Part shown: positions 1 through 64,000 of the stretch, piece after piece
How the letters are laid out: each line of letters opens with the position of its first letter
Position numbering within the stretch: the first letter of the stretch is position 1
Assembly: GCA_035605035.1 (NCBI GenBank)
Contig: DATNHI010000106.1
Location: 849-64,848 of the forward strand
DNA length: 64,000 bases
Direction of reading: 5' to 3'
Origin: Verrucomicrobiia bacterium
Lineage (GTDB): Bacteria; Verrucomicrobiota; Verrucomicrobiia; Limisphaerales; UBA11358
Translations under genes and position numbers: made by a program
The notes under the pieces: model-generated
The model's input: only the letters and a program-made list of their open reading frames with translations
Database searches by the model: none
Told to the model about the DNA's origin: nothing

Positions 1-480
1 CGTGCCGGGATTGGCGCCCGTAATCCCGGCGATTTCTTCGAGTGAAAAATCCTCGATGAAGTGCAGCAGCAGCACCGCGCGTTGCGGCAATGGCAATTGG
101 TTCAGCAAATTCATGAACCCGGCTTCCTGTTCCTGCCGGATAAGCAAATCGTCCGGGCTGTGCTCAAATTCATCCGGCAATTCAGCAATTTCCTCGCGCA
201 AAATCTCTTCGCGATTCTGTTTCCGCCAGCGTTGAGCGCATTTCTGGTGCGCAATGCCGAAAAGCCAGCTCCCGAATTTCGCGTTATCGCGCAGGCCGCC
301 GATATGCCGGACGGCGGCGATGAATGTCTCCTGCACAATGTCCAGGCTCGTTTGCTCGTCATGCACCAGTTCAAAAACATAAACGTAAAGCGGCAGTTGG
401 TAGCGGTGGAACAGGGCGTCCCAGGCCGCCGGTTCTCCGGCGCGGGCCTGCGGCACGGGCAGTTGTTCGCGTTCAGCCAC
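1..480 (-). CDS. ECF-type sigma-70 family RNA polymerase sigma factor, C-terminus cut by left window edge
   Basis: Absent from ORF track because it runs off the edge. Reverse-strand GTG at 480, in frame to nt 1. Hand translation VAEREQLPVPQARAGEPAAWDALFHRYQLPLYVYVFELVHDEQTSLDIVQETFIAAVRHIGGLRDNAKFGSWLFGIAHQKC...LPLPQRAVLLLHFIEDFSLEEIAGITG shows sigma region 2 and region 4 patterns. Confidence 0.85.
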   Translation of the reverse strand, partial: MAEREQLPVPQARAGEPAAWDALFHRYQLPLYVYVFELVHDEQTSLDIVQETFIAAVRHIGGLRDNAKFGSWLFGIAHQKCAQRWRKQNREEILREEIAELPDEFEHSPDDLLIRQEQEAGFMNLLNQLPLPQRAVLLLHFIEDFSLEEIAGITGANPGT

Positions 481-615
481 TACCAGCATTTACAACAAGA
501 GGAATGCGCAAGGCGAGAAAAGGTTCAATCAAATTGAACAGAAGCTAACGAAGAAAACGAAGGGGCACATTTTCTTTGTTCCCTTTGTTGCCTTCTGTAA
601 CGAAGTTGGTTTCTG

Positions 616-1986
616 CTATCTCCAGACCCAATCGCTTTTTTCGCGGTCAACCGAACCGTCTTCCTTCAACACCACCTGTCCACCATCATCCGTTTCATTC
701 CAGCCGACGGAATAGAGCAAGAATTTGCCGTCGCTGGTGCGGTGATAATGCAAAGGCTGACCGCCGATAATGTCGTGCGGCAGTTTTTCGATGAATTGGG
801 GCACGAGCGCGTCGAACGTTTCGGGATAGCCGCCGTGCGCGAGGCGATAACGCTCCAGCGCACAGGCGATTTGCGCTTGGTTTGCCATTGTTTGGTTGTG
901 CGCGGTGGTTTGGCATGCCCGGTTGAAATTGGGAATGGCGATTGCCGCAATGAGTCTATATGGTGATATGCCGCGGCCGACAAATTTGTTAAGATCACGC
1001 AGATTCTGCTCAAAGAATCCTGGCGAAATGGTGTCGTGTGCCTCATCAAAACCATCCAGCGTATTCAATTCCATCTTTGTGACATTGACCATGTTTTGAT
1101 AAGTCCAGCCGCTTGGCCAGAACCACCAGCAGAATCTTTCGAGCCGACTTTGGCGATTAACATTCCACAGCTTTAACCAGCTTCCGTATGCCATTTCAAC
1201 CTCCCGGCAAGTACGCACCGGCCCCTCACGGAGAGCTTCCAGCACAAAGGGAGTCAAATGCACTTCCGCAAATTGTTTTTGCAATTCAGCCAGTTGCGCC
1301 TCCTGCCAGATGTGTTGTCGCACTCCTTCCGCGGCGGCATCCGTATAAAGCCCGGCGACGGCCACGTTGATCATCGCGGCCACCAGGGTCATCGGTTTGC
1401 CGGTGGGTGCGACTTGCAACAGACGGCAAAGGTCGTGCAACAGCGTCAAATCCTCCAGTGCCTGTTCCGGCTGGTTCAACAGCAAATGACTATGTGCTCG
1501 TTGAGCCAGGGTCTGTGCGACGGCGCGCACGGCAACAAAATCCGGGATCGGCATCGCAACCGGGTCGTGATAATCGCCCTCCATCCGCGCGTAAGGCCGT
1601 TTGAGCGCTTCGCGAATGAGATTGAAGTCCGGTGTGAATTGGTCGCTCCAGGCCAGATAGTCCCTGGCGTCTTTTTCGGAACTGATGCCGTTGGTTGTGC
1701 CTATCGTACTTGTTTTTGGATTGGCGAGCCGTTTGGTCAAGTCACCCGTTGCATTCGGATTTCTGACAAACCACGCCTGCATCTTTGGCGCAGCGAAAAA
1801 ATTCCGGTCAGCCGGCACGGGCGGCGGAATAAATTTGTCCCAATCCAAAACAAAACCCTTCGCCTCGAATTCGTGTTTGCACTTTTGCCAGGCGTGCCAG
1901 CCGCGCAAATCCTCCTCGGCGTAGAAAATCAAAACCAGGGCAACCAACGCGGCCAGAACGATTGAGGTCCACTTCAGAGCTTTCAC
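616..1986 (-). CDS. hypothetical membrane-anchored protein (N-terminal TM helix, large extracytoplasmic domain)
   Basis: 456-aa ORF. N-terminus MKALKWTSIVLAALVALVLIFY is hydrophobic. C-terminus LERYRLAHGGYPETFDALVP...GGQPLHYHRTSDGKFLLYSVGWNETDDGG resembles pseudopilin-like C-terminal folds. No family assigned. Confidence 0.6.
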   Translation of the reverse strand: MKALKWTSIVLAALVALVLIFYAEEDLRGWHAWQKCKHEFEAKGFVLDWDKFIPPPVPADRNFFAAPKMQAWFVRNPNATGDLTKRLANPKTSTIGTTNGISSEKDARDYLAWSDQFTPDFNLIREALKRPYARMEGDYHDPVAMPIPDFVAVRAVAQTLAQRAHSHLLLNQPEQALEDLTLLHDLCRLLQVAPTGKPMTLVAAMINVAVAGLYTDAAAEGVRQHIWQEAQLAELQKQFAEVHLTPFVLEALREGPVRTCREVEMAYGSWLKLWNVNRQSRLERFCWWFWPSGWTYQNMVNVTKMELNTLDGFDEAHDTISPGFFEQNLRDLNKFVGRGISPYRLIAAIAIPNFNRACQTTAHNQTMANQAQIACALERYRLAHGGYPETFDALVPQFIEKLPHDIIGGQPLHYHRTSDGKFLLYSVGWNETDDGGQVVLKEDGSVDREKSDWVWR

Positions 1987-2039
1987 GCCCTCGCTTTACA
2001 GGATTGCCAATGGCGCGTCAATCGCGCTAAATAAGGTGA

Positions 2040-2531
2040 ATGCCAACGGTCGCCGAACAACTCCGCGCCGGGCGCGAGGCCAAAAAACTCACGATCCAAC
2101 AGGTCGCGGACGCCACCAAAATCCGCACCGACCACATCCGCGCGCTGGAGGAGGGAAATTTCAACGTGTTCTCCGCGCCGGTGTATATCCGCGGGTTTGT
2201 CCGCAATTACGCCACACAGCTCAAACTCGACGTGCCGCAAGTCATGGCCGCGCTCGATGCCGAACTGGGCCGCACGGAAAAATTCAGCGAACCGCCACCG
2301 CTGGTCGAGCAGCCCAAAACCGTGCTCGATCACCTCATGGATTGGCTCGTCAAACTGAACTGGCGGGTGGGGGCCGCCGGCCTCGCCGCCGTGGGCGTCG
2401 TCCTGGTCCTCGTGCTCGCCGGTCTGGCGTGGCGGCATCACAACCGCAGCCATCCGGTGGTCAATCTGCCGCCCGCCGTTTATCAAACCACCAACTCCGG
2501 CGAAACGCTCCCGCTGCCGTCACACCGCTGA
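2040..2531 (+). CDS. RodZ-like helix-turn-helix membrane protein
   Basis: N-terminal HTH LTIQQVADATKIRTDHIRALEEGNF...YIRGFVRNYA, followed by a TM segment AAGLAAVGVVLVLVLAGLAW. Confidence 0.7.
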   Translation: MPTVAEQLRAGREAKKLTIQQVADATKIRTDHIRALEEGNFNVFSAPVYIRGFVRNYATQLKLDVPQVMAALDAELGRTEKFSEPPPLVEQPKTVLDHLMDWLVKLNWRVGAAGLAAVGVVLVLVLAGLAWRHHNRSHPVVNLPPAVYQTTNSGETLPLPSHR

Positions 2532-2534
2532 CTT

Positions 2535-2620
2535 TGTAGGAGCCGAGGTAACGAGGCTCATTTCAAGCCGAATCTTGAATCTGGAATTAAGAAGTGAGCC
2601 TCCTCACGTCGGCTCCTACA
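2535..2620. repeat. 26-nt-arm inverted repeat (tgtaggagccga... family), copy 1, between convergent genes
   Basis: Left arm tgtaggagccgaggtaacgaggctca. Right arm tgagcctcctcacgtcggctcctaca is its near reverse complement. About 34-nt loop. Sits exactly between the stops at 2531 and 2623. Confidence 0.85.
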
Positions 2621-2622
2621 TT

Positions 2623-3219
2623 TCACACATCGGTCAGATAAATCGCCCGGTTGCGCCATAAATAAATCGCGCCGGACGCCACCGTCAGCCCGACGGTCAG
2701 CCAGAGCATGAATTCCGCGAACGCCGGCACCCACGACAGGAAAAAATTTCGCAGCCAATCCTTCCATTCCGCGCAGGCGTCCAGGACCAGCAGGGCGTTG
2801 ATGGTGATAATTTGCGAGATGGTCTTGTGTTTGCCGAAGTTTTCCGCCGCCAGCACAACGTTTTTTGACGCCGCCAACAGTCGCAGGCCGGTGATCGCGA
2901 ATTCGCGCGCGACGATGATGATGACCATCCACGCGGCGACCTTGACCGGCGCGTGCGGGTCCAGACGCGTGCTTTCGACGAACGCAATGAACGCCGAGCA
3001 GGTCATGATTTTGTCCGCCAGCGGGTCCATGAGGATGCCGAAATTGGTGATGAGCTTGCGGCGGCGGGCGAGCCAGCCGTCCAGGAAATCCGTGGCGCCG
3101 GCCAACGAGAAAAAAATCAGCGCCAGCGTGTCGTTATACCGGATCGGCGAGAACAGCGCCCACAGAAAAAGCGCCGTCAACACAAAACGAAAGACCGTCA
3201 GCTTATTGGGCAGGTTCAT
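2623..3219 (-). CDS. pgsA: CDP-diacylglycerol--glycerol-3-phosphate 3-phosphatidyltransferase
   Basis: MNLPNKLTVFRF...GATDFLDGWLARRRKLITNFGILMDPLADK is the CDP-alcohol phosphatidyltransferase motif. ORF track start 3246 probably over-extended; ATG at 3219 preferred. Confidence 0.85.
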   Translation of the reverse strand: MNLPNKLTVFRFVLTALFLWALFSPIRYNDTLALIFFSLAGATDFLDGWLARRRKLITNFGILMDPLADKIMTCSAFIAFVESTRLDPHAPVKVAAWMVIIIVAREFAITGLRLLAASKNVVLAAENFGKHKTISQIITINALLVLDACAEWKDWLRNFFLSWVPAFAEFMLWLTVGLTVASGAIYLWRNRAIYLTDV

Positions 3220-3229
3220 TTCGTAAAAG

Positions 3230-3294
3230 TGTAGGAGACGACGCAAGGAGTCTCACTTTAAAAATATTTGAGCCTCGTTACCTCGGCTCCTACA
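3230..3294. repeat. inverted repeat of the tgtaggag... family, copy 2
   Basis: Arms tgtaggagacgacgcaaggagtctca and tgagcctcgttacctcggctcctaca. Lies between the apgM stop and the pgsA start. Confidence 0.8.
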
Positions 3295-3303
3295 AAATCA
3301 AAC

Positions 3304-4545
3304 TTACGCCCCGAATTTGTCGAACATCCGCGCATTGGCCTGCATCAGGCGGATGAGATACTTCGCCTCGAACACGCCCAGCGAGCCGAGGTTCGCGCCG
3401 GTTTCGGTGAAGCGTTCCAGCTTGTCCGTGCCGCTGAACGCCGAGTGCAACAGCACCGGTTGCGGATGCCACGAATGGCCCTTGACCGCCACCGGCGTCG
3501 AATGGTCGCCGGTGATGACCAGCACGTCGGGCTTTTTCCGCAGCAAAATCGGCAGCGCGGCGTCGAAATCCTGAATCGCATTCATTTTCGCCACGAAATT
3601 GCCGTCTTCGCCGTATTTGTCCGTGTATTTGTAATGGATGAAAAAGAAATCGAAATTGTCGTATTCCTTGAGGTAACGCTCGAACTGCTCGGTGATGGTC
3701 GCCGGGCCTTCAATCTTCTTCATGCCCACGAGTTGCGCCAGGCCTTTGTACATGGGATAAACCGCCAGCGCGGCGGCCCGCAGCTTGTAACGCTCCGCGA
3801 ACAGCGGGAGGTGTGGCTGGTGCGCGATGCCGCGCATGAGAAAACCGTTGGCCGGCTTTTCCCGCACGAGGAGGGGCAGCGCAGCCATGTAAAAACCCGT
3901 GATAAGCGCGGCCATTTTTTTCTGCCCGGCGTTGTTCTCGTCGCGCGGACGAACGGTGGGAATGGGAAAACCTTCGCGGTTCGGATCGGCGTCGGTCAGC
4001 GGCCCTTCGAGTCCGCTGCCGCGAAACACGACGACGAACCGGTGTTCCTTGCCGGCCTTGATGAGGATTTCGGTGTCGCCGAGTTGTTTTACTTCTGCCG
4101 AGAGCATTGCGCACAGTTTCTCGCACGTCTCCGTCGGGATGCGTCCGGCGCGGCGGTCGGTGACGATTGCCTTCTTGTCGAGCGTGCAGAAGTTTGCGCG
4201 GGCGCAAACGTCGCCGGGCTTGAGTTCCATACCCAGCCCCAGCGCCTCAATCACGCCGCGGCCGACCTGGAACTCCAGCGGATCGTAACCAAACAAGCCG
4301 AGATGCCCCGGCCCGCTGCCGGGTGTGATGCCGGGCGCGACGGGAATCATCCGGCCCTGCGCCGAATCCTTGCAGAGCTGGTCGAGGTTCGGCGTGGTGG
4401 CAGCTTCGAGCGGTGTCAGGTAATTTTGTTCCCGCGTGGCGAGATCACCGAGGCCGTCCAGCACGACCAGCGCGAGCTTGGCGTTGGTTTTCAGCGTCAG
4501 TTCGGAATAAAGCGCGTCCAGATTCATCCGCCCATTTTGCCGCAA
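3304..4545 (-). CDS. apgM: cofactor-independent phosphoglycerate mutase, archaeal/ApgM type
   Basis: KLALVVLDGLGD...PNLDQL...GITPGSGPGHLGLFGYDP...VLVITGDHSTP. Alternative start at 4527 (MNLDALY). Confidence 0.8.
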   Translation of the reverse strand: MRQNGRMNLDALYSELTLKTNAKLALVVLDGLGDLATREQNYLTPLEAATTPNLDQLCKDSAQGRMIPVAPGITPGSGPGHLGLFGYDPLEFQVGRGVIEALGLGMELKPGDVCARANFCTLDKKAIVTDRRAGRIPTETCEKLCAMLSAEVKQLGDTEILIKAGKEHRFVVVFRGSGLEGPLTDADPNREGFPIPTVRPRDENNAGQKKMAALITGFYMAALPLLVREKPANGFLMRGIAHQPHLPLFAERYKLRAAALAVYPMYKGLAQLVGMKKIEGPATITEQFERYLKEYDNFDFFFIHYKYTDKYGEDGNFVAKMNAIQDFDAALPILLRKKPDVLVITGDHSTPVAVKGHSWHPQPVLLHSAFSGTDKLERFTETGANLGSLGVFEAKYLIRLMQANARMFDKFGA

Positions 4546-4626
4546 GCGCGCCGGAGCGCAATGCGATTCCCGATGGGCCGGTAAAGTTACGCTTTTCAGC
4601 CATGTTATTTGTGTTAATCTCCAGCG

Positions 4627-5565
4627 GTGCTCACGAGTTCAGCGACCGAACAAACCACGCTGCGACGGAGACGGCTCAATTTCCTCCGCTGGTTGCCGGT
4701 CGCCGCGTCGCTGACCCTGCTGATCATGATCGCGATTATTTCCACCCGAACGATGTCGGATTTGAAGCAGGCAACCTATCGCCACCAGCACACGGTTCAG
4801 GAAATCCTCGCCGCGCATGCTTATGAAGACAATATCGTGGACATCCAGAACAACATGCGCGATTTCGTGACGATGGGCGATGCCGCGGCGCTCGCCGCGT
4901 GTCAGCGCTGCATCGTCCAGGAGCAGCAGCAGTTCGACCGGCTCGTCAACCTGACGCGCGACAACCCTGAACAGCAGCAGCGTTTGCAGGCCCTCTCCGT
5001 AGCAATGAAGGACCTGTTTGCCTACGACACGCGGTTGATTGACACTTACAAGCTACACGGCGCCGAGGCGGTGCTGCAAATCGAGCAAACGGGTGAAGGC
5101 CGGGCCGTCACCGGCCGCGCGCGTGACATTTTGAAGAAGTTCACCGGCGTGGAACAGGGATTGTTGGACGCGCGCGCCGCCATGGAACAGACGGATTACA
5201 ACAATACCGAGCGCTTGCTCATTGTTGGCAGCGTGCTGGTCGTGGCGCTGCTCGTGCTGGCTAATTTCGTGACCAGCCGCGAAATGGCCCGACGCCGGCG
5301 CGCGGAAATCGAACGCGAAAAACTCATCGCCGAGCTGCAGCGGACCCTGGCCGAGGTAAAAACCCTGTCCGGCCTTATCCCGATTTGCGCCTGGTGCAAG
5401 AACGTCCGCAACGACCAGGGCTACTGGCAAACCGTCGAGCAATACGTCCATTCGCGTTCCGACGCCAGCTTCTCGCACAGCATCTGCCCCGGTTGCCGGG
5501 AAAAATTCAAAGACGAAATTGCCAAAGGCCACCGGCCGGGCGAACCATCGCCGTCACAAAATTGA
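4627..5565 (+). CDS. CHASE3-like sensor protein with Cys-rich C-terminal module
   Basis: N-terminal TM helix, CHASE3-like periplasmic region (HTVQEILAAHAYEDNIVDIQNNMRDFVTMGD), second TM helix, coiled coil, then LIPICAWCKNVRNDQGYWQTVEQYVHSRSDASFSHSICPGCREKF. No kinase, GGDEF or other known output domain seen. Confidence 0.65.
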   Translation: MLTSSATEQTTLRRRRLNFLRWLPVAASLTLLIMIAIISTRTMSDLKQATYRHQHTVQEILAAHAYEDNIVDIQNNMRDFVTMGDAAALAACQRCIVQEQQQFDRLVNLTRDNPEQQQRLQALSVAMKDLFAYDTRLIDTYKLHGAEAVLQIEQTGEGRAVTGRARDILKKFTGVEQGLLDARAAMEQTDYNNTERLLIVGSVLVVALLVLANFVTSREMARRRRAEIEREKLIAELQRTLAEVKTLSGLIPICAWCKNVRNDQGYWQTVEQYVHSRSDASFSHSICPGCREKFKDEIAKGHRPGEPSPSQN

Positions 5566-5595
5566 ACTTCGCCACCGGCATGCCGGATTTTCAAC

Positions 5596-6822
5596 GTGAC
5601 TCCGCTGCAATTGCATGAATTTCATCACCGCCTCGGCGCGCGATTTGCGGAAGTGAACGGCGCAGAAGTGGTGAACGATTACGGCGTTTGGCTGGCCGAA
5701 CACGCTGCGCTCCGCGAAAGCGCCGGTGTGATTGATTTGAGTTTTCGTTCGCGAATCTGCCTGGTCGGCAGCGACCGCGTCCGCTTTCTGCACGGACAGG
5801 TCACGAACGACGTGAAACGTTTGCAGGTCGGTGAAGGCTGCTATGCCGCGCTGGTCACGGCCAAAGGCAAAATGGAGAGTGGCCTGAACATTTTCTGCCT
5901 GCCGGACGAACTGCTGCTGGAGTTCGAGCCAGGCCTGACCGGAAAAATTTCGCAACGGCTCGAAAAATTTATCGTCGCCGATGATGTGCAAATTTTGGAT
6001 GCCGCGCCGCAGTACGGCTTGTTGAGCGTGCAAGGGCCAAGGGCGGAAGATGTGGTCCGCGCGACTGGATTGTTTGGGTGGGGCGAGGATCCTGACGGGC
6101 CGGATTCTACGGGCAACCAGCACGGCTCGTCAGGAGCCTCGCCCCACCAATTCCCAACCAAGCCATTCGACTCGGTGAAAATTTCCGATGCGACGCTCGG
6201 CGAAATTTATCTCGCGAATCAGCCGCGTTTTGGAGTGCGGCGACATGTCGCCGCTTTTCAAAGCGCGGACATGTCCACGCACTCCACGATTTCAAGCGGC
6301 TTCGATTTGTTGGTCCCCAACTCATCTCTGGCTGCCGTGGCGGACAAACTCATCGCTGCCGCAAAGTCCGTCGGTGGTCTTGCCTGTGGTTGGCAGGCGT
6401 TCGAGACCGCGCGCATCGAGGCGGGCATTCCGCGCTTCGGCGCGGACATGGACGAAACGAACCTGCCGCTCGAATGCGGCATCGAAAATCAGGCGGTGAG
6501 CTACAACAAAGGCTGTTACATCGGGCAGGAAGTCATCAACCGTGTCCACAGCTTCGGTCATGTCAACCGGGAATTGCGCGGCCTGCGTCTCAGCGACCCC
6601 GCAAGCGCGGGGCTGCCATTACCACAACGCGGTGACAAGCTTTTCCATAACGACAAGGAAATCGGCTACGTCACCAGCGCCGTCAAATCGCCGGTGCTCA
6701 ACGCGGTCATCGTACTCGGTTACGTCCGCCGCGAAGCGAACCAAATCGGGACCGAGTTGTTGCTGCGAACGGCGTCCGGCGAGAGCCCCGCGAAGATTGT
6801 AGAATTGCCGTTTGTGAAATGA
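5596..6822 (+). CDS. GcvT/YgfZ-family folate-binding protein carrying two in-frame palindromic insertions
   Basis: AGVIDLSFRSRICLVGSDRVRFLHGQVTNDV and C-terminal KGCYIGQEVINRV are aminomethyltransferase-fold signatures. About 75 extra residues in the middle. Confidence 0.75.
   Translation: MTPLQLHEFHHRLGARFAEVNGAEVVNDYGVWLAEHAALRESAGVIDLSFRSRICLVGSDRVRFLHGQVTNDVKRLQVGEGCYAALVTAKGKMESGLNIFCLPDELLLEFEPGLTGKISQRLEKFIVADDVQILDAAPQYGLLSVQGPRAEDVVRATGLFGWGEDPDGPDSTGNQHGSSGASPHQFPTKPFDSVKISDATLGEIYLANQPRFGVRRHVAAFQSADMSTHSTISSGFDLLVPNSSLAAVADKLIAAAKSVGGLACGWQAFETARIEAGIPRFGADMDETNLPLECGIENQAVSYNKGCYIGQEVINRVHSFGHVNRELRGLRLSDPASAGLPLPQRGDKLFHNDKEIGYVTSAVKSPVLNAVIVLGYVRREANQIGTELLLRTASGESPAKIVELPFVK
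6079..6146. repeat. inverted repeat inside the ygfZ-like CDS (in frame)
   Basis: Arms tggggcgaggatcctgacg and cgtcaggagcctcgcccca. Translated as GWGEDPDG...GSSGASPH. Confidence 0.8.
6232..6285. repeat. second inverted repeat inside the ygfZ-like CDS (in frame)
   Basis: Arms ggagtgcggcgacatgtcg and ggacatgtccacgcactcc. Translated as GVRRHVAAFQSADMSTHS. Confidence 0.8.
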
Positions 6823-6955
6823 TTTTCGGAGGGACGAGTTACACGAGTCCCTGACTAATCTGCAATCGGAATTCGGGAGTTCGCGAGGATCAGCGTCCAC
6901 TCAACGCCGGCTCGCGGGTACGCTCGCCCCACCAACTGGCGAGGGACTACCCGCC

Positions 6956-8413
6956 TCACCGCTTCAACGCTGAAACTGCGACTTGCTTGCTGACTTTCGC
7001 GAGGCGTTTTTCCCATTCGCCCTTGTGCGCCAACGGGTCGGCGTCCGTGCCCCAGAGTTTCTTGACCATCTCCAATTGCGGCACGAACGGGCATTTGGCC
7101 TTGGGATTTTTGTAAATCTCCTCCATCTCGCGCAACGCGAACTGCGCGCCGGTCATCACCGCCGACGAGCCGAACCGTTCGTTGAGTTGGTGCGCCGCGT
7201 CGTCCAGCGCGCCCCAGCGTTCCGCGTCGGTTTTGCCCCAAAGCGTCGGCTGCGTGTCCAGCCGCGCCAGGTTCCAGAACCCGATGCGGATTTGCCGGAC
7301 CGGTTTGGCCTGGTCGCTCATGATCTTCCGGAAAATATTTTCCAGGACCGCGTTCATGACGGAATTTTGAAATTGTGGTTCGTGAAAACGGTGACCGCCG
7401 CTGACTTCGCTGAAATCGTTGAACCGGATCGTCAGGCCCAGCTCGCGCGCCTGCATTTGCTCGCGGCGCAACTGGCCGACCAGCCGCGTCGCCTCGCTCA
7501 ACGTAAACGTGAGCGCGCCCTCGTAATCCGGCTCGTCGTAAGGCAGCGTCGTGTTGCTGGAAATCGTCGTGCGGTCCTTCACCTGCAACAGCAACGGCTC
7601 GCTCCACAGGCCGTTGGCGAACAGCCAGAGTTGCGTGCCCCAGATGCCGAACTTTTTCCGGAGCAGGGTCGAAGGCAATTTCGCCACGTGCCCGAACGTC
7701 TGCGCGCCCAGCGCCGCCAACGCGCGCTGGCGGTTTTTGCCGATGCCGGAAAGCTCGCGCACGGAACGGTCCTTGAGAAATTCTTTTTCGTCGCCGGGTT
7801 TGATTTCGATGAACCCGGGCTTGGCGGCGTCCGTCGCCAGCTTGGCCAGCCGCGATGAATTGGCCAGACCGGCCGAGACCGGCAATTTTACTTCCCGCGA
7901 AATGCGTTCGCGGATTTCGCCCACGTATTTTTCCGGCGTCGTGTCGCGCCAGACGTGACGGTCCATCGTGGTGAAATCCAGGAAACCTTCGTCAATCGAG
8001 ATGGGAACCAGCGTGGGCGAATATTCCTCGAGGATGCGGAACATCTGCCGCGACAGCTCGCGGTAGTCGTCGTAGTGCGGTTTGCACAGGACGCCGCGCG
8101 GACACAGCCGCGCCGCCTCGAAACACGCCATGCCGGTCGTGATGCCGAATTTCTTGGCCGCGCGATTGGCGGCGATGACGATGCCGTCGCCGCGCCGTCC
8201 GCCGCCGACCCAGACCGGGCGGTCCCGCAATTTGGGATTGCGGGCAATCTCGCAACTGGCGAAGAAACTGTCGCCGTCCACGTGCAGGATGCGAATGGGT
8301 GTGCTCACAACAAGCGCGTTTCGTTGGAGTTCACGCTTCAGCGTGTCTTCATGCCCTAAACAACCTGAAGGTTGAACTCCAACTGTGCGTTGTTCAGGTT
8401 CGCCCAAAACCAT
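6956..8413 (-). CDS. dinB: Y-family DNA polymerase IV
   Basis: ILHVDGDSFFASCE...ISIDEGFLD are Y-family catalytic motifs. A GTG at 8308 (VSTPIRILHVD) is a plausible true start. C-terminal extension relative to typical DinB. Confidence 0.85.
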   Translation of the reverse strand: MVLGEPEQRTVGVQPSGCLGHEDTLKRELQRNALVVSTPIRILHVDGDSFFASCEIARNPKLRDRPVWVGGGRRGDGIVIAANRAAKKFGITTGMACFEAARLCPRGVLCKPHYDDYRELSRQMFRILEEYSPTLVPISIDEGFLDFTTMDRHVWRDTTPEKYVGEIRERISREVKLPVSAGLANSSRLAKLATDAAKPGFIEIKPGDEKEFLKDRSVRELSGIGKNRQRALAALGAQTFGHVAKLPSTLLRKKFGIWGTQLWLFANGLWSEPLLLQVKDRTTISSNTTLPYDEPDYEGALTFTLSEATRLVGQLRREQMQARELGLTIRFNDFSEVSGGHRFHEPQFQNSVMNAVLENIFRKIMSDQAKPVRQIRIGFWNLARLDTQPTLWGKTDAERWGALDDAAHQLNERFGSSAVMTGAQFALREMEEIYKNPKAKCPFVPQLEMVKKLWGTDADPLAHKGEWEKRLAKVSKQVAVSALKR

Positions 8414-8548
8414 ACGCTGTCAATCCTGACTTATGACCTTGGACAAAGGCGGTCCAAGCGGAAATTTTTCATATTCTCATCCTGGAATGGTCGCCGTGCC
8501 GACGACCCTGATTTAGTTGGGACGGCGGCACGCCGTCCCTCCCGGCTT

Positions 8549-8606
8549 AAATCTCGTCGCCCCCCCACCATTTTGCGGATCCAATCCCCCTGTGACACAC
8601 GGGCGC
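8549..8606 (+). repeat. ghost copy of the purM 5' leader/start region
   Basis: Core ttttgcggatccaatccccctgtgacac (8571-8598) matches ttttgcggatttaatctccctgtgaaac (9866-9893, contains the purM GTG) at 24/28 nt by hand count. Weaker similarity on both flanks. Confidence 0.6.
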
Positions 8607-8634
8607 TTCGCCGTAAAGACTTTGCCTGAAGATT

Positions 8635-8976
8635 TCAGCCAATGCCTTCGAGCCGGTCGGTATAGACGTTCACCAGCTTGTGGGATTTGAGCAGCGTTTC
8701 AACCTGCGGCCAGACGCGGGCGAGCAAGGCATGAAAAACATTGCGGCGGAGATTGCCGAATCGCAGATGCACCACCCGTGGCGGCGGCGATTGCGTGATA
8801 ATCCGGTCTGAAAAATCCGCATCCTTGCTCACGATGACCAAATCATGTTTCCGGGCAAATTCCCAGATCTGTGAATCAGTTGGCTGCCTGGCGATTTTGG
8901 ATGTGGAAACAATGGGAAGCTTCGGCGAAAACCGCAGCCGCGTGGGCAGGTTTTCATCGAAGAGAAAGCCCTTCAT
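8635..8976 (-). CDS. DUF5615-like (PIN-like) putative toxin
   Basis: MKGFLFDENLP...IWEFARKHDLVIVSKDADF. 4-nt ATGA overlap with the upstream DUF433 gene. ORF track start 9033 likely over-extended. Confidence 0.7.
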   Translation of the reverse strand: MKGFLFDENLPTRLRFSPKLPIVSTSKIARQPTDSQIWEFARKHDLVIVSKDADFSDRIITQSPPPRVVHLRFGNLRRNVFHALLARVWPQVETLLKSHKLVNVYTDRLEGIG

Positions 8977-9197
8977 GCCGGCTGCACCACGGAAAAATGA
9001 TTGCCCATCACGCGCGAAGCGTAATCGAGACACGCCTGAACGTCAGCACGCGTGAGCCTGGGATACTCCGCGAGCACGTCCTCGACCGAATCGCCGGCGG
9101 CAAGGAATTCCAACACCGTCTGCACCGTGATGCGGGTGCCGCGAACGACCGGCCGCCCGTTGCAAACATCCGGCTTGATGGAGATGCGTTCCGACAT
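8973..9197 (-). CDS. DUF433-like putative antitoxin
   Basis: ISIKPDVCNGRPVVRGTRITVQTVLEFLAAGDSVEDVLAEYPRLTRADVQACLDYA is the typical DUF433 pattern. Confidence 0.75.
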   Translation of the reverse strand: MSERISIKPDVCNGRPVVRGTRITVQTVLEFLAAGDSVEDVLAEYPRLTRADVQACLDYASRVMGNHFSVVQPA

Positions 9198-9486
9198 GCC
9201 GTTACGCTAGCACATTTATGCGTGAATCCAAGAGGAAAAGCGGCGCGCTGGAGCGACACGGGCATTTGCGCAGGAGCGCGGACAGCTTGTCCGCGAGTTG
9301 AATTTGCTGCTTCCATGCATACGCGGGCAGGCTGCCCGCGCTCCGAAATCAAAAGCCCGTCACGGCTGACATCTTTGTAGTCCAATAATCCAGATCAAGC
9401 TAAAGCTCCGTTAGGAGCGGCATCATCGGGAAATCTGCACGGAATATACCGCGCCTGCGAAGTTTCAATCGGCCCTGGCGTTACTG

Positions 9487-9717
9487 CTAAGGACCTACTG
9501 GCCGAGCAAGTTTTATATCTTTCATCTCGTTTTCGTCTGGTGTCGCCACCACCAGATTCACATTACAAGTGAATTGCCTGACCGTTTTTGAACCTCCACT
9601 GACCGCTGTATAAGTGTATTTACCGTTCGAATAAGCTGCCACCCTTATGACATCACCATCAACCACATTTCCCTCGCGGGCATAGTCGGTGAAATGGAGA
9701 CAGTGATTGCTGGTCAT
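9487..9717 (-). CDS. small hypothetical protein in an AT-richer patch
   Basis: ORF only (MTSNHCLHFTDYAREGNVVDGDVIRVAAYSNGKYTYTAVSGG...). Visibly lower GC than surroundings. No family recognised. Confidence 0.3.
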   Translation of the reverse strand: MTSNHCLHFTDYAREGNVVDGDVIRVAAYSNGKYTYTAVSGGSKTVRQFTCNVNLVVATPDENEMKDIKLARPVGP

Positions 9718-9886
9718 GATTGGTATAGGGAAACAAACAGCCGTATGCTTAAAAGTCTCAGGGAATCTAACTTGGGATCGCAGATGATTCCCCATCCGGT
9801 GCGGGCCTAAACAGCGGCCTTGCACCCGCCGATGTCATAAGTGAAATTTTCTCGCCCGCGAATCCTTTTGCGGATTTAATCTCCCT

Positions 9887-10978
9887 GTGAAACAAAAGGC
9901 TTATGCCCGGGCGGGCGTGGATATTGATTTGGGCAACCGGGTCAAATCCACCCTGCCGCAACTGCTCGCCGCCACGCATCGCCGTGAGGTGCTCGGCAAA
10001 GTCGGCGGCTTCGGTGGTTTGTTCGCGCTCGACCTCAAGAAATACCGCGAGCCGGTCCTCGTATCGTCCGTGGACGGCGTCGGCACCAAGCTCAAAATCG
10101 CCTTCGCCATGGACCGGCACGACACCATCGGCGCCGACCTCGTGAACCATTGCGTGAACGACATCGCCGTGCTGGGCGCCGAGCCGCTGTTCTTCCTGGA
10201 TTATCTCGGCACGGGCAAACTCGAGCCGCACGTTTTCACCGAAATCATCAAGGGCTTCGCGCGCGCGTGCTCCGAAAACCATTGCGCACTCATCGGTGGC
10301 GAGACGGCGCAGATGCCTGGCTTTTACCAGAAAGGCGAATACGACGTGAGCGGCACCATCGTCGGCGTCGTCGAAAAAAGCAAAATGCTCAACGGCCAGA
10401 AAACTGTGCGCGTCGGCGATGCGGTCGTTGGCATCGCGTCCAGCGGCTTGCACACGAACGGCTATTCGCTCGCCCGGAAAATCTTTTTCGAGCAATTGAA
10501 ATTGAAACCCACCAGCCGCGTGCCGGGACTGAAAGGCACGATTGGTTACGAACTGCTGAAAGTCCATGTAAGCTACGGGCCGTTGGTGCAAAAGTTAATT
10601 GCAAAGTTCAACAACGTAGCGCAGACGTCTCGTCTGCACAGCAAAAGCAGGCGGGACGCCTGCGCTACTATCAAAGCCTTCGCCCACATCACCGGCGGCG
10701 GGTTTGTGGACAACATCCCGCGCGTTCTCCCGAAAAATTGCGACGTCGTCATCCACAAAGGTTCGTGGGACATGCTGCCGATTTTCGAAATCATCGAAGC
10801 CAAAGGTGGTGTGCCGGAAACCGAGCTTTATCAGGTGTTCAACATGGGCATCGGCATTGTGGCGATTGTGTCGGCGGCCAAGGCAGGCGCGATTTTGAAA
10901 TTCATCCGCAGCCAGAAGCACCGGGCGTGGCTCATTGGCGAAGTGGTGAAGGGCCAAGGCCAGGCGCGGGTGATTTGA
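9887..10978 (+). CDS. purM: phosphoribosylformylglycinamidine cyclo-ligase (AIR synthetase) with an in-frame palindromic insertion
   Basis: AYARAGVDIDLGN...GGFGGLFAL...DGVGTKL...AHITGGGFVDNIPRVLP. GTG start. Confidence 0.9.
   Translation: MKQKAYARAGVDIDLGNRVKSTLPQLLAATHRREVLGKVGGFGGLFALDLKKYREPVLVSSVDGVGTKLKIAFAMDRHDTIGADLVNHCVNDIAVLGAEPLFFLDYLGTGKLEPHVFTEIIKGFARACSENHCALIGGETAQMPGFYQKGEYDVSGTIVGVVEKSKMLNGQKTVRVGDAVVGIASSGLHTNGYSLARKIFFEQLKLKPTSRVPGLKGTIGYELLKVHVSYGPLVQKLIAKFNNVAQTSRLHSKSRRDACATIKAFAHITGGGFVDNIPRVLPKNCDVVIHKGSWDMLPIFEIIEAKGGVPETELYQVFNMGIGIVAIVSAAKAGAILKFIRSQKHRAWLIGEVVKGQGQARVI
10621..10662. repeat. two small GC hairpins inside the purM CDS (in frame)
   Basis: gcagacg-tct-cgtctgc and caggcg-gga-cgcctg. 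Translated as QTSRLHSKSRRDACAT, just before the conserved AHITGGG. Confidence 0.8.
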
Positions 10979-10981
10979 AAG

Positions 10982-11503
10982 ATGATATTGCGGACACCGT
11001 ATCGCTCAAGTCGCCCGTCAATTGACATGCTGGCAGTCAATTGGGCTGTCTTCAGTTTCGTGATGATGGTGGTTTTTGTCATTGGACTTGCGCTGCCGCA
11101 GCAATTCATAAAATTTGCAGTCTCCTTTCCGACAGGATTCATTCTGGCCGGTATTTTTGCGATCAGCTTGCACAGCCTCATAATCTTTCTTTTGTCGCGG
11201 TCCAAAAAACTGCGAACCGCTGCCGCATACACCGATGGAAGGGCGGTCAAAATATTGGAGTACACCGTATCAGCGGTCTGCTGGGTTTTATATTCTTTGT
11301 TGTGGTGGTATGGCGCGCTTGAAGCGACAGCGATTTTTCTTTTCGTTCCAACCTACTTTGTGACGTCGTTAGTAGTTTATCATGTCTGCTTCAACTACTT
11401 CGCGCGCGACGAAATCAACAAAAAGACTCTGTGGGTGTTGGTGGGAAATATCTGGACCCTCGGCCACTACGCCTTGATCTTTTTGAAGGTTCTCAAACCA
11501 TAG
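10982..11503 (+). CDS. hypothetical multi-pass membrane protein (cargo behind purM)
   Basis: 173-aa ORF with several hydrophobic segments. AT-richer than flanks. Starts 3 nt after the purM stop. Confidence 0.55.
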   Translation: MILRTPYRSSRPSIDMLAVNWAVFSFVMMVVFVIGLALPQQFIKFAVSFPTGFILAGIFAISLHSLIIFLLSRSKKLRTAAAYTDGRAVKILEYTVSAVCWVLYSLLWWYGALEATAIFLFVPTYFVTSLVVYHVCFNYFARDEINKKTLWVLVGNIWTLGHYALIFLKVLKP

Positions 11504-11509
11504 TTTTTT

Positions 11510-11585
11510 TCTCACAAACTCAAGCAGCCCGGCGTGGTTCATCGGTGAAGTCGTCAAAGGCAAAGGCGAAGCGCGGGTGGAATAA
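11510..11585 (+). pseudogene. ghost purM 3' end
   Basis: Reads ...AWFIGEVVKGKGEARVE* versus real PurM ...AWLIGEVVKGQGQARVI*. 42/55 nt identical by hand count, same frame and same stop position; several differences are synonymous. Confidence 0.8.
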
Positions 11586-11755
11586 GCCCGAAGTCCGAAT
11601 ACCGAAATCCGACCCGTCCTCCGTAGCAGCACTGCGGAGGGTGGAAAGAAATCCGAATTGCGAAATCCGATCAAGTGAGGCGAGCACTCACGAGCATTTC
11701 GGGCTTCGGGTTTCGGCCTTCTTTTGGAATTCGGATTTCGGGCTTCGGATTTATC
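11586..11755. repeat. composite heptad-periodic inverted repeat (atccgaa / ttcggat units) with a nested cctccgtagcag..ctgcggagg hairpin
   Basis: Left side cccgaagtccgaataccgaaatccga...atccgaattgcgaaatccga. Right side cttcgggtttcgg...ggaattcggatttcgggcttcggattt. Confidence 0.8.
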
Positions 11756-12787
11756 TCAGTAACTCATCCGGTCCAGCTTCACCTTGCCGCGGAAAATCCA
11801 GTAGATGCAGACGGTGTAGGCAATCACCAGCGGCACGCCGATGCACGCGATGATGAGCATAATCTCCAACGTCTTCGGCGAGGACGCGGCGTTGATAATC
11901 GTCAGGCTGTTTTCCGGGTTCGGTTGGCTGAAGACGAGATTCGGATATTGGTCCAGGCCAAACAACGCCATCAGCGTAATCATCGTCGCGCACGATGACA
12001 GGAACGCCTTCCAGTCGCGGCCGTGGTAAAATTCGCGCGGGATGTTGGCGATGGCGAGCATGTTCGCCAGCGCGATGCTGAACAACCAGGGATTTTCCCG
12101 CACGCGCGCCGCCATGTGCGGAACGTAGAGCAGTGTGGCCATCGTCGTGATGGCAGCGCAGATCACGAAGAAAATGATGCTGTTCATCGCCCAGCCGCGC
12201 AATTTGTCGTGGAGCGGGCCTTCGGTTTTCATCAGGCCGTAAATCGCGCCGTGCATCATGAACAACGCGACGGTCGTAACACCGAGCAGCAACGGATACG
12301 GTTTGAGCAAACCCAAAAACGTCCCGGCGAATTCGCCGTTTTTGTCAATCGGAACGCCCCAGGCGATGTTGCCCATCGCTACACCGATGAGCAACGCTGA
12401 CACAAGGCTGCCGGCAGAAAAGCCGATGTCCCACATCTGTCGCCACCAGCGCATCGGTTGTTTGCTGCGGAATTCGATGGCCACGGCGCGAAAGATCAGC
12501 GCCACCAGCAGCAGGACGAAAGCCAGATAAAAACCGGAGAACACCGTGGCATAAACGTTCGGAAACGCGGCGAAGAGCGCGCCGCCGCCGGTGACCAGCC
12601 AGACTTCGTTGCCGTCCCAGACAGGCCCGATGGCATTGAGCAACGTGCGCCGTTCCATATCATCCTTCGTGAACAGGTGGAGCGCGCCGATGCCGAGATC
12701 AAAGCCGTCGAGCATCGCGTAGCCGGTAAACAGCACCCCGACGAGGATGAACCAAGTAGTATTCAGATCAAAATTGGCAGAGTTCAT
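11756..12787 (-). CDS. cydB: cytochrome bd ubiquinol oxidase subunit II
   Basis: MNSANFDLNTTWFILVGVLFTGYAMLDGFDLG is a typical CydB N-terminus. ORF track start 12868 reads through the repeat (SDFGIRISDF) and is rejected. Confidence 0.85.
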   Translation of the reverse strand: MNSANFDLNTTWFILVGVLFTGYAMLDGFDLGIGALHLFTKDDMERRTLLNAIGPVWDGNEVWLVTGGGALFAAFPNVYATVFSGFYLAFVLLLVALIFRAVAIEFRSKQPMRWWRQMWDIGFSAGSLVSALLIGVAMGNIAWGVPIDKNGEFAGTFLGLLKPYPLLLGVTTVALFMMHGAIYGLMKTEGPLHDKLRGWAMNSIIFFVICAAITTMATLLYVPHMAARVRENPWLFSIALANMLAIANIPREFYHGRDWKAFLSSCATMITLMALFGLDQYPNLVFSQPNPENSLTIINAASSPKTLEIMLIIACIGVPLVIAYTVCIYWIFRGKVKLDRMSY

Positions 12788-12965
12788 GGGTGGCAGGAAA
12801 TCCGAAATCCGAATGCCGAAATCCGAAAGAAATCCGAATACCGAATTCCAAAAAAGCGCGGCGCACAATCACTGGCATTCCGGGTTTCGGATTTCGGGCT
12901 TCTTTCGGGTTTCGGATTTCGAGCCTCGGATTTTGGGCATCGGGTTTCGGATTTTGAGTTCATGG
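12788..12965. repeat. heptad-periodic inverted repeat filling the cydA-cydB spacer
   Basis: aatccgaaatccgaatgccgaaatccgaaagaaatccgaataccgaa ... ggtttcggatttcgggcttctttcgggtttcggatttcgagcctcggattttgggcatcgggtttcggatttt. Confidence 0.85.
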
Positions 12966-14327
12966 TTATTCCCGTGTTGGCAAAGCGAGCTTGCCTGCCG
13001 GGGTCAGGTCAGCGTCGTCCGGTCCGTGCTGGATCTTGTCGTTGAGCAGATAAATGAACACCGCGAACAGCAGGAAATAAATGAACGTGAACAAAATCAG
13101 CGACGAGAGAACGGCACTTTTTGCCACGACGGCCGACAAACCCGCCGGCGTGCGCATCAGGCCATAGACAATCCATGGTTGGCGTCCGACTTCGGCGGCG
13201 AACCAACCGAGCTGGTTGGCGATTTGCGGTCCGAGCACGGAGAAAACGAGGATCCACAGCAGCCAGCGCCGTTCATGCAGCGAGCCGTGGCGGAAATACA
13301 AAAAGCCCAGTGCTGCAATCGCGATCATCGTGAAGCCGACGCCTACCATGCCGTGAAAAAACAGGAACGACGCTTCGACCGGCGGACGGTCTTCGGGCGC
13401 GAAGGCGTCCAGACCGGTTACCATCGTTTTGGTTTCAAAGCCGACGAGAAAACTCAACAGCCCCGGCCATTGCAGGCCAACGACCTTCTCCTGTTTTTCG
13501 TCCACATAACCCACGAGCGTCAGCGGTGCGTTGGAAGAAGTTTCATAGAGTCCTTCAAACGCGGCGAGTTTGGCCGGCTGATTTTTCGCCACGCTTCGGG
13601 CACTGCTGTCACCGCTGACCAGTTGCAGCAGCGAGGCGACCAGCGCGACGGTCAAACCGACCCGTAGCGATGCCCGCGCAAAATCCAAGTTTCGTTTCTT
13701 CAGAAGATACCACGCGCTGACGCTCACCACGAGGAACGCGCCCGCCTGCCACGCCCCGCACAACACGTGAAACAGCCGGTCCACCATTGATGGATTGAAC
13801 ACCAGTTGCCAGAAATCCTTGACTTCCGCGCGCGCCACGCCGTTGTGAGTCACGATTTGGTAACCGGCGGGCGTCTGCATCCACGAGTTGGCGACGACGA
13901 TCCAGACCGCGCTGAAATGCGCGCCCAGACAGACCATGCACGTGGAAAAGAAATGCAGCTTGCGACTGACTTTGTCCCAACCAAACAACAACACCGCGAG
14001 AAAACCGGATTCGAGGAAGAACGCGAAGATCCCTTCCGCTGCCAGCGCGCTGCCGAACACGTCGCCGACAAAACGCGAATACGTCGCCCAGTTTGTGCCG
14101 AACTCGAATTCCATCACGATGCCGGTCGCCACGCCGATGGCGAAGGTGAGGGCGAAGACCTTCGTCCAGAATCGTGCCATCTGGTGATAGACCGGATTTT
14201 TGGTTTTGAGCCACAATCCCTCCATGCAGAGGAGCAGAATGCCAAGGCCGATGCTTAACGGCGGGTAGAGATAATGAAACGCGACCGTGGCCCCGAACTG
14301 GATGCGGGCAAGTGTCAATACATCCAT
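12966..14327 (-). CDS. cydA: cytochrome bd ubiquinol oxidase subunit I
   Basis: [28 protein letters not shown]...[12 protein letters not shown] are CydA hallmarks. Confidence 0.9.
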
Positions 14328-14419
14328 ACGCCCTAATTTTGCCGGGGCGAAGTCAAACGGTCAAGACGCCAAAAAAGGAATCAAAAAACATTTTCCCGAT
14401 TTGTTGATTTCCTGATTCA

Positions 14420-15784
14420 ATGCTTTCGGCAATGAAACTTCTGGTCATCGGTTCGGGCGGACGCGAACACGCGCTGGTGTGGAAACTCGCGCAGTCACCG
14501 CACGTCACCCAACTGTGGTGCGCGCCGGGTAACGCTGGAATCGGACAGGAAATAGTGGGACAGGCTTCCAGCCTGTCTGTGGCAACGAACAGGCAAGATG
14601 CCTGTGCCACGGCACGGGCCGCAAAAAATTCTCCCCTTGTCGAATGCGTCAATATTTCCGCCGGAGATTTGCCAAAGCTTCTCGCGTTCGCGCAGGAGAA
14701 GAAAATCGAACTTACCGTCGTCGGCCCGGACAATCCGCTGGCGCTAGGCATCGTGGATTTATTCCAAAAAAACGGCCTGCGAATCTGGGGTCCGAACCGG
14801 AAGGCCGCGCAGTTCGAGTCGTCCAAGGTTTTCTCGCAGCGGTTCGTGGAGAAATACGGCATCCCAACGGCGCGCGCCGGGACGTTTTCGGTGGCAGGAC
14901 CCGCCAAGGCCTTTGCCGCGTCACTCGGCGGCAAATGCGCCGTGAAAGCCGACGGCCTCGCGCTCGGCAAAGGCGTTCTGATTTGCACGAACATGGCAGA
15001 AGCGAACAAGGCGATTGACGAAATCCTGGTCGGCAAAGCCTTTGGCGCGGCGGGCGCAAAGATTGTCATCCAGGAATTTCTGGAGGGCATGGAAATTTCG
15101 CTGCACGCGCTGTGCGACGGTAAAACGGCGAAGCTTTTTCCGACGTCACAGGACCACAAACGCGCGCTGGACTGTGATAAAGGTTTGAATACAGGCGGCA
15201 TGGGCACCTATTCGCCGACGCCGTTCCTGAGCGAAAAGGAATTGGCGGAGACGAGCCGCAAGATTCTGGAACCGTTCACGCGTGGTTGCGCGGCGGAGGG
15301 TATTGATTTTCGCGGCATTCTATATCCCGGCATCATGCTCACGAAGTCCGGCCCGAAGGTGCTGGAATTTAACGCCCGGCTCGGTGACCCGGAAACGCAA
15401 GTCTATCTGCCGCGGCTGGAAAACGACCTGGTCGAACTGCTCGACGCCAGCGCCAGCGGCACACTCGATAAAATGGAATTAAAATGGAGTCCGGTGGCGG
15501 CGGTTTGTGTGGTCATGGCCAGCGGCGGTTATCCCGGCAGTTACACGAAGGGCCAGCCCATCCTGGGTCTGGCCGAAGCGGCGAGATTGCCGAACACAAA
15601 AGTATTTCATGCTGGAACGGCATTGAAGGACGGTCAAATCGTGACGAACGGCGGCCGGGTCCTTGGGGTGACCGCGCTCGGCAAGGATTTGAAATCCGCA
15701 CAGGCGGCGGCCTATGCGGCAGTTGAAAAAATCCATTTCGACGGCGCGCATTTCCGCCGCGATATCGCGGCGAAGGCGCTTTGA
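14420..15784 (+). CDS. purD: phosphoribosylamine--glycine ligase with an in-frame palindromic insertion
   Basis: MKLLVIGSGGREHALVWKLAQSP (likely start 14432)...CAPGNAG...ATP-grasp core...GGRVLGVTALG. Confidence 0.9.
   Translation: MLSAMKLLVIGSGGREHALVWKLAQSPHVTQLWCAPGNAGIGQEIVGQASSLSVATNRQDACATARAAKNSPLVECVNISAGDLPKLLAFAQEKKIELTVVGPDNPLALGIVDLFQKNGLRIWGPNRKAAQFESSKVFSQRFVEKYGIPTARAGTFSVAGPAKAFAASLGGKCAVKADGLALGKGVLICTNMAEANKAIDEILVGKAFGAAGAKIVIQEFLEGMEISLHALCDGKTAKLFPTSQDHKRALDCDKGLNTGGMGTYSPTPFLSEKELAETSRKILEPFTRGCAAEGIDFRGILYPGIMLTKSGPKVLEFNARLGDPETQVYLPRLENDLVELLDASASGTLDKMELKWSPVAAVCVVMASGGYPGSYTKGQPILGLAEAARLPNTKVFHAGTALKDGQIVTNGGRVLGVTALGKDLKSAQAAAYAAVEKIHFDGAHFRRDIAAKAL
14559..14605. 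repeat. two small hairpins inside the purD CDS (in frame)
   Basis: gacaggc-ttcca-gcctgtc and acaggca-aga-tgcctgt. Translated as GQASSLSVATNRQDACAT in the loop after CAPGNAG. Confidence 0.8.
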
Positions 15785-15816
15785 CCGCGAAATTTTATTA
15801 ATGACCCGGAACGTGC

Positions 15817-17370
15817 ATGTTGGTTGCCCGGCCACTTAATGCCACGATGCTCTCCCGACTCTTCCGCCGCAAATCGCTCGACCAACTGAGTGCCGAGGCG
15901 ATAGCGCCGCAGTTTCAGCTCAAACGCGCGCTCGGGCCGGTGCACCTGACATTGCTCGGAGTGGGCGCGGTCATCGGCGCCGGCATCTTCTCTTCCATCG
16001 GCGACGCGGTGGCGGGTGGGCAGAATCATCCCGGCGCCGGCCCGGCAGTCATTGTGTCGTTTGTGTTGTCGGCGATTGCGTGTGCCCTGGCGGGATTGTG
16101 CTACGCGGAGTTTGCCGCCATGGTGCCGGTGTCCGGTTCGGCTTATACCTATACTTACGCCACGTTGGGCGAACTGGCCGCGTGGATCATCGGTTGGGAT
16201 CTTATCCTCGAATACGCCATCGGCAACGTCGCCGTGGCGATCTCGTGGTCGGCTTACTTTCAGGAACTGCTGCGCGGGCTGGGCCTGCACTGGCCGTTAT
16301 GGCTGGGCGTGGATTTTCGTTCGGCACTGCAGGCCGCGAAGCAGATCGCCGCGGCCAAGGCCGCCGGCATTGATCCGGCGACCCTGGATGCAACGGTGCG
16401 AGAGGCAGCCCAGGCGTTTACGGACGCGCCGCGCCTGGCTGGCGTGCCGCTCATCTTCAACTTACCCGGGTTCGGCATTGTGATGCTGTTGACCTGGATT
16501 CTGGTCATCGGCATCCGCGAAAGTTCCTGGTTCAATTCGGCGATGGTGATTGTGAAGCTCGTCATCCTGGCTTTTTTCATGACTTTGGGCGCGTTCTACG
16601 TGAAACCGGAAAACTGGACGCCATTTGCGCCCAACGGCTGGGCCGGCATCACCAGCGCCGCGGCGATCATCTTTTTTGCTTACATTGGTTTTGATGCGGT
16701 TTCAACCGCCGCCGAGGAAACCCGCCAGCCGCAGCGCAACGTGCCAATCGGCATTCTCGCCAGCCTCGCCGTTTGCACGGTCATCTACATCGTGGTGGCG
16801 GTGGTGCTGACCGGCCTCATACGGTGGGACAAACTGGGCACGGCCGAGCCGCTGGCTACGGCATTTTCCGGGCTGGGGCTGAACTGGGCCGTAGGCATTA
16901 TTTCCGTCGGCGCGCTGGTGGCGAACACGTCGGTGCTGCTCGTCTTTCAGTTCGGGCAACCGCGCATTTTTTTCAGCATGGCGCGCGACGGCTTGTTGCC
17001 GGCCTGGGCGGCAAAAGTTCATCCCCGGTACCGCACACCGCACGTGACGACCATCCTGACCGGTGTGCTGGTCGCGGGCTTTGCCGGGATTACGAACCTC
17101 AACGAAATGCTGGAGCTTTGCAACATCGGTACGCTGTTTGCTTTCGTGCTGGTGGCGACCGGCATCCTGATCCTGCGGCGCACGGACCCCGACCGCCCGC
17201 GATCGTTTCGCACGCCGCTGTGTCCGTGGGTGCCGTTGGCGGCCATCCTTTCCTGCGGCTGGTTGATGCTCAAGTTACCGTGGAAAACCTGGTGGTGGTT
17301 CTTTGTCTGGCTCGCCGTCGGGCTGCTGATTTATTTTCCCTACAGCATGCGGCGGAGCCGGCTCCGGTGA
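15817..17370 (+). CDS. APC-family amino acid permease (cargo behind purD)
   Basis: About 12 hydrophobic segments. GVGAVIGAGIFSSIG and FFAYIGFDAVSTAAEE motifs. Alternative start 15847. Confidence 0.8.
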   Translation: MLVARPLNATMLSRLFRRKSLDQLSAEAIAPQFQLKRALGPVHLTLLGVGAVIGAGIFSSIGDAVAGGQNHPGAGPAVIVSFVLSAIACALAGLCYAEFAAMVPVSGSAYTYTYATLGELAAWIIGWDLILEYAIGNVAVAISWSAYFQELLRGLGLHWPLWLGVDFRSALQAAKQIAAAKAAGIDPATLDATVREAAQAFTDAPRLAGVPLIFNLPGFGIVMLLTWILVIGIRESSWFNSAMVIVKLVILAFFMTLGAFYVKPENWTPFAPNGWAGITSAAAIIFFAYIGFDAVSTAAEETRQPQRNVPIGILASLAVCTVIYIVVAVVLTGLIRWDKLGTAEPLATAFSGLGLNWAVGIISVGALVANTSVLLVFQFGQPRIFFSMARDGLLPAWAAKVHPRYRTPHVTTILTGVLVAGFAGITNLNEMLELCNIGTLFAFVLVATGILILRRTDPDRPRSFRTPLCPWVPLAAILSCGWLMLKLPWKTWWWFFVWLAVGLLIYFPYSMRRSRLR

Positions 17371-17384
17371 GCCAAGTCGTGAAA

Positions 17385-17456
17385 TCGGTCAACGGAAGAA
17401 AAATCCATTTCGACGGCGCGCATTTTCGCCACGACATCGCGGCGAAGGCATTTTGA
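17385..17456 (+). pseudogene. ghost purD 3' end, copy 1
   Basis: ...KIHFDGAHFRHDIAAKAF* versus real ...KIHFDGAHFRRDIAAKAL*. 49/54 nt identical over the terminal block by hand count. Confidence 0.9.
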
Positions 17457-17469
17457 ATTGCGAAAAAAA

Positions 17470-19185
17470 TTACTGTTCGGCAGCTTGCGGCGGAATATTT
17501 GTATAACTGGCGTCTTCATGCACCCGATTGCCGGCAGGGTCAATGATTGTTGCGGTGACAAACACGAGCGTGTGCCGATTAAGAGAGTTTGTTTTGCTGC
17601 CATCAAGTTCTGCAAGCGCGGCGTCTGTTTGAACTTGATTGTCCTTCAGTCCAAAAACCAGCGTCTGATCGTCAAAAAGATTTACTGAATTCGTTGTTGA
17701 TTGCACACGAAATTGAGGCGACACCGTTGGCACGTCAATTTCCTGCCCGGCTGAATTATAAGCTGGTGTCGTGTTTGTAGATTGAGCGTAACCCAAAAAT
17801 TCAACCACCGAAGCGATGACAGGCAATTCGATGGTATAACTGTCAGGCAGCACGCGCGGTATCGCGTCGAGAACCGGTCCCGTTTCAACATTTTCAGTTT
17901 GAGGAACAATGCTGGAAGTGCCATTTGTTTCTTGAAGGCAAAAATTGGTCACGACAGAAATAATCTGTGTTGCCCGCATTTGAACTTGGCGTCCGCTGGT
18001 TAACACCACTTCTGGTTCGGCGAGAGTTTCAACATCATTGCGTGAGCGTAATTGCTTTAACGCAATACGGAAGTTTTCGTCGGTAAGAATACCGGCACTG
18101 GTCGAATCATACCAACCGGCAGATACGTCTTTCGGCATCGTCAGAAATCTTGCTTTGATGTGGATTTGCGGGATGGACGAATTGGTATCCGGACTAAAAC
18201 GCAAATGTGACGATGTTTGCAACGGGCGATTTTTTTCGGCGAGTTCGTCAAGCTGTCGCCGCAAGACGCCGGTTTCACCGCGTAATTTCAGCAATTCGTC
18301 AAATTGGTCTTCTGATAATTTTTTTGCATCGCCAACTTGAGCGAGACGATTTGAATAACTTTCGTTGTCCGTTTGCAATTGCGCGATTTGTTGGTTCAAC
18401 GACGTTTGCTGTTGTTGCAATGCGCCGATTTGTTTTTGCAATTGAATCGAGTAAATGCCGCTGCCAATTGCGGCGACGGCAAATCCAGCGATGAGAATTT
18501 TGTGAATCATAGTCATTCCGAGGGTTGTAGTTGTTAAGGCGACGGTGGTTGAAATTGTAGCGGCCAATCCAACCGGTGCGGATTGGACGGCGTTGGCGGA
18601 AATCAGAACCGCCAGTCCGCTCGCGCCAATCGTCACGTTACGTTTCGATAAAAATTCGCGCAGCCGCTCCACGGCGCGGCTGACGCGCTTTTGCGCGGCA
18701 TCGTCGCTCACGCCGAGCGCCCGGCCAACGGCGCGGAAATCCTGGTTCCGGAAAAAACGGAGCAACAAGGCTTCGCGGTCTTCTTCGCCGAGGCTGTCGA
18801 GCGCTTCATCCAGCGCTGGCCGGATTTGTTCCCAATCTGCGGAAGGTCCGGCATTGGAAAGAAATTGATTCATGGCTTGCCTTTCGTTTGCGAGCCGGCG
18901 CCGGTCATCGCGCAAATGCTTGAGCGCCGCATAGCGCGTGGCACGGTGTAGCCAGCCGGCCAGTGAAGCCTCCACCGCCAGCCGTTCGGCCACCGATCCT
19001 GCTTTGCGCGCCAGGTCCACAAAAACTTTTTGAGCAATGTCTGCCGCCAAATCGGCGGATTCCACCTGCCGCAAGGCGGCGGAATACACGAAGTCCGTGT
19101 GGCGCGTGACGATTTCGCGGAACGCGGCTTCGTCACCGCGCTCGGCGTAGTCGCGGAGCAGTTGGACGTCGGATTTGTCGCTCAC
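17470..19185 (-). CDS. ECF sigma domain / TM / coiled-coil / secretin-like C-terminal fusion protein (paralog A)
   Basis: N-terminal sigma r2/r4 (FREIVTRHTDFVYSAALRQV...LLLRFFRNQDFRAVGRALGVSDDAAQKRVSRAVERLREF). TM segment MIHKILIAGFAVAAIGSGIYSI. Q-rich coiled coil. C-terminus LAEPEVVLTSGRQVQMRATQ...GPVLDAIPRVLPDSYTIELPV...HTLVFVTATIIDPAGN resembles the secretin domain pattern. Confidence 0.75.
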   Translation of the reverse strand: MSDKSDVQLLRDYAERGDEAAFREIVTRHTDFVYSAALRQVESADLAADIAQKVFVDLARKAGSVAERLAVEASLAGWLHRATRYAALKHLRDDRRRLANERQAMNQFLSNAGPSADWEQIRPALDEALDSLGEEDREALLLRFFRNQDFRAVGRALGVSDDAAQKRVSRAVERLREFLSKRNVTIGASGLAVLISANAVQSAPVGLAATISTTVALTTTTLGMTMIHKILIAGFAVAAIGSGIYSIQLQKQIGALQQQQTSLNQQIAQLQTDNESYSNRLAQVGDAKKLSEDQFDELLKLRGETGVLRRQLDELAEKNRPLQTSSHLRFSPDTNSSIPQIHIKARFLTMPKDVSAGWYDSTSAGILTDENFRIALKQLRSRNDVETLAEPEVVLTSGRQVQMRATQIISVVTNFCLQETNGTSSIVPQTENVETGPVLDAIPRVLPDSYTIELPVIASVVEFLGYAQSTNTTPAYNSAGQEIDVPTVSPQFRVQSTTNSVNLFDDQTLVFGLKDNQVQTDAALAELDGSKTNSLNRHTLVFVTATIIDPAGNRVHEDASYTNIPPQAAEQ

Positions 19186-19242
19186 TCACTTATTAAACAA
19201 CCGCGCCAGGAAAAATCCGACAAAGTTTTTCAAAATTTCCTG

Positions 19243-19357
19243 CGTGACGGCTCGGGCGAAAGATCTGAAACCCGCGCAAGCCGCCGCCTGCGCGGCTGTG
19301 CCGAAAATCCATTTTGACGTCGCGCATTTCCGCCGCGACATCGCGGCGAAGGCGTTG
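19243..19357 (+). pseudogene. ghost purD 3' end, copy 2
   Basis: KDLKPAQAAACAAVPKIHFDVAHFRRDIAAKAL versus real GKDLKSAQAAAYAAVEKIHFDGAHFRRDIAAKAL. 46/50 nt over the terminal block; stop lost. Confidence 0.9.
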
Positions 19358-19362
19358 AGGTG

Positions 19363-20988
19363 TTATTGACGTTTTGGAAAATCCCGGCCATCCACAACCG
19401 TCGGCGTCACAAACATCAAGAGGCTTTTTGGCCCAGCCGGCATATTTGTGGATCCAGGCATCCATCCATCGTCGGCCATTTCTGTTGCCATGACAACCGT
19501 CTGGCCGGGAGATAATGTCACTTGATTTGTTAATTGAATTGTCTGCACGTCCGGCTGCGAAGGATCGCCGGTCAATTGGTTTAATTTCGCTCCGAGATTC
19601 AAATTAAAAGTAGAGGAGTTGGTTGAAAAATAGGGCTTCACATCCAGGTTGACGCCGATATTCGTGTAATTCACGCTGGCATTCGCGTTTGTGCCCTCGG
19701 CGGAAAGCACGGGAAACGCCTTGGTCACGGAAATTTGAGCTTGTTCTCCATTGATGGTAACTATTCGCGGTGCGCTGATGACATTGGCGTCACTAGCCCC
19801 TTGCAACGCTTCATTGATGACCTTGAATTGCTGTCCGGTCAGTAAGCCGGTTTTTACACCGTGCGCGTCCGACTTCCACCCAACTCCAAGAACTTGCAAA
19901 TTTTCGGTGGGAAGAGAAACAAATTGTGCCCTCAAGAGAATCTGAATCTTTTCCACTTCCGGCACACTGTTCGTCTCCGTTTGCGCCGCGACCGGTAAAG
20001 CATTTTGCTGCCGCCTCAATTGCGTCATTTCGCCGCGCAATCTCAGAAGTTCCGTCTCGTTGGCGCGCAATTGTTTGTTTTCCTGTTGAAGTGACGCCAG
20101 TTGATTTGTCGCCTCGTCACGCTCCTGTTGCAATTGCTGGATTTGTTCGGTCAACGTCGTTTGTTTTTGACGCAGTGAATGAATTTGGTTTTGCAGTTGA
20201 AACGCATAAATGGTCGCACCAACAGCGGCGGCACCCAAGATGATGAAGAGTGTTTTTTGGATTGTGGTCATGGCGATGGCTTTGGTGGCGGCAATTACGG
20301 CTGAAGTGTGAACAGCGGCTCCGGCCAGAACAGCGGCGGTTGAAATGCTCGCAGCCAGCCCAACCGGCGCGGCTTGAACGGCGTTGGCGGAAATCAAAAC
20401 CGCGAGTCCGCTCGCGCCGATGGTCACGCTGCGTTTCGAGAAAAATTCGCGCAATCGTTCGACCGCTCGGCTGACGCGCTTTTGCGCGGCGCCTTCGGAC
20501 GCGCCCAAAACTTCACCGACTTCGCGCAGATTTTTGTTTTCAAAATAGCGGAGCAGAATCGCGCTGCGGTCAGCATCGTCAAGCGTGTCCATGGCTTCGT
20601 CGAGCAGCGGCTCGATTTCGAACCAGACAGGCGGGACGCCTGTGCCACTTTCGGTCGCATTCATATTGTTCATCTCCACGGCGATTTGCTCGCGCAATTG
20701 GCGGCGCGATTCCTTTCGGATTACGTCAATCGCGGTTCGGCGCGTGACGGCGTAAAGCCACGGCGTCAGGGAACTGACAGGCGGGACGCCCGTGCCACCA
20801 ATCTTGCCGGCGTCGCGCGCCAGATCGGCGAAGACGGATTGCGAAACTTCCTCAGCCAGTTGCGGTGAGCGGACTTGCCGCAACGCGGCGGAATGAACCA
20901 GATCCAGGTGCCGCCTGACAATTTCGGCGAAGGCGTCCTGTGAATTTTCCCGCGTGTATTGCCGTAGCAAATCCAAATCGCTTGTCAT
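19363..20988 (-). CDS. ECF sigma domain / TM / coiled-coil / secretin-like fusion protein (paralog B)
   Basis: Start chosen at MTSDLDLLRQYTRENSQDAFAEIVRRHLDLVHSAALRQV (ATG at 20988). The segment VSRAVERLREFFSKRSVTIGASGLAVLISANAVQAAPVGLAASIS is near identical to paralog A. C-terminus VISAPRIVTINGEQAQISVTKAFPV...IGVNLDVKPYF...LLMFVTPTVV is secretin-like. Confidence 0.75.
   Translation of the reverse strand: MTSDLDLLRQYTRENSQDAFAEIVRRHLDLVHSAALRQVRSPQLAEEVSQSVFADLARDAGKIGGTGVPPVSSLTPWLYAVTRRTAIDVIRKESRRQLREQIAVEMNNMNATESGTGVPPVWFEIEPLLDEAMDTLDDADRSAILLRYFENKNLREVGEVLGASEGAAQKRVSRAVERLREFFSKRSVTIGASGLAVLISANAVQAAPVGLAASISTAAVLAGAAVHTSAVIAATKAIAMTTIQKTLFIILGAAAVGATIYAFQLQNQIHSLRQKQTTLTEQIQQLQQERDEATNQLASLQQENKQLRANETELLRLRGEMTQLRRQQNALPVAAQTETNSVPEVEKIQILLRAQFVSLPTENLQVLGVGWKSDAHGVKTGLLTGQQFKVINEALQGASDANVISAPRIVTINGEQAQISVTKAFPVLSAEGTNANASVNYTNIGVNLDVKPYFSTNSSTFNLNLGAKLNQLTGDPSQPDVQTIQLTNQVTLSPGQTVVMATEMADDGWMPGSTNMPAGPKSLLMFVTPTVVDGRDFPKRQ
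20627..20793. repeat. two copies of the acaggcgggacgcc(t/c)gt hairpin inside paralog B (in frame)
   Basis: 20627-20643 and 20777-20793. Translated on the minus strand as ...SGTGVPPV... and ...GGTGVPPV.... Paralogs A and C lack them at the aligned positions. Confidence 0.8.
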
Positions 20989-21177
20989 GCTTTTGAAAGT
21001 ATATCGCCGCCGGACGACGAAATCCGACACAATTTCCCCGGTTGAATCCAGGCTCGACGGAGGCTTCCACCCTCCGTAGCAGAGCAACTGCGGAGGACGG
21101 GCGCCCCACCACTTTTCCCGGCGGCCGTGCGCAAGCATCTTTACTTTCGCCGTTTTGTCGCGCATTGTGGAGGCAGC

Positions 21178-21894
21178 ATGACACAACGTTATTTCAGGCT
21201 CTCGATTCTGGTCTTGGCCGGCGTGCTGGTGGCGCAAGTGGCGTCGTCCGCGGACACGACCAACCCGGCGCTGGCGAAGTCGGAGATTTTGGAAGGCAAC
21301 GTCGCCTATCTCCGCGTCAGCCACGTCGCCGCTGGCCTTTCGGATGAAATTGGCGTGGCCAACAGCGCGTTGACGACCACGAACAAAGTTGCCGGAACCG
21401 TCCTGGACCTGCGCTTTGCCGACGGTGACGATGCGGCGGCGGCGACCGCAACCGCAAATCGGCTGGCGGCAAAGAAGCTGCCCCTGGCAATTCTGGTAAA
21501 CGACGAGACGCGTGGCGCAGCGGTAACATTGGCAACGGCCTTGCGTGCGTCGCGGGCGGGGCTGATTTTCGGCAGCGTGCCGGCGGCGGTGAAACCGGAC
21601 ATTGCCGTCGCGGAAGACCCCGCCGACGAGAAAAGGTTTTTTGAAAATCCCTACGCGACGCCGGCCACCAACGCCGTCGCCGCGCTGTCCGGCACAAATG
21701 AATTTCTGCCCTGGGTGGACCATACCAGCGAAGCGGATCTGGTCCGTGCGAAAATCAAGGATGGCGACGAATTTGAAAATCCGCCGCCGCCGCACGCGGC
21801 GGGACCGCAAAAGCCGGTGATTCGCGACCCGGTCCTGGCGCGCGCGGTGGATTTGATCAAGGGACTTGCGATTGTCCGGGAATTCCATCCTTGA
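21178..21894 (+). CDS. secreted S41 (C-terminal processing peptidase)-like protein, probably non-catalytic
   Basis: Signal-like MTQRYFRLSILVLAGVLVAQVASSA. GNVAYLRVS...GTVLDLRFADGDD...PLAILVNDETRGAAVTLATAL aligns to the S41 core, but the SASASE serine motif is replaced. Confidence 0.5.
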   Translation: MTQRYFRLSILVLAGVLVAQVASSADTTNPALAKSEILEGNVAYLRVSHVAAGLSDEIGVANSALTTTNKVAGTVLDLRFADGDDAAAATATANRLAAKKLPLAILVNDETRGAAVTLATALRASRAGLIFGSVPAAVKPDIAVAEDPADEKRFFENPYATPATNAVAALSGTNEFLPWVDHTSEADLVRAKIKDGDEFENPPPPHAAGPQKPVIRDPVLARAVDLIKGLAIVREFHP

Positions 21895-21908
21895 TTTCGG
21901 GTTGACGA

Positions 21909-24122
21909 TTGGCGGTTCGCGACTCACCTTGGACTTTGCGCGGCATGAAAACCATTCTGTTCATTTGCACCGGCAACATCTGCCGCAGCCCGATGGCCGA
22001 GGGGCTTTTTCGCCGGGCGACCGACGGACGCGGGGAATACCGCGTGCTGTCGGCGGGCCTTGGCGCGGCGAACGACCAGCCGCCGACGCCGCATGCGGTG
22101 TCGGCCATGCGCGAACTGGGCATTGACATTACCGGCCACCGCAGCCGGATGCTGACGGCGGGCCTGGCGCAAGAGGCGGATTATATTTTCGGGATGACGC
22201 GCAGCCACGTGGACACGGTCGCGCTGTTGTTTCCGGAGGCGGAGGAAAAGACCTTTTTGCTGCGCGAATTCGACGAAACGCTGGAGCCATTTGAAAAGGA
22301 CATCAGCGACCCGATTGGCAGTTCCTACGAGGTGTATGTGAACTGCCGCAACCAGATCAAGCAGGGCATCGCGTCTCTTTTGAAATTTATGGAACAACAC
22401 GAAACCCCGTCGGCCGCGCCGGCGGCCAAAGCCGTGGCGACCACAAACTTTGCGCTTGGCGCCGACCACGGCGGCTACGAATTGAAAGAGGCGTTGAAAC
22501 AGCATCTGCAGCAACGCGGCTTGAACGTCACGGACTTCGGCGCGAAATCGAAGGAGCCGGCCGACGATTATCCCGACTTCGCCCAACCCGTGGCGCAGGC
22601 CGTGGCTGGCGGGCAGGCGGAGCTTGGCCTGCTCATCTGCACCAGCGGCGTGGGGATGAGCATGACGGCCAACAAAGTGCCGGGTGTCCGGGCCGCCCTG
22701 GTCACCGACGAACCGGCGGCGGCGTTGGCCCGGCGGCACAACGATGCCAATGTGCTCTGCCTCGCCGGCAAATCCACTTCCGTTGAGGCCGGCAAAAAGA
22801 TCCTCGACGCCTTCCTCGACGCGAAATTTGAAGGCGGCCGGCACGAACGCCGCGTCCACAAGATGGAGGCCCGGCCCGTGCCGCCGCAACTCCGTCTGCA
22901 GAGCGTGGATCCGGTCGTGGCCGCCGCCATCGAGCGCGAGCGGCGGCGCCAGCAGGAAAACATCGAGCTGATCGCCAGCGAAAATTTCGTCAGTCCGGCG
23001 GTCCTGGAAGCGCAGGGTTCCGTGCTCACGAACAAATATGCCGAGGGCCTGCCGAAGAAACGCTGGTACGGCGGCTGCGAGAACATTGACACCGTCGAAC
23101 AACTCGCCATTGACCGGGCAAAGCAGCTTTTTGGCGCTGAACACGTGAATGTCCAGCCGCACTCCGGCAGCCAGGCAAACATGGCGGTCTATTTTGCCGT
23201 GCTGAAACCCGGCGATAAAATGCTGACGATGGATTTGAGCCACGGCGGCCATCTGACGCACGGGAACAAGGTGAATTTCTCCGGCAAATTTTTTGAAATT
23301 GTCCACTACGGCGTGCGCAAGGACGACGAGCGGATTGACTACGACCAGCTCGCCGCCCTGGCGCGCGAGCACAAGCCGAGGATGATCACCGTCGGCGCCA
23401 GCGCCTATCCGCGCATCATTGATTTCAAACGCATGGGTGAAATCGCCCGCGAAGTCGGCGCGTATCTGCTGGCCGACATCGCGCACATCGCCGGCCTGGT
23501 GGCGGTGGGAATTCATCCCAGCCCGATTCCGCACGCGGATTTTGTGACGACCACGACGCACAAGACCCTGCGCGGCCCGCGCGGCGGATTGATTTTGTGC
23601 CGCGAAAAAAATGCAAAGGAGATTGATTCCACCGTTTTCCCCGGCATCCAGGGCGGGCCGCTGGAACACGTCATCGCGGCCAAGGCGGTTTGTTTCCAGG
23701 AAGCGTTGCAGCCGTCGTTCAAGGCGTATCAGGAACAGATTGTGAAAAACGCTAAGGCGCTGGCCGAAGGCATGAAGCGCAACGGCTACCGTATCGTTAG
23801 CGGCGGCACGGACAATCACCTGATGCTGGTGGACGTGGGTGTGAAAGACCTCACGGGCAAGGCCTGCCAGACGGCGCTCGACGAAGCCGGCATCACAGTG
23901 AACAAGAACACGATTCCGTTTGAGACGCGCTCACCGTTCCAGGCCAGCGGCGTCCGGCTGGGCACACCGGCCGTGACGACCCGCGGCATGAAGGAACCGG
24001 AAATGGCGGCCATTGCGGACATGATTTCCGAAGTGCTGCTGGACATCAAAAACATCGAGGCGGCGCACAAAGTCCGCGAACGCGTGCGCGAATTGACGGC
24101 GAAATTCCCGCTGCCTTATTGA
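21909..24122 (+). CDS. glyA: single ORF joining LMW protein-tyrosine-phosphatase, ribose-5-phosphate isomerase B and serine hydroxymethyltransferase
   Basis: aa 13-160 [17 protein letters not shown] (LMW-PTP P-loop). aa 178-320 [13 protein letters not shown]...[23 protein letters not shown]...[10 protein letters not shown] (RpiB). aa 328-737 IELIASENF...[10 protein letters not shown]...[13 protein letters not shown] (SHMT). No stop between domains. Likely start 21945. Confidence 0.85.
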
Positions 24123-25537
24123 TTGGGCGGTGGAAAAGCCATGTGCTGTTGTTCCCAAGCGCCAAAATCACCATCAGGTTCGGCGTGCAGTTGTGCATGG
24201 CCGTCCGCGAAACCATAAACCTTGACCCATTCCCCGTTGTACAACCAGGGTTGGTTTTCCCGGACAATGATGGTGGAGCCGGGGTTGGTAATGCTTTTCC
24301 ACGATCCTTGATAAACAATTTCGAGTTGACTCAAATTACTGCGAACCGAATTTAAATCGCCGCCCAAATAGGGTGCGGCCTGATCAAAGTTCGTGGGAAG
24401 CTGATCTTCGTTGGCATTTGCATACATGATCATTCCCATCACCGATTGTTTGGCGTTGTTCATCTTGAACAGGGCGGCCTTTTCCTGTGCCGCATGCAAA
24501 TCAACCTTCTCATCTTCCGATTGCTGTTGGTTTGAGGTTGCGAGATCCGGTGAGGCACGCAGCTTCCCAAGTTCGTTTGTCCGTTGGCGAAGCATTCCCA
24601 CTTCACCCCGAAGCCGCAGCAAGTCGTTGAATTGTTCATCCGTCAGTGATTTGGCTTCGCCAACCTCCGCAAGGCGGTTGGAAAAGCCTTCGTTGTCCGC
24701 ATGCAATTGCGCGATTTGCTGGCGCAAAGACGTGTTTTCGTCACGCAATTGAGTTTGGGTTTGATGTTGAACCACCAAAGCGGTTGTCACGCCAGCCACG
24801 ACCAGCGCGCTGACGCCGAGTTTCAGTTGGGTTGCAGTCATAATTTTCAAAAGTGTAAGGGGGGTTCCTGCGCCGGCGGCAATCGAAGCAGTCGAAAGCG
24901 TCGCGGCCAGGTTTGCGGGCGCCAGTTGGACCGCGTTGGCGGAAATCACGGACGACAGCGCGGTCGCCGTCGTGATGCCGCGTTTGGCAAAAATGGTGCG
25001 GAGCTTTTCGAGCGTCCGTTCCACCCGCATCCGCGCGGCGTTTTCGTTGAGGCCAAGCTTCGCGCCGAGTTCGGCGAATTGCTGGTTCTCAAAATAGCGC
25101 AGCAAAACGGCTTCGCGGTCGGTTTCTCTCAGTTCGTGCATGGCGTCGTCCAGCACCGGGCGAACCATTTCCCAATCGGCTTCGGACCCGGGTTGGGCAG
25201 ACGGGGTGCCCGATCCGCTATTTTGAATCGGTTCACGCATAAATTTTTCCTCGCGGTCGCGCCGGCGATTTTCCGTCCGCACGATTTTCGCGGCGGCAAA
25301 GTGAGTGCTGGTATAAAGCCAGCCGGTCAACGTTTCGCGACGCGCAAGCGAACCCGCCTTGCGCGCGAGGTCGGTGAAAACAGTCTGCGCCACATCCTGT
25401 GCCAGATGCGCATCGCCGTTGACCTGTCGCAATGCGGCGGAAAAGACCAGATTGACGTGCCGCCGCACCAGTTCGGCGAAGGCGTCTTCAGAATTGGTGT
25501 TGGCGTAACAACGCAGCAGTTCGGTATCCGGCGTCAT
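24116..25537 (-). CDS. ECF sigma domain / TM / coiled-coil fusion protein with a different C-terminal domain (paralog C)
   Basis: [39 protein letters not shown]... (ATG at 25537). TM and coiled coil as in A and B. C-terminus ...[27 protein letters not shown]... is not secretin-like. 7-nt convergent overlap with the glyA end. Confidence 0.75.
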
Positions 25538-25658
25538 GTGCAACTTATAGCACCCGCCGAAACGGAAATCGCACAAGAAAAAAGACACGGATTTCAACGA
25601 TTTGCACGAATGGAAACCGCGCAAAGCCGGTAGATGATCATTCGTGTAATTCGTGTCT

Positions 25659-25735
25659 AAAAATCTCTTTGACAACGCGGTCAAGGTGCGGCATTCTAGC
25701 TGTGAGTTGACTGCGAAATTCCCTTGCCGTGTTGA
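25659..25735 (+). pseudogene. ghost glyA 3' end
   Basis: gagttgactgcgaaattccc versus real gaattgacggcgaaattccc (18/20). Reads ...[14 protein letters not shown](frameshift)PC* versus real ...[17 protein letters not shown]. Confidence 0.7.
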
Positions 25736-25866
25736 GGCTGCGCTGCCTCAGACGCTCGGTTGATGTAATCCATTTTGAACTTTTCCGGCCATCGGGCGTC
25801 CAATGCGTGACGGCCTTTCTGTCCGGCAATTGGAATCCGGTCAATCCAACCAGTTTAATTTTGTTT

Positions 25867-27357
25867 ATGCCAAGAGTTTCAACGAGAAAAGCCAAAGCTA
25901 AACCGGTCGCGGAAGTTCCCGCGGCAGCACCGCCGGATTTGAATAACGGCGCGGTGGCCACAGAAACCGCCGTCGCCGAACCGTCGGGTTCCGCCGACTT
26001 GCAGCCGCCGTCCACACCGGTCGAACTGGCCGAAGAGCCGAAGGTGGAGGAGCCAAAGGTAGAAGAACGCCGCGGCCCGCAACGCGACAAAATTGTCACG
26101 TCGCTCAACATCGCCAAGCTGCAGGCCATGCAGATGAGCGAGTTGAACCACATGGCGCGCGAGTTGGGGGTGGAAAATTTCGGCACCATGCGCAAGCACG
26201 AGGTCATTTTCCACATCCTCCAGAAAAACGCCGAACGCGCGGGGGTGCTGTTTTCGGAAGGCGTGCTCGAAGTGCTGCCGGAAGGCTTTGGTTTCCTGCG
26301 TTCGCAGAGTTTCAATTACCTGCCCTGTCCGGAAGACATTTACGTTTCGCCATCGCAAATCCGCCGGTTTGACCTGCAAACCGGCAACCTCATCGCCGGC
26401 CAGATCCGGCCGCCCAAGGAAAAGGAAAAATTTTTCGCGCTGCTCAAGGTCGAGGGCGTGGACGGCGAAGACCCGGACAAGGCCAAGGAAAAAACGCATT
26501 TCGACAATCTCACGCCGCTGTTCCCGGACAAGCGGTTTATCCTGGAAACCGTGGCCGAGGAAGTGAACACCCGCGTGCTCGATCTCGTTTGTCCGATTGG
26601 CAAGGGCACGCGCGGTCTCATCGTCGCGCCGCCGCGCACGGGCAAGACCGTGCTCATGCAGAAAATCGCCAACGCCATTCTCAAAAACAACCCGGAGACC
26701 TACCTGTTCATCCTGCTGATTGACGAACGGCCGGAGGAGGTCACCGACATGGAACGCACCTGCCGCGGCGCGGAAGTGATTTCGTCCACGTTCGACGAGC
26801 CGCCGGAACGCCACGTGCAGGTGGCCGAAATGGTCATCGAAAAGGCGCGCCGCATGATCGAACACAGGCGCGACGTGGTGATTCTGCTCGATTCCATCAC
26901 GCGCCTCGCCCGCGCCTACAACACCATCCAGCCGCACTCCGGCAAAATCCTGTCGGGCGGCGTGGACGCCAACGCGCTGCACAAGCCGAAGCGCTTTTTC
27001 GGCGCGGCGCGCAACATCGAGGAAGGCGGTTCGCTCACCATCATCGCCACCGCGCTGGTGGACACCGGCAGCCGCATGGATGAAGTCATTTTTGAAGAGT
27101 TCAAAGGCACGGGCAACATGGAGGTGCATCTCGACCGCGCACTGGTGGACCGCCGCATTTTCCCGTCCATCAACGTCGAGATGTCCGGCACGCGCAAAGA
27201 GGAACTGCTTTATCATCCGGACGAGTTGAGCCGGATTGTGCTGCTGCGCCGCGCGCTCACCGGCGTGCCGCCCGTCGAGGCGATGGAACTGCTGTTGGGC
27301 AAATTGAAAAAGACCAAGAGCAACATCGAATTCCTCCTGAGCATGACGGTGAGCTAG
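25867..27357 (+). CDS. rho: transcription termination factor Rho with an N-terminal low-complexity extension
   Basis: [21 protein letters not shown]...[14 protein letters not shown]...P-loop PPRTGKT...[25 protein letters not shown] at 25867 preferred over ORF track start 25729. Confidence 0.9.
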
Positions 27358-27399
27358 CAAGCCCGCCTGATTTCCAGGTCAGGCAACACTCCGAGTTTC

Positions 27400-28017
27400 T
27401 CAATTTTGTTTGCGCACCGATTTCCAATCGGTCCGGCCGCGGACTCCATCAATCAACTGTTCGGTGGTCCAAAGCTGAATGGGGCCAATGTTGGCATAAT
27501 TGGTAACGCTCTTCCGATTTTTGCCCGCCGCAACGGTAATCATGCAGGCGCTGTATTCCAGCGGATTGGCGCGATACGTGTCCTGGAAATTTTTGAAGCC
27601 ACCCGTGTCCAGCGCATAGCAAAGGCGCGCAAAAGTCGGCAAATCAATCAGCCCGACGGCCTGTGATTTTTTGGGCTGGAACACGTCCAATTCGGCCTCG
27701 CCGGAGCGATGAAAGGTCACGCGATAAATCGGGCTGGCATCGGCATTGGTCGTGCGCGCCAGGGAAATGCTGTCATAGGGCAGGCCAGCCCGGAACGCGG
27801 CCAGCCGGTCGGCGGGAAGGTTTCCCAGGTACAGTGGTTTATAGACCTCGGGCACATTGGTTACGGCCTCCGGCGCGAAGAAAACCATCGGCTTCTGGGT
27901 GTCCGTGTTTACTTTTCGAGAACAGGCGCCCAGCAACACCGCCATCACACAAAAAACGCCGACCAAACCGATTCGTGCGGGATTCACTTTAAGCATGTAA
28001 TGGTCATTTCCTTTCAA
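27400..28017 (-). CDS. hypothetical lipoprotein
   Basis: Lipobox VMAVLLGAC after a hydrophobic leader. No family recognised. Confidence 0.55.
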   Translation of the reverse strand: MKGNDHYMLKVNPARIGLVGVFCVMAVLLGACSRKVNTDTQKPMVFFAPEAVTNVPEVYKPLYLGNLPADRLAAFRAGLPYDSISLARTTNADASPIYRVTFHRSGEAELDVFQPKKSQAVGLIDLPTFARLCYALDTGGFKNFQDTYRANPLEYSACMITVAAGKNRKSVTNYANIGPIQLWTTEQLIDGVRGRTDWKSVRKQN

Positions 28018-28137
28018 TGTGACCTTTGCTAGAGCAGAATTATTGCCAATCGTTCCGGCTTATCGGCGAGGCGGGACAAGTGACCAAGGCCGGTCAAATG
28101 CTTCAAAAACCCAATAAACAAGGCTGTTTGATTGCAC

Positions 28138-28166
28138 TTGACGGTTTAAGGCCAAAAACCTATTAT
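28138..28166 (+). promoter_or_regulatory. sigma-70-like promoter candidate for the nusA operon
   Basis: ttgacg, 17-nt spacer, tattat. Confidence 0.45.
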
Positions 28167-28211
28167 ATTCATTCAAGAACGGTAAAATTTGCTGGTTTGA
28201 CCAGCGCGCCA

Positions 28212-28243
28212 AAGTCGGAAGATGTCTATCTCCGACTTTTTTG
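28212..28243 (+). terminator. intrinsic-terminator-like hairpin in the nusA leader (possible attenuator)
   Basis: aagtcgga(a)ga-tgtcta-tctccgactt followed by tttttt, between the promoter candidate and the nusA start. Confidence 0.5.
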
Positions 28244-28272
28244 TTCCCCCGAGCGGGGATGCCGTCGAGCGT

Positions 28273-29577
28273 ATGAATGCGGAATTTTTGACAGTGCTGG
28301 AGTTTTGGGAGCGCGAAAAGGGCATCAATCGTGATGTCCTCGTCGGTGCCGTCCAGGAGGCTTTGCTGTCCGCCGCCAAAAAGGCCGTCGGCCCGGCGCG
28401 CGAATTACGCGTGGAGATTGACCAGAAGAGCGGAGATATCCGGGCGTTCGCCAAACTCATCGTCTCCGACCGGGTCATTTCCAAGCACGACCAGATTTCG
28501 GTTTTTGACGCGCGCCGCCTCAAACCCGGCGCCCAGATTGGCGACGAAATCGAAAAGGAAGTCACGCCGACCGGTTTCGGGCGCATCGCCACGCAGTACG
28601 CCAAGCAGGCGCTCATGCAGAAAATCCGGCAGGCGGAAAAGGCGCTCATTTTCACCGAATTCAAGGACCGCGTCGGCGACATCGTCAGCGGTTCCGTGCG
28701 GCGGTTTGAACGTTCGGACGTGATCCTGGATTTGGGCAAATACGAGGCACTGCTGCCGAACCGCGAGCGCGTGCCCACCGAGGAATATCAGGTCGGGGAG
28801 CGCATCCGCTGCTACGTCAAGGCGGTCGAACAAGGCCCGCACGGTCCCGAAATTATTTTGTCCCGCGCCGACCCGCGCTTCGTCATCAAACTCTTTCAGC
28901 TTGAAGTTTCGGAAATCAATGATGGCACGATTGAAATCAAAGGGGTCGCCCGGGAACCGGGTTTCCGCACCAAAATGGCGGTTTATTCGCGCGACAGCAA
29001 GGTGGACCCCGTCGGCGCGTGTGTCGGCATGCGCGGCCAGCGTGTCAAAAACATCGTCCGCGAACTCAACAACGAAAAGGTGGACGTGATTCCGTGGTCG
29101 CCGGATGTCCGGACGTTCATCACCAACGCGCTCGCGCCGGCCAAGCTCAAGAGCTTTGAGGTGGATGAAGCCGGCAAGCGCGTCAGAATCCTGGTGGCGG
29201 AAGACCAATTATCGCTGGCCATCGGCAAGCGCGGGCAGAACGCGCGCCTGACGGCCAAGTTGACCGGTTGGGAGGTGGACATTGACGCCGAACAGGTCGT
29301 CACGAAGGGCTTCGAGGAAAAGGTCGCCGAGGCCGTCGAGTCGCTCGCGGCCATTCCGGGGATTTCGCGGGAGCAGGCCGATGCGCTGGTGCATGCCGGG
29401 CTGACGCGGCTGGAGGATTTGTTGTCGGCGGATGAAGGCGATTTGAGCAGCATCCCGCAGATTGGCGAACAGGCGGCGGAAATTTTGAAGGCGGCGCGGG
29501 CGGAAGCCGAGCGCCATACGTTGAAAGTCGGCGAGCCGCCAGCGAATCCCGACCTGCATGCCGGGGTGAACAGTTAA
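28273..29577 (+). CDS. nusA: transcription termination/antitermination factor NusA
   Basis: MNAEFLTVLEFWEREKGINRDVL...S1 and KH regions...GMRGQRVKNIVREL...LAIGKRGQNARL. ORF track start 28222 overlaps the leader hairpin. Confidence 0.9.
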   Translation: MNAEFLTVLEFWEREKGINRDVLVGAVQEALLSAAKKAVGPARELRVEIDQKSGDIRAFAKLIVSDRVISKHDQISVFDARRLKPGAQIGDEIEKEVTPTGFGRIATQYAKQALMQKIRQAEKALIFTEFKDRVGDIVSGSVRRFERSDVILDLGKYEALLPNRERVPTEEYQVGERIRCYVKAVEQGPHGPEIILSRADPRFVIKLFQLEVSEINDGTIEIKGVAREPGFRTKMAVYSRDSKVDPVGACVGMRGQRVKNIVRELNNEKVDVIPWSPDVRTFITNALAPAKLKSFEVDEAGKRVRILVAEDQLSLAIGKRGQNARLTAKLTGWEVDIDAEQVVTKGFEEKVAEAVESLAAIPGISREQADALVHAGLTRLEDLLSADEGDLSSIPQIGEQAAEILKAARAEAERHTLKVGEPPANPDLHAGVNS

Positions 29578-29666
29578 GATTTATGACGCAGACCGAAACA
29601 GCGTTGGGAAACGCGCGTTAGCCATGACGGCCTTTCGCACATTCCGGTCGGCGGCGGTGAAAATTT

Positions 29667-32015
29667 ATGCCCGTTCGAATTTACGACATTTCGAAAAAGC
29701 TCGGCCTCGAGAACAAGGAAATCCTCGCGCAGGCCAAGGCGATGGGCATTGCCGCTGCCAAAGTCCCCTCCAGCTCGCTGGATAAAATCACCGCCGAATG
29801 GCTTGAGGAAGAGCTGGTAAAAAGCCATCCGGAAATCGCCGCCCGACTCGCGCCCAAGCCCGCACCTGAACCGCCCAAGCCGCCGCCGGTTGAGGAAAAA
29901 ATCATCGTCATCACGGCACCGCCGCCCGAACCGCCCCCGCCGGAAATCAAGCCTGAACCGCCCCCGGTCATCGAAGCGCCCAAGCCGCCACCACCACCGC
30001 CCAAGCCCGCCGGCCCCAGAATAGGCGACAAAGTCGGATTCATTCAGTTGCCGCACAAGCCGGCGCCGAGAGTCAGCGAGAAAGCCGGCCCGGCCAAATC
30101 GGCACCCAAACCGGCCGCGCCCGGCAGATCAAGCGGCAGGCCCGCCGCGCCAGCGCCGCATAAAGAGGATCGCAAAGCACCGGCGGCTCCGGCCCCGCAG
30201 CCGAAGTTTGTCGCCCCGGCGAGCGCCGAGGTCATCGTCATCAAACCGCCGATTGTCGTCCGCGAACTGGCCGCGCAGCTCAAACAAAAGCCGTTCAAGA
30301 TTATTGCTGATTTGATGGAACTGGGCGTCTTCGCCAACGTGAACCAGGCGATTGACGAAAAAATCGCCCAGCAGCTTTGCGCCAAATACGGTTTCCGGTT
30401 TGAAGTGGAAAAACGCGAGCGCGGGGGCGGAGTCGTCCATGCGCCGATCAAGAAAGTGGAACTCGATGTGGAGGACAGACCGGAGCAACTCAAACCGCGC
30501 GCGCCGGTTGTCACCATCATGGGCCACGTTGACCATGGCAAAACGACGCTGCTCGACGTCATCCGCCAATCGAACGTCGCCGCCGGCGAGGCGGGCGGCA
30601 TTACGCAGCACATTGGCGCCTACACCATTTCCGTGCCCCACCCGGAACGGAAAAAGGAGCTGGCGCAAATCACCTTCCTCGACACGCCCGGCCACGCGGC
30701 GTTCAGCTCGATGCGCGCCCGCGGCGCAAACGTCACGGACCTGGTGGTGCTCGTGGTGGCGGCCAACGACGGCGTGATGCCGCAGACGATCGAGGCGTTG
30801 AACCACGCCCGGGCCGCCAAAGTCCCGATTCTGGTCGCCGTCAACAAGTGCGACCACCCGAATGCGAACCCGATGAAGGTGCGCCAGCAATTGCAGGACA
30901 AGGGACTGGTGCCGGACGATTGGGGTGGTGACACGATTTTCGTGGACGTTTCCGCGCTCACCAAACAGGGCGTGGACAAGTTGCTGGAGATGATTTTGCT
31001 TCAGGCCGAGTTGCTCGAACTGAAGGCGAATCCCGACCGCCGCGCCAAGGGCAACATCATCGAATCCGGTGTCGAGCCGGGTGGCCCGACGGCGACCGTG
31101 CTCGTGCGCAAGGGCACGCTGCGGCTGGGCGACATTATTTTGTGCGGCGAGTTTTATGGCCGCGTCCGCGCCCTCATCAACGAGGAGGGTAATCGCCTCA
31201 AGGAAGCCGGTCCGTCAGTAGCGGTGAAGGTGCTTGGCTTAAACGGTGTGCCGGAAGCGGGCCTGGAGTTCAGCGTGGTTGAGGACGAAAAAGCCGCGCG
31301 CGACGCCGCCGAACAACGCGCCCAGGAAATCAAAACCCAGGATCTGGAGAATCGCTCAAAGGTCACGCTGGAAAACCTGTTCGCTTCGCTGGCGGCGGCG
31401 CAAAGCAAGGTGCTCAAGGTCGTCGTCAAAGCCGACGCGCAAGGCTCGGTGGAGGCCATCGTCGAGGCGCTCAGGAAAATTGAGGCGGAAAAAGTCTCGC
31501 TCGAAATCATTCACAGCGATGTCGGCACCATCACCGAAAACGACGTGGCCCTGGCATCCGCGTCCGATGCCGTCATTCTCGGCTTTCACGCGCGGTTGGA
31601 CAACACCGCCGCCGAAAAGGCGAAGCATGAAGGCGTGCAAATCAAACTGTACGCGATCATTTATGAATTGATTGACCAGGTGAAAGAGGCGATGGCCGGG
31701 CTGCTCGAACCGGTCGTCAAGGAAAACGTCATCGGCTCGGCGGAAGTACGGCAGATTTTCGAATTGTCCAAGGGCACACCGGTTGCCGGTTGCATGGTGG
31801 CCAGCGGCCGCATCGTCAAAGGCAAGGTGCGTGTGCGCCGGCGCAAGGACGTCATCTACGAAGGCATCGCGCAATCGCTGCGCCGGTTTCAGGACGAAGT
31901 CAACGAAGTCCGCGCGGGCATGGAATGCGGCATCCGCATTGAAGGCTACAGCGAATTTCAGGTCGGCGACGTGATCGAGTGTTACACGATTGAAAAAGTG
32001 GCGGCAAAACTATGA
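29667..32015 (+). CDS. infB: translation initiation factor IF-2
   Basis: Pro-rich N-terminus. G domain [17 protein letters not shown]...DTPGHAAF...NKCD. Confidence 0.95.
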
Positions 32016-32019
32016 AATC

Positions 32020-32111
32020 AGGCTCCAGGTTCTTGGGTCGGGTTTCTGGGGAAAGGCAGGATGTTAAGCCCGGCCCCCGGACGCCAGACGCCGGCCCCTA
32101 GACCCCGACTC
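32020..32111. repeat. heptad-periodic inverted repeat in the infB-rbfA spacer
   Basis: ggctccaggttcttgggtcgggtttctgggg ... ccccggacgccagacgccggcccctagaccccgactc. Confidence 0.75.
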
Positions 32112-32113
32112 TC

Positions 32114-32479
32114 ATGCCATCCCTTCGACTCCAACGGGTACGCGAACTTTTGAAGCGCGAAATCGGCGAGGCCATCCGGCGTGAACTCCACGTCAGCGAA
32201 TGTGGGCTGATTTCAGTCAATGACGTGGACGTGGCGGGCGATCTCAAGTCCGCCACCGTCTTCATCAGCATCCTCGGCAATCCCGACCAGCAGAAGCGCG
32301 GTTTTCAGATGCTCAACAACCATCGGATCCGCATCCAGGGGCTGGTTGCCCGCGCCATCGTCCTGAAATACACCCCGAAGCTGAAATTCGCCTTTGACGA
32401 TTCCATCGTGCGCGGAAATCGCGTGCTCCAAATCATCGAGGAACTGGAAAAAACCGCGCCGGGCGGCGATACTGACTGA
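32114..32479 (+). CDS. rbfA: ribosome-binding factor A
   Basis: RLQRVRELLKREIGEAIRREL...VDVAGDLKSATVFISILG. Confidence 0.9.
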   Translation: MPSLRLQRVRELLKREIGEAIRRELHVSECGLISVNDVDVAGDLKSATVFISILGNPDQQKRGFQMLNNHRIRIQGLVARAIVLKYTPKLKFAFDDSIVRGNRVLQIIEELEKTAPGGDTD

Positions 32480-32482
32480 GTT

Positions 32483-33466
32483 GTGAAGAGTTATCCGAAA
32501 ATCATTGACCGCATCCTCGACGCCCTCCGCGGGAGCAAATTTTTTTGCGTCGCCGGTCATATCCGGCCCGACGGCGACTGCGTCGGTTCCCAACTCGGGC
32601 TGGCGCTGGCGCTGCAAAACGAGGGCAAAAAGGTCGTTTGCTGGAACGAGGATCCCGTCCCGCAAAAATATAAATTTCTCGATGCTCACGGGTTGTTCCA
32701 GCAACCGAAGCGCGGCTTGAAATTTGACTGTGTCATTGCCACGGACTGCGCCAGCTTTGAACGGCTGGGCCGGGTCACCCGGTGCATTGCGCAGCGGAAA
32801 ATGTTCATCAACATTGACCATCACGAAAGCAACACGCGTTATGCCGACGTGAACTGGGTGTCCGCGCGCGAGCCGTCCTGTGGCGAACTGATTTATCGCC
32901 TGCTCAAAGTCGCGCGCTGGCCGATCACCAAACCGATTGCCGACTGCCTGTTCACCGCTGTCTCGACGGACACCGGCTCGTTTCAATACTCGACCACGCG
33001 GCCCGGCACGTTCCATGCCGGCGCGGAACTCGTCACGCGCGGAGCAAACCTCGCGAAAATCTGCGACGAAGTTTACCAATCCTATCCGCTCTCGCGGGTC
33101 CGGCTCTTGAAACACATTTACAGCCGGTTCCGGCTGACGCATCATGACCAGATTGCGTATTTCTGGCTGAAGAAGGCGGATTTCGCCCGCGCAGGTTCCG
33201 ACGACGATGAGACCGAAGGTTTGATAGACCACATCCGTGCGATCGCGCCGGTCGTCATCGCGTGCGTGTTCGAGGAAATTGAGCCGGAACTCACGCGTAT
33301 CAGCCTGCGCTCGAAGAGCGACAAGGTGAACGTGAATGAAATCGCCGCGCAATTCGGCGGTGGCGGCCACCCGGCGGCGGCGGGTGCGCGCATTCCGGGC
33401 AAGCCGCTTTCGGTGCAACGCAAGGTGATTGCCGCCGTCAAGCGCGCGCTGAATTCGGCGAAATAA
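32483..33466 (+). CDS. nrnA: DHH-family phosphoesterase (NrnA-like oligoribonuclease/pAp phosphatase)
   Basis: GHIRPDGDCVGS...NIDHHESN...GGGGHPAAAGA. GTG start. Confidence 0.8.
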   Translation: MKSYPKIIDRILDALRGSKFFCVAGHIRPDGDCVGSQLGLALALQNEGKKVVCWNEDPVPQKYKFLDAHGLFQQPKRGLKFDCVIATDCASFERLGRVTRCIAQRKMFINIDHHESNTRYADVNWVSAREPSCGELIYRLLKVARWPITKPIADCLFTAVSTDTGSFQYSTTRPGTFHAGAELVTRGANLAKICDEVYQSYPLSRVRLLKHIYSRFRLTHHDQIAYFWLKKADFARAGSDDDETEGLIDHIRAIAPVVIACVFEEIEPELTRISLRSKSDKVNVNEIAAQFGGGGHPAAAGARIPGKPLSVQRKVIAAVKRALNSAK

Positions 33467-33471
33467 TTTTC

Positions 33472-34185
33472 ATGCAAGAATTTTCCCCGCTCGACGGCGC
33501 CATCCTCATAGACAAGCCTGCCGGCCCGACCTCGCACGACGTGGTGGACGCCATCCGCCGCAAGTTCAGCATCAAAAAAGTCGGCCATTGCGGCACGCTT
33601 GACCCGAACGCCACCGGTTTGCTCATCATCGTGCTTGGGCGCGGGACGAAGCTTTCGGAAAAACTGATGGGCGACGACAAGGTTTATGAAGGCGTCATCC
33701 AATTCGGCGTGGCCACCGACAGCTACGATGCCGACGGCGAAATCATCGAAACAAAACCGGTTCCGCCGCTGACCGCGGAGCAGTTGAATGAAGCTGCTGC
33801 CGTGTTTATCGGCGACTTGATGCAAACGCCACCGATGGTTTCAGCCATCAAAAAAGACGGCGTGCCGCTCTACAAACTGGCGCGCCAGGGCATCGAGGTC
33901 GCACGCGAACCGCGGCTGGTTCACATTTACAATTTTCGTTTCAGGAATTACGAGCCGCCGCTCGGCCAATTTCGCATTGCCTGCACCAAAGGCACTTACG
34001 TCCGCAGTATCGCGCACGAACTCGGCCAGAAACTCGGCTGCGGCGCGCACCTGGCCGCGTTGCGGCGGGTGACTTCGGGAAAATTTGACGTGGCCGACGC
34101 AACGAGGCTGGATGACGTTCTCAAATTGACGGCCACCGAATTGGAGAAAAAGGTGATTCCGTTTCTGAAATTGGCAGCGACATGA
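33472..34185 (+). CDS. truB: tRNA pseudouridine(55) synthase
   Basis: ILIDKPAGPTSHDVV...GHCGTLDPNATGLL. Confidence 0.9.
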   Translation: MQEFSPLDGAILIDKPAGPTSHDVVDAIRRKFSIKKVGHCGTLDPNATGLLIIVLGRGTKLSEKLMGDDKVYEGVIQFGVATDSYDADGEIIETKPVPPLTAEQLNEAAAVFIGDLMQTPPMVSAIKKDGVPLYKLARQGIEVAREPRLVHIYNFRFRNYEPPLGQFRIACTKGTYVRSIAHELGQKLGCGAHLAALRRVTSGKFDVADATRLDDVLKLTATELEKKVIPFLKLAAT

Positions 34186-34322
34186 AAGCTCCAAGCACCA
34201 AGCGCCAATCTCCAGAGAAGCGCCAAATTCCGAACTCCAGGAAGTCTGACGGCAACGAGCGCGTTGTTTGGAATTTGAAGTTTGGAATTTCTCTGGTGCT
34301 TGGTGCTTGAATGTTGGAGCTT
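34186..34322. repeat. heptad-periodic inverted repeat in the truB-ribF spacer
   Basis: agctccaagcaccaagcgccaatctccagagaa ... ttctctggtgcttggtgcttgaatgttggagct, followed by a T-run. Confidence 0.8.
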
Positions 34323-34330
34323 CTTTTTTT

Positions 34331-35254
34331 GTGAAAATCATCCATGCCGCAAACGAGTTGAAACCGGGCAATCGCAAAGTCTGTCTGGCCATCGGTTTTT
34401 TTGACGGCGTGCATCTCGGCCACCAGCAAATCATCCGGCAAACCATCGCCGATGCGCGCCAGCATGACGCCCCGGCGCTGGTGCTCACCTTCGACCGGCA
34501 TCCGAACTCCGTCGTTGCGCCCGCTCACGTGCCGCCGCTGATTTACCCGCTGCCGCAAAAACTGCGCGCGATTGAATCGCTCGGGGCGGACACGTTGCTG
34601 TTGATTCATTTTGACGAAGAGTTCAGCCGGCAAACCGGCGAGGAATTCATCCGCCGGCTGGCGCGCGATTTAGGACAAATTCAAAGCCTGTGCGTCGGCC
34701 TGGATTTTGTATTCGGGCACCGGCGCAGCGGCGACGTCGCGCTGTTGAAAAGACTTGGAGGCGAAACCGGTTTTACCGTTCATGCGTTGGCGGCGGTTTC
34801 ACTTGGCGGCCGGATTGTCAGCAGCACGCGCATTCGCGAGGCGATTCGCGCCGGCAAACTGGACGCCGCGAGCCAGATGCTCGGACGGCCTTACGCCATT
34901 TCCGGCCGGGTCGTGGAAGGCGACCACGTGGGCCGGCCACTGGGGTTTCCCACCGCGAATCTTGACGTGGCCGGTTTGATTCTGCCGCCCAACGGGGTTT
35001 ACGCCGGCCGGACGAAAGTGAAGGAAAAATACCACCGCGTTGCGCTCAACCTTGGTTTGCGACCGACGATGGCATCGGCGGCGCAGCCGCTGCGCGTGGA
35101 GGCGCACCTGCTGGATTTCGGCGGCGACCTTTACGGCGAGGAACTGACGGTCGAAATCGGCGGCAAATTGCGCGAGGAGAGGAAGTTTGCTTCACCGACG
35201 GAATTGCAGCGGCAGATTAGCCGCGATATTGCCGCCGTGCGCGCTTTGGATTGA
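34331..35254 (+). CDS. ribF: bifunctional riboflavin kinase / FMN adenylyltransferase
   Basis: VKIIHAANEL...LAIGFFDGVHLGHQ...GFPTANL. GTG at 34331 preferred; ORF track TTG at 34268 reads out of the repeat. Confidence 0.85.
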   Translation: MKIIHAANELKPGNRKVCLAIGFFDGVHLGHQQIIRQTIADARQHDAPALVLTFDRHPNSVVAPAHVPPLIYPLPQKLRAIESLGADTLLLIHFDEEFSRQTGEEFIRRLARDLGQIQSLCVGLDFVFGHRRSGDVALLKRLGGETGFTVHALAAVSLGGRIVSSTRIREAIRAGKLDAASQMLGRPYAISGRVVEGDHVGRPLGFPTANLDVAGLILPPNGVYAGRTKVKEKYHRVALNLGLRPTMASAAQPLRVEAHLLDFGGDLYGEELTVEIGGKLREERKFASPTELQRQISRDIAAVRALD

Positions 35255-35528
35255 TTAGGTTTAATGCAACCACTTTTACGGTAGCAACTTATATGCCAAG
35301 CAGAACGGCCTCGTCCTGATTTGAGTTTTTTCCGTCCATACGATTGTTCTTGAGTTTTCCGCAAATGCGGTTAGCATGGCGGGGTGTCAGTCTTCCGGTA
35401 TTCTGGCGTTCGCAGTCCCTGAAGTTCAACGGACCGATGAACAATTGTGCAGAACCGACGACGACCGGTCGTGAAGCAGAATCACCCTGTTTCACTGAAC
35501 TAAAACGGATTTTTCAGGTCTGATATTT

Positions 35529-37418
35529 ATGTCGCATCGAAAAAATACGCCGTCAGCCGGCGCCCCGCGCAAGCATAAGCATGGCGGCGGGCGCGGCGCA
35601 GGAACCAAACCGGTCCCGGCGCGGCGACGTTTTGTGATTTCCATTGCCAGGCGGGGACCGTCCAAACCGCTGGACACCAACGGAAAAGCCAAGCCGCACG
35701 CGGCCAATCTCTCTGCGGCCGGCACGCAAAAATTGCCGCCCGGCGGTCATGCCCCCGCGCCCATGGTTTCTTCCGTGGATTTGACGGAGACGGTCAAAAC
35801 GCTGCTCCACCTCGCCCAGGAGCACGGCTACATCACTTACGACGACATCAATGACGTTCTGCCGGACAACCTCAGTCCGGAGGATTTGGACGCGTTGCTG
35901 ACCAAATTGCGCAGTCTCGACGTGGAAATCGTCATGGACCAGGCCGAGGCCGAACGCACCCGGCAGCCCGAACCCGCGCAGCAGGAGGAAGCGGACGAGG
36001 ATGCGCGTCTCGAAATCCTCGATGACCCGGTCCGCATGTACATGAACCAGATGGGCAAAGTCCCGCTGCTCACGCGCGAACAGGAAGTCGAAATTTGCAA
36101 GCGGATCGAAGAGGCCGAGATCGAGATGAAGCGCATCGTTTACAGCCTCGGCTTCACCGCGAAGGAACACATCGCCATCGCGGAAAAACTGCTGTCCGAG
36201 CCGCCGAAGGAGCGGTTCGACCGGGTGATTGTGGACAAGAAAATTGCCAATCGCGAAGGCCATTTGCGCGATTTGCGCAAGCTCATCAAGAAAGTCCATG
36301 CGCTCGACCAAAAGGTGGACGCGAAGTATTTTGCCTGGCAGAAGGCCCTCCAGAAGGGCCGCAAGGAAAAGCTGCAGCGCGAGTTGAAGAAACTCGGCCT
36401 CAAGCTGCAGGAGATGTTTCCCCGTTTTTTCTACAAACAAAAGGTCGTCGAGGAAATGATCATCGTGGCGGGCAACGTCCATGAGAAATTTCAGGCGAGC
36501 CTGCGGCACATCCAGGAACTGGAAGCGTTGCGCACCACCACTGAGCGGCGGGCGGCGCTGGAAGCCGAGCGCGCCAAAATCCAGGTGCTCGAACAGTTCG
36601 TGCGGATGCCGCGCGAGGAATTTTTCAAGGTGTTCAGCGAATTGAAAGGCGCCGCCGACCGCGGGCTGAAGGCCAAGACGCACATGGCCGAGGCCAACCT
36701 GCGGCTCGTCGTGTCCGTCGCCAAAAAATACACCAACCGGGGCCAGTCGTTCCTGGATTTGATCCAGGAAGGCAACATCGGGTTGATGAAAGGCGTCGAG
36801 AAATTTGAATATCGCCGCGGCTACAAGTTTTCCACCTACGCCATCTGGTGGATTCGCCAGGCCATCACGCGCTCCATTGCCGACCAGGCCCGCACCATTC
36901 GCATCCCGGTGCACATGATTGAAATCATGAACAAGCTCTGGCGCGCGCAGAAGCAGCTCACCCAGGAACTGGGGCGCGAACCGACGCCGGAGGAGATTGC
37001 CGATGAAATGCACATGCCGGTCGCGCGCATCCACGCGCTGCTCAAGATGGCGCAACAGCCGGTGTCCCTGCACGCGCCGGTCGGCGATGACGGCGATGTG
37101 AGCGTGGGCGATTTCATCGAAGACAAGACCGCTGAGAATCCGTCCGAAGTCACCAGCTACAGCCTGCTCCGGGAAAAACTGAGCGACGTGCTGACGACGT
37201 TGACCGAGCGCGAACGCAAAATTCTCGAAATGCGTTTCGGCCTGCTCGACGGCTACGAGCGCACGCTCGAGGAAATCGGCAAGATGTACAACGTCACGCG
37301 GGAACGCATCCGCCAGATTGAAGCCAAGGCGCTGCGCAAGCTGCGGCACCCGACGCGCGTCCGCCATCTCCAGGGATTCCTCGACACGCCGGAGCCCGAA
37401 GTGAGCACGACAGCGTAG
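35529..37418 (+). CDS. rpoD: primary RNA polymerase sigma factor RpoD
   Basis: [21 protein letters not shown]...[58 protein letters not shown]...[30 protein letters not shown]. Start uncertain (basic N-terminal extension; MVSSVD is an alternative). Confidence 0.9.
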
Positions 37419-37419
37419 T

Positions 37420-37516
37420 CATTTACGATTTACGATTTTTGATTTACGATTTGCCGGTGCGCGCAAGTTGGCAAGGAGCGCGTAAATCGTAAATCGTGAA
37501 TCGTATATCGTAAATC
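37420..37516. repeat. heptad-periodic inverted repeat (atttacg units) downstream of rpoD, probable terminator-like structure
   Basis: atttacgatttacgatttttgatttacgattt ... gcgtaaatcgtaaatcgtgaatcgtatatcgtaaat. Confidence 0.8.
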
Positions 37517-37518
37517 CA

Positions 37519-38199
37519 ATGAAAGTGACTTACTACGGTCACGCTTGTTTTTCCGTGCAAGTAAAAGAGCGCACGCTGCTATTCGACCCGTTCATTTCCG
37601 GCAACCCGCTCGCCGATGGCATTGACGTAAAAAAGGTGCCGGCGGATTTCATTCTCGTTTCGCACGGCCACGATGACCATCTTGACGACGCGGTCGCAAT
37701 TGCCAAACGCACCCACGCGCTGGTGATTGCGAATTTTGAGGTCGCCAACTGGCTCGAACAACACGGCGCGCCGCGGGTGCACGCGCTGAATCATGGCGGC
37801 GGCTTTCAATTCGATTTTGGCCGCGCCAAATTCGTCAATGCCGTCCATTCCAGCACAATGCCCGATGGCGCCAATGGCGGAAACGCCGGCGGCTTTGTCG
37901 TCGAGAGCGCCGAGGCGAATTTTTATTACTCCGGCGACACCGCTTTGACGTTGGACATGAAACTCATTGGCGAATCCACAAAGTTGAAATTGGCCGTCCT
38001 GTGCATCGGCGACAATTTCACGATGGGGCCGGACGACGCGGTCAAAGCTGCCGGGTTTGTGCGCTGCGACGAAATCCTCGGTGTGCATTACGACACCTTC
38101 CCGCCCATCCGGATTGACCATGCCGCCGCGCAGGAAAAATTCAGGGCTGCCGGAAAGAACCTGCATCTGCTGCGCATCGGCGAGACGCGCGATTTCTAG
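37519..38199 (+). CDS. UPF0173-type metallo-beta-lactamase-fold hydrolase
   Basis: MKVTYYGHACFSVQ...LLFDPFISGNP...LVSHGHDDH. Confidence 0.75.
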   Translation: MKVTYYGHACFSVQVKERTLLFDPFISGNPLADGIDVKKVPADFILVSHGHDDHLDDAVAIAKRTHALVIANFEVANWLEQHGAPRVHALNHGGGFQFDFGRAKFVNAVHSSTMPDGANGGNAGGFVVESAEANFYYSGDTALTLDMKLIGESTKLKLAVLCIGDNFTMGPDDAVKAAGFVRCDEILGVHYDTFPPIRIDHAAAQEKFRAAGKNLHLLRIGETRDF

Positions 38200-39326
38200 T
38201 TATTCGGGTCCACGATGTGCAGGTCAATGCCCGGCGCGTGGTGGAGGAAAAATTGCAACACATTCGGGCGCGTGAATTGCCACCAGCGCCGTTCCGTCGT
38301 ACCCAGCACGACGAGACGGACGCTGTTTTCGCGGCAGAATTTCAGCAGGGCTTCACAAATATTCTCGCTTTCCAGAATGGTGACGCTGCCGCCCAGTTCC
38401 GTTGCCAACTGGACGTTTTGCATGAATTGTCGCTGCAAATCCGACGGAATGCGTATCGGGTCCTCCTTTTTACGGCGGACGTAAACGGCAATCCATTCGC
38501 GATTCAACCGCCCCGCGATGCGCGACGCCGTCCGCAGGAGTTTCGCCGTCGTGACGGGATTGGTGCTGATGAACACCGCGACTTTCTCGCCCACCTCGGC
38601 CGGCAACGCCGTGCCGGCGCGCGGTCGGCGGTCAAGCGCGGCGGCGGTTTCGCGCAACGCCAGCTCGCGCAGGGTGTTCAAATTGTTCTCTGTGAAAAAA
38701 TTCTCGAGCGCGGCCGCGGCGCGGTCGGCGGGGTAAATTTTCCCCAGCTTCAACCGCTCGCGCAATTCCTCGGCCGTCAGGTCAATGTTCACAATCTGGT
38801 CGGCCTCCAGCACAAAACGGTCGGGCACACGCTCGCGCACGTCCACGCCCGTCGCCCGCAGCACCGTGTCGTGCAGGCTTTCCAGATGCTGGATGTTCAT
38901 GGCCGTGATGACATTGATGCTCGCCAGCAGCAGGTCATGCACTTCGAGGTAACGTTTGGGATGTTGCGAGCCGGCAACATTTGTGAACGGTAATTCGTCA
39001 ATGATGCAAACCGTCGGATACCGTTTGAAGATGGCGTCCACGTCGAGCACCTCAACCGTGGTGTTGCCGTGCGGCACTTTTTTGCGGGGAATAATTTCCA
39101 GACCTTCGAGCAACGGCTCCGTTTCCTTGCGCCCGTGCGTTTCAATCCAGCCGATGACCACGTCCACGCCCGCTTTTTTGAGGCGATGCGCCTCCTCCAG
39201 CATCGCGTAGGTTTTGCCGACCCCCGCGGCGTGCCCGAGATAAATCTTCAACTTTCCCAGCCGGCTCTTTTCGATGAGCCGCAGGAAATCTTCCGGCTTC
39301 AAGCGGGGCGCGGCGGGCGGTTCCAC
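38196..39326 (-). CDS. kdpD: short KdpD: KdpD N-terminal sensor domain plus USP-like domain, no TM or histidine-kinase part
   Basis: GKLKIYLGHAAGVGKTYAMLEEAHRLKKAGVDVVIGWIETHGRKET...CIIDELPFTN. C-terminal USP-like KVAVFISTNP...RLVVLG. Ends at 376 aa. Confidence 0.8.
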   Translation of the reverse strand: MEPPAAPRLKPEDFLRLIEKSRLGKLKIYLGHAAGVGKTYAMLEEAHRLKKAGVDVVIGWIETHGRKETEPLLEGLEIIPRKKVPHGNTTVEVLDVDAIFKRYPTVCIIDELPFTNVAGSQHPKRYLEVHDLLLASINVITAMNIQHLESLHDTVLRATGVDVRERVPDRFVLEADQIVNIDLTAEELRERLKLGKIYPADRAAAALENFFTENNLNTLRELALRETAAALDRRPRAGTALPAEVGEKVAVFISTNPVTTAKLLRTASRIAGRLNREWIAVYVRRKKEDPIRIPSDLQRQFMQNVQLATELGGSVTILESENICEALLKFCRENSVRLVVLGTTERRWWQFTRPNVLQFFLHHAPGIDLHIVDPNN

Positions 39327-39338
39327 GCCGCCAAGAAA

Positions 39339-39476
39339 CTATTTTTGCGGCAACTGGTCGAGCGCGAAGTTGAAACCTCTCCGTGCAACGGCAAGATCCT
39401 CCCGCGATGGCAACTGTATCGCCCGCGAAACCGGCAGCCCTCTCTCTGTCACTTGGCTACCAAGTGACCGACCCAT
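39339..39476 (-). pseudogene. ghost kdpC 3' end, 12 nt upstream of kdpD
   Basis: Minus-strand reading ...QVTERGLPVSRAIQLPSREDLAVARRGFNFALDQLPQK* versus real KdpC ...QVPRVARARGLSEARV...RDLGVFGEPRVNIMTLNFALDSLAGK*. Core gtcgagcgcgaagttgaa versus gtcaagcgcgaagttcaa (16/18). Confidence 0.75.
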
Positions 39477-40559
39477 TTAATGTTTTTTAAGTCTTAACCA
39501 TCGCGTGAACAGACAGCCCAAACCCATCAAACAGAGTAGCAGGACTGACCAGTAAGCAAGTCTTGTGTATTTATGAGGCGGTGGGAAAGCGATCACTTTT
39601 TTTGCGAGATGCAGGGTTTCCCTTTCACCTTGCAGAGCCAAACTGTGATATGCACCCACCGAAATAGTTATCACGTTTGTCAAACCGGATGGTATTGCAA
39701 TGGTTCCACCCCAGCCTCTGCCCCATGCAACTAAAGTCCCATCCGACTTGAGGGCTAGACGATGCTGTTCTCCAGCGGCGATTGACACAACATTCGTCAA
39801 ATCCGCTGGGGGTGTGACCTCGCCAAAATTTACATCATGTCCCCAACCCACTACGCGACCGTCAGATTTAAGCGCCAAGCAGTAATGAATTCCGGCTGCG
39901 ATTGCCACCACATTGGTCAAATCGGCTGGAACATTTGTCTGTCCGTATGAGTTATCACCCCAAACGACGACTGTGCCGTTCGACTTCAATGCCATGCTGT
40001 GTTCACCGCCACCGGCGATTGCCACCACATTCGCCAAATCCGGCGGCACTCTGGTTAGATTGGCATTTCCGGGCAATCTGCCTCCCCAGCATACAACTGT
40101 GCCATCCGATTTTAACGCAAGGCTGTGATAATAACCCGCTGCTATGGCGATTACGTTAGTCAGGTTTGCTGGCACTTCAATTTCATCATCACCATCGTAG
40201 CCCCAACCTATAACTGTGCCATCGTCCTTCAGTGCAAGACAGTGCCATTCTCCGGCGGCAATGGCTGTGACGTTCGACAAACCTTCTGGCGTTTTTACCG
40301 GAAAAATGCCACCACCGCCAAGACAAGCTCCCCACGTAATAACCGTCCCATCATTTTTTAACGCCAAGTTGTGACGTAAACCCGCTGCAATGGCGACGAC
40401 GTTGGTTAAGCCCACCGGCACACTTAACTCGCCGAATCCGGCATTCTGTCCCCAAGCCATGATCTGGTTGGCCGGATGAACGAGCGTCTGCATGCTCAAA
40501 TAGAAAATAACGGACAAACAGAACCTGCCAGCACATCGCTGGACTGAAACAGTTTTCAC
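39477..40559 (-). CDS. RCC1-repeat beta-propeller protein with signal peptide and C-terminal TM anchor
   Basis: Repeats of the type NVVAIAAG..H.LALKSDGTVV.WG. C-terminal WSVLLLCLMGLGCLFTRW. AT-richer than flanks. Confidence 0.8.
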   Translation of the reverse strand: MKTVSVQRCAGRFCLSVIFYLSMQTLVHPANQIMAWGQNAGFGELSVPVGLTNVVAIAAGLRHNLALKNDGTVITWGACLGGGGIFPVKTPEGLSNVTAIAAGEWHCLALKDDGTVIGWGYDGDDEIEVPANLTNVIAIAAGYYHSLALKSDGTVVCWGGRLPGNANLTRVPPDLANVVAIAGGGEHSMALKSNGTVVVWGDNSYGQTNVPADLTNVVAIAAGIHYCLALKSDGRVVGWGHDVNFGEVTPPADLTNVVSIAAGEQHRLALKSDGTLVAWGRGWGGTIAIPSGLTNVITISVGAYHSLALQGERETLHLAKKVIAFPPPHKYTRLAYWSVLLLCLMGLGCLFTRWLRLKKH

Positions 40560-40588
40560 CGTGAAATGTTAATCCTGCTGTTGCCGGT

Positions 40589-41893
40589 TTGGGAATCCCA
40601 ATTTTCGTCTGGCTTTGGCCTTTCTTGAAGTTTAAACATCGAAGACAGATGAAAATCATTCCATTGGCGGCAACCCTTTTCTGCGGATTATTTTTCATTG
40701 ATGAGAATGCACACGCACAAACCAACTTGGAATGTATTGGGCACGTCAACGATTCACCATGGGGGGCATTTGATGTGGCGGTTGCCGGGCATTATGTGTT
40801 CCTTGCAAACGGCAGTGATGGTCTCCGAATCTACGATGTATCAACCCCAACAAATCCCATCTGCGTCGGACATGCGAAGGACGGAGGGGTTGGCGCAAGC
40901 GCAATGGGAGTAGCATTATTCGGTGATTATGCCTACATCGCCAACAGCAACGACGGAATGCGTATCTACGATGTTTCCGATCCAACTCACCCGATTAACG
41001 TAGGACGCAGCCCTGAAATCGCCTCCCCAGCAGCTTCATTTGGCATAGCGATTTCTGGTGTGCAACAGCACAGGGCTTTTGCACCCATCCGGTCATGGCT
41101 GTTCGGAAAGCGTAAGTCAGGAGCACGGTATGCCTTCCTAGCAAACTACAATGATGGACTGCGAATCTACGATGTTTCCAATCCCGCCAAACCAAAGCGT
41201 ATTGGCCGTGTGAACGACGGCGGCACAGCTCTTTATGCGGCTGTGTCTGGAAAATACGTATTTCTGGCGAACGACTATGACGGGCTACGGGTATATGACG
41301 TTTCTAATCCCGCCAGTCCGACCAACGTCGCAAGGGTCAAAGATATGGGTTATCCGTGGGGAGTGGCCGTCGCTGGGAAATACGCCTATGTTGCAGACAA
41401 TTTTTACGGCTTTTCAATTTTTGATATTTCTGACGTGACACATCCGGTCGGCGTGGGACATATCAATGACAGTCCACCGCCTCTGTCATTTATTGAAGCT
41501 CATTCGCATACGACCAATAGCAAAACTCACATTGACGGCTCCGCATACGGCATAGCCGTTGCGGGTAATCATGCGTATCTTGCTAATTTTGGCGATGGGG
41601 TTCGGGTTTATGATATTTCCAATCCGACGAACCCAATTAACATCGCGCACACGGCCACAAACTATCAGGGATTCTCAAAGAGAATCGCCGTATCGAGGGG
41701 CTTCGCTTTTGTTGCTAACGCAAATGACGGACTCCGAATTTACAAAGTGTGGGATGACACTCCAACCGCGTCGGAATTTCCTGTTTACACTTTCGCAGTC
41801 ATCGCCCTGAGTTTAATTTTGATTGTGGTCGCAATATCAATCTGGCGATTCAAAGTCAGTTCAGCAAAGCACGAAGCCGACAATTCTTCATAA
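40589..41893 (+). CDS. LVIVD-repeat beta-propeller protein with signal peptide and C-terminal TM anchor
   Basis: Repeats YVFLANGSDGLRIYDVSTPTNP / YAYIANSNDGMRIYDVSDPTHP and similar. Likely start 40649 (MKIIPLAATLFCGLFF). C-terminal FAVIALSLILIVVAISIW. Confidence 0.8.
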   Translation: MGIPIFVWLWPFLKFKHRRQMKIIPLAATLFCGLFFIDENAHAQTNLECIGHVNDSPWGAFDVAVAGHYVFLANGSDGLRIYDVSTPTNPICVGHAKDGGVGASAMGVALFGDYAYIANSNDGMRIYDVSDPTHPINVGRSPEIASPAASFGIAISGVQQHRAFAPIRSWLFGKRKSGARYAFLANYNDGLRIYDVSNPAKPKRIGRVNDGGTALYAAVSGKYVFLANDYDGLRVYDVSNPASPTNVARVKDMGYPWGVAVAGKYAYVADNFYGFSIFDISDVTHPVGVGHINDSPPPLSFIEAHSHTTNSKTHIDGSAYGIAVAGNHAYLANFGDGVRVYDISNPTNPINIAHTATNYQGFSKRIAVSRGFAFVANANDGLRIYKVWDDTPTASEFPVYTFAVIALSLILIVVAISIWRFKVSSAKHEADNSS

Positions 41894-42097
41894 ACATGAG
41901 GGGGTAGCCTTCGCTTCCGGCGAGTTCCTTTCACCGCTTTCCCAAGCGGTTCAAATCTCCCCGGAGCGGAGAAGAAATTTGTTTTGTGGAACGTTTTCCC
42001 CAAGGTGGCTCGGTTTGAGCCAGACGGGCCACCTCGCAACCTTGGGCTGTTTTCTTCTGCTCCGTTGGAGCATCAGGCGGGACGCCCGTGCTACTTT

Positions 42098-42760
42098 TCA
42101 TTTGCCAGCCAGACTGTCAAGCGCGAAGTTCAATGTCATGATGTTCACGCGCGGCTCGCCGAAAACGCCGAGGTCGCGGCCATTCGTGTTTTGTTGAACG
42201 AGTTCGCGGACGCGTGCTTCCGACAGGCCGCGCGCCCTGGCCACGCGCGGAACCTGCAACTCCGCGTTGGCCACGCTGATGTGCGGGTCAAGGCCGCTGC
42301 CGGAAGCGGTTGCGGCATCGGCGGGAACGATGGCATTGGTTGCGAGGCCGTTGTCGGAACGGCAGGTGGCAATGTTCTGCGTGACGTTGGCGACCAGATT
42401 GGATGAGGTCGGGCCGAGATTGCTGCCGCCGGAATGCGTCGCGTCAAAATTGTTCACGCTCACCGCAGATGTTGGATCGCCTGCGCTCGCCGCCGACGGA
42501 CGCGGATGAAAATATTGCGCGCCGGTGAAATTTTGCGCAAGCATTGCCGAGCCGCGCACCCCGCCGGAACGGTCATGCAGCAAACTGCCGTTGGCCTGGT
42601 TCGGGAACAGCAATTGCGACACTCCAAAAACAACGAGTGGATAGAGACCGCACAAAATGACGGCGAAAAAAAGTGTCGCCACCAGCGACCGGCCGAATTC
42701 AGTCAAAATGGTTTTCATAAATTTTTTGCAGGAGACGACGTGAGGAGTCTCATTTTTCAA
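42098..42760 (-). CDS. kdpC: K+-transporting ATPase subunit C
   Basis: Typical KdpC: TM helix then ...GSNLGPTS...SGSGLDPHIS...NFALD. Likely start 42718 (MKTILTEF). Confidence 0.9.
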   Translation of the reverse strand: MKNETPHVVSCKKFMKTILTEFGRSLVATLFFAVILCGLYPLVVFGVSQLLFPNQANGSLLHDRSGGVRGSAMLAQNFTGAQYFHPRPSAASAGDPTSAVSVNNFDATHSGGSNLGPTSSNLVANVTQNIATCRSDNGLATNAIVPADAATASGSGLDPHISVANAELQVPRVARARGLSEARVRELVQQNTNGRDLGVFGEPRVNIMTLNFALDSLAGK

Positions 42761-42789
42761 ATTTGCGCCTCGTTACCTCGGCTGCTACG
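42727..42789. repeat. inverted repeat of the tgtaggag... family, copy 3, in the kdpB-kdpC spacer
   Basis: Arms tgcaggagacgacgtgaggagtctca and tgcgcctcgttacctcggctgctacg. Confidence 0.75.
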
Positions 42790-42799
42790 GTTTCAGTTT

Positions 42800-44812
42800 T
42801 CATGCCAGATGCAGACCCGCGACGATCAGGTCAATGAATTTGATGCCGATGAACGGCAGGATGACGCCCCAGAGGCCGTAAATCAGCAGGTTGATGCGCA
42901 GGATTTGCACCGCGCCGAGCGGGCGGAACTTCACGCCGCGCAGCGCCAGCGGAATCAGTGCGATGATGATGAGCGCGTTGAAAATCACGGCGCTCAAAAT
43001 CGCGCTGTCCGGGCTGTGCAATTTCATGACGTTCAACGGCGCAATGACCGGAAAGGTCACCATCAGCATCGCCGGGATGATGGCGAAGTATTTCGCCACG
43101 TCGTTGGCGATGCTGAAGGTCGTCAGTGCGCCGCGCGTGATGAGCAATTGCTTCCCGATTTCGATGATTTCGAGCAGCTTCGTCGGATTCGAGTCCAGGT
43201 CCACCATGTTGCCGGCTTCCTTGGCGGCTTGCGTGCCGGTGTTCATGGCCACGCCGACATCGGCCTGCGCGAGCGCGGGCGCGTCGTTCGTGCCGTCGCC
43301 AATCATCGCAATCATCCGGCCGCCCTGTTGTTCCTGGCGGATCAACGCCAGTTTGTCCTCCGGTCTCGCCTCGGCGAGAAAATCGTCCACGCCCGCCTCC
43401 TGCGCGATGGCGGCGGCGGTGAGCTTGTTGTCGCCGGTAATCATCACGGTGCGGATGCCCATCGCGCGAAAGCGTTTGAAGCGGTCGGACAGCCCGCCCT
43501 TGACGATGTCTTTCAAATGAATCACGCCGAGCACGCGCTGACGCGTCGCGACGACGAGCGGCGTGCCGCCGGAAAGAGAAATGGTTTCAACCATTTCTTC
43601 AATTTCCGCCGGCAGTTTCCCGCCAACGAACTGGCGGATTGAATTGGCCGCGCCTTTGCGAATTTGTTTGCCTTCGAGATTCACGCCGCTCATGCGCGTT
43701 TGCGCGGTGAATGGCACAAATTGCGCGTTTGGCAACTCGTGAATCGTCCGCGCGCGGATGCCGAATTGTTTGGCGAGCACGACGATGCTGCGGCCCTCGG
43801 GCGTTTCGTCCGCGAGCGACGCAAGTTGTGCGGCGTCGGCCAATTCCCGTTCGGTCACGCCGGGCGCGGGCAGAAAGGCGACGGCCTGCCGGTTGCCGAG
43901 CGTGATAGTGCCCGTCTTATCGAGCAGCAGAACATCCACGTCGCCAGCGGCCTCGACCGCGCGTCCACTCATCGCCAGCACATTGCGCTGGAGCAGACGG
44001 TCCATGCCGGCGATGCCGATGGCGCTCAATAAACCGCCGATGGTCGTCGGAATCAAACAAACCAGTAGCGCGATGAGCACGGCGTTGGAGAAAATCGTCC
44101 CGGAGTAAATGCCGAACGGCTTCAGCGTCACAACCGCGAGCAAAAAGACGACCGTGAGCGCGGCGAGCAAAATCGTGAGCGCGATTTCGTTCGGTGTCTT
44201 CTGACGGCTCGCGCCTTCGACGAGGGAAATCATGCGGTCGAGAAAGCCTTCGCCGGGATTGGCGGTGATGCGGATTCTGATTTCGTCGGAGAGCACGCGC
44301 GTGCCGCCGGTGACGGCGCTGCGGTCGCCGCCGGCTTCGCGGATGACCGGCGCGGATTCGCCGGTAATCGCGGATTCATCTACCGTCGCCGCGCCGAGAA
44401 CAATTTCGCCATCGGCGGGAATGATTTCCATGGCATGCACGACCACGATATCGCCTTTGCGCAGCGAATCGGCATCCACGACTTCAATCCGGTCGCCGGA
44501 AATTTTATTGGCGCTGGTTCGCGTGCGGGTGGCGCGCAGCGCCTTGGCCTGCGCCTTGCCGCGGCCCTCGGCGACGGCTTCGGCGAAATTCGCGAACAGC
44601 ACGGTGAACCAGAGCCAGAGTGCGATTTGGGCGACAAACAGGGTCTGGCCGGGCGAGCGAAAGGCGTCCACGGTGCTGATGGCCGCGCCGACCAGCGTGA
44701 CGAACATGACGGGATTTTTCACCATCAGCCGCGGGTTCAGTTTTTTGAACGCGTCGCCGATGGCGGGCCAGAGAATTTTGGAATCAAAGACGGAAACGGC
44801 TTTCGTTTGCAT
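42800..44812 (-). CDS. kdpB: K+-transporting P-type ATPase subunit B
   Basis: DKTGTIT phosphorylation motif, [16 protein letters not shown]. Confidence 0.95.
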
Positions 44813-44815
44813 AGA

Positions 44816-46615
44816 TTAAAACAGGGTTCCTTTCAGCATCAGAAAATGTTCGACAATCGGGCCGAGCGTGAGCGCGGGCAAAAAAGTCAACGCACCGACG
44901 AGAATCACTGTGCCGACGAGCAGCACGACGAAGGTGATGCCGGTCACCGGAAACGTGCCGGCGCTGGCGGGAACGATTTTTTTGCGCGCCAGCGACCCGG
45001 CGAGCGCGAGCAGCGGCACGATCATGCCGAACCGGCCGAGCAGCATGTCAAAGCCGAGCGTCGTGTCGTACCACGGCGTGTTGGCGTTGAGGCCGGCGAA
45101 GGCGCTGCCGTTGTTGCCCGCGCCGGAGGTGTAGGCGTAGAGCATTTCGCTCAAGCCGTGCGGGCCGTTGTTGTTCAAGCCGGCCTTGCCCCAATCGCTT
45201 ACCGACGCCCAGGCCGTGAACCCGAGAATGATGAACGCGAGAATGACGAACGCCAGCAGCGTCATCTTCACGTCGTAGGCCTCGATCTTTTTGCCGAGAT
45301 ATTCCGGCGTGCGCCCGACCATCAGCCCGGCGATGAACACGGCGAGGATGACAAAAATCAACATGCCGTAAAGCCCCGCGCCGACGCCGCCGAAAATCAC
45401 CTCACCGGTCTGGATGTTGAACATCGGCACCAGCCCGCCGAGCGGCGTGAAGGAATCGTGCATGGAATTGACCGCGCCGCAGGAGGCGTCGGTCGTCACC
45501 GTGGCGAACAGCGCGGAATCGAAGATGCCGAAGCGGACTTCCTTGCCTTCCATGTTACCGTCGGCGACGGCGACGCCGAGTTGCTGATGAATCGGATTGC
45601 CGCGCGCCTCTGCCCACGAGCAAACGAGGACGCCAGCGAGAAACATGACGAACATCGCCGACCAGACCGCCCAGCCGTGTTTTTGATTTTTCGTTTCGCG
45701 GCCGAGGTGATACGTCAGCGCGCTGCCGATGCAGAGGAGCGCCAGCATCTGGAAAAAGTTCGAGAGCGGCGTGGGATTTTCAAATGGATGCGCGGCGTTG
45801 GCGTTCGTGTAACCGCCGCCGTTGGTGCCGAGCATCTTAATGGCCATCTGCGACGCCATCGGGCCTTGCACGATGGTCTGCGTGTCGAGCGTCTGGTTAA
45901 CCATGACTGGATTGCCCTTGGCGTCCACGACCGGTTTGCCGTTCGCGTCGGTTTTTTGGACAGAAACGGTTTGCGGCTCGATGAGCTTGGCGACGGTGTA
46001 AGGTTTGAAATTCTGAATCATGCCCTGCGACACGAAGAACAGCGCCAGCACGAGGCAAATCGGCAGGAGCAGATAATAAATGATGCGCGTGAGGTCCACC
46101 CAGAAGTTGCCGATGGTCTGCGCCGTGTGCCGCGCGATGCCGCGCACGAGCGCGCCGGCGATGGCGATGCCGACGGCGGCGGAAAAAAAGTTTTGGCTGG
46201 CCAGCGCGACCATTTGCGAGAAATACGACATCGTGGATTCGCCGCCGTAGCTCTGCCAGTTGGTGTTCGTGGTAAAGCTGACGGCGGTGTTGAACGCGAG
46301 ATGTTGAGCCAGCGCGCCGAGTTTTTGTGGATTGAGCGGCAGAAATTGCTGCAACCGCAGAATGGCGTAGGTGAAAAGACAGCTCACGAGGCTGAACAGC
46401 AGCATCGCAAACGCGTATTGCTTCCAGCCGTGTTCCTTCGCCGGATCCACGCGCAAGACGCGGTAGGTGAATTTTTCGAACGGGCGCAAAACCGGGTCGA
46501 GCCAGGTGCGACCGTTGGGATTGAGCACGCGGTTGATATACAAACCGAGTGGCTTGGTGACGAGCACGAGCGCGCCGATGTAAAGCGCGAGCTCCAACCA
46601 TTGATGGGCGTTCAT
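44816..46615 (-). CDS. kdpA: K+-transporting ATPase subunit A
   Basis: MNAHQWLELALYIGALVLVTKPLGLYI...TNTNWQSYGGE...LGTNGGG. Confidence 0.95.
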   Translation of the reverse strand: MNAHQWLELALYIGALVLVTKPLGLYINRVLNPNGRTWLDPVLRPFEKFTYRVLRVDPAKEHGWKQYAFAMLLFSLVSCLFTYAILRLQQFLPLNPQKLGALAQHLAFNTAVSFTTNTNWQSYGGESTMSYFSQMVALASQNFFSAAVGIAIAGALVRGIARHTAQTIGNFWVDLTRIIYYLLLPICLVLALFFVSQGMIQNFKPYTVAKLIEPQTVSVQKTDANGKPVVDAKGNPVMVNQTLDTQTIVQGPMASQMAIKMLGTNGGGYTNANAAHPFENPTPLSNFFQMLALLCIGSALTYHLGRETKNQKHGWAVWSAMFVMFLAGVLVCSWAEARGNPIHQQLGVAVADGNMEGKEVRFGIFDSALFATVTTDASCGAVNSMHDSFTPLGGLVPMFNIQTGEVIFGGVGAGLYGMLIFVILAVFIAGLMVGRTPEYLGKKIEAYDVKMTLLAFVILAFIILGFTAWASVSDWGKAGLNNNGPHGLSEMLYAYTSGAGNNGSAFAGLNANTPWYDTTLGFDMLLGRFGMIVPLLALAGSLARKKIVPASAGTFPVTGITFVVLLVGTVILVGALTFLPALTLGPIVEHFLMLKGTLF

Positions 46616-46624
46616 GGCCGTGGA

Positions 46625-46708
46625 CTAAAATTTTTCCGGTTTAAGCATGGCGACAATGAGATAAACACAAAGCGCCACGGAAATAATTCCAAGGATGAGA
46701 TTTTCCAT
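46625..46708 (-). CDS. kdpF: K+-transporting ATPase subunit F (27 aa)
   Basis: Not in ORF track (too short). Hand translation MENLILGIISVALCVYLIVAMLKPEKF* has the KdpF-type hydrophobic helix and a PEKF end. Sits 9 nt upstream of kdpA. Confidence 0.8.
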   Translation of the reverse strand: MENLILGIISVALCVYLIVAMLKPEKF

Positions 46709-46719
46709 AAATTCTTTGG

Positions 46720-46803
46720 TCAGAGCTTTTGGCAACCGACGACATACAGCAAAAAAGCCATAAAAGCGCCACAAACCAATCCGATATAGATTGCGTCCAA
46801 CAT
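46720..46803 (-). CDS. second 27-aa hydrophobic peptide immediately upstream of kdpF
   Basis: MLDAIYIGLVCGAFMAFLLYVVGCQKL*, between the riboswitch candidate and kdpF. ORF only. Confidence 0.3.
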   Translation of the reverse strand: MLDAIYIGLVCGAFMAFLLYVVGCQKL

Positions 46804-46894
46804 AATTTTGTCAACGGCCGCGTCAATGCACATGCCGCAATTGATTTTCACGTTGGGTGAACTTGATGACCGCGGACTTCGCGGTTCAGAGGCT

Positions 46895-47045
46895 CGCCCT
46901 TCCAAATGCCTGCGAGATTAGCTGTCGGGCTTGGCCTTGAAAGTGGCCCGGTGATTCCGTTGCCGGAACCCCTGCGCCCCGTCCTCAACTTTGAGGAATT
47001 TGGGTCTCCCGCATCGGCTTGCAGGAAGGCAAACCGATTTAGGCT
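46895..47045 (-). promoter_or_regulatory. ydaO/yuaA-type (c-di-AMP) riboswitch candidate upstream of kdpFABC
   Basis: Minus-strand RNA AAAUCGGUUUGCC..GAUGCGGGAGACCCAAAUUCC...GACGGGGCGCAGGGGUUCCGG...GCCCGACAGCUAAUCUCGCAGGC. Matches remembered conserved blocks GCGGGGGACCCA, GGGGUGAAUCC and CCCGUCAGCUAACCUCGUAAGCG. Confidence 0.65.
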
Positions 47046-47110
47046 GCAACGGCCAAAGTTAATCACAGCTTCCAAAGTTTGTCAACTCCGCCGCAAACGG
47101 GCTGTTTTTA

Positions 47111-48688
47111 TTGAAAAAACCTTTGCCAACCGGCGCGCCAAAGCGTCTTATTTCCCAACAGCTTATGGCTCGAATCCGGATTTTGCTGGCGTTTGTCTGC
47201 TGGATGCCCGCGATGCTTTTCGCGGAGGAAGAAACGTACTGGCCGGTGGCCATTGTCCCGCCGCAACCGGCGCGCGAATTCCGCGGCGCCTGGCTCGTGA
47301 CCGTCGCCAACAAAGACTGGCCGTCCAAACCCGGCCTGCCCGTCGCGGCGCAAAAGGCCGAACTGGCCGAATTGTTGGACCGCGCGGCGCAGTTGAAATT
47401 GAACGCCATCATTTTTCAGGTGCGCCCGTCCTGCGACGCGATGTATGCCTCGGCGATTGAGCCGTGGTCGGAATATCTCACCGGCACGATGGGCAAGGCG
47501 CCGGAACCGTTTTACGACCCGCTCGCCTTTGCCATCGAAGAGGCACACCGGCGCGGACTTGAACTGCACGCCTGGTTCAACCCGTTCCGCGCGTTGCATG
47601 AGCAGGCCAGGTCGCCCGTCGCGCCGAATCATGTTTCGCGGACGCACCCCGAATGGGTCCGCCACTACGGCAGCCAACTGTGGCTCGACCCCGGGGAACC
47701 GTCCGTGCGGGTTTACGTTTTGGGCGTGATCATGGACGTGGTGCGGCGTTATGACGTGGATGGTGTGCAATTGGATGATTATTTTTATCCCTACCCGGAA
47801 AAGGACGCCGCGGGGCGCGAATTGGGATTTCCCGACGACGCGAGCTGGCGGAACTACGGGCTGTCGAGCCGATTGAGCCGGGACGACTGGCGGCGCGCCA
47901 ACATCAATGCGTTTGTTCAGGGCGTTTACCAGAACATCAAGGCGGCCAAACCGTGGGTGAAATTCGGCGTCAGCCCGTTTGGCATCTGGCGGCCGATGAA
48001 TCCGCTGCAAATCCGGGGCATGGACGCCTACGCGAAACTCTACGCCGACTCGCGCCGGTGGTTGGCGAACGGCTGGCTCGATTATTTTTCGCCGCAACTG
48101 TACTGGTCCATGGATACGCCACAACAGAGCTTTCCCGTGCTCCTCAACTGGTGGGCCCAACAAAATGTTCAAGGCCGGCACCTCTGGCCGGGACTCGACG
48201 CTGCCAATGTCGGGGAAAAGTGGGGACCGGACGAAATCGCGCGGCAAATTGCTGCCACGCGCCAGCAACCCGGCGCCGGCGGGGAAATCTTTTATCACCT
48301 GCGCAACCTGACAGACACTGCCGGGCTGGCCAACGTCGTGCGCGCCGCTTATCCGCAGCCGGCGCTCGTGCCGGCCTCGCCGTGGCTGGAGGCCATGCTG
48401 CCGGGCAAACCCAGGCTCACCATTGCGGAAAACAGCCGCACCAGTTTGAGACTCCAATGGCAAACGGCGGATAGCCGGGCCTCGCTGTGGATTTTGCAGT
48501 TTCGCACCAACCAGGTCTGGACCACGGAAATCCTGCCCGCCGCCCGGACGAATTGGGCGTTTGCCAAGCCCGCGCCGGATTTGATCGCCATCAGTGCGGT
48601 GGACCGGGCGGACGGCGTCAGTACACCCGCTGCGCTCAGGAAATATCGGCTCGTTCCCGTCGGGAAAGGGACCTACATCTGGCGATAG
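47111..48688 (+). CDS. glycosyl-hydrolase-like family 10 (GHL10/YngK-like) secreted protein
   Basis: EFRGAWLVTVANKDWPS...LNAIIFQVRPSCDAMY...LELHAWFNPF...VDGVQLDDYFYP. Likely start 47165. Confidence 0.75.
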   Translation: MKKPLPTGAPKRLISQQLMARIRILLAFVCWMPAMLFAEEETYWPVAIVPPQPAREFRGAWLVTVANKDWPSKPGLPVAAQKAELAELLDRAAQLKLNAIIFQVRPSCDAMYASAIEPWSEYLTGTMGKAPEPFYDPLAFAIEEAHRRGLELHAWFNPFRALHEQARSPVAPNHVSRTHPEWVRHYGSQLWLDPGEPSVRVYVLGVIMDVVRRYDVDGVQLDDYFYPYPEKDAAGRELGFPDDASWRNYGLSSRLSRDDWRRANINAFVQGVYQNIKAAKPWVKFGVSPFGIWRPMNPLQIRGMDAYAKLYADSRRWLANGWLDYFSPQLYWSMDTPQQSFPVLLNWWAQQNVQGRHLWPGLDAANVGEKWGPDEIARQIAATRQQPGAGGEIFYHLRNLTDTAGLANVVRAAYPQPALVPASPWLEAMLPGKPRLTIAENSRTSLRLQWQTADSRASLWILQFRTNQVWTTEILPAARTNWAFAKPAPDLIAISAVDRADGVSTPAALRKYRLVPVGKGTYIWR

Positions 48689-48693
48689 CGGTT

Positions 48694-49126
48694 TTGGAAG
48701 GGCTGTAAGCCGAATTCTGTCTTCACCCTTGCGGATGGAGAGAACCATTTGTCTCAGCAGCCGATACCCGGAACCCGTCCCGCGTTGGCGGGACCGGAGC
48801 GGGCCGCTCCGGAGTTCCCTATTTGGCCTTGCACCCGATGGGGTTTTCCGTGCCGCGTCGCTTGCGCTTCGCGCGGTGGTCTCTTACACCACCTTTTCAC
48901 CCTTGCCCCTCTGAAATTTCAAATTTCAAATTTGAGATTCCAAAGCGGCGGTCTGTTTTCTGTGGCACTGTCCGTCGGGACGGCTCGCGCCGCCGCCGCC
49001 CGCGTGTATCCTCTGAAATCTCAAATCCGAAATTTGAAATTCCAAAAGGTTACGCGGCATCGCGCCCTTTGGTGTTCGGACTTTCCTCTGCCGGCTCGCG
49101 CCGGCGGCGATTCTCCGCCCTTCCAA
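48694..49126 (-). ncRNA. rnpB: RNase P RNA, bacterial type A
   Basis: Minus-strand GGAAGGGCGGAGAAUCGCC...CAGAGGAAAGUCCGAACACCAAAGGGCGCGAUGCCGCGUAAC...CAGUGCCACAGAAAACAGACCGCC...AAGGGUGAAAAGGUGGUGUAAGAGACCACC...GCAAGGCCAAAUAGGGAAC...GACAGAAUUCGGCUUACAGCCCUUCC. P1 closes with GGAAGGGC/GCCCUUCC. Confidence 0.9.
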
Positions 49127-49206
49127 AACCATTGGGAAAATAGCCGATGGGAGCAAAAATCTCAAGGGGTCAATTCCGGTTCGGGCCGCGTCCCTGCGAC
49201 TTCGCA

Positions 49207-49235
49207 TTGACATTTATCGCTTTAAAGGAATAACT
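49207..49235 (+). promoter_or_regulatory. sigma-70-like promoter candidate for the pilus ATPase operon
   Basis: ttgaca, 17-nt spacer, ataact. About 45 nt upstream of the pilB-like start. Confidence 0.4.
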
Positions 49236-49280
49236 TCTCCCTGTGTTCCACAAAATGGGCTAGTGTAAGGCAAGAGCACC

Positions 49281-50984
49281 ATGGCTGAAAAAGACGATTA
49301 TCTGTTGGACTTGCTGGTGGACCTCGGCTCCGTGAATGCCGAACAGGTCGCCGCCGCCCGCCAGGAGGCGCAAACCGCCGGCGTGGGCGTGGTGGACCTG
49401 TTGCTGGCCAACAAAGTTATCCGGCCCGCCGATGTCACCCAGGCCAAGGCCGCGCAATTCGGCGCGGAGGTCGTCCAGCTCGCCAGCCTGCGGATCCCCG
49501 ACGAAGTCATTTCCGTCATTCCCCGCCACATCGCCAAAAAATACCGCGTCGTCCCCATTATGAAAAGCGATGGCAAGGTCGCCGTGGCCATCGCCGACCC
49601 GTCGGATCTGAATACGATTGATTCACTGACCCACCTGCTGAACGCGGAAATCGAACTCCGCGTGGCTTCGGAGCAGGACATTGAAAACGCGCTGGGGCGG
49701 TATTATGGCGGCAAGGGAGACTCGGTGGTGGACAAGGCAATCCAGGAACTGACCCAAAGCGAAGTCGAAGTGCCCGTCGGCGACATGGGCGATGACAGCT
49801 CGGTGGTGGACGCGGACGCGCCGCTCATCCGGTTGGTGAACCAGATCATCGCCGACGCGTTCAAGATGCGCGCCTCGGACATTCATCTGGAGCCATTGGG
49901 CAAGCGCTTCCGGCTGCGCTACCGCATTGACGGTTTGCTGCACGAAATGAAGGCGCCGCCCAAACGGCTGCAGGCGTCCATCATCACGCGGCTGAAAATC
50001 CAGTCGAACATGTCCATCTCCGAGCACCGCATCCCGCAGGATGGGCGTATCCAGTCCAAAGTGGGCAACAAGTTCATTGACCTCCGCGTATCGTGTTTGC
50101 CGACGAACCACGGCGAAAGCATCGTGATGCGTATCCTGGACAAGGAAGGGTTGCGGCTCGGTCTCGGAGAACTCGGTTTTTTCACGGACGACCAGCAAAC
50201 TTTTGAAAGGTTGATCGGCCTGCCCGACGGCATATTGCTGGTGACCGGCCCGACCGGTTCCGGCAAAACGACGACGCTTTATTCCTGCCTGCACTTTATC
50301 AACCGACCGGACCGGAAAATCATCACCGTCGAAGACCCGGTGGAATATATTTTGGGCGGCATCAACCAGGTCCAGGTCAATGAAGTCGTCGGCCTTACCT
50401 TTGCCGCCGCGTTGCGCTCGATATTGCGCCAGGCGCCGAACGTCATCATGATCGGTGAAATTCGCGACCTCGAAACCGCGTCCATTGCCATCAACGCATC
50501 GCTGACCGGCCATTTGGTCTTCTCCACGCTGCACACCAACGACGCGCCGAGCGCTGTCGCCCGCCTGATTGACATCGGCGTGAAGCCCTTTTTGGTCGCA
50601 TCGTCCACGCGTTCACTCATGGCGCAACGCCTCGTCCGCAAGGTTTGCAAAAAATGCGCGGCGCCCTATCAAGCCACCGAAGCCGAGATGAGCGCGCTGA
50701 GTCTCACCCTGGACAACATGAAGGACGCCCACCTGCAGAAAGGGCGCGGCTGCAGTGATTGCTCGAACACCGGCTGCCGCGGACGGTTTGGCATTTTTGA
50801 AATTTTCGTCGTTGACGACGAGGCGCGGAAATTGATTTACGACCGGGCACCGTCGTCCGCGTTGCGCGCACGCGCCCGGGAAATGGGCATGCGGACGCTG
50901 CGCGAGGACGGCATCCGCAAAGTGCTCGCCGGCCTGACCACGCCCGAAGAGGTCATCCGGGCAACCATTGGGGACGAAGCGTGA
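49281..50984 (+). CDS. GspE/PilB-family secretion ATPase with N-terminal MshEN/T2SSE_N domain (copy 1)
   Basis: Walker A GPTGSGKTTTLY, Asp box, MIGEIRD, His box, tetracysteine CKKC...CSDC. Confidence 0.9.
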   Translation: MAEKDDYLLDLLVDLGSVNAEQVAAARQEAQTAGVGVVDLLLANKVIRPADVTQAKAAQFGAEVVQLASLRIPDEVISVIPRHIAKKYRVVPIMKSDGKVAVAIADPSDLNTIDSLTHLLNAEIELRVASEQDIENALGRYYGGKGDSVVDKAIQELTQSEVEVPVGDMGDDSSVVDADAPLIRLVNQIIADAFKMRASDIHLEPLGKRFRLRYRIDGLLHEMKAPPKRLQASIITRLKIQSNMSISEHRIPQDGRIQSKVGNKFIDLRVSCLPTNHGESIVMRILDKEGLRLGLGELGFFTDDQQTFERLIGLPDGILLVTGPTGSGKTTTLYSCLHFINRPDRKIITVEDPVEYILGGINQVQVNEVVGLTFAAALRSILRQAPNVIMIGEIRDLETASIAINASLTGHLVFSTLHTNDAPSAVARLIDIGVKPFLVASSTRSLMAQRLVRKVCKKCAAPYQATEAEMSALSLTLDNMKDAHLQKGRGCSDCSNTGCRGRFGIFEIFVVDDEARKLIYDRAPSSALRARAREMGMRTLREDGIRKVLAGLTTPEEVIRATIGDEA

Positions 50985-51150
50985 GCAGTGGAATGCGTCC
51001 TTGACCAAATCAGTCCAAATGCGAATCTCCCGGCAAAAATTTTCACGTCCTGGCGCGCAACGATTCAATGCGCGCCCGGTCAAATCTGTGACCGACATGA
51101 TTCATGCGGCCGCTGTAGCCTGTTTAACGATTTAACCATTTAACGAACTC

Positions 51151-52266
51151 ATGTCTTACTCCATGTCTGATTTACTACAGTTGGTGGTGGCCGAAGGCGC
51201 CTCCGACCTGCACATCCGCGTTGGCACGCCGCCGGTCATCCGCGTGCACGGCATCCTGCACCGTGTCGAAGGCCCGTCGCTCAAGCCGGAGGACACCGAG
51301 GAATTAATGCGCAGCATCACCTCCGAGGAGCATATCCAGGGCACGCGCGAACGTGGCGGCGCGGACTTCGGGTTCGCGTTCGGCGAGGTGGCGCGCTTCC
51401 GTGTGAGCGTTTTCAAGGAGAAAGGCAATTTCGGCATCGTGCTCCGGCAAATTCCCAGCAAACTTCTGACAATGGAGGAAATCGGAATTCCGCCGAGCGC
51501 GAAGGAACTGCTCTACAAACCGCGCGGCCTGGTGTTGGTGACCGGCCCGACCGGTTGCGGCAAGACCACCACCCTCGCCACGATGATCAATATCATCAAC
51601 GAAGAACGGGACGAGGCACACATCATCACCATCGAAGACCCCATCGAATATTATCACAAGCACAAACGGGCGCTGATTACCCAGCGCGAGATCGGCGTGG
51701 ACGTGCCGAATTTTGCCGAGGGCCTGCGCCGCGCGTTGCGCCAGGACCCGGACGTGGTGCTGGTCGGCGAAATGCGCGACCTGGAGACGATTGACGCCGC
51801 CATCACCGCGGCGGAAACCGGGCACCTGGTCTTCGGCACGCTGCACACGACCGGCGCGGCCAAGACGATTGACCGCATCGTCAACGCCTTTCCGAACAAC
51901 CAGCAGGAACAGATTCGCATCCAGCTTTCGACGGTCCTCCAGGCGGTCATTTCGCAATTGCTGCTGCCGCGCATTGACAAGCCGGGGCGCGTGGCCGTTT
52001 TTGAAATCATGATCAACACACCGTCCATTTCCGCGCTCATCCGCGACAACAAAACGTTCCGCGTCCAGTCGGACATCCAGACCGGCGCCAAGTACGGGAT
52101 GGTGACGCTCGATTCGTTCCTGATTGACAAATATCTGCAAGGCCTGATCGCGCGCGAGGAAGTCATTACCAAGGCGCAGGACCCGACGACGATTCAACAG
52201 AAATTGCAGGAATTGGAACTGGCCCAGGCCACCGGCTCCGACACCGGGCCCAAATCAAAGGGCTGA
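51151..52266 (+). CDS. pilT: PilT-type twitching motility (retraction) ATPase
   Basis: [19 protein letters not shown]...[12 protein letters not shown]...[11 protein letters not shown]...[10 protein letters not shown]. Confidence 0.9.
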
Positions 52267-52276
52267 CCTTTTTCCC

Positions 52277-53983
52277 ATGGCCGAAGAAATTTCCAGTCCA
52301 TTGCTGTCGCTCATCAAGGAGCGGGAGCTGATTGACGACTTGCAATACGAAGAAGTCGTTGCCGAACTGAAGCGCACTGGCGCGCCTGTGATTGAGGTCC
52401 TGCAGGACTTCGGCGTCATGAAGCTCGACGACATCCTGCACGTGATGGCCGCCAACCTCGGCACCGAGGTCGTGTCGTTGCGCGACCGGGAATTTCCTCC
52501 CGCGCTGGTGCAGACGATTCCCGCCAAAGTCGCCCGCATGTATCACTGCGTCCCCGTCGCCTTGAAAGGCTCGACGGTCCAGGTGGCGCTGGCGGACCCG
52601 CTCGACCCGGCGCAGGCCGACGAAATCCAGTTTGCCGCCAAACAGGACGTGCAGGTGGTCGTGGCCGACCCCGCCGAAATCGAGAAGACCCTCGACCGGC
52701 TTTACGGCGCGGACGAAAGCGAAACCTTTTCGGAGATTCTCAAGGAGCTGGGCGCCGACACGGAAATCGCGCGCGAAGCCAGCGAGGCTGACGCCGACGA
52801 TGAAAAGCGCATGACCGAACTGGCCAACGAGGCGCCCATCGTAAAATTCGTCAATCTCGTGTTGCAACAGGCCATTCAGGACCGTGCGAGCGACATTCAT
52901 TTCGAGCCGTTCGAGACGGAATTTCGCATCCGTTACCGCGTGGACGGCGCGCTTTACGAAATGTCCCCGCCGCCCAAGCACCTGGCGTTGCCGGTCATTT
53001 CGCGCCTGAAAGTCATGGCCAACCTGAACATTTCCGAACGGCGCCTGCCGCAGGACGGCCGCATCAATTATGCGGTGGGGAACCGCCAGATTGACCTGCG
53101 CGTGTCCACGCTGCCGACGCAATTCGGCGAATCGCTGGTGTTGCGCGTGCTCGACCGTTCGGCGGTGAACCTGGAACTGGAATCGCTGGGCCTGCCCAAG
53201 CACGTGCAGGAATTCATGAAAGAGGTGATTCAACGGCCCAACGGCATTGTCATCGTCACCGGGCCGACCGGTTGCGGAAAAACGACGACGCTGTATTCCT
53301 GTCTGCGCCGCGTCAACGCGATTGACTCCAAGCTGCTCACGGCGGAAGACCCGGTCGAATATGACATCGAGGGCATCATGCAGGTGGCCATTCATGAGGC
53401 GGTCGGCATGACGTTCGGCAAGGCGCTGCGGTCATTTTTGCGCCAGGATCCGGACATCATCATGGTGGGTGAAATGCGCGACCTGGAAACCGCGCAGATT
53501 TCGATCCAGGCGTCGCTGACCGGCCACCTGGTGATGAGCACGCTGCACACGAACGATTCCGCGGGCGCGGTCACGCGTATGATTGACATGGGCGTCGAGC
53601 CGTTTTTGATTTCCTCGACCCTGATGGCCGTGCTGGCCCAGCGGCTCGTGCGGGTCATTTGCAAGAATTGCCAGACGCCCTTTGAGCCGACGGAGGACCA
53701 GTTGGCGCTGTTGAATCTTTCGCCGCATGATTTGGGCGACAAGGTGTTTCATTACGGGCGCGGCTGCTCGAACTGCAACGACACCGGCTACAAGGGCCGG
53801 AAAGGTATTTTTGAATTGCTCATCATCAACGAACCTATTCGCGCCCTCATCAACGAACGCGCGCCGACGGTGGTGTTGCGGCAGAAAGCCATCGAATTGG
53901 GCATGGTGACCTTGCGCGAAGACGGCTTGCGCAGCATCTTTGAAGGTGATACAACCATCGAGGAAGTCGTCAAATATACTTAA
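52277..53983 (+). CDS. GspE/PilB-family secretion ATPase with N-terminal T2SSE_N domain (copy 2)
   Basis: [23 protein letters not shown]...CSNC. Same architecture as copy 1. Confidence 0.9.
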
Positions 53984-53988
53984 CCGCT

Positions 53989-55290
53989 ATGCCGAAATTC
54001 AATTACGTGGCCCTGGACGCCCGCGGCAACGAAACGAAGGGCAGCCTGGACGTCGCCACTCAGAACGAGGCCATTGGCCGTGTCAAGGAGATGGGCCTGT
54101 TCCCGACCAAAATCGCCGAGGCTGAAAAAGTCCAGGAAAAGCAGGCCGGCCGGAAGGCGAAGACCGGCGGCAAAAAAGGCGGCGGCGGCGCGCTGAATAT
54201 CCAGATCAAAATCCCCGGTCTCAGCGGCCGGGTAAAACAAAAAGTGTTGACGGCCTTCACCCGGCAACTGGCGACGCTGGTGGATGCCGGCCTGCCCCTC
54301 CTGCGCGGGTTGCGCGTCCTCGAAAAACAGGAGCGCAACGCGGCGCTCAAAACCATCATCGGCGAACTGGCCCTGGCGATCGAGGGGGGCAGCACTTTTT
54401 CCGAGGCGCTGGCGCAACATCCCAAAACCTTCAATCGTCTGTACGTGAACATGGTCAAGGCGGGCGAGCTGGGCGGCGTGCTGGAAGTGGTCTTGAAACG
54501 ACTGGCCGAATTCGCCGAAAAAGCGCAGAAGATCAAAGGCAAGATCAAGGCCGCGCTGTTTTATCCGGTGGCCGTGATGATTGTCGCCACCGGCATCCTG
54601 ATTCTGCTGATGACCTTTGTCGTGCCCCGGTTCAAGGAAGTCTTTGCCGGCATGGATGTCACCATGCCGAGATTCACGCTCATCGTGCTTGCGATCAGCG
54701 ACGCCATCCGGCACCACATTCTGCCAACCCTGGGCGGCTTGGCGGTGGCCTGGGTATTGTTGCTTCTGTTTCTCAAGACCAAAGTGGGCCGGCTCATGTG
54801 GGACAAATTCAAACTCAAGATGCCCGCCATCGGGCCGGTCATCAGCAAGGTGGCCATTTCCCGTTTCACCCGCACGCTTGGCACCCTCGTCAGCAGCGGT
54901 GTCCCCATTTTGCAGGCGTTGACCATCGTCAAAGAGACCGCCGGCAACATTGTCATCAGCAATGCCGTCGCCAAGGTCCATGAAAGCGTGAAGGAAGGTG
55001 AAACGATAACCGCGCCCCTGGAAAGTTCGGCGGTCTTTCCGCCAATGGTGGTCAGCATGGTGGACGTCGGTGAACAAACCGGCGCCTTGCCGGAAATGCT
55101 CCTGAGAATCGCCGACAATTACGAAGAAGAAGTGGACAACGCCGTCGCTGCCATGACCTCCCTGCTGGAACCGATCATGATCGTCGCTCTGGCGTTTATC
55201 GTCGGCAGCATCGTCATCGCCATGTTCCTGCCGTTGATCGCCATGATTACCCAGATGAGCGGCGGCGGCGGTGCCGGTGGTGAAGATTAA
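53989..55290 (+). CDS. pilC: GspF/PilC-family inner-membrane platform protein
   Basis: Duplicated T2SSF regions (FTRQLATLVDAGLPLL.. / FTRTLGTLVSSGVPIL..) and three TM segments. Confidence 0.9.
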   Translation: MPKFNYVALDARGNETKGSLDVATQNEAIGRVKEMGLFPTKIAEAEKVQEKQAGRKAKTGGKKGGGGALNIQIKIPGLSGRVKQKVLTAFTRQLATLVDAGLPLLRGLRVLEKQERNAALKTIIGELALAIEGGSTFSEALAQHPKTFNRLYVNMVKAGELGGVLEVVLKRLAEFAEKAQKIKGKIKAALFYPVAVMIVATGILILLMTFVVPRFKEVFAGMDVTMPRFTLIVLAISDAIRHHILPTLGGLAVAWVLLLLFLKTKVGRLMWDKFKLKMPAIGPVISKVAISRFTRTLGTLVSSGVPILQALTIVKETAGNIVISNAVAKVHESVKEGETITAPLESSAVFPPMVVSMVDVGEQTGALPEMLLRIADNYEEEVDNAVAAMTSLLEPIMIVALAFIVGSIVIAMFLPLIAMITQMSGGGGAGGED

Positions 55291-55339
55291 TCCACGACCG
55301 AGCCAAAAGGGCCTTGTTTCCAGGCCGGAAACAAAAGTG

Positions 55340-55385
55340 TTGACAAAATGCGACGCCCGTGCGTAAATACAATGTAATCACATTG
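55340..55385 (+). promoter_or_regulatory. promoter candidate plus palindromic operator for the BrnT/BrnA-like pair
   Basis: ttgaca, 18-nt spacer, taaata, immediately followed by caatgt-aatc-acattg. Confidence 0.4.
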
Positions 55386-55415
55386 CATGGGCGTTTTATT
55401 TACAATTAGCCCGTT

Positions 55416-55709
55416 ATGGAGTTTGATTGGAATAATCCGCCCTTTGAAATGGGTGGTTCTTTGACTCAGCGGGAAATTGAAGAGTCCTTTGAGGATCCGT
55501 TTGCCATCCGGCTGTTGCCCGACTCGCCGCGTTTCGGCGTTCAGGCCCGGTTCTTCAATCTGGGCATGACGGCGGGCGGCGCCGGCGTTTTCAGCGCCTA
55601 TCGGACCAATGGCCGGTTGATCCGGGTTTTGCACGCCCGCGAATTTGACCCGGAAGAACGGTTTTTTTACCAGCGCAAACTGGACCAGACGCTGACGGGT
55701 GAGAAGTGA
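55416..55709 (+). CDS. BrnT/DUF497-like putative toxin
   Basis: MEFDWNNPPF...EIEESFEDPFAIRLLPD...GRLIRVLHAREFDPEERFFY follows the DUF497 pattern. Confidence 0.6.
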   Translation: MEFDWNNPPFEMGGSLTQREIEESFEDPFAIRLLPDSPRFGVQARFFNLGMTAGGAGVFSAYRTNGRLIRVLHAREFDPEERFFYQRKLDQTLTGEK

Positions 55710-55712
55710 CCA

Positions 55713-55798
55713 ATCTGGGGTTTGGGGTCTTGGGTCTGGGGTCCGGGTGCTGAAATCGGTCAGCCCCGGAACCGAGACGCCAGAACCCAGGCCCAAAC
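55713..55798. repeat. heptad-periodic inverted repeat between the toxin and antitoxin genes
   Basis: tctggggtttggggtcttgggtctggggtccggg ... ccccggaaccgagacgccagaacccaggcccaaac. Confidence 0.75.
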
Positions 55799-55803
55799 TT
55801 GAC

Positions 55804-56079
55804 ATGCGAACCTTTGCCAACTGGGAAGACGTGCCGCTCTTCGACAGCGAAGCGGCCGAGGCGAGCTTCTGGTCGGAGAACCGGCCGGACTTGCGCCTGA
55901 TGGAGGCGGCCACCGCCGGGAACGCGGAAGCCTCCGAATCCGTGACCATCACGCTGCGGATGGACCCGCGGATGCTGGCGCGCATCAAGCGGGTGGCCCG
56001 GACCCGCTATTTGAATTATCAGAGTATGATCAAGCAATGGTTGAGCGAACGGATGGAAGACGAACTGCGTGAAAAATAA
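55804..56079 (+). CDS. BrnA/CopG-type putative antitoxin
   Basis: FDSEAAEASFWSENRPDL...ITLRMDPRMLARIKRVARTRYLNYQSMIKQWLSERME matches the CopG-antitoxin pattern (..FW..; I.IRL; YQSLIK.WL.ERL). ATG 55804 preferred over ORF track 55699. Confidence 0.65.
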   Translation: MRTFANWEDVPLFDSEAAEASFWSENRPDLRLMEAATAGNAEASESVTITLRMDPRMLARIKRVARTRYLNYQSMIKQWLSERMEDELREK

Positions 56080-56871
56080 GTGAACGCCATGAAGACGAAA
56101 TCTCGAATGTCGAATGCCCAATGCCGGACTGAAAAGCGAGGCCGTCGCGATTTTGTCATTCGTCATTCGACATTCGACATTCGTGCCTTCACCCTCATCG
56201 AACTGCTCACCGTCATGGCCATCATCGCCGCGCTGGCGGCGTTCCTGTTCCCCGTGGTGGGGCGCATCAAGCGGCAGCAATACATCAAGAACGCGACGGC
56301 GGAAATGGAACAGTTGGAGACGGCCCTTGACCGCTACAAGGCCGCCTACGGCTTCTACCCGCCGGACAATCCATGCAACCCCTTGGTCAACCAGCTCTAC
56401 TTTGAACTGTTGGGAACGACCAATTTGGCTGTTCCTCCTGCCGCGCCGTTCTATCAATCGCTTGACGACCCCACCGTGCAACTCAAGCAATCCGACTTTG
56501 CCAATGCTTTCGGCACCATGGCCGGGAACAATTGCGTGAGCGGTTTTATGAATTGCAGCAAGCCCGGTTCGAGCGAGGACACGCCCAAGGCCCAAAACTT
56601 CCTGCCCAATTTGAGACCCAACCAGACCACCCTCTACAGTAACAACCTTGTCGGGTTAAAATTGATCATCACTTCCGTCAAAGGGCCGGACGTGACGTAC
56701 AAGCCGCTGGGCCTCGGCGCGCCCGACATCAATCCCTGGCGCTACAATTCGTCGAGCCCGACGAACAATCCCGGCGCCTATGACCTGTGGGTCCAACTGG
56801 TAATCAGCGGGAAAACGAATCTCATCTGCAATTGGAACAAGCAAGTGCAATTGAACAGCCCGCTGCCCTGA
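56080..56871 (+). CDS. GspG-like pseudopilin (prepilin-type N-terminal domain)
   Basis: AFTLIELLTVMAIIAALAAFLFPV then AEMEQLETALDRYKAAYGFYPPDN. True start uncertain (GTG 56080, ATG 56089 or ATG 56107); all lie in or before the repeat. Confidence 0.75.
   Translation: MNAMKTKSRMSNAQCRTEKRGRRDFVIRHSTFDIRAFTLIELLTVMAIIAALAAFLFPVVGRIKRQQYIKNATAEMEQLETALDRYKAAYGFYPPDNPCNPLVNQLYFELLGTTNLAVPPAAPFYQSLDDPTVQLKQSDFANAFGTMAGNNCVSGFMNCSKPGSSEDTPKAQNFLPNLRPNQTTLYSNNLVGLKLIITSVKGPDVTYKPLGLGAPDINPWRYNSSSPTNNPGAYDLWVQLVISGKTNLICNWNKQVQLNSPLP
56098..56185. repeat. heptad-periodic inverted repeat (cgaatgt / acattcg units) covering the pseudopilin leader region
   Basis: aaatctcgaatgtcgaatgcccaatgccgg ... ttgtcattcgtcattcgacattcgacattcgtg. 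Confidence 0.8.
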
Positions 56872-57118
56872 TTTTTATGTGCACCGCCTCAAAATCCGCA
56901 TTCGACCGCGGCGAACGGCTCCTGGCCGTTGACTGGCAGGATTGCCGTTGGCGCCCGCGCATCGCGGTGCAATCCCGGCAGGGCGAGGCTCCCGACGGGC
57001 CGTTGTCGCGGGCGGTTAAACGGTTGTCCCCGCCGCCGCGCCGCCCGGTTTCCCCACAACCTGACCTTGTTTCTTTCAAAACCATGAAGGCGATGCCGAT
57101 TTTCTCACGCCTCCGCCT

Positions 57119-58549
57119 ATGAAAACGGTTTATACTGCGATTATTTTCGTGCTGTTGATGACAGACTGTTTCGGCCAGTCTTTTTCGTATCCGACCAATG
57201 CCACGCTACGATGGAAACTGCCATTGGCTGGCGCATCGTTTGCTTTACCGGCTGTTGGGCCCGACGGAATAATTTATGTGATGCAGGATGCCTACCCTGG
57301 CCCTAATCTTTGGGCCATCAATCCAAACGGCACCACCAATTGGGAAAGCACCTTGTATGATGGCACGGTTTCGGTGCCAGTGGTTGGGTCCGACGGAAAT
57401 CTTTATATTTTCGCCACCACTAACTTCGGGAACTTCAATCTCTTCGCGCTCAACCTTGCTGATGGCAGCACGAATTGGTTCTATGTCGGCGATTCTGCTT
57501 CTGAAGGCTCTGATTGCCTCATGCCGGCACTTGATGCCGATGGCACCGTTTATTTTTGCACAAGCGCCGGCGCTATTGATGCCGTTACGAATGGTGTGCT
57601 TGAATGGTCGGCTCTTGGCGATATCGGTCTGGCGGATGGTTCGCCGGTGGTCGGGGCCGACGGCACAATTTATGCCTTTGCGGATGATTCACCACTGCAA
57701 TTCTACGCATTGAATGCCGATGGTTCTTTGAAATGGTCAACGAATTATCCCGGAGTCAGTTTTCCAGCTTATCCTCCGGCCATCGCAGCGGACGGCACCA
57801 TCTATTTTTCCGGCGGTCAGTATTTTTGTGCAGTTAATCCCGCCGATGGTTCAATCGAGTGGGAATTTTCAGCGGCAAATTTTGCGTTTAATTTTGAAAA
57901 TCCTGAAGTTGGCCCGAATGGGACAATTTATATCGAAGCCGTTTCTGACTCAGCTAATATAGCTACTGCTTATACGAATTTATTGTATGCACTCGCGCCG
58001 AACGGCACGGTTGAGTGGACCTTCCCCTTGCCTCAATACTATTCAGCTCATCCCCCGTCATTTCACGAATCCTCGTGTGCGATTGCCGCCGATGGAGAGA
58101 TTTATGTGACTACCACGGCTGGCACGGTTTACTCCATTGCTCCCAATGGGACCATGAACTGGTCGTTTCACACAAATTCAACCGGCTTGCACGCGCCCGT
58201 CATTGGGCCGGACGGCACAGTTTATGTGGACAGTTATGATAATGCCAATCTGTTTGCGTTTTACGGCCCCGCTCCGGTAGCTTGCAGTGCCTGGCCGCAA
58301 TTCAATAAAAATTCGAGACATGTTACCGCCGCCGCAACGGCGTATTTGAGCTCACTATTCATGCGCACCAACGGGTTTCAATTCAACATTACCGGAACCA
58401 GCAACCAGCCGGTTTGTTCCTGTGCCTCCAGTGACCTTGTGAACTGGACCAATATCGGCCGGATTGTTTTAACGAACGGAACTGCAAGTTTTGTGGATGC
58501 CCAATCCACTAATTTCCCGCGCCGATTTTATCGAGCTTTGCCGCAATAG
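57119..58549 (+). CDS. secreted PQQ-like/BamB-like beta-propeller repeat protein with C-terminal beta-sandwich-like tail
   Basis: Repeats DG.IY......L.A.N..DGS..W. Signal-like MKTVYTAIIFVLLMTDCFG. C-terminal ...FQFNITGTSNQP...SSDLVNWTNIG...FVDAQSTNFPRRFYRALPQ. AT-richer than flanks. Confidence 0.7.
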   Translation: MKTVYTAIIFVLLMTDCFGQSFSYPTNATLRWKLPLAGASFALPAVGPDGIIYVMQDAYPGPNLWAINPNGTTNWESTLYDGTVSVPVVGSDGNLYIFATTNFGNFNLFALNLADGSTNWFYVGDSASEGSDCLMPALDADGTVYFCTSAGAIDAVTNGVLEWSALGDIGLADGSPVVGADGTIYAFADDSPLQFYALNADGSLKWSTNYPGVSFPAYPPAIAADGTIYFSGGQYFCAVNPADGSIEWEFSAANFAFNFENPEVGPNGTIYIEAVSDSANIATAYTNLLYALAPNGTVEWTFPLPQYYSAHPPSFHESSCAIAADGEIYVTTTAGTVYSIAPNGTMNWSFHTNSTGLHAPVIGPDGTVYVDSYDNANLFAFYGPAPVACSAWPQFNKNSRHVTAAATAYLSSLFMRTNGFQFNITGTSNQPVCSCASSDLVNWTNIGRIVLTNGTASFVDAQSTNFPRRFYRALPQ

Positions 58550-58562
58550 CCGGTTTAATTTT

Positions 58563-59354
58563 ATGAAAAACATTTCAAATTATTGGCGCCGCCCGCGCGC
58601 GGGTTTCACTCTCGTCGAACTCCTCACCGTCATCGCCATCATCGCCATCCTGGCGTCCATGCTGTTGGTGGTGCTGTCGGCGGCCAAAAAGCACGCGTTA
58701 AGGGTCCAGGCGCACACGGAGGTGGTGGAAATCGCCAATGCCATCGAGAAATACGATTCGGATTACGGACGGTTCCCGGTTTCGACCAACGCGCAATTGG
58801 CGGCCTCGGCGGCGAAGAGCGACTTCACGTACGGCTGGGTGTTCAATACGCCGTCCACTCCGTGTCAAGTTGAGACTTACTTCACCAGCGGCGTCATTCA
58901 AAGCAACGCCGAGGTCATCGCGATCCTGATGGACAACACCACGCTCGCCAACGGGGTGAACACCAACCATGTCAAGAATCCGCAGCAAACCATCTTCCTG
59001 AACGCCAGAATGTCGGGCTACGACCCGTCGGTGGATAAAGGGCAAGCGCCGGGCGGCGTGGACGTGAACGGCGTTTATCGCGACCCGTGGGGCAATCCCT
59101 ACATCATCAGCATGGACCTGAGCTACGACGAAAGTTGCAAGGACTCGTTTTACTGCCGCACCCTGGTTTCCAATTCCGCCGGGTTAAACTCGAATCCGGG
59201 CTTGAACGGCCTGGTCAATCCCAACAACAGCAAAGACAATTTCCAATACCACGGCAAGGTCATGGTCTGGTCCGCCGGGCCGGACGGGCAAATTGATCCG
59301 AGGAGCAACGCCAATGCCGGCGTCAACAAAGACAACGTGTTGAGCTGGCAGTAA
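58563..59354 (+). CDS. gspG: GspG-type major pseudopilin
   Basis: Canonical leader MKNISNYWRRPRAG|FTLVELLTVIAIIAILA and C-terminal DPWGNPY motif. ATG 58563 preferred over ORF track 58491. Confidence 0.85.
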   Translation: MKNISNYWRRPRAGFTLVELLTVIAIIAILASMLLVVLSAAKKHALRVQAHTEVVEIANAIEKYDSDYGRFPVSTNAQLAASAAKSDFTYGWVFNTPSTPCQVETYFTSGVIQSNAEVIAILMDNTTLANGVNTNHVKNPQQTIFLNARMSGYDPSVDKGQAPGGVDVNGVYRDPWGNPYIISMDLSYDESCKDSFYCRTLVSNSAGLNSNPGLNGLVNPNNSKDNFQYHGKVMVWSAGPDGQIDPRSNANAGVNKDNVLSWQ

Positions 59355-59360
59355 TCCCCA

Positions 59361-59454
59361 AAAGCTAAAGGCTAAATGCTAAAGTCTAAAATACAGCTTG
59401 TGCGCCGGGCGCGGGAAAGAAGTTCAGCCTTTAGCCTTCAGCCTTTGGCCTTGG
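59361..59454. repeat. heptad-periodic inverted repeat (gctaaag / ctttagc units) at a pseudopilin 5' end
   Basis: aagctaaaggctaaatgctaaagtctaaaa ... gttcagcctttagccttcagcctttggccttgg. Confidence 0.8.
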
Positions 59455-60293
59455 TTTGCTCCGCCTTCACGCTCATCGAGCTGCTGGTGGTGATTTCCAT
59501 CCTCGGCATCCTCGCCGCGTTGACCGTGCCGGCGTTCAAAAATTTCGGCAAATCAAGCGTCAACCTCAGCGCCTCGCGGCAGATGCTCGACGCCGTGGCG
59601 CGCGCGCGCCAGCTCGCCATGAGCCAGCGCACCACCGTTTATATGGTCTTCGTCCCGACGAATTTCTGGAACGGCAACTCGGGGAGCTGGCCCAACAGTT
59701 GGTGGAGCGGTCCGCCCGGCCCCGGCCTGACGCCCGCGCAAAAAACCGCCGCCACCAATCTGTGCAGCGACCAATTGAGCGGCTACAACTTCATGGCCTA
59801 CGGCGCGATGGGCGATCAGCCCGGCCAGCATGCCTGGCATTATCTCGGATCGTGGCAGACGCTGCCCGACGGCGCGTTCATCGCCCAGTGGAAATTTGGT
59901 CCAAGTTATTTGACCAATTACGTGATTGACCTGGTCAATGGCGCCACCTACCCCGTCGCCGGGTTTCAGCGGACGACCGGTTTTATTCCGTTCCCGACCC
60001 AGGATTCGCCCATCGCGACCACCGTAACGAACCTGCCTTACCTCGCGTTCAATTATCTCGGCCAGTTGACCACCGAAGAATTGACGCCCGCGCCGCTGAC
60101 GCGGGACGCCTATGTCCCGCTGGCGCGCGGCAGCGTGCTGCCCGCCGTCAATCCCAACAAGGCGTTGCAATTCGGCAATCCCGACGTTGCGGAAATGCCG
60201 CCCGGCAACAGCACCAACATTTCCTACAACCTCGTTCACATCAACTGGCTGACGGGCCGCGCGGTCCTGGAATATCACAAAATGGGGCCATGA
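59376..60293 (+). CDS. minor pseudopilin (GspH/FimT-like)
   Basis: SAFTLIELLVVISILGILAALTVPAF...ASRQMLDAVARARQLAMSQRTTVYMVF. Start uncertain (ATG 59376 inside the repeat, or TTG 59451). Confidence 0.7.
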   Translation: MLKSKIQLVRRARERSSAFSLQPLALVCSAFTLIELLVVISILGILAALTVPAFKNFGKSSVNLSASRQMLDAVARARQLAMSQRTTVYMVFVPTNFWNGNSGSWPNSWWSGPPGPGLTPAQKTAATNLCSDQLSGYNFMAYGAMGDQPGQHAWHYLGSWQTLPDGAFIAQWKFGPSYLTNYVIDLVNGATYPVAGFQRTTGFIPFPTQDSPIATTVTNLPYLAFNYLGQLTTEELTPAPLTRDAYVPLARGSVLPAVNPNKALQFGNPDVAEMPPGNSTNISYNLVHINWLTGRAVLEYHKMGP

Positions 60294-61225
60294 AAATTTC
60301 AAGCGAGTTCAGAGTCCAGAGTCCAGAGTCCCGAGTCAACCGACTGCGGGCTATGGACTGTGGACTGCCGACTGTGGACTGTGGACTGCGGACTGGCAAC
60401 TGTGAGTCCGCCTTCACCATGGTCGAGATCGCCATCAGCCTGGCGATCATCGGCATTGCGCTCGTCGCCATCATCGGCGTGTTGCCCATCGGCTTGCGCA
60501 CGCAACGCGACAACCGCGAGGAAACCGTCATCAACCAGGACGCCACCGTGTTCATCGAAGCCATCCGCAACGGCCAGTTCGGACTGAATGATTTGACCAA
60601 TTACGTCTATGCCATCACGAATTATTGGGTTTGGTACAACCCCGATGGCACCCCCAACCGGAACGGAGTGAACGGTTACACCTATTCGGCTGCCTCGGCC
60701 ACGCCGCCGTATCCGACGGCCCCGTTCCCCATCAGTAGCGGGACGAACATCATCGGGCTTTTAAGCACACCGGAATACGTTTTTTTAGACAAAAACGGAA
60801 ACGGAAACTTTGTGCCGACGAACAACCTGTTCAGCGGCGGCATCAGCAACCACGTCGTCGCTTATGTCCGCTCCTTGAGCGGGCCGGCGGAGGAGAAACC
60901 GCCGCAGAACAACGACATCGTGGTGGGCGATGCGTTTGCCTACCGCATCCTGTGCGTGAACGCGCCGCTGGCGATGGACACGAATATGTTCACCCTCACT
61001 GCCTTTCAACCCAACCAGCCGCGGTACAACGCGGCGTTGACGGCCAGCCTGCATGAACTGCGGCTGACGTTTCTCTGGCCGCAACTGCCCAATGGCGCGT
61101 TGGGCGCCGGCCACCTGACCTTCCGCACGATGGTCGCCGGACAGGTGTCACAGATTTTCACCAATAACCAGTGGCTGTATTTTTACCAGCCGAATTCCTT
61201 TACCAACGTCGTCGCCGCGCAATGA
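60290..61225 (+). CDS. minor pseudopilin
   Basis: SAFTMVEIAISLAIIGIALVAIIGVLP. Start uncertain (ATG 60290, ATG 60353 or an in-frame GTG); all lie inside the repeat. Confidence 0.65.
   Translation: MKISSEFRVQSPESRVNRLRAMDCGLPTVDCGLRTGNCESAFTMVEIAISLAIIGIALVAIIGVLPIGLRTQRDNREETVINQDATVFIEAIRNGQFGLNDLTNYVYAITNYWVWYNPDGTPNRNGVNGYTYSAASATPPYPTAPFPISSGTNIIGLLSTPEYVFLDKNGNGNFVPTNNLFSGGISNHVVAYVRSLSGPAEEKPPQNNDIVVGDAFAYRILCVNAPLAMDTNMFTLTAFQPNQPRYNAALTASLHELRLTFLWPQLPNGALGAGHLTFRTMVAGQVSQIFTNNQWLYFYQPNSFTNVVAAQ
60305..60396. repeat. heptad-periodic inverted repeat (agtccag / tgtggac units) at a pseudopilin 5' end
   Basis: gagttcagagtccagagtccagagtcccgagtc ... ctatggactgtggactgccgactgtggactgtggactgcggactgg. 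Confidence 0.8.
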
Positions 61226-62277
61226 CTTCGAAATTTCAAATGACGCATTTGCATCGTGCGGGGAGCACACCCGCCCCGGGTGTGATTGGACGCGCCTCGC
61301 GTCCAATGATGCAGAATAGCGCGGCGGTTGCGTCCGGGAAATTTCCCCGCGTTGCCGGGGTTTCTCGCGAGGGCGCGAAAACCTGCACCCGAGGCGGGTG
61401 CGCTCCCCGCGCGTTCACCCTCGTCGAAGTCCTGGTGGTGATGACGTTGTTGTCGCTCATCGTGCTGGCATTGATGGCGGTGTTCAACAGCACGCAGACG
61501 GCGTTCCGCGCCAGTGTCACGCAGACCGATGTGCTCGAAGGCGGACGCGCGGCGGCGGACCTGATGGCGTCGGACTTGCGGCAGATGTCGCCGTCGCTCG
61601 GCGGCAGCAGCGCGTTTATCAACGGTTTTTACTCCCAGACGCCGGTCAATTTTTACGTCAACACCAATTCCAGCCTGCCGCTCGTGCAATCGCTGCCCGG
61701 CAGCACCGCGCAGCGGGTCAACGTGTTGGAGGGCTTTTTCGCCCTGGGCCGCGGCAACCTGAACGGCAGTCCGGCCTGGATCGGCGTCGGTTATGCGGTG
61801 TATCCGGGATCGCAAACCGATTTGAACCCGCTTTATCGCTTTTACCTGGCCACGAACGTCGCCGCCGCCAGTCCGCAGACGCTGTTCACCAACTTTACCT
61901 ATGCGGTCCTGAGCGGTGCGCTGACGAACTGGAGCCATCTGCTGGACGGCGTGGTGACTTTGACCGTGCATGCCTATGACACCAACGGTGTCTGGATGAC
62001 AAACGGCTACGCCTTCGGATACACCAAGCTCCCGAAGAACATGCTCCTGCTGCCGTCCGCTCCGGGTGCAACCGGCTTCTGCATGTTCAGCAACACGCTG
62101 CCCGCGTCCGTTGAGATTGAACTGGGCGTGCTCGAAGACCGCACGCTCCAGCGCGCCGCGACCTGGCCGAACGGTTCGCTGGCGCAAAGCAACTATCTCG
62201 CGCAGCAGGCGGGCAAGGTCCACCTGTTCCGGCAGCGCGTGACCATTCCCAACGTTGACCCCTCCGCGTACCAATGA
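61222..62277 (+). CDS. minor pseudopilin (GspJ/PilW-like)
   Basis: RAFTLVEVLVVMTLLSLIVLALMAVF...DLMASDLRQ. ATGA overlap start at 61222 or ATG 61306. Leader region full of GC palindromes. Confidence 0.65.
   Translation: MTSKFQMTHLHRAGSTPAPGVIGRASRPMMQNSAAVASGKFPRVAGVSREGAKTCTRGGCAPRAFTLVEVLVVMTLLSLIVLALMAVFNSTQTAFRASVTQTDVLEGGRAAADLMASDLRQMSPSLGGSSAFINGFYSQTPVNFYVNTNSSLPLVQSLPGSTAQRVNVLEGFFALGRGNLNGSPAWIGVGYAVYPGSQTDLNPLYRFYLATNVAAASPQTLFTNFTYAVLSGALTNWSHLLDGVVTLTVHAYDTNGVWMTNGYAFGYTKLPKNMLLLPSAPGATGFCMFSNTLPASVEIELGVLEDRTLQRAATWPNGSLAQSNYLAQQAGKVHLFRQRVTIPNVDPSAYQ
61255..61412. repeat. composite GC-rich palindromic element covering the pseudopilin leader region
   Basis: Outer arms gcggggagcacacccgcc and ggcgggtgcgctccccgc. 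Nested hairpin attggacgcg-cct-cgcgtccaat. Confidence 0.7.
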
Positions 62278-62283
62278 AGAACA

Positions 62284-62377
62284 AATTTACGATTTACGAT
62301 TTACGATTTACGATTGGGGAAAAATCGGCAAAGGCCGCTTCCTTCAATCATCAATCATCAATCATCAATCGTAAATC
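62284..62377. repeat. heptad-periodic repeat (atttacg x4 ... aatcatc x3, aatcgtaaatc)
   Basis: aatttacgatttacgatttacgatttacgatt ... caatcatcaatcatcaatcatcaatcgtaaatc. Confidence 0.8.
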
Positions 62378-62387
62378 CCAATCGGGC

Positions 62388-64000
62388 ATGGCCCTGGTCA
62401 TCACGCTGATTCTGCTCTCGGTGACGCTCATCATGGCCGTCGCGTTCCTGGCCGTCAGCCGCCGTGAACGCAACGCCGTCACCACCACCACCGACACCGC
62501 CACGGCCCGGCTGGCGGCCGACGCCGCGCTCGCCAACGCCAAGGCGCAAATCGTCGCCAGCATCTTCGCGACCAACGCCGCCGCCTATAACTTCGGCCTG
62601 CTCGTCTCCACCAATTACATCAACGGAGTGGGCTTTCTAACCGCTCCTCCGTCAAGCTACACCAGTCTTACCAACGTCAATTATAATTATCCGGGCGGTG
62701 CCCCCATCTCCGGCAACGACCTCATCCAAGACGTGGCCAATCTGTTCTATCTCCCGCGCGCGCCGGTCTATCTGAGCAACCTGGTCACGCACGCCGTGGA
62801 AAACCGCTTTTATTTGGATCTCAACCGCAATGGCGTGGGTGACCCCAATGGCTGGGTGACGAACGTGGACAGCTTTGGCCGCGGTTTCGGAACCATGAGT
62901 TTCCAGGTCGGCGACCCGGAATGGATTGGCCTGTTGGACCATCCGGACGCGCCGCATGGGCCGAAGAACCACTTCGTTGCGCGCTACGCCTTCATCGCCG
63001 TGCCCGTCGGCAATGCGCTCGACCTCAACGCCATTCACAACCAGGCGTACGACACCGTCGCCAACCGCCCGCTCATTCCCCCGAATAACGAATTCTTCCG
63101 CAATCAAGGCGTCGGCTCGTGGGAAATCAATCTGGCCGCTTTACTTGCGGATTTGAACACCAACGAGTGGGGTCAAATCATTGACTTGCCTTCAAATCTC
63201 GGTGGTCCGGCGGGCGGGAGCGGTTTTTATCAATATAACGAACCCTTTACCTTCGATCATGGGCGGGCTTTCAACGACGCACTTTACTTGCTGGCCCACC
63301 GTTACGGGAACGATTACCGGTTGCTGGCCCCGGTTGGAGGGAACAGCCCCAATGGATTATTTACGACAGCAGCCGTTTTCCCGCCGTTTCAGAACAACAT
63401 TGACGCTTACGACAACGGACCGTTGCAAACGGCCTTCGCTGACATCAATGTCAGCGGGCAGAACATTCTTTTTCCTTGGGTCGGCGCGGACAACACCAAC
63501 CAATTCTTCACAATTGGCGAATTGTTCAACACCAACGAAACCGCTGCCTTCGGGATTGACTTGCTCAACGCCAACGCGAGCTTTTTCGGCGGGACAACCA
63601 ATTCCACCTACGACCGCTATACGTTCTACCGGATGCTGGATCAATTGGGGTCCGATTCCGCGCCGGACTCGGGCAAGATCAATCTCAATTACTCCAACGC
63701 CGTCGTTAATATCACCAACGGTCTGGTGGCAAACATTGCCGTCGTGCCCAACGCGGAAACCAATTTCGTTGGCTGGACCAATTTCTTCCTGGCGGCCGCC
63801 GACCGGCTGCTGCGGACTTACACGACGAACTGGTTCCAGGGAAGCACGCTCGATTGTTACACGAATTACACGACCGTGACCAACGTGGTCTTTCAGGATC
63901 CGTCCAATTATCTGGCGACCTATTACGGCATCCACACCAATTACTTTTCCTATGTTGATTCGCTGGGCCGTTTCATTTGGAATGCGCCCAACGGAATTGG
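62388..64000 (+). CDS. large GspK-like / pilus-associated protein, C-terminus beyond the window
   Basis: Absent from ORF track (no stop in window). I hand-translated from ATG 62388 to nt 64000 and found no stop. MALVITLILLSVTLIMAVAFLAVSRRERN... hydrophobic N-terminus typical of GspK/PilX-like proteins. SGKINLNYSN resembles the GspK-type INLN motif. Confidence 0.7.
   Translation, partial: MALVITLILLSVTLIMAVAFLAVSRRERNAVTTTTDTATARLAADAALANAKAQIVASIFATNAAAYNFGLLVSTNYINGVGFLTAPPSSYTSLTNVNYNYPGGAPISGNDLIQDVANLFYLPRAPVYLSNLVTHAVENRFYLDLNRNGVGDPNGWVTNVDSFGRGFGTMSFQVGDPEWIGLLDHPDAPHGPKNHFVARYAFIAVPVGNALDLNAIHNQAYDTVANRPLIPPNNEFFRNQGVGSWEINLAALLADLNTNEWGQIIDLPSNLGGPAGGSGFYQYNEPFTFDHGRAFNDALYLLAHRYGNDYRLLAPVGGNSPNGLFTTAAVFPPFQNNIDAYDNGPLQTAFADINVSGQNILFPWVGADNTNQFFTIGELFNTNETAAFGIDLLNANASFFGGTTNSTYDRYTFYRMLDQLGSDSAPDSGKINLNYSNAVVNITNGLVANIAVVPNAETNFVGWTNFFLAAADRLLRTYTTNWFQGSTLDCYTNYTTVTNVVFQDPSNYLATYYGIHTNYFSYVDSLGRFIWNAPNGI

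Follow-up and report, generated by a model that had tools for sequence, protein, structure and literature searches.

What are the inverted repeats built from tandem 7-nt units that recur along this 64,000-nt stretch (the window) of a soil Verrucomicrobium of Verrucomicrobia subdivision 3 / Limisphaerales, and what generates them? The sequence-only reading had listed 11 loci at which tandem heptamers in one arm face complementary heptamers in the other. All 11 were found at their coordinates with the units as given, and Tandem Repeats Finder reports a period-7 array at each. In a periodicity scan at ≥15/21 self-matches, 7 is the sole enriched period among the tandem arrays of the window (19 arrays, local shuffles giving 0.43). 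Every other period gives 0-6 arrays, the exception being period 14 (16 arrays), a harmonic of 7. With the threshold raised to ≥17/21 self-matches, 14 period-7 arrays remain versus 0 in shuffles. Besides a single weak locus (2570-2598) the scan revealed no further period-7 locus in the window.

The arrays pair up as inverted repeats with arms of 24-54 nt which are 74-89% complementary. The hairpin potential claimed for all of them is borne out in 10 of the 11 loci (dG -30 to -83 kcal/mol, z -3.3 to -7.8 versus shuffles), E3 (32016-32113) being the exception with z = -0.9. Arm GC is 0.26-0.49 in 8/11 loci. At gathering score, the Rfam 15 covariance models match the window at an RNase P RNA and a c-di-AMP riboswitch only, and no element family is recognized. 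G-tract richness is limited to E3 and E7, which have 4-5 G tracts resembling the G4 repeats of Xanthomonas (PMC4692102), and CspB is described in a review as binding heptamer repeats (PMC4679880). That the arrays form G-quadruplexes or bind cold-shock-type single-strand binders, one per 6-7 nt, is nonetheless extremely improbable: the units are mutually unrelated, most lack G tracts and the complementary arm would sequester single-strand sites.

The loci had been placed in spacers between co-oriented genes. This holds for five of them, namely the true intercistronic spacers cydA-cydB, infB-rbfA, truB-ribF, rpoD-MBL hydrolase and toxin-like ORF-CopG antitoxin, but the others lie in a convergent gap (11586), in the RNase P RNA gene and in four pseudopilin leader ORFs. 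E1 (11584..11755, no strand assigned) is a compound hairpin: its arms are ATCCGAA/TTCGGAT, and it holds two small inner hairpins rich in GC (dG -83, z -7.0). The gap that it occupies, 252 nt long, separates two convergent genes (plus-strand ORF 10982-11503 and minus-strand cydB; gene calls from an identical contig). E2 (12788..12965, minus strand) fills the spacer between cydA and cydB, both assigned by Pfam, with a hairpin of the same ATCCGAA/TTCGGAT units, about 7 in one arm and about 10 in the other, whereby an irregular 4-nt unit is mirrored across both arms (dG -78 on the plus, -65 on the minus strand). A 59-nt stretch of E1 and E2 is 85% identical in direct orientation.

The remaining spacer elements are all on the plus strand. 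E3 (32016..32113, infB-rbfA) has degenerate, G-tract-rich GGGTCTG-like/CCAGACG-like arms, with orthologues in the relatives L005, L011, L027 and L060; elsewhere period-8, period-6 or other period-7 types are found instead. E4 (34186..34330, truB-ribF) has AAGCNCC/GGNGCTT arms (dG -65, z -7.2). Its stem begins with the first base behind the truB stop; CTTCTTTTTTT comes next, then the ribF GTG at 34331. E5 (37419..37518, rpoD-MBL hydrolase) pairs four ATTTACG with five CGTAAAT units (z -7.8), and its stem ends 3 nt upstream of the ATG at 37519. E7 (55710..55803) extends from the stop of a 97-aa toxin-like ORF at 55709 to the probable ATG of a CopG/BrnA-type antitoxin at 55804, with TCTGGGG-like/CCAGAAC-like arms (dG -54, z -6.5). 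A decayed half-element of three units, GTTTAACG ATTTAACC ATTTAACG, lies at 51120..51147 just upstream of the ATG at 51151; its complementary arm is gone (z -0.67), and in relatives this junction carries hairpins with period 7, drawn from at least 8 unit families.

Hairpins at such positions might be read as intrinsic terminators, or as attenuators that separate transcription units. This reading could draw on CTTCTTTTTTT behind E4, the only terminator-like T tail among the window elements, on E1 between convergent genes and on T-rich tails in 7/45 truB-ribF hairpins of relatives. However, only 1/50 infB-rbfA and 1/10 rpoD-MBL elements have such a tail, the stems span 90-170 nt with large loops and are non-canonical, four elements lie in coding sequence and one in rnpB. 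We regard this reading as very unlikely. Nor do the elements fit the definition of an intrinsic terminator, a compact GC-rich stem with a short loop and a U tract behind it: E4 alone has a T tail, and a terminator scan calls none of the elements.

[quoted passage not shown] E6a (49005..49052, minus strand) is a 44-nt insert with AAATTTC-type units in the apical loop of helix P8, where relatives have a short non-repetitive hairpin. It folds on itself into an 18-bp stem (sense -17.7 versus antisense -5.3 kcal/mol). E6b (48900..48952, minus strand) is the apex of helix P12 lengthened with GAAATTT units (sense -22.4 versus antisense -15.8). Both are direct duplicates of each other (86% over 37 nt), and an alternative pairing between them is predicted over 37 bp. 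In the relative L095 the RNase P loops hold unrelated REP-like palindromes.

The loci at 56098, 59361, 60305 and 62284 (E8-E11, all on the plus strand) sit within the open reading frame of long pseudopilin leaders. E8 (56089..56190) is a CGAATGT/ACATTCG hairpin in the leader-coding part, the frame being open from the ATG at 56089 or 56107 to the A-FTLIELL motif at 56188 (N_methyl motif at aa 35-57). E9 (59355..59465, GCTAAAG/CTTTAGC) has the ATG at 59376 within its 5' arm, and its 30-aa leader MLKSKIQ..SSAFSLQPLA..CSA-FTLIELL is kept in L091 and L102. E10 (60290..60412, GAGTCCA/TGGACTS, dG -56) lies in a 41-aa leader whose ATG at 60290 overlaps the preceding stop codon (ATGA). E11 (62274..62387) combines 4.4 units of ATTTACG with 3.9 of CAATCAT in a 38-aa leader (MKNKFTIYDLRF...SQSG-MALVITL), again with an ATG (62274) overlapping the preceding stop codon. 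The pseudopilin ORF 61171-62277 (N_methyl motif at aa 80-102) carries a non-periodic inverted repeat of 28-31 nt in its long leader (61253..61415, plus strand; dG -111), so this niche accepts other kinds of hairpin as well. In 22/25 cases no stop codon interrupts the pilin frame across the hairpin; the other two frames are open in 11/25 and 5/25. A conserved MK... start lies just upstream of the pilin hairpins, and the stems begin 8-32 nt past the ATG or include it.

Heptamer arrays near the 5' end of ORFs call to mind phase-variable contingency loci, in which gain or loss of a 7-nt unit in the pseudopilin leader would shift the frame and switch the gene on or off. But leader lengths are conserved across species (27, 30 and 36-38 aa), and the majority of the elements is non-coding. 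We regard phase variation as highly improbable. In 7 near-identical contigs (97-99.95% identity; covering E1-E5, none spanning E8-E11) the elements E1-E5 are identical or differ by 1 SNP, with no change in copy number. Slippage is therefore slow on this scale, which weighs against a slippage origin of the elements.

Of the 459 hairpin clusters counted in 2.3 Mb from relatives, 100 have periodic arms. Period 7 dominates with 73 hairpins in 23 unit families, followed by periods 6 and 8 (11 each), 9 (3) and 10 (2). As claimed, periodicity and hairpin potential are all that is conserved, but period 7 is not universal, since at the same junctions relatives use 6, 8, 9 and 10 as well. In design, a GC-rich loop (10-33 nt) separates two runs, one of a unit of 6-10 nt, in most cases 7, and one of its complement. 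Based on gene calls from a crude GC3-based ORF picker, the hairpins are enriched between co-directional and depleted between divergent genes (47/5/2 observed versus 34/7/13 expected). Spacers are either shorter than 45 nt or about 90 nt long with a hairpin filling 80-92%. In the latter 3-4 nt separate the stop codon from the stem and 3-13 nt the stem from the start codon.

The comparison of orthologous spacers that had been suggested shows that a junction keeps a hairpin while the unit, and sometimes the period, differs between species. At infB-rbfA some hairpin is kept in about 50/60 species through at least 7 unit types, the spacer being <45 nt in 10/60. At truB-ribF the hairpin passes through at least 6 types, non-periodic ones included; truB and ribF abut or lie a few nt apart in roughly 25-30 of about 75 species, and 32 have spacers <45 nt. 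Within a single junction, units lie 1-2 steps apart and occur in mixed arrays (GAAGAAT, GAAGGAA, GAAGGCA, GAATGCA). Between the rpoD-MBL orthologues there is a difference of exactly 14 nt (2 units), confined to the 3' arm, with the odd unit ATTTTTG retained, and changes of ACG to ATG are mirrored only partly by CGT to CAT. Some units start within the upstream stop codon (ggATTAA-GATTAT..., cTGATGCG TGATGCG). The one-arm difference, the small unit steps and the units seeded on stop codons support the earlier proposal of a sequence-independent generative mechanism with slippage. The arms of E11 show two periodic mismatches per unit and are homogenised separately. Periodic mismatches of this sort also occur with GTGACAA/GTCACNN and GAAGAAT/ATTCTGC, and they show that each arm is homogenised on its own.

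Taken together, we read the elements as paired inverted microsatellites which arise by DNA-level slippage and arm-to-arm copying, are tolerated only where the transcript closes them into a stem-loop, and likely have a coupling effect. We assign this reading a probability of about 0.5. Replication slippage would add or remove whole units in the arms, and loops of ≥5 nt would evade MutS-type mismatch repair. Arm-to-arm copying by template switching within a quasi-palindrome, rather than selection on individual RNA base pairs, would keep the arms alike. New unit variants would spread along an arm, changing the sequence of the unit over time but leaving period and design in place. Whole elements would also be lost, reborn and sometimes duplicated nearby. 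The direct duplications E1/E2 and E6a/E6b show that whole elements are copied; slippage alone is insufficient for these, which is a point against the reading.

These duplicates could also be taken as traces of miniature mobile elements (MITE- or REPIN-like) that would enter spacers and the loops of hairpins and whose arms would consist of repeated transposase-binding motifs. The relatives L008 and L005 are equally near to the window (identity at 4-fold sites 0.74), but at 2 of 3 junctions L008 has unrelated units and periods. Such all-or-none replacement between close species is a better match for newly inserted DNA than for gradual drift and counts against our reading. Further, REP-like GTAGCGGCG palindromes unrelated to the elements use the same sites in other species, and one unit can occur at non-orthologous sites (e.g. 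ATTTACG at 37421 and 62285). On the other hand, likeness between loci is confined to the unit level, save for the two local duplicates, and a structure-recognising element as proposed earlier finds no support, the copies having no common termini, loops or target-site duplications. Elements with the same unit (E5/E11, E3/E7) have differing flanks and lack the duplication expected of MITEs. By our own estimate, recurrence among the 23 unit families of the 73 period-7 hairpins is at about chance level (about 2% per pair for a match within one mismatch, in any rotation, on either strand). For a specific protein site 7 nt would be short, the stop codon at hand has served as seed for units, and a transposase-like gene adjoining any element was not seen. 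Mobile elements thus seem an improbable source.

Alternatively the hairpin itself might be adaptive as a selected RNA regulator, i.e. a 3' exonuclease barrier, an RNase III site or a coupling device that fixes cistron ratios, the repeats merely being the easiest evolutionary way to a long stem. Conservation is somewhat higher in orthologous elements than at 4-fold sites (0.72-0.79 versus 0.59-0.73, with repeats inflating alignment identity). Together with hairpin persistence at infB-rbfA this hints at selection for the hairpin itself and counts against the slippage reading, and persistence at truB-ribF, the consistent placement of stems beside stop and start codons and the enrichment between co-directional genes point the same way. 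The same function was proposed for STRR (PMC2670836). However, a sense-strand G·U bias is absent in 89 oriented elements (sense stabler in 45, antisense in 43; G·U 215 versus 218), a symmetry in line with growth at the DNA level. Applied to the neighbouring rpoD leader, this test gives a strongly positive result (42/43 species, G·U 591 versus 288), as it does for the RNase P inserts E6a and E6b. Compensatory covariation is almost absent. In addition, many species do without the spacer at truB-ribF and infB-rbfA, and the design also occurs in loops of RNase P RNA, to which a function in mRNA does not apply. We therefore consider a selected regulator possible, but rather doubtful.

Returning to paired microsatellites, elements persist only in transcribed places with free primary sequence: operon spacers, 3' ends between convergent genes, cleaved pseudopilin leaders in which the frame stays open, and the P8/P12 apical loops of RNase P RNA. 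There the transcript would fold the 90-170 additional nt into a single stem-loop of their own, whose base may bring the upstream stop and the downstream start codon within a few nt. Long unstructured untranslated RNA, and with it the action of Rho, would thereby be avoided. Initiation at the downstream cistron would then depend on ribosomes coming from upstream, i.e. on enforced translational coupling, and initiation at the pseudopilins would need opening of the stem past or around the ATG. The spacer anatomy fits translational coupling, which makes an RNA role plausible, and the elements probably gate such coupling. A further effect on mRNA 3'-end stability is conceivable.

By analogy, the elements are best read as the verrucomicrobial counterpart of the STRR hairpins of cyanobacteria and the inverted GGGAATC arrays of Xanthomonas. 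STRR fall into the unit families CCCCAGT, TTGGTCA and CAACAGT, and their insert in cyanobacterial rnpB sits in P12. With STRR the elements share dispersed 7-nt tandem units, mostly non-coding, hairpins between co-transcribed genes and occurrence in a peripheral helix of RNase P RNA. STRR hairpins lie between hupS and hupL, where they have been proposed to act on the stability of the transcript and on translational coupling (PMC2670836), and STRR inside rnpB are named in the title of Vioque 1997, cited in PMC2858038. Unlike STRR of heterocyst-forming cyanobacteria, the present elements belong to another phylum and a genome of 58% GC, with many unrelated units per genome instead of three families. 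Nearly all arrays are paired with a complementary array, relatives show periods 6-10 and some elements lie inside translated pseudopilin leaders. Tandem dimers of these three STRR units are found neither in the window nor in the 2.3 Mb of relatives.

In Xanthomonas and Nostoc, GGGAATC and GGGGAYT heptamers form intergenic arrays (Rehm et al. 2015), with 70-75 convergent, stem-loop-capable pairs per Xanthomonas genome at the same junctions in related species but varying in length and sequence (PMC4692102). The convergent pairing into intergenic inverted repeats is the same here. The single G-rich family with quadruplex potential, in contrast, is replaced by diverse, often AT-rich units, and a search for GGGAATC or GGGGATT dimers found none. 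REP and REPIN sequences likewise form hairpins at co-transcribed intercistronic and 3' positions, and in some relatives REP-like GTAGCGGCG...CGCCGCTAC palindromes are found at exactly these junctions and in the RNase P loops. REP are palindromes associated with a RAYT transposase gene and occur as many near-identical copies of 20-40 nt with a conserved GTAG end, whereas our elements, as far as covered by the 64-kb window and 20-kb loci, lack a common sequence and have internally periodic arms. As with prokaryotic long SSRs, heptanucleotide repeats prevail and slippage is the proposed source: in the survey of Mrazek et al. 2007, as summarized in PMC4679880, heptanucleotides outnumber every other class of long SSR in most genomes, and polymerase slippage has been put forward. 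That survey, as far as summarized there, concerns direct arrays and includes neither the systematic hairpin pairing nor the persistence of positions while units turn over. Heptamer hairpins in operon spacers and rnpB of cyanobacteria and inverted heptamer pairs in Xanthomonas are precedents for the design.

All 11 loci at which the sequence-only reading had described inverted repeats built from tandem heptamers were found, with the units as given. Tandem Repeats Finder detects period-7 arrays at each of them, and an inverted-repeat search pairs the arrays by arms of 24-54 nt that are 74-89% complementary. The periodicity was evaluated in a fixed 21-nt window for periods 4-15 and compared with local shuffles. 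At ≥15/21 self-matches there are 19 period-7 arrays versus 0.43 in the shuffles, and at ≥17/21 there are 14 versus none. Other periods give 0-6 arrays at the lower threshold, apart from the 16 of period 14, a harmonic of 7, so that 7 is the sole enriched non-harmonic period. The predicted RNA folds of the elements range from -30 to -83 kcal/mol, with z between -3.3 and -7.8 in 10/11, E3 (32016..32113) being the weak case (z = -0.9). Given this excess and these stable folds, neither a lack of period-7 enrichment nor general instability of the folds, each of which had been named as speaking against the design, was found. Hence the hairpin design was recognised correctly; it is real and exceeds chance. 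The scan gives no further period-7 locus in the window, bar a weak stretch at 2570-2598 (GAATCTTGAATCTGGAATTAAG) in the loop of a non-periodic inverted repeat (2534-2621). The spacers match no Rfam family.

The accompanying claim that the elements occupy intercistronic spacers between co-oriented genes holds only in part. It is correct for E2 (12788..12965, cydA-cydB, assigned by Pfam), E3 (infB-rbfA), E4 (34186..34330, truB-ribF), E5 (37419..37518, rpoD and the following MBL hydrolase gene) and E7 (55710..55803, between a toxin-like ORF and a CopG/BrnA-type antitoxin with a likely ATG at 55804). It does not hold for E1 (11584..11755), which lies between two convergent genes, for E6a/E6b (49005..49052; 48900..48952, minus strand) or for E8-E11. 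Intergenic periodic hairpins are found 47 times between co-directional, 5 times between convergent and twice between divergent genes, as compared with 34, 7 and 13 expected by intergenic length (p about 7e-4, counts resting on crude gene calls). Spacer lengths are bimodal: one class is shorter than 45 nt, and the other measures about 90 nt, of which the main hairpin takes up 80-92%. The stem begins 3-4 nt past the stop codon and finishes 3-13 nt ahead of the start codon. That the elements are terminators fits only E4-like cases, since most are not terminators according to a terminator scan and the count of T-tails. Arrays of protein sites or quadruplexes are unlikely as well, except perhaps at E3 and E7. 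No Shine-Dalgarno-like sequence is visible ahead of the start codons conserved in rbfA, ribF, the MBL gene and the pilin genes, and local structure is therefore the likely determinant of initiation there.

E8 (56089..56190), E9 (59355..59465), E10 (60290..60412) and E11 (62274..62387) are situated inside pseudopilin reading frames. Counting the window together with its relatives, 25 periodic hairpins, not fully independent since orthologues are included, finish 0-39 nt, mostly 4-21 nt, ahead of the prepilin motif F-T-L-I-E-L. Across the whole hairpin (~106 nt) the pilin frame is open in 22/25, the other two frames in 11/25 and 5/25. A conserved ATG (MK...) is found just 5' of the hairpin with the stem beginning 8-32 nt downstream; in E9 the stem contains the ATG. 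The resulting leaders comprise 27-50 aa, and in E10 and E11 their ATG overlaps the preceding stop codon as ATGA. Gene callers are misled by such elements: ORFs run through spacers and pseudopilins are shown with leaders of 30-50 aa. Phase variation in the pilin leaders is unsupported. Among near-identical strains (7 contigs from other samples, 97-99.95% identical to the window) no change in copy number is observed at E1-E5; exact-protein look-ups for such strains over E8-E11 gave two misses and a single short contig that carries no arrays.

The locus at 48905/49010 is part of the minus-strand gene for RNase P RNA (RF00010, 224 bits). In the covariance-model alignment one arm is a 44-nt insert in the P8 apical loop, the other is the P12 apex. 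The unit GAAATTTC is almost a palindrome, so that each arm folds back onto itself, with -17.7 kcal/mol in sense versus -5.3 in antisense and -22.4 versus -15.8, respectively; the single hairpin proposed earlier is thus replaced by two self-folding arms in different helix loops. An alternative pairing of 37 bp between the P8 and P12 loops is possible. In 13 relatives the P8 loop is a short, non-repetitive hairpin, and P12 carries a shorter AT-rich palindrome in only 4. The relative L095 has a REP-like palindrome at both sites. In L095, L096, L097 and L099, whose RNase P RNA genes adjoin the ATPase gene, there is an extra insert of ~95 nt near the 3' end, at the end of which the 5'-proximal sequence AATTTCAAGAAGGGCTGGG is repeated. 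The heptamer elements make RNase P RNA appear larger. Overall these elements occur only in niches that are transcribed and free in sequence, among them a structural RNA and a cleaved leader.

A second type of palindrome, non-periodic and GC-rich, is present in the window at 10615-10669, 9272-9345, 2534-2621, 6074-6151, 6230-6287 and 8322-8384, and among relatives in truB-ribF of L009, L012, L013, L048 and L060 and in rnpB of L095. Several begin with GTAGCG or TGTAGGAGC, and the set resembles a dispersed family of the REP type. Its members use junctions occupied by heptamer hairpins in other species and, in L095, also the RNase P P8/P12 loops.

The spread of the design was followed in two comparison sets. 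A search with TruB (33472-34185) yielded 80 species-level genomes of 75-92% identity, almost all of them carrying the label Verrucomicrobia subdivision 3 or Limisphaerales, in which the synteny infB-rbfA-DHH-truB-ribF-rpoD is conserved. The secretion ATPase (49281-50984) yielded 80 further metagenome loci (77-96% identity); it was used in place of the beta-propeller protein (57119-58549), for which a metagenome scan found no relatives. The 161 sequences (2.3 Mb) contain 459 long hairpins, 100 of them with periodic, multi-register arms. Period 7 accounts for 73 of these, periods 6 and 8 for 11 each, period 9 for 3 and period 10 for 2. A limited vocabulary of units was considered as a sign of dispersal and rejected: the 73 hairpins fall into 23 families, with recurrences near chance by our own estimate.

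The design thus extends through the lineage, and positions persist while the units turn over. At infB-rbfA about 50/60 species carry a hairpin of at least 7 unrelated types, namely GGGTCTG and TTTTGAA (period 7), GGAGTGAT, GGATTGAT and CGTTGAAT (period 8), GATTAA (period 6) and one of about period 12. At truB-ribF the genes abut or lie a few nt apart in roughly 25-30 of about 75 species, and the remaining species show one of at least 6 hairpin types, two of them non-periodic palindromes. Between the ATPase and its paralogue at least 8 period-7 unit families occur across species. At this junction the window has three 8-nt units (51120-51147, GTTTAACG ATTTAACC ATTTAACG) directly before the ATG at 51151, without a complementary arm. 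Judged by their resemblance to the 3' arm of the CGTTGAAT-type hairpins from infB-rbfA of relatives, they are probably a decayed half-element, all that the window keeps there. Three secretion-type ATPase genes stand in a row ahead of the pseudopilin cluster (T2SSE 49281-50984, PilT-like 51151-52266, second T2SSE-like 52277-53983), an arrangement common to relatives. Matches to the relatives' ATPase therefore looked too long; an intein or insertion was suspected and ruled out, as the extra match is the adjacent paralogue.

It is evident that arms gain or lose whole units and that each arm is homogenised on its own. Among rpoD-MBL orthologues the 5' arm is kept, including the odd unit ATTTTTG, and the 3' arm varies in length by 14 nt, exactly two units. 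In species further away, CGT to CAT changes match those from ACG to ATG just partly. One or two mismatches recur in each unit of E11, GTGACAA/GTCACNN and GAAGAAT/ATTCTGC, indicating that the arms were homogenised separately. Units drift in mutational series with mixed arrays at a single junction. Some arrays begin within the upstream stop codon, as expected of local tandem duplication. Conservation of orthologous elements is slightly above that of 4-fold sites. Replacement can also be abrupt: L008 and L005 are equally close to the window (4-fold-site identity 0.74 and 0.73), and L008 has unrelated elements at 2/3 junctions. Moreover, E1 and E2 have a 59-nt stretch in common (11694-11752 and 12875-12933; 85% identity, direct orientation), so that one element stands as a direct repeat on either side of cydB, and E6a and E6b share 37 nt at 86%, likewise direct. 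Hence whole elements are sometimes copied nearby. Such local duplicates and the all-or-none replacement would suit mobile elements; common ends, loops and target duplications are missing, however, and the units are diverse, which makes mobility very unlikely.

Selection for pairing in RNA was evaluated by a strand test comparing sense and antisense folding, as G·U pairs are allowed in the functional strand only. Of 89 oriented periodic hairpins, 45 fold better as the sense strand and 43 as the antisense, with 215 versus 218 G·U pairs; the infB-rbfA and truB-ribF spacers by themselves likewise show no sense bias. In contrast, the ribF-rpoD leader (~258 nt; 35255-35528, plus strand) is more stable in sense in 42/43 species (mean -68 versus -55 kcal/mol; G·U 591 versus 288), and the RNase P inserts are strongly sense-biased too. 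Thus the test has power. The ribF-rpoD spacer, with no Rfam match at gathering score, may thus encode a structured leader, conserved among species, in the transcript of the sigma-70 gene rpoD (35529-37418). A c-di-AMP riboswitch (RF00379, 46.7 bits) is located at 46892-47055 on the minus strand, upstream of a minus-strand gene ending near 46615. Covariation in orthologous elements is negligible, with few compensatory pairs and many alternative registers limiting the analysis. The mRNA contexts carry no RNA-sense signature, and it looks as if their complementarity is maintained by a strand-symmetric process at the DNA level rather than by selection of RNA pairs. Selected RNA regulators, for which positional persistence and placement speak, are a less likely reading, the strand test being negative and the hairpin frequently absent.

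We favour the view that the elements are paired inverted microsatellites, with a probability of roughly 0.5. MutS would miss slippage loops of 5 nt or longer, one arm could be copied onto the other by template switching in quasi-palindromes, and added spacer RNA would be tolerated only when folded away because unstructured untranslated RNA attracts Rho and RNases. A stem that joins stop and start, or covers the first codons, might make downstream initiation dependent on upstream ribosomes; such coupling would be a compact sequence-free tie between the translation of neighbouring genes. An unlikely extension is that repeat-armed hairpins are a general sequence-free operon device of a Shine-Dalgarno-poor lineage. 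They would hold stop and start together for re-initiation across 100-nt spacers and lock the pseudopilin start region as long as translation of the upstream cistron has not taken place, with the periodic arms providing a helix that tolerates register shifts and re-evolves quickly. The design would then persist while the sequence turns over, and the same logic would explain the 35-year-old puzzle of the cyanobacterial STRR. With hundreds of Limisphaerales genomes to compare, the elements can be traced at each junction as they are born, drift in their units, are replaced or are lost. They may also break assemblies.

Heptamer hairpins of the STRR type have been on record for cyanobacteria since 1990, and to our knowledge neither their function nor their origin is agreed upon. 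The closest precedents are these STRR, the GGGAATC arrays of Xanthomonas, with 70-75 per genome forming convergent pairs (PMC4692102), and long SSRs, of which heptamers are the commonest class in prokaryotes and for which slippage has been hypothesised (PMC4679880). A tandem-dimer search found none of the published units here. Cyanobacterial 7-bp repeats form hairpins between hupS and hupL, where transcript stabilisation or translation coupling was proposed (PMC2670836), and the title of Vioque 1997 (cited in PMC2858038) places them in heterocyst formers also inside the gene for RNase P RNA. The full-text literature search linked no Verrucomicrobia paper with heptamer repeats. What appears new is the host phylum, the many unrelated units per genome and the variable period at one junction, as well as the predicted location within translated pseudopilin leaders and the comparative evidence pointing to maintenance at the DNA level. 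Taken together, the elements belong to the STRR-like heptamer hairpins, which they resemble even in the RNase P RNA insertion. The recurrence of this design in a second, unrelated lineage speaks for a general mutational route to such hairpins and against a trait peculiar to cyanobacteria.

Follow-up and report, generated by a model that had tools for sequence, protein, structure and literature searches.

Serial displacement of the purD 3' end as a probable route of gene acquisition in Limisphaerales

Why should the last part of a housekeeping gene stand three times in a row, each time beside a different gene? The question is raised by the purD locus of a Verrucomicrobiia bacterium, which lies in a stretch of 64,000 nucleotides that was analysed as a whole and that we call the window. 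A repeat and pattern search of the window finds the purD 3' end three times on the same strand, at 15668-15784, 17399-17456 and 19242-19360, where no copies of the tail are expected by chance. A 50-nt pattern that represents the end of purD is found at 15728, 17400 and 19304 with 0, 2 and 2 mismatches, and has 0 matches in 100 dinucleotide-preserving shuffles. The threefold occurrence claimed in a preliminary description of the locus is hence real. Chance and assembly artefact can both be rejected, given the empty shuffles and the recurrence of the same architecture in many independent assemblies, including contigs longer than 1 Mb. We call the two copies behind the intact gene ghosts. The locus contains the following features.

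14420-15784, + strand: purD (phosphoribosylglycinamide synthetase; Pfam GARS_N/A/C), the conserved core gene on the left and the proposed recombination anchor
15668-15784, + strand: the current working purD tail (T), reference copy of both repeat families, which would have come with the permease
15755-15772: an 18-nt palindrome, CGCCGCGATATCGCGGCG (codons RRDIAA), with imperfect copies at 17427-17444 and 19331-19348
15785-17398, + strand: the putative youngest cargo (32-nt spacer, APC permease and 28 nt of 3' flank)
15817-17370, + strand: APC-family amino-acid permease gene (Pfam AA_permease_2, AA_permease, AA_permease_C)
17399-17456, + strand: ghost 1, a probable former working purD end (-55 to stop), once convergent with sigma-fusion A
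17470-19185, - strand: sigma-fusion A, the putative older cargo (Pfam: ECF sigma r2/r4)
19186-19241, - strand: 5' region of sigma-fusion A with a conserved AAATCCGACAAAGTTTTT motif (+ strand spelling), up to the ghost 2 junction
19242-19360, + strand: ghost 2, probably the oldest purD end (-116 to stop position), abutting the stop of sigma-fusion B
19363-20988, - strand: sigma-fusion B, the presumed resident convergent neighbour of purD (Pfam; start refined to the ATG at 20988)
21127-21894, + strand: S41-peptidase-like gene, the conserved flank on the right (weak Pfam Peptidase_S41 match)

The copies form two repeat families. The first is 58 nt long and consists of 15727-15784 (reference), 17399-17456 (91% identity) and 19303-19360 (86%); the second is a 111-nt pair, 15668-15778 and 19244-19354, with 79% identity. 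In the terminal block ghost 1 matches the true tail at 53 of 58 nt and ghost 2 at 50 of 58, which corrects the earlier counts of 49/54 and 46/50. Over the 50-nt core each ghost matches at 48 of 50 positions. Ghost 1 had been thought to start at 17385; its start is 17399, as only 11 of the 30 nt before it agree with the purD consensus and this stretch is unrelated to purD. Ghost 2 spans 19242-19360 (about 79% identity over 111 nt). Ghost 1 has an intact in-frame TGA at 17454-17456, and ghost 2 reads GCG TTG AGG, so that one stop codon is kept and the other lost, as first described. It is also correct that the copy nearer to purD is better conserved: ghost 1 has 5 mismatches, the distal ghost 2 has nine changes at first and second codon positions. 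All mismatches between ghost 2 and T are distributed 4/5/16 over codon positions 1/2/3; the two differ at 58% of synonymous (pS 0.58) and 8% of non-synonymous sites (pN 0.08). The reading of ghost 2 as part of a real small ORF (19175-19369, 64 aa) was set aside; orthologous ghosts gain non-synonymous changes and indels.

In all three copies the palindrome folds as a hairpin of 7-9 bp on both strands. We rejected the possibility that the ghosts serve as terminators: the hairpin is not followed by a U-tract, and a scan calls no terminator at the ghosts. The folding z-scores of ghosts 1 and 2 are unremarkable.

The two ends of the locus are stable among relatives. In 80 Limisphaerales genomes purD orthologues are 75-89% identical in amino acids and cydA is always adjacent. 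The S41-like gene is kept to the right of the array, and in L003, L006 and L053 (we refer to relatives by such labels) it directly follows purD. Orthologues of sigma-fusion B (58-74%) adjoin the S41-like gene in most relatives, with stops often 5-57 nt from the purD stop. The identity profile of purD is mosaic. Over its first ~100 codons purD is 92-95% identical in nucleotides to that of the closest relative, L001, and only about 80% beyond, where the identity profile makes other relatives the closest (85-91%). Sigma-fusion A, which combines ECF sigma r2/r4 with a transmembrane segment, a coiled coil and a secretin-like domain, is likewise mosaic, its N- and C-terminal halves going with different relatives.

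To which neighbour did each tail copy belong? T, the 32-nt spacer and the start of the APC gene are collinear with a ghost (b), spacer and APC gene in L080, where the APC orthologue (83-86% aa identity) is located inside the array. Ghost b of L080 is closer to T of the window than to the tail of L080 itself, and the homology between the two APC regions runs about 25 nt beyond the permease stop before it ends. Ghost 1, its spacer and sigma-fusion A are collinear with the true purD tail and an A orthologue (70-75%, directly opposite purD) in four metagenome contigs, L081, L082, L083 and L102, and homology to the true tails of these contigs begins exactly at 17399. Ghost 2 and the 15-18 nt past it, across the stop codon of sigma-fusion B, line up with the true tail of L064 and of L011, relatives that have only a B-type gene beside the true purD end. 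The 5' region with the AAATCCGACAAAGTTTTT motif is conserved before A-type genes in L080, L036, L081 and others, and its junction with the ghost recurs in L080 and L036. A metagenome scan for the pre-insertion state of this lineage, purD opposite sigma-fusion A with ghost 2 and no permease, returned nothing closer than the donor-like convergent pairs of purD and A at 70-75%.

Each tail copy is thus a present or past working end joined to the gene on its right, which makes sigma-fusion B the likely resident. Judged by this collinearity, the displaced copies appear to be former working ends that are still joined to their old right-hand neighbours. The newest unit seems to be the one adjoining the intact purD, since ghost 1 shows less decay than its distal counterpart. 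The same order is found elsewhere and with other cargo: the tail and APC gene of L080 stand behind newer units, and in L020 and L036 a tail with an AMP-binding gene is internal and ghosted, behind what would be a newer tail with an A-type sigma gene.

The locus is not an isolated case. Comparison with the purD loci of relatives, suggested in the preliminary description, shows between one and four ghosts of the purD end in each of ~30 of 80 Limisphaerales species, about a third. Every significant copy is downstream of purD and on the purD strand. Between purD and the S41-like gene there are 0 to 4 or more genes, and the cargo is varied and unrelated from one case to the next: sigma fusions, APC permease, an AMP-binding enzyme, DUF6263, PIN toxins, NadA and glycosidases; some arrays hold only MITE-like repeats. 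Cassettes occur on both strands, in mixed orientation. Ghosts are 28 to ~150 nt long, with left ends from -28 to -150; the right end of homology always lies at -7 to 0, and all detected ghosts keep the hairpin end. About 10 of some 35 independent junction classes, grouped by hand, fall at -52 to -61, at the A-tract GAAAAAATCC. One and the same cargo can be found with different ghost lengths (L014 and L037; L029 and L078), and the APC gene of L080 has no tail copy on its right side. Nothing relevant was found in the literature on purD as an integration site of islands.

Nor is purD the only gene concerned. Three further features of the window are found at or beyond the 3' end of glyA (an SHMT fusion).

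24045-24122: the true glyA end
24116-25537, - strand: a third sigma-fusion gene, converging on the true glyA end and lying between it and the ghost
25659-25737, + strand: a ghost of the glyA 3' end, upstream of rho (tblastn within the window, E=0.001)

Besides that of the window, an orthologous glyA ghost is present in 12 of 32 loci of relatives. The final ~35 nt of this ghost show almost no variation and include TTGACT-N18-TATTGA directly before rho, a pattern that clearly points to constraint at the DNA level. Ghosts of the purD 5' end occur in 7 of 81 loci, and control queries with cydA, the S41-like gene and the middle of glyA found none. Ghost formation is therefore not specific to one site.

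We consider it fairly probable that a hotspot of horizontal transfer lies between purD and the S41-like gene and that it grows as one purD 3' end after another is displaced. The incoming DNA would stem from a related genome in which purD is followed by a different neighbour, and it would pair with the resident purD by homology. The donor purD end would be incorporated together with the donor neighbour. At its far end the new piece would be joined to the resident purD, at a point in the final ~30-130 nt; this join would be either illegitimate or the result of crossing over in a tail copy already present. From then on the donor tail would be the working purD end, and the resident tail would persist as an untranslated ghost on its old right-hand neighbour. 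Repetition would stack cassettes, the newest beside purD. A dedicated recombinase would not be required, and existing tail copies could also act as short portable homology for the deletion, excision or transfer of cassettes.

In the window, the starting state would have been purD convergent with sigma-fusion B. In a first step, a tail with sigma-fusion A and its 5' region would have joined at about -116, creating ghost 2. In a second step, a tail with the 32-nt spacer, the APC permease and 28 nt would have joined at about -55, creating ghost 1. This scenario retains the stack of successive single-gene insertions, youngest next to purD, that was proposed before. What finds no support is an insertion site directly behind the stop codon, as both junctions lie inside purD and the incoming DNA would have brought its own purD end.

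No donor-recipient pair has been caught in the act, hence the mechanism is deduced from its end products: the repeats, the collinearity of tails with true tails elsewhere, the recurrence, the diversity of cargo and the synonymous bias described below. This concerns the enzymology, which would combine RecA-type homologous pairing with an illegitimate or second homologous join, as well as the roles of donor and recipient. The mosaicism of purD in the identity profile against L001 may count in favour of displacement. Other points count against it. First, junctions cluster at -52 to -61, which would not be expected if illegitimate joining were random. Second, recombination between tails that are ~20% diverged is expected to be rare. 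Third, ghost 2 shares its junction with the far more decayed ghosts of L080 and L036. The event should then be old, and the fresh look of ghost 2 demands an extra assumption, either gene conversion or crossing over within the ghost in the course of a later transfer.

One could also argue that the ghosts were made in place. Slippage or unequal exchange across the purD end would create a harmless spacer between tightly packed convergent genes, later insertions would land in it, and ghosts would persist as signals for the neighbour (a 3' hairpin for a convergent sigma gene, a promoter for a co-directional gene). We regard this as unlikely on the whole, even if some events would fit it. The ghosts of L014, L038 and L078, apparently very recent, are 98%, 94% and 91% identical to their own tails and could equally have arisen by in-place duplication. 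In several arrays nothing but a short MITE-like spacer separates the tail from the ghost (113 nt in L019, 135 nt in L066), the hairpin end is retained throughout, and the glyA ghost is strongly conserved as DNA and carries a promoter-like sequence.

The pattern of divergence is harder to reconcile with duplication in place. Differences between tails and ghosts are distributed 95/110/269 over codon positions 1/2/3 and are mostly synonymous, with a pN/pS of 0.25 (95% CI 0.21-0.31, n=33). Between true tails the value is 0.21; in-place duplication followed by neutral decay of the ghost would lead us to expect ~0.6. Part of this low ratio could be due to constraint acting on the ghosts as DNA, of the kind that is clear in the glyA ghost. 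Decay is seen in orthologous purD ghosts: those of the window and of L080 or L036 share only 56-57% identity in their left part, hence ghosts are not frozen elements. In the recent events of L014 and L037, true tail and ghost part abruptly a few nt before the stop and the cargo supplies new last codons, which simple tandem duplication does not predict. The missing U-tract and terminator calls also speak against the signal proposed for convergent genes. Finally, the closeness of ghosts to their own tails gives a mixed picture: the own tail ranks first for 7 of 37 ghosts and among the top five for 15 of 37, and for ghosts of L017 and L080 it ranks 50-74 of 80. Going by these comparisons, no single origin, in place or foreign, fits all events.

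A bolder version of displacement, which strikes us as quite improbable, is that short conserved ends of housekeeping genes in Limisphaerales (purD 3', purD 5', glyA 3') are attachment sites that need no recombinase and sustain an integron-like cassette economy on general recombination alone. Homologous recombination between two copies would release the cassette that they bracket as a circle with one copy, and this circle could then enter any related genome again at the corresponding gene end. Junctions at the A-tract beside the palindrome would mark a preferred point of processing or crossover, or the action of an unknown enzyme.

Site-specific integration is very unlikely. Here the terminal ~55 nt of purD with the palindrome would be an attachment site, carried as a copy on each cassette and served by an integron-like or Xer-like recombinase encoded elsewhere. 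Such a system would account for one gene end being hit repeatedly in many lineages, for right ends of homology confined to -7 to 0 and left ends clustering at about -54, and for a palindrome in every copy. It does not account for the mixed orientation of cassettes, for ghosts that vary so much in length even with the same cargo, for the L080 APC gene without a site copy on its right, or for ghosts of glyA 3' and purD 5' ends, whose sequences are unrelated. The operon-like spacing between cargo and tail leaves no room for arm sites. Pfam searches found no integrase, recombinase or transposase domains in the array genes of the window and none among the best 25 of 39 families in 69 cargo ORFs of relatives. 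Synonymous conservation of the purD tail is 0.62 against a gene mean of 0.56 +/- 0.06, about 1 SD above. The tail is therefore not unusually conserved, no strong embedded recognition site is indicated, and we rejected a conserved DNA site within it.

The remaining alternative, raised in the preliminary description, is a tandem duplication of purD tail plus sigma-fusion in this genome followed by insertion of the permease; it could draw on the tail copy just past the stop of each sigma-fusion gene and on a 285-nt block common to both genes (74%), yet it is hardly credible, and a recent duplication is refuted, because A and B are 37-38% identical as proteins and the tails 79-91% identical as DNA, because A-type and B-type genes have closer orthologues elsewhere, each alone opposite purD, and because ghost 2 diverges from T mainly at synonymous sites, like one of two orthologous coding tails. 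An ancient duplication that founded both sigma families is conceivable and would not explain the ghosts.

Serial displacement has precedents. C-terminal displacement has been described for rhs (Jackson et al. 2009, PMC2935791) and, through homology-facilitated illegitimate recombination, for T6SS effectors of Vibrio (Kirchberger et al. 2017, PMC5361080). In rhs, cdiA and T6SS arrays, as here, a full-length gene is followed by displaced 3' fragments on the same strand, the newest proximal, each new piece is anchored where it is homologous to the conserved portion of the gene, and an integrase is not involved. For those arrays, the proposals are either a single crossover that involves a circular intermediate or homology-facilitated illegitimate recombination, and whole blocks can then move through ordinary homologous recombination. 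The purD locus differs in its anchor, a housekeeping enzyme gene, and in its cargo, an unrelated neighbour (permease, sigma factor, acyl-CoA-ligase-like enzyme, toxin-antitoxin pair) instead of an immunity gene. Its ghosts are 30-130 nt long and presumably not expressed. Where toxin loci acquire a new toxin tip, the displaced end here is the same conserved peptide: all tails encode the same purD C-terminus, and alternative toxin domains with immunity genes are absent. Hence, the locus works like a member of the displacement family and not like a polymorphic-toxin locus.

It also resembles the hotspots without mobile genetic elements that persist through recombination in the core genes at their flanks (Oliveira, Touchon and Rocha 2017, PMC5635113): core genes flank an interval of variable content, no mobile-element genes are recognised, and the mosaic profile of the flanking core gene may be a sign of recombination. 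Their model is double homologous recombination in both flanks, which is scarless, whereas each gain here leaves a duplicated gene end, so that the sequence itself shows in which order the gains occurred. With integrative elements that target and restore the 3' ends of tRNA or protein genes (attL/attR repeats, tandem islands) the locus shares direct repeats of the target end around the insert, an intact gene and the possibility of stacking. It differs from them in its single-gene inserts, variable repeat length, lack of a detected integrase, scars at other gene ends and an APC gene without a right-hand repeat in L080.

Integron arrays are similar in having ordered, mostly single-gene cassettes with partly palindromic repeats in between and the newest proximal. 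The integron reading was rejected because no intI or attI was found in the arrays and because attC boxes and a uniform cassette orientation are absent. In place of intI with attI and Pc, purD and cydA head the array, the repeat is a housekeeping coding fragment without R''/R' boxes (its core starts with AAAATCC and ends with GGCGTTTTGA, no match to RYYYAAC...GTTRRRY), and cassettes lie in both orientations, many with their own promoter region. A diversity-generating retroelement (DGR) was rejected as well: no RT was found among the array genes, and mismatches between T and the ghosts include C>T, G>A and T>C and are not adenine-specific.

Most hotspots of horizontal transfer keep no record of how or in what order their genes came. 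If ends of purD are displaced as we propose, each gain would leave a fossil purD end as a dated scar, and the order of acquisition, and partly the sources, could be read from a single sequence. Annotation can easily mistake ghosts for small ORFs or pseudogenes, and they are useful as markers of recombination breakpoints. The comparison can extend to an entire order of uncultivated Verrucomicrobia from soil and peat. In these bacteria, the logic of C-terminal displacement known from polymorphic toxin loci would extend to ordinary housekeeping genes, and our results suggest that close packing of gene ends influences which insertions are retained.

The end of purD is present three times in the window. 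A repeat search of the window placed a second copy of the last 58 nt of the gene at 17399-17456 (91% identity) and a third at 19303-19360 (86%), where the similarity to the purD end reaches 111 nt at 79% (19244-19354). The 50-nt core pattern, with up to two mismatches allowed, was found in three places only in the 64-kb window, and zero times in 100 shuffles. The preliminary description had correctly reported three copies, of which the first displaced one (ghost 1) retains the stop codon and the second (ghost 2) has lost it. It had placed the start of ghost 1 at 17385; the start is 17399, because the preceding 30 nt are unrelated to purD. The genes and copies are arranged as follows.

14420-15784, plus strand: purD (functional end, or true tail, 15668-15784)
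15817-17370, plus strand: APC-family permease gene
17399-17456, plus strand: ghost 1
17470-19185, minus strand: ECF-sigma/secretin-like fusion gene A (sigma-fusion A)
19242-19360, plus strand: ghost 2
19363-20988, minus strand: fusion gene B (sigma-fusion B), a paralogue of A
21127-21894, plus strand: S41-peptidase-like gene
24116-25537, minus strand: third ECF sigma-fusion gene, convergent with the SHMT-fusion (glyA) gene

Three collinear alignments establish what the copies are. First, the window's true tail, a 32-nt spacer and the permease start match, nucleotide for nucleotide, a ghost, spacer and permease gene of the related locus L080. That ghost is internal to the L080 array, has its stop mutated to TGG and is closer to the window's true tail than to L080's own. 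Second, the stretch from ghost 1 through a 13-nt spacer into sigma-fusion A has an unbroken match (80-85% nt identity) to four metagenome contigs of the simple order cydA, purD, convergent A, in which the counterpart is the true purD tail, spacer and A orthologue; the homology starts exactly at 17399. Third, ghost 2 and the next 15-18 nt, including the sigma-fusion B stop codon, align with the loci L064 and L011 where the true tail meets the end of a B-type gene. Taken together, these alignments show that each tail copy is a present or former functional purD end, joined still to the gene it once faced. A second displaced cargo (DNA between true tail and ghosts) is the unit of tail plus AMP-binding gene, which adjoins purD in L017, L026, L051, L063 and L070. 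In L020 and L036, this unit is internal and its tail decayed, behind a newer unit of tail plus A-type sigma gene.

Sigma-fusion A is a mosaic of two parts with different relatives. Its C-terminal part (17399-18790) is 76-85% identical in nucleotides to metagenome contigs L081-L103; for the N-terminal sigma part with the 5' region (18540-19240), the matches are to L080, L036, L020, L031 and others. A block of about 285 nt common to A and B (18543-18827 and 20334-20618) may mark the exchange point. In the metagenome contigs L084-L101, A-type genes are bracketed by two purD ghosts, one of about 30 nt beyond the stop, starting at the palindrome described below, and one upstream of the start, spanning -105 to -17 (counted back from the purD stop). 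On the purD side, up to 6 kb of flanking sequence (less on shorter contigs) holds no purD, which would mean either very long arrays or relocation of the bracketed unit.

A purD-based scan with one genome per species yielded 80 loci, nearly all from Limisphaerales (Verrucomicrobia subdivision 3) MAGs of soil, peat and fresh water; the closest purD belongs to L001 (89% amino acid identity). The conserved framework is cydA(-) purD(+) ... S41-like(+) glyA-fusion(+), and the interval between purD and the S41-like gene is the variable part. It is empty in L003, L006 and L053, holds a single B-type sigma-fusion convergent with purD in L009, L046, L052, L064 and others (stops 5-57 nt apart), and contains up to four or more genes in L062, L067 and L080. 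Extra copies of the purD end, one to four per locus, are found in about 30 of the 80 loci, and all significant copies lie on the purD strand, downstream of purD. The cargo varies by case: sigma-fusion genes, APC permease (also in L080), DUF6263 proteins, PIN-toxin modules, NadA, glycosidases, an AMP-binding enzyme (seven species), a minus-strand two-gene module (L029, L078) or, in several species, MITE-like repeats only. Two MITE-like families occupy several arrays (L001 11366-11643; L019 11294-11405; L061, L075, L078; L014, L023, L049, L109). One contains GGCGGAGGGCCGCCGCAGTCCAAGACGCTGGCGCG...GGAGTGCGCCAGTCCTCTGGCGCTTTG; the other terminates in CCGGTTGTCCCTGCCGGGACGA, abutting a ghost directly.

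For the window, we propose that the resident arrangement was purD facing a convergent B. A unit made up of a purD end and sigma-fusion A, with about 56 nt of the A 5' region, would then have joined at about -116 of the resident purD, leaving ghost 2. Later, a unit of purD end, spacer, permease gene and 28 nt of 3' flank would have joined at about -55, leaving ghost 1. The state of the ghosts agrees with this order: ghost 1 differs from the true tail by five mismatches and has an intact stop, and ghost 2 lacks a stop and is altered at nine first or second codon positions. The stacked insertions of the preliminary description were essentially right, with real repeats whose decay matches the order of gains. 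Its placement of the insertions directly behind the stop codon is not supported; the purD end itself was displaced. L080 and L036 have the ghost 2 junction too, which means that the A unit either arrived long ago or has spread. Ghost 2 has decayed far less than the L080 and L036 ghosts at this junction, a poor fit to an old event; its fresh state calls for gene conversion or for a later transfer with a crossover inside the ghost.

How did these ends arise? Differences between true tails and ghosts number 95, 110 and 269 at codon positions 1, 2 and 3 (37 pairs), third positions dominating. The corresponding pN/pS is 0.25 (CI 0.21-0.31; 33 well-aligned pairs), with 0.18 and 0.14 for the window's ghosts and 0.21 between true tails of different species. 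Orthologous ghosts do decay, the left part in the window being 56-57% identical to its counterpart in L080 or L036. The synonymous bias therefore fits best with a tail and a ghost that spent most of their divergence as working purD ends in separate genomes before a recent union. Duplication in place followed by insertion may account for some recent events: some ghosts are near-identical to their own tail (98% in L014), and such pairs may be duplications in place or within-population transfers. As a general account, duplication in place with neutral ghost decay predicts a pN/pS of about 0.6, not the value measured.

The left junctions are genuine, as only 3-11 of the 30 nt before each agree with purD. 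They range from -28 to -150, and about 10 of some 35 independent junction classes, grouped by hand, fall at -52 to -61, at an A-tract GAAAAAATCC. This clustering is awkward for the recombination model; a microhomology or processing preference is possible. Synonymous conservation in the purD tail is unexceptional (0.62 vs. 0.56 +/- 0.06), which speaks against a recognition site under strong constraint. An 18-nt RRDIAA palindrome is kept by all detected purD ghosts; any ghost shorter than the hairpin would have escaped detection. It folds on both strands, with neither a U-tract nor a terminator call found at the ghost hairpin, and is a candidate 3' end of convergent transcripts. In purD itself, nucleotide identity to L001 is 92-95% over the first ~100 codons and ~80% beyond, where the gene is closest to other species; this drop suggests recombination within purD.

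Ghosts of gene ends are not specific to the purD 3' site. Of 32 loci, 12 have a ghost of the glyA tail downstream of that gene. In the window, it occupies 25659-25737, beyond the third sigma-fusion and directly upstream of rho; the third sigma-fusion and SHMT-fusion gene ends overlap by 7 nt (true glyA end 24045-24122). This ghost differs in behaviour from those of purD: its last ~35 nt hardly vary among 12 species and include, a short way ahead of rho, TTGACT-N18-TATTGA. The ghost appears to be kept for function, the motif probably being a rho promoter, likely preserved from an ancestral glyA-rho arrangement. The glyA fusion (21909-24122) is a single 737-aa ORF joining low-molecular-weight phosphotyrosine phosphatase, RpiB and serine hydroxymethyltransferase, with one unbroken match over all three domains in many relatives. 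Upstream of purD, ghosts of its 5' end (first 18-37 codons), a mirror image of the tail ghosts, occur in 7 of 81 loci. The following adjoin cydA where DNA is inserted between cydA and purD:

L028: 6478-6531
L069: 3548-3601 and 5493-5567
L076: 9205-9279
L015/L067: 8053-8163

Control searches for ghosts from cydA, the S41-like gene and mid-glyA found none. Elsewhere in the window, cydB is flanked by a 109-nt direct repeat (80%; 11644-11752 and 12825-12933) composed of short CGGATTTCGGG-type units, whose AAATCCGA motif is found again ahead of both sigma-fusion A and sigma-fusion B (AAATCCGAC).

Together, the synonymous bias, ghost decay, ordinary tail, mosaic purD and ghosts of other gene ends point to recombination anchored by core-gene homology, with an enzymology that we infer. 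One side would be anchored through homology in purD, and the far end would be joined by illegitimate recombination or inside a tail copy already in place. Site-specific integration at the purD end, in the manner of integrons or islands, is disfavoured. The domain families listed for 69 cargo ORFs include no integrase, recombinase or transposase, cassette orientation is mixed, repeat length is variable, and the L080 permease lacks a right-hand repeat; the ordinary synonymous variation of the tail and the equivalent scars at unrelated gene ends also speak against it. Tandem duplication of a unit of purD tail plus sigma-fusion, the alternative first offered, is rejected, as A and B share 37-38% identity, and the closer orthologues of each stand alone opposite purD in other genomes.

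The anchoring logic is shared with rhs C-terminal displacement, for which a single crossover with circular intermediates was proposed (PMC2935791), and with effector displacement in Vibrio T6SS clusters, for which homology-facilitated illegitimate recombination was proposed (PMC5361080). The locus also fits hotspots free of mobile genetic elements, where turnover occurs through recombination within the core genes at the flanks (PMC5635113). The purD array is a variant of such displacement arrays and core-flanked hotspots, and the window locus is one case of recurrent, lineage-wide gene addition beside core genes. Its value is mainly that it provides a readable record of serial gene gain.

Follow-up and report, generated by a model that had tools for sequence, protein, structure and literature searches.

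The forward strand of the window, which denotes the whole 64-kb stretch of DNA analyzed here, carries a gene (21945..24122) whose protein joins a low-molecular-weight phosphatase (PTP), ribose-5-phosphate isomerase B (RpiB), and serine hydroxymethyltransferase (SHMT), in that order. Comparison with its homologues shows that this three-enzyme fusion is real and that it is kept under purifying selection in a Verrucomicrobiota clade, with every catalytic motif retained. It is very probable that the gene gives rise to a single polypeptide of about 79 kDa containing three independently folding, catalytically competent enzymes, which would have originated through the loss of stop codons in a (tsaC)-ptp-rpiB-glyA gene row. 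The fusion as such is not new, since the three-domain composition was reported in 2008 for Minf_1669 (PMC2474590).

Gene and domain architecture

The ORF is uninterrupted from 21909 to 24122 (+), with zero internal stops and 737 aa when read from a TTG codon. The preliminary description had presented this 737-aa ORF; the open frame from TTG is indeed there, but the product is more likely to have 725 aa. Translation almost certainly begins at the ATG at 21945, because a database protein (P0001, NCBI/JGI) matches the fusion with 100 % identity across exactly 725 aa and because the N-termini of homologues agree, about 100 of 120 close ones beginning with MK(T/N)(I/V)LF. The gene comprises 725 codons and a TGA stop, and the TTG at 21909 is only the edge of the maximal ORF. 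An identical protein is found at NCBI as HXR03956.1 from a Verrucomicrobiae metagenome-assembled genome (MAG), where its sole name is "ribose 5-phosphate isomerase B". Both domain junctions have an even GC content (0.58-0.67). An antisense ORF of 631 aa (21924..23819) is the kind of shadow frame commonly seen opposite real genes in high-GC DNA.

An S41-peptidase-like ORF (21127..21894, +), recognized by a weak match to Pfam Peptidase_S41, ends 50 nt upstream of the fusion gene. An S41 peptidase gene also lies upstream of the fusion at loci L081, L082, and L084; the ORF is a conserved neighbor and may be co-transcribed with the fusion gene. A promoter and terminator scan of positions 20900-24400 returned counts equal to the shuffled expectation, so that neither internal promoters nor a terminator are supported there. 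Searching the 64-kb window with tblastn revealed PTP, RpiB, and SHMT in the fused copy only, and tsaC nowhere.

Pfam recognizes three complete domains in the 725-aa protein, in the order LMWPc, LacAB_rpiB, and SHMT. The first (PF01451) covers residues 4-146 and profile positions 1-144 of 144 (E 4.5e-31; 108.4 bits against a cutoff of 23.2), the second (PF02502) residues 170-307 and positions 2-138 of 138 (E 2.5e-53), and the third (PF00464) residues 318-694 and positions 1-399 of 399 (E 5e-168). Chance cannot account for profile matches with such low E-values. These full-length matches and the uninterrupted ORF bear out the earlier claim of three complete enzyme domains connected by short linkers without stops. 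Linker 1 (22395..22448, +; residues about 151-168) is rich in Ala, Pro, and Thr and has about 18-23 residues, while linker 2 (22866..22895, +; residues about 308-317) has about 10-14 residues of variable sequence. Mean conservation is 0.69 over residues 147-169, where in-frame indels occur in linker 1, and 0.71 over residues 308-321, the region of linker 2, versus 0.84-0.94 in the domains. AlphaFold2 (AF2) models the phosphatase domain with a pLDDT of about 80-93 and the RpiB domain confidently as well, and linker 1 is predicted to be disordered (pLDDT <50 at residues 153-164). The SHMT part of the model has a pLDDT <50 with a pTM of 0.31 from a shallow alignment (49 sequences, 81-100 % identity) and is uninformative on domain packing.

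The RpiB domain (22449..22865, +; residues 169-307) exceeds the cutoff of the NCBIfam rpiB equivalog TIGR01120 (165.8 versus 138.65; profile 3-140/143) and aligns with Clostridium thermocellum RpiB (3he8) at 133 bits, catalytic residues included. The predicted catalytic Cys232 (22638-22640) lies within LICTSGVG and is of the Escherichia coli Cys66 type, not of the Mycobacterium Glu type; the GxDHxG, RHND, and GGRH motifs are present. Cys232, Asp174-His175, His265, and Arg299-His300 are invariant even in distant double and triple fusions. The SHMT domain (22896..24119, +; residues 318-725) scores 652 bits against a cutoff of 335 with NCBIfam NF000586 (profile 1-403/404) and matches Staphylococcus aureus SHMT (3pgy) end to end at 585 bits (chain residues 10-413). 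Its predicted PLP-binding Lys540 (23562-23564) belongs to a T-T-T-H-K motif that is invariant in 49 homologues, and the SENF, NKYAEG, and HGGHLTHG motifs are also present.

Homologues and probable gene-order origin

The search for the same fusion in relatives, which had been proposed beforehand, yielded at least 120 distinct 90 % clusters of close homologues and three divergent clusters. The close homologues, drawn from NCBI, JGI, and ENA assemblies with contigs of up to 847 kb, are 81-90 % identical to the fusion, have 708-748 aa, and contain all three Pfam domains each. The divergent full triple fusions show 61 % (P0121), 45 % (P0123), and 38 % (P0183/P0271) identity. Purifying selection is indicated because the linkers vary with in-frame indels while the domains are 84-94 % conserved and the catalytic residues are invariant.

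Several homologues annotated as short forms beginning with 'MAE...' (708/709/718/683 aa) would appear to have lost the P-loop. This was rejected, as the P-loop is encoded in frame upstream. At L081 the in-frame DNA upstream of the annotated start encodes MKTVLFVCTGNVCRSP, at L083 it encodes ...LKNILFVCTGNVCRSP, and at L084 the annotated start is likewise preceded by in-frame coding DNA for the phosphatase N-terminus; in the P0183 cluster, the P-loop is seen in P0271. Judged by this upstream DNA, the short forms are gene-caller start errors.

Unfused and partially fused loci were collected by a protein-alignment genome scan and represent a sample of the matches listed, not a census. A degenerate DNA pattern over the RpiB/SHMT junction was dropped because its motifs are too variable among distant fusions. 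The unfused order PTP, rpiB, glyA is found in Marinococcus (L026), Desulfoscipio (L055), a Planctomycetales MAG (L025), and an Omnitrophica MAG (L033). Among the matches listed, rpiB and glyA are one stop codon apart in many phyla, with junctions such as '...QALEE*VDYKF' (L028) and 'KKIK*IMSSEG' (L030). The two genes share a transcript even in the JCVI minimal genome (PMC6755753), and ptpB adjoins glyA in S. aureus (PMC8001253). Partial fusions in other lineages comprise TsaC-PTP, PTP-RpiB, RpiB-SHMT, and PTP-SHMT, the last being a direct fusion that lacks RpiB (L037). Among the matches listed, RpiB-SHMT two-domain fusions are represented by P0122, P0124, P0126, P0131, and P0191 and by loci L002-L004, L006, L007, L009, L010, L013-L015, L022, and L024.

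The fusion would have originated when the stop codons separating the genes of the widespread, translationally coupled (tsaC)-ptp-rpiB-glyA neighborhood were lost. The preliminary description had recognized the conserved ywlE-rpiB-glyA order and proposed that an operon was welded into one polypeptide. This reading is well supported because unfused genes in the same order and rpiB-glyA pairs separated by a single stop exist.

Phosphatase specificity and alternative readings

The N-terminal phosphatase domain (21945..22394, +; residues 1-150) is YwlE-like. Its best solved relative is Bacillus subtilis YwlE (4kk3/1zgg, 86.9 bits), followed by Geobacillus YwlE (4pic, 81.7), Wzb (68.9), and YfkJ (48.4). 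The alignment to YwlE, like those to solved RpiB and SHMT, extends over nearly the entire domain. Both the C-X5-R-(S/T) and the D-P motifs are present, and Cys8, Arg14, Ser15, Asp122, and Pro123 are invariant in 49 homologues, with Asp122-Pro123 as the predicted general acid. The P-loop (21966..21989, +; Cys8-Thr-Gly-Asn-Ile12-Cys-Arg14-Ser15) reads directly as CTGNICRS, as had been noted before, with Ile at specificity position 5. Thr at this position confers phosphoarginine specificity in YwlE, PtpB, and DARP, whereas Ile is the usual phosphotyrosine-type residue (PMC7772506, PMC8001253); the literature thus agrees with the assignment of the two residues made at the outset. In the T11I mutants of the three enzymes, phosphoarginine preference is lost and activity on phosphotyrosine or pNPP is gained (PMC7772506, PMC8001253).

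Among 120 close homologues, 110 of them readable at position 5, Val occurs in 91, Ile in 18, Leu in one, and Thr in none. The phosphatase domain is most likely not a YwlE-style arginine phosphatase, because Ile or Val replaces the phosphoarginine-selecting Thr, and would act on phosphotyrosine or another phosphoester. The residue after the DP motif is Ile (DPIG). Classical phosphotyrosine LMW-PTPs carry aromatic residues after DP, and the fused domain is therefore not a textbook phosphotyrosine phosphatase either.

Thr predominates in free-standing or TsaC-fused copies beside rpiB, even in PVC-group bacteria, and unfused rpiB-adjacent copies among the matches listed mostly have it. Where a separate phosphatase gene lies directly upstream of an RpiB-SHMT fusion (L002, L004, L009, and L024), Thr is found in three of the four. 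One explanation, rather unlikely, is that the phosphatase changed its job when it became covalently tied to RpiB-SHMT or SHMT, with Thr giving way to Val or Ile. The target may then be a small phosphoester, or a phosphorylated SHMT or RpiB residue that serves the fusion as an internal regulatory switch. Mammalian LMW-PTP binds pyridoxal-5'-phosphate tightly in its active site, and the PTP-SHMT fusion without RpiB at L037 would fit a PLP- or SHMT-directed role. If such a change did occur, the mosaic of TsaC-PTP, PTP-RpiB, PTP-SHMT, RpiB-SHMT, and triple fusions would be a Rosetta-stone signal for an unrecognized housekeeping role of the phosphatase subfamily.

It is unlikely that the domain is instead a true YwlE orthologue, a phosphoarginine phosphatase opposing an McsB-like kinase and merely carried along with rpiB-glyA. 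The match to solved YwlE structures at 82-87 bits, far above YfkJ at 48, would suit such an orthologue, as would the position of the domain in the ywlE slot of the conserved gene order and the YwlE-type P-loop (CTGNTCRS) of unfused PVC-group relatives. However, Val, Ile, or Leu stands in place of Thr in all 110 readable close homologues, with Ile in the present protein, and the distant triple fusions P0121 and P0123 also have Val or Ile; in the T11I mutants, the exchange of Thr for Ile abolishes phosphoarginine preference (PMC7772506, PMC8001253). The favored reading remains a phosphatase of phosphotyrosine or another phosphoester within one multifunctional chain. McsB is mainly a Firmicutes protein.

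Translation into one chain could also be questioned. In a quite improbable scenario, the ORF is continuous but mostly yields separate proteins through internal starts, RpiB-SHMT from Met149 and SHMT from Met307, the fusion being a packaging device. In favor of it, Met149 is invariant, the protein of the window has Met307, and related lineages make RpiB-SHMT without the phosphatase (P0122, P0124; L003, L007, L014, L022). On the other hand, no more than 62 % of close homologues have Met307, a conserved start codon is missing from linker 1, and the sole promoter-like match inside the ORF (23194-23221) is at chance level. Moreover, stops in the linkers are selected against only if read-through matters, yet no homologue has one.

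That the fusion is an assembly or sequencing artefact, in which a stop or frameshift was lost in a MAG contig and three genes were falsely joined, is extremely improbable and, as far as comparison of assemblies goes, effectively refuted. The window does come from a metagenome-assembled genome, and with rpiB and glyA one in-frame stop apart in many phyla, one wrong base could make separate genes look fused. Stops or frameshifts at the junctions, named in advance as refuting evidence, were looked for in other assemblies: none is present at either junction in the at least 120 non-identical close clusters from independent assemblies, which keep the frame despite substitutions and indels, and the divergent clusters at 38-61 % identity are likewise in frame. 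The three-domain composition is also reported from a cultured isolate whose genome is finished (PMC2474590), and base composition is even across the junctions. Finally, an ArsC-type thioredoxin-coupled arsenate reductase (pI258 type) in place of the phosphatase is hardly credible and was rejected. There are weak matches to NCBIfam arsenate reductases (48-58 bits) and to PDB ArsC chains, and both families have a common fold, but the NCBIfam scores are far under the curated cutoffs (57.7 versus 215 and 52.8 versus 174.3 bits), the relay positions Cys82/Cys89 have no Cys (the domain's Cys being C8, C13, and C134 only), and the phosphatase DP general-acid motif is present.

Comparison with known systems and significance

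[quoted passage not shown] 2008, Biol Direct 3:26; PMC2474590). It belongs to the same phylum (Verrucomicrobia) and has the same domain composition as the present fusion, but comes from a different organism and order, and the comparison is by published description only. From phylum and domain composition only, we infer orthology. Minf_1669 was tied to the methylotrophic serine pathway (PMC2474590), a link too narrow to account for the fusion in general, given its wide occurrence in non-methanotrophic Verrucomicrobiota MAGs. The literature mentions Minf_1669 in one paper only and contains no biochemical study of the three-domain composition since the 2008 report; literature searches on fused rpiB/glyA, on Sua5 and LMW phosphatase fusions, and on Akkermansia with SHMT and RpiB found nothing.

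In B. subtilis, ywlE-ywlF(rpiB)-ywlG-glyA encodes the same three products in the same order, but as separate genes rather than one polypeptide; in Bacilli a further gene intervenes between rpiB and glyA, and B. subtilis YwlE, a phosphoarginine phosphatase, has Thr at P-loop position 5 where the fusion has Ile. The YwlE/PtpB/DARP arginine phosphatases are the closest subfamily overall and share the CX5R(S/T) P-loop and the DP general acid, but they differ in the specificity Thr (Ile/Val in the fusion) and in the covalent connection of the fused domain to two metabolic enzymes. The RpiB-SHMT fusions of Kiritimatiellia, Victivallales/Lentisphaerota, and other Verrucomicrobiota have the same RpiB to SHMT junction with conserved catalytic residues but no fused phosphatase. 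Fusions of DHFR-SHMT, DHFR-thymidylate kinase-SHMT, and FolB-SHMT (P0139, P0136, P0155) follow the same principle, with a connected-pathway enzyme N-terminal to SHMT. The folate or dTMP link of their DHFR, thymidylate kinase, and FolB partners is obvious, whereas the phosphatase partner of the present fusion has no such link.

The protein would act as a multifunctional enzyme supplying ribose-5-phosphate (for PRPP) together with glycine and 5,10-methylene-THF, and the products of RpiB and SHMT would serve as co-substrates for purine and thymidylate synthesis. Fusion would fix a 1:1:1 stoichiometry, and co-assembly would probably proceed via the RpiB and SHMT dimer interfaces, a purely conjectural step. 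The nucleotide-precursor rationale leaves the place of a protein phosphatase in the unit unexplained.

Fusion proteins of this type are annotated under only one of three functions, either as "ribose 5-phosphate isomerase B" or as "glycine hydroxymethyltransferase", so that glyA, rpiB, or the phosphatase can be overlooked when the metabolism of Verrucomicrobiota MAGs is reconstructed. No established concept is altered by the fusion gene, which neatly illustrates how a conserved operon with translational coupling collapsed in nature to one multifunctional protein, with intermediates visible in related lineages. The recurrent fusion of YwlE-like phosphatases to TsaC, RpiB, and SHMT and their loss of the phosphoarginine-type Thr within the fused clade offer a lead on the role of this subfamily outside Firmicutes.

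Reading frame, domains and neighbouring genes

The stop-free ORF at 21909–24122 on the forward strand comprises 737 codons counted from a TTG and, as the preliminary description had stated, holds three complete domains. Its proposed 737-residue product was not upheld: translation almost certainly begins at the ATG at 21945, for a product of 725 aa, because database protein P0001 (NCBI HXR03956.1, titled 'MAG TPA: ribose 5-phosphate isomerase B [Verrucomicrobiae bacterium]') shows 100 % identity across exactly 725 aa and MK(T/N)(I/V)LF forms the N-terminus in about 100 of 120 close homologues. On this form, Pfam places LMWPc at residues 4–146 (profile 1–144 of 144), LacAB_rpiB at 170–307 (2–138 of 138) and SHMT at 318–694 (1–399 of 399). 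The middle domain exceeds the NCBIfam rpiB equivalog cutoff, the C-terminal domain lies far above the SHMT cutoff, and GC content is even over both junctions. An antisense ORF of 631 aa (21924–23819, reverse strand) covers most of the gene; rich in Arg, Ala and Gly in translation, it has the look typical of high-GC shadow ORFs and shows no sign of being a gene.

Catalytic residues are intact in all three domains, from which three activities are predicted. Phosphatase residues C8, R14, S15 and D122-P123 are invariant among homologues. The RpiB domain carries the catalytic Cys232 (LICTSGVG), D174-H175, H265 and R299-H300, invariant up to the most distant fusions, and the SHMT domain can be aligned along its whole length with S. 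aureus SHMT (585 bits) and has K540 as the PLP lysine. By alignment score, the phosphatase is a member of the YwlE subfamily, since its closest solved structures, those of YwlE from B. subtilis (86.9 bits) and Geobacillus, rank well above Wzb (68.9) and YfkJ (48.4). An ArsC identity is ruled out by scores far below the cutoffs and the lack of a Cys relay.

The S41-peptidase-like gene immediately 5′ of the fusion is a conserved neighbour, S41 then fusion being a conserved gene pair. In the window this ORF (21127–21894, forward) has 255 aa and a partial Pfam match; its counterparts at triple-fusion loci L081 and L082 measure 385–391 aa, so the neighbouring divergent sigma gene may have truncated the window ORF at its N-terminal end. 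At L084, tsaC lies between the S41-like gene and the fusion; no tsaC occurs within the 64-kb window. The purD gene 6 kb 5′ carries no evidential weight. Adjacent paralogous genes on the reverse strand (17473–19185 and 19366–21012) encode ECF-type sigma factors (Sigma70_r2 and r4) whose long C-terminal extensions end in a Secretin domain (PF00263), the latter gene with a coiled-coil-like segment before the end (weak TMF_TATA_bd match). It is unusual for one protein to join a sigma factor to an outer-membrane secretin domain. A third ECF-sigma-like gene (24119–25684, reverse), whose C-terminal extension of about 290 aa has no Pfam match, separates the fusion gene from rho. It looks like an insertion, because rho directly follows the fusion in L081 and L082. 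In Rho itself (25729–27354, forward), about 130 additional N-terminal residues precede Rho_N.

Conservation and published precedent

Judged from sequence, the fusion gene is genuine and conserved; the fusion is not an artefact. In a word-indexed protein search, the fusion protein matched at least 120 different 90 %-identity clusters at 81–90 % identity; these are 708–748 aa long, all have the three Pfam domains, and stem from NCBI, JGI and ENA assemblies with contigs as long as 847 kb. Stop codons or frameshifts at the junctions, named in the preliminary description as grounds for rejecting the fusion, were looked for in these clusters and not found. Alignment of the close homologues gives 84–94 % conservation in the domains and about 69–71 % in both linkers (residues 147–169 and 308–321), where indels are small and in-frame without exception; a structure model predicts disorder for linker 1. 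Beyond these close relatives, 1.84 billion 50 %-identity representatives were searched exhaustively with HMMER, which recovered three divergent full triple-fusion clusters, P0121, P0123 and P0183, at 61 %, 45 % and 38 % identity. Their called proteins begin 'MAE...', directly past the P-loop. Loss of the P-loop or a truncated phosphatase was rejected: MK..LFVCTGN(V/I/S)CRSP stands in frame upstream (in upstream DNA or a longer cluster member), so these starts are start-codon miscalls.

P0183, P0271 and P0272 (metagenome proteins, 683–702 aa) form a divergent triple-fusion cluster whose SHMT domain is degenerate. In place of the TTTHK PLP-lysine motif stands VGGTGATMRGPG, and both SENF and NKYAEG are gone; RpiB and phosphatase motifs are intact, with the P-loop CTGNSCRS. 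The SHMT part may be a pseudo-SHMT. Other N-terminal SHMT fusions occur in metagenome proteins P0136, P0139, P0155 and P0185 (DHFR-thymidylate kinase-SHMT, DHFR-SHMT, FolB-SHMT and MeaB GTPase-SHMT).

Novelty does not lie in the triple-domain architecture, which is already published and abundant in databases, where such proteins are annotated under a single function. Hou et al. (2008) called the Methylacidiphilum infernorum protein Minf_1669 'an unusual protein'; they assigned it the three domains also found in the window gene (SHMT, low-molecular-weight phosphatase and RpiB) and suggested a link of the serine and pentose-phosphate pathways (PMC2474590). The literature searched contained no later mention of Minf_1669 and no paper on rpiB-glyA fusions.

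A mosaic of fusion states

GTDB species genomes were scanned with an alignment of residues 1–400, and locus states were assigned by classifying domains in stop-to-stop ORFs. Among the matches listed, one gene order appears in many fusion states. PTP, rpiB and glyA follow one another unfused, in that order, in Marinococcus (L026), Desulfoscipio (L055), Planctomycetales (L025) and Omnitrophica (L033). Adjacent rpiB and glyA, often in the same frame with a single stop codon between, occur in listed MAGs labelled Acidobacteriota, Actinomycetota, Alphaproteobacteria (including Pelagibacteraceae), Marinimicrobia, Nitrospiria and Selenomonadaceae, with further tight pairs in Gemmatimonadota, Myxococcota and Ignavibacteria; examples of such junctions are '...QALEE*VDYKF' (L028) and 'KKIK*IMSSEG' (L030). 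Part-fused states among these matches are PTP-RpiB (L035), PTP-SHMT without RpiB (L037, Chthoniobacteraceae), TsaC(Sua5/YrdC)-PTP (L004, L011, L025, L033, L080) and RpiB-SHMT (L002–L004, L006, L007, L009, L010, L013–L015, L022, L024), the last also in protein clusters named Victivallales and Kiritimatiellae. The triple fusion is found in the window, in L001 (a MAG labelled Akkermansia muciniphila) and in L081–L084.

Same-frame pairs with a single stop, spread over many phyla, are L005, L012, L016, L020, L021, L027, L028, L030, L031 and L032, the chance expectation of a shared frame being one in three; in several of these pairs glyA starts 0–2 codons past the stop. The TsaC/Sua5 (PF01300)-phosphatase fusions (L004:2374-3465, L011:2272-3459, L025:2368-3450, L033:2329-3420, L080:1107-2381) lie directly 5′ of rpiB in MAGs of Verrucomicrobiota, Sedimentisphaerales, Planctomycetales and Omnitrophica, and mirror the B. 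subtilis order ywlC-...-ywlE.

These unfused and part-fused states of one gene order, together with published linkage, support the earlier reading of the gene as a welded ywlE-rpiB-glyA operon: read-through from rpiB into glyA is required in the JCVI minimal genome (PMC6755753), and ptpB adjoins glyA in S. aureus (PMC8001253). Loss of the stop codon between translationally coupled genes would be a simple path to fusion. The variety of alternative fusions within the tsaC-ptp-rpiB-glyA neighbourhood, a mosaic of states, is modestly new.

Phosphatase specificity and proposed function

The P-loop was correctly read in the preliminary description as CTGNICRS (21966–21989). The rule given there for its fifth residue agrees with the literature: in YwlE, PtpB and DARP it is Thr that makes the enzyme specific for phosphoarginine, phosphotyrosine LMW-PTPs usually have Ile, and T-to-I mutants shift activity (PMC7772506; PMC8001253). 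The 110 close homologues whose P-loop was called have Val at this position in 91 cases, Ile in 18, Leu in one and Thr in none. Distant triple fusions and fragments have Val (P0121, P0213) or Ile (P0123, P0221), and the PTP-SHMT fusion (L037:2923-4803, P-loop CTGNICRS) has Ile; the single exception is Ser in P0271, whose SHMT domain is degenerate. The 18 copies beside rpiB (free-standing, TsaC-fused or PTP-RpiB) carry Thr in 14 cases, Ser in two, and Ile and Gln in one each, the Thr-bearing copies including PVC-group and Planctomycetota genomes. This comparison indicates that the fused phosphatase is YwlE-like by descent and has lost the YwlE specificity residue, probably in a single evolutionary event in the fused clade. 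The apparent Thr to Val/Ile change accompanying fusion is also modestly new. In L067 (Chthoniobacterales), phosphatase and SHMT genes are adjacent and unfused, with Thr at this position. Because the DP motif is followed by a non-aromatic Ile (DPIG), the domain would not have the textbook pTyr pocket of LMW-PTPs either.

With a single conserved frame, three intact catalytic domains and variable linkers between them, the product would be a trifunctional enzyme, probably assembled through dimeric RpiB and SHMT modules. The phosphatase role is the weak point of this proposal. The domain may be a general protein phosphatase merely sharing regulation, or it may target the partner domains or a small phosphoester; a new, partner-directed function seems unlikely. 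The trifunctional enzyme would tie ribose-5-phosphate supply to that of glycine and methylene-THF at fixed stoichiometry, three products that would converge in purine and thymidylate synthesis.
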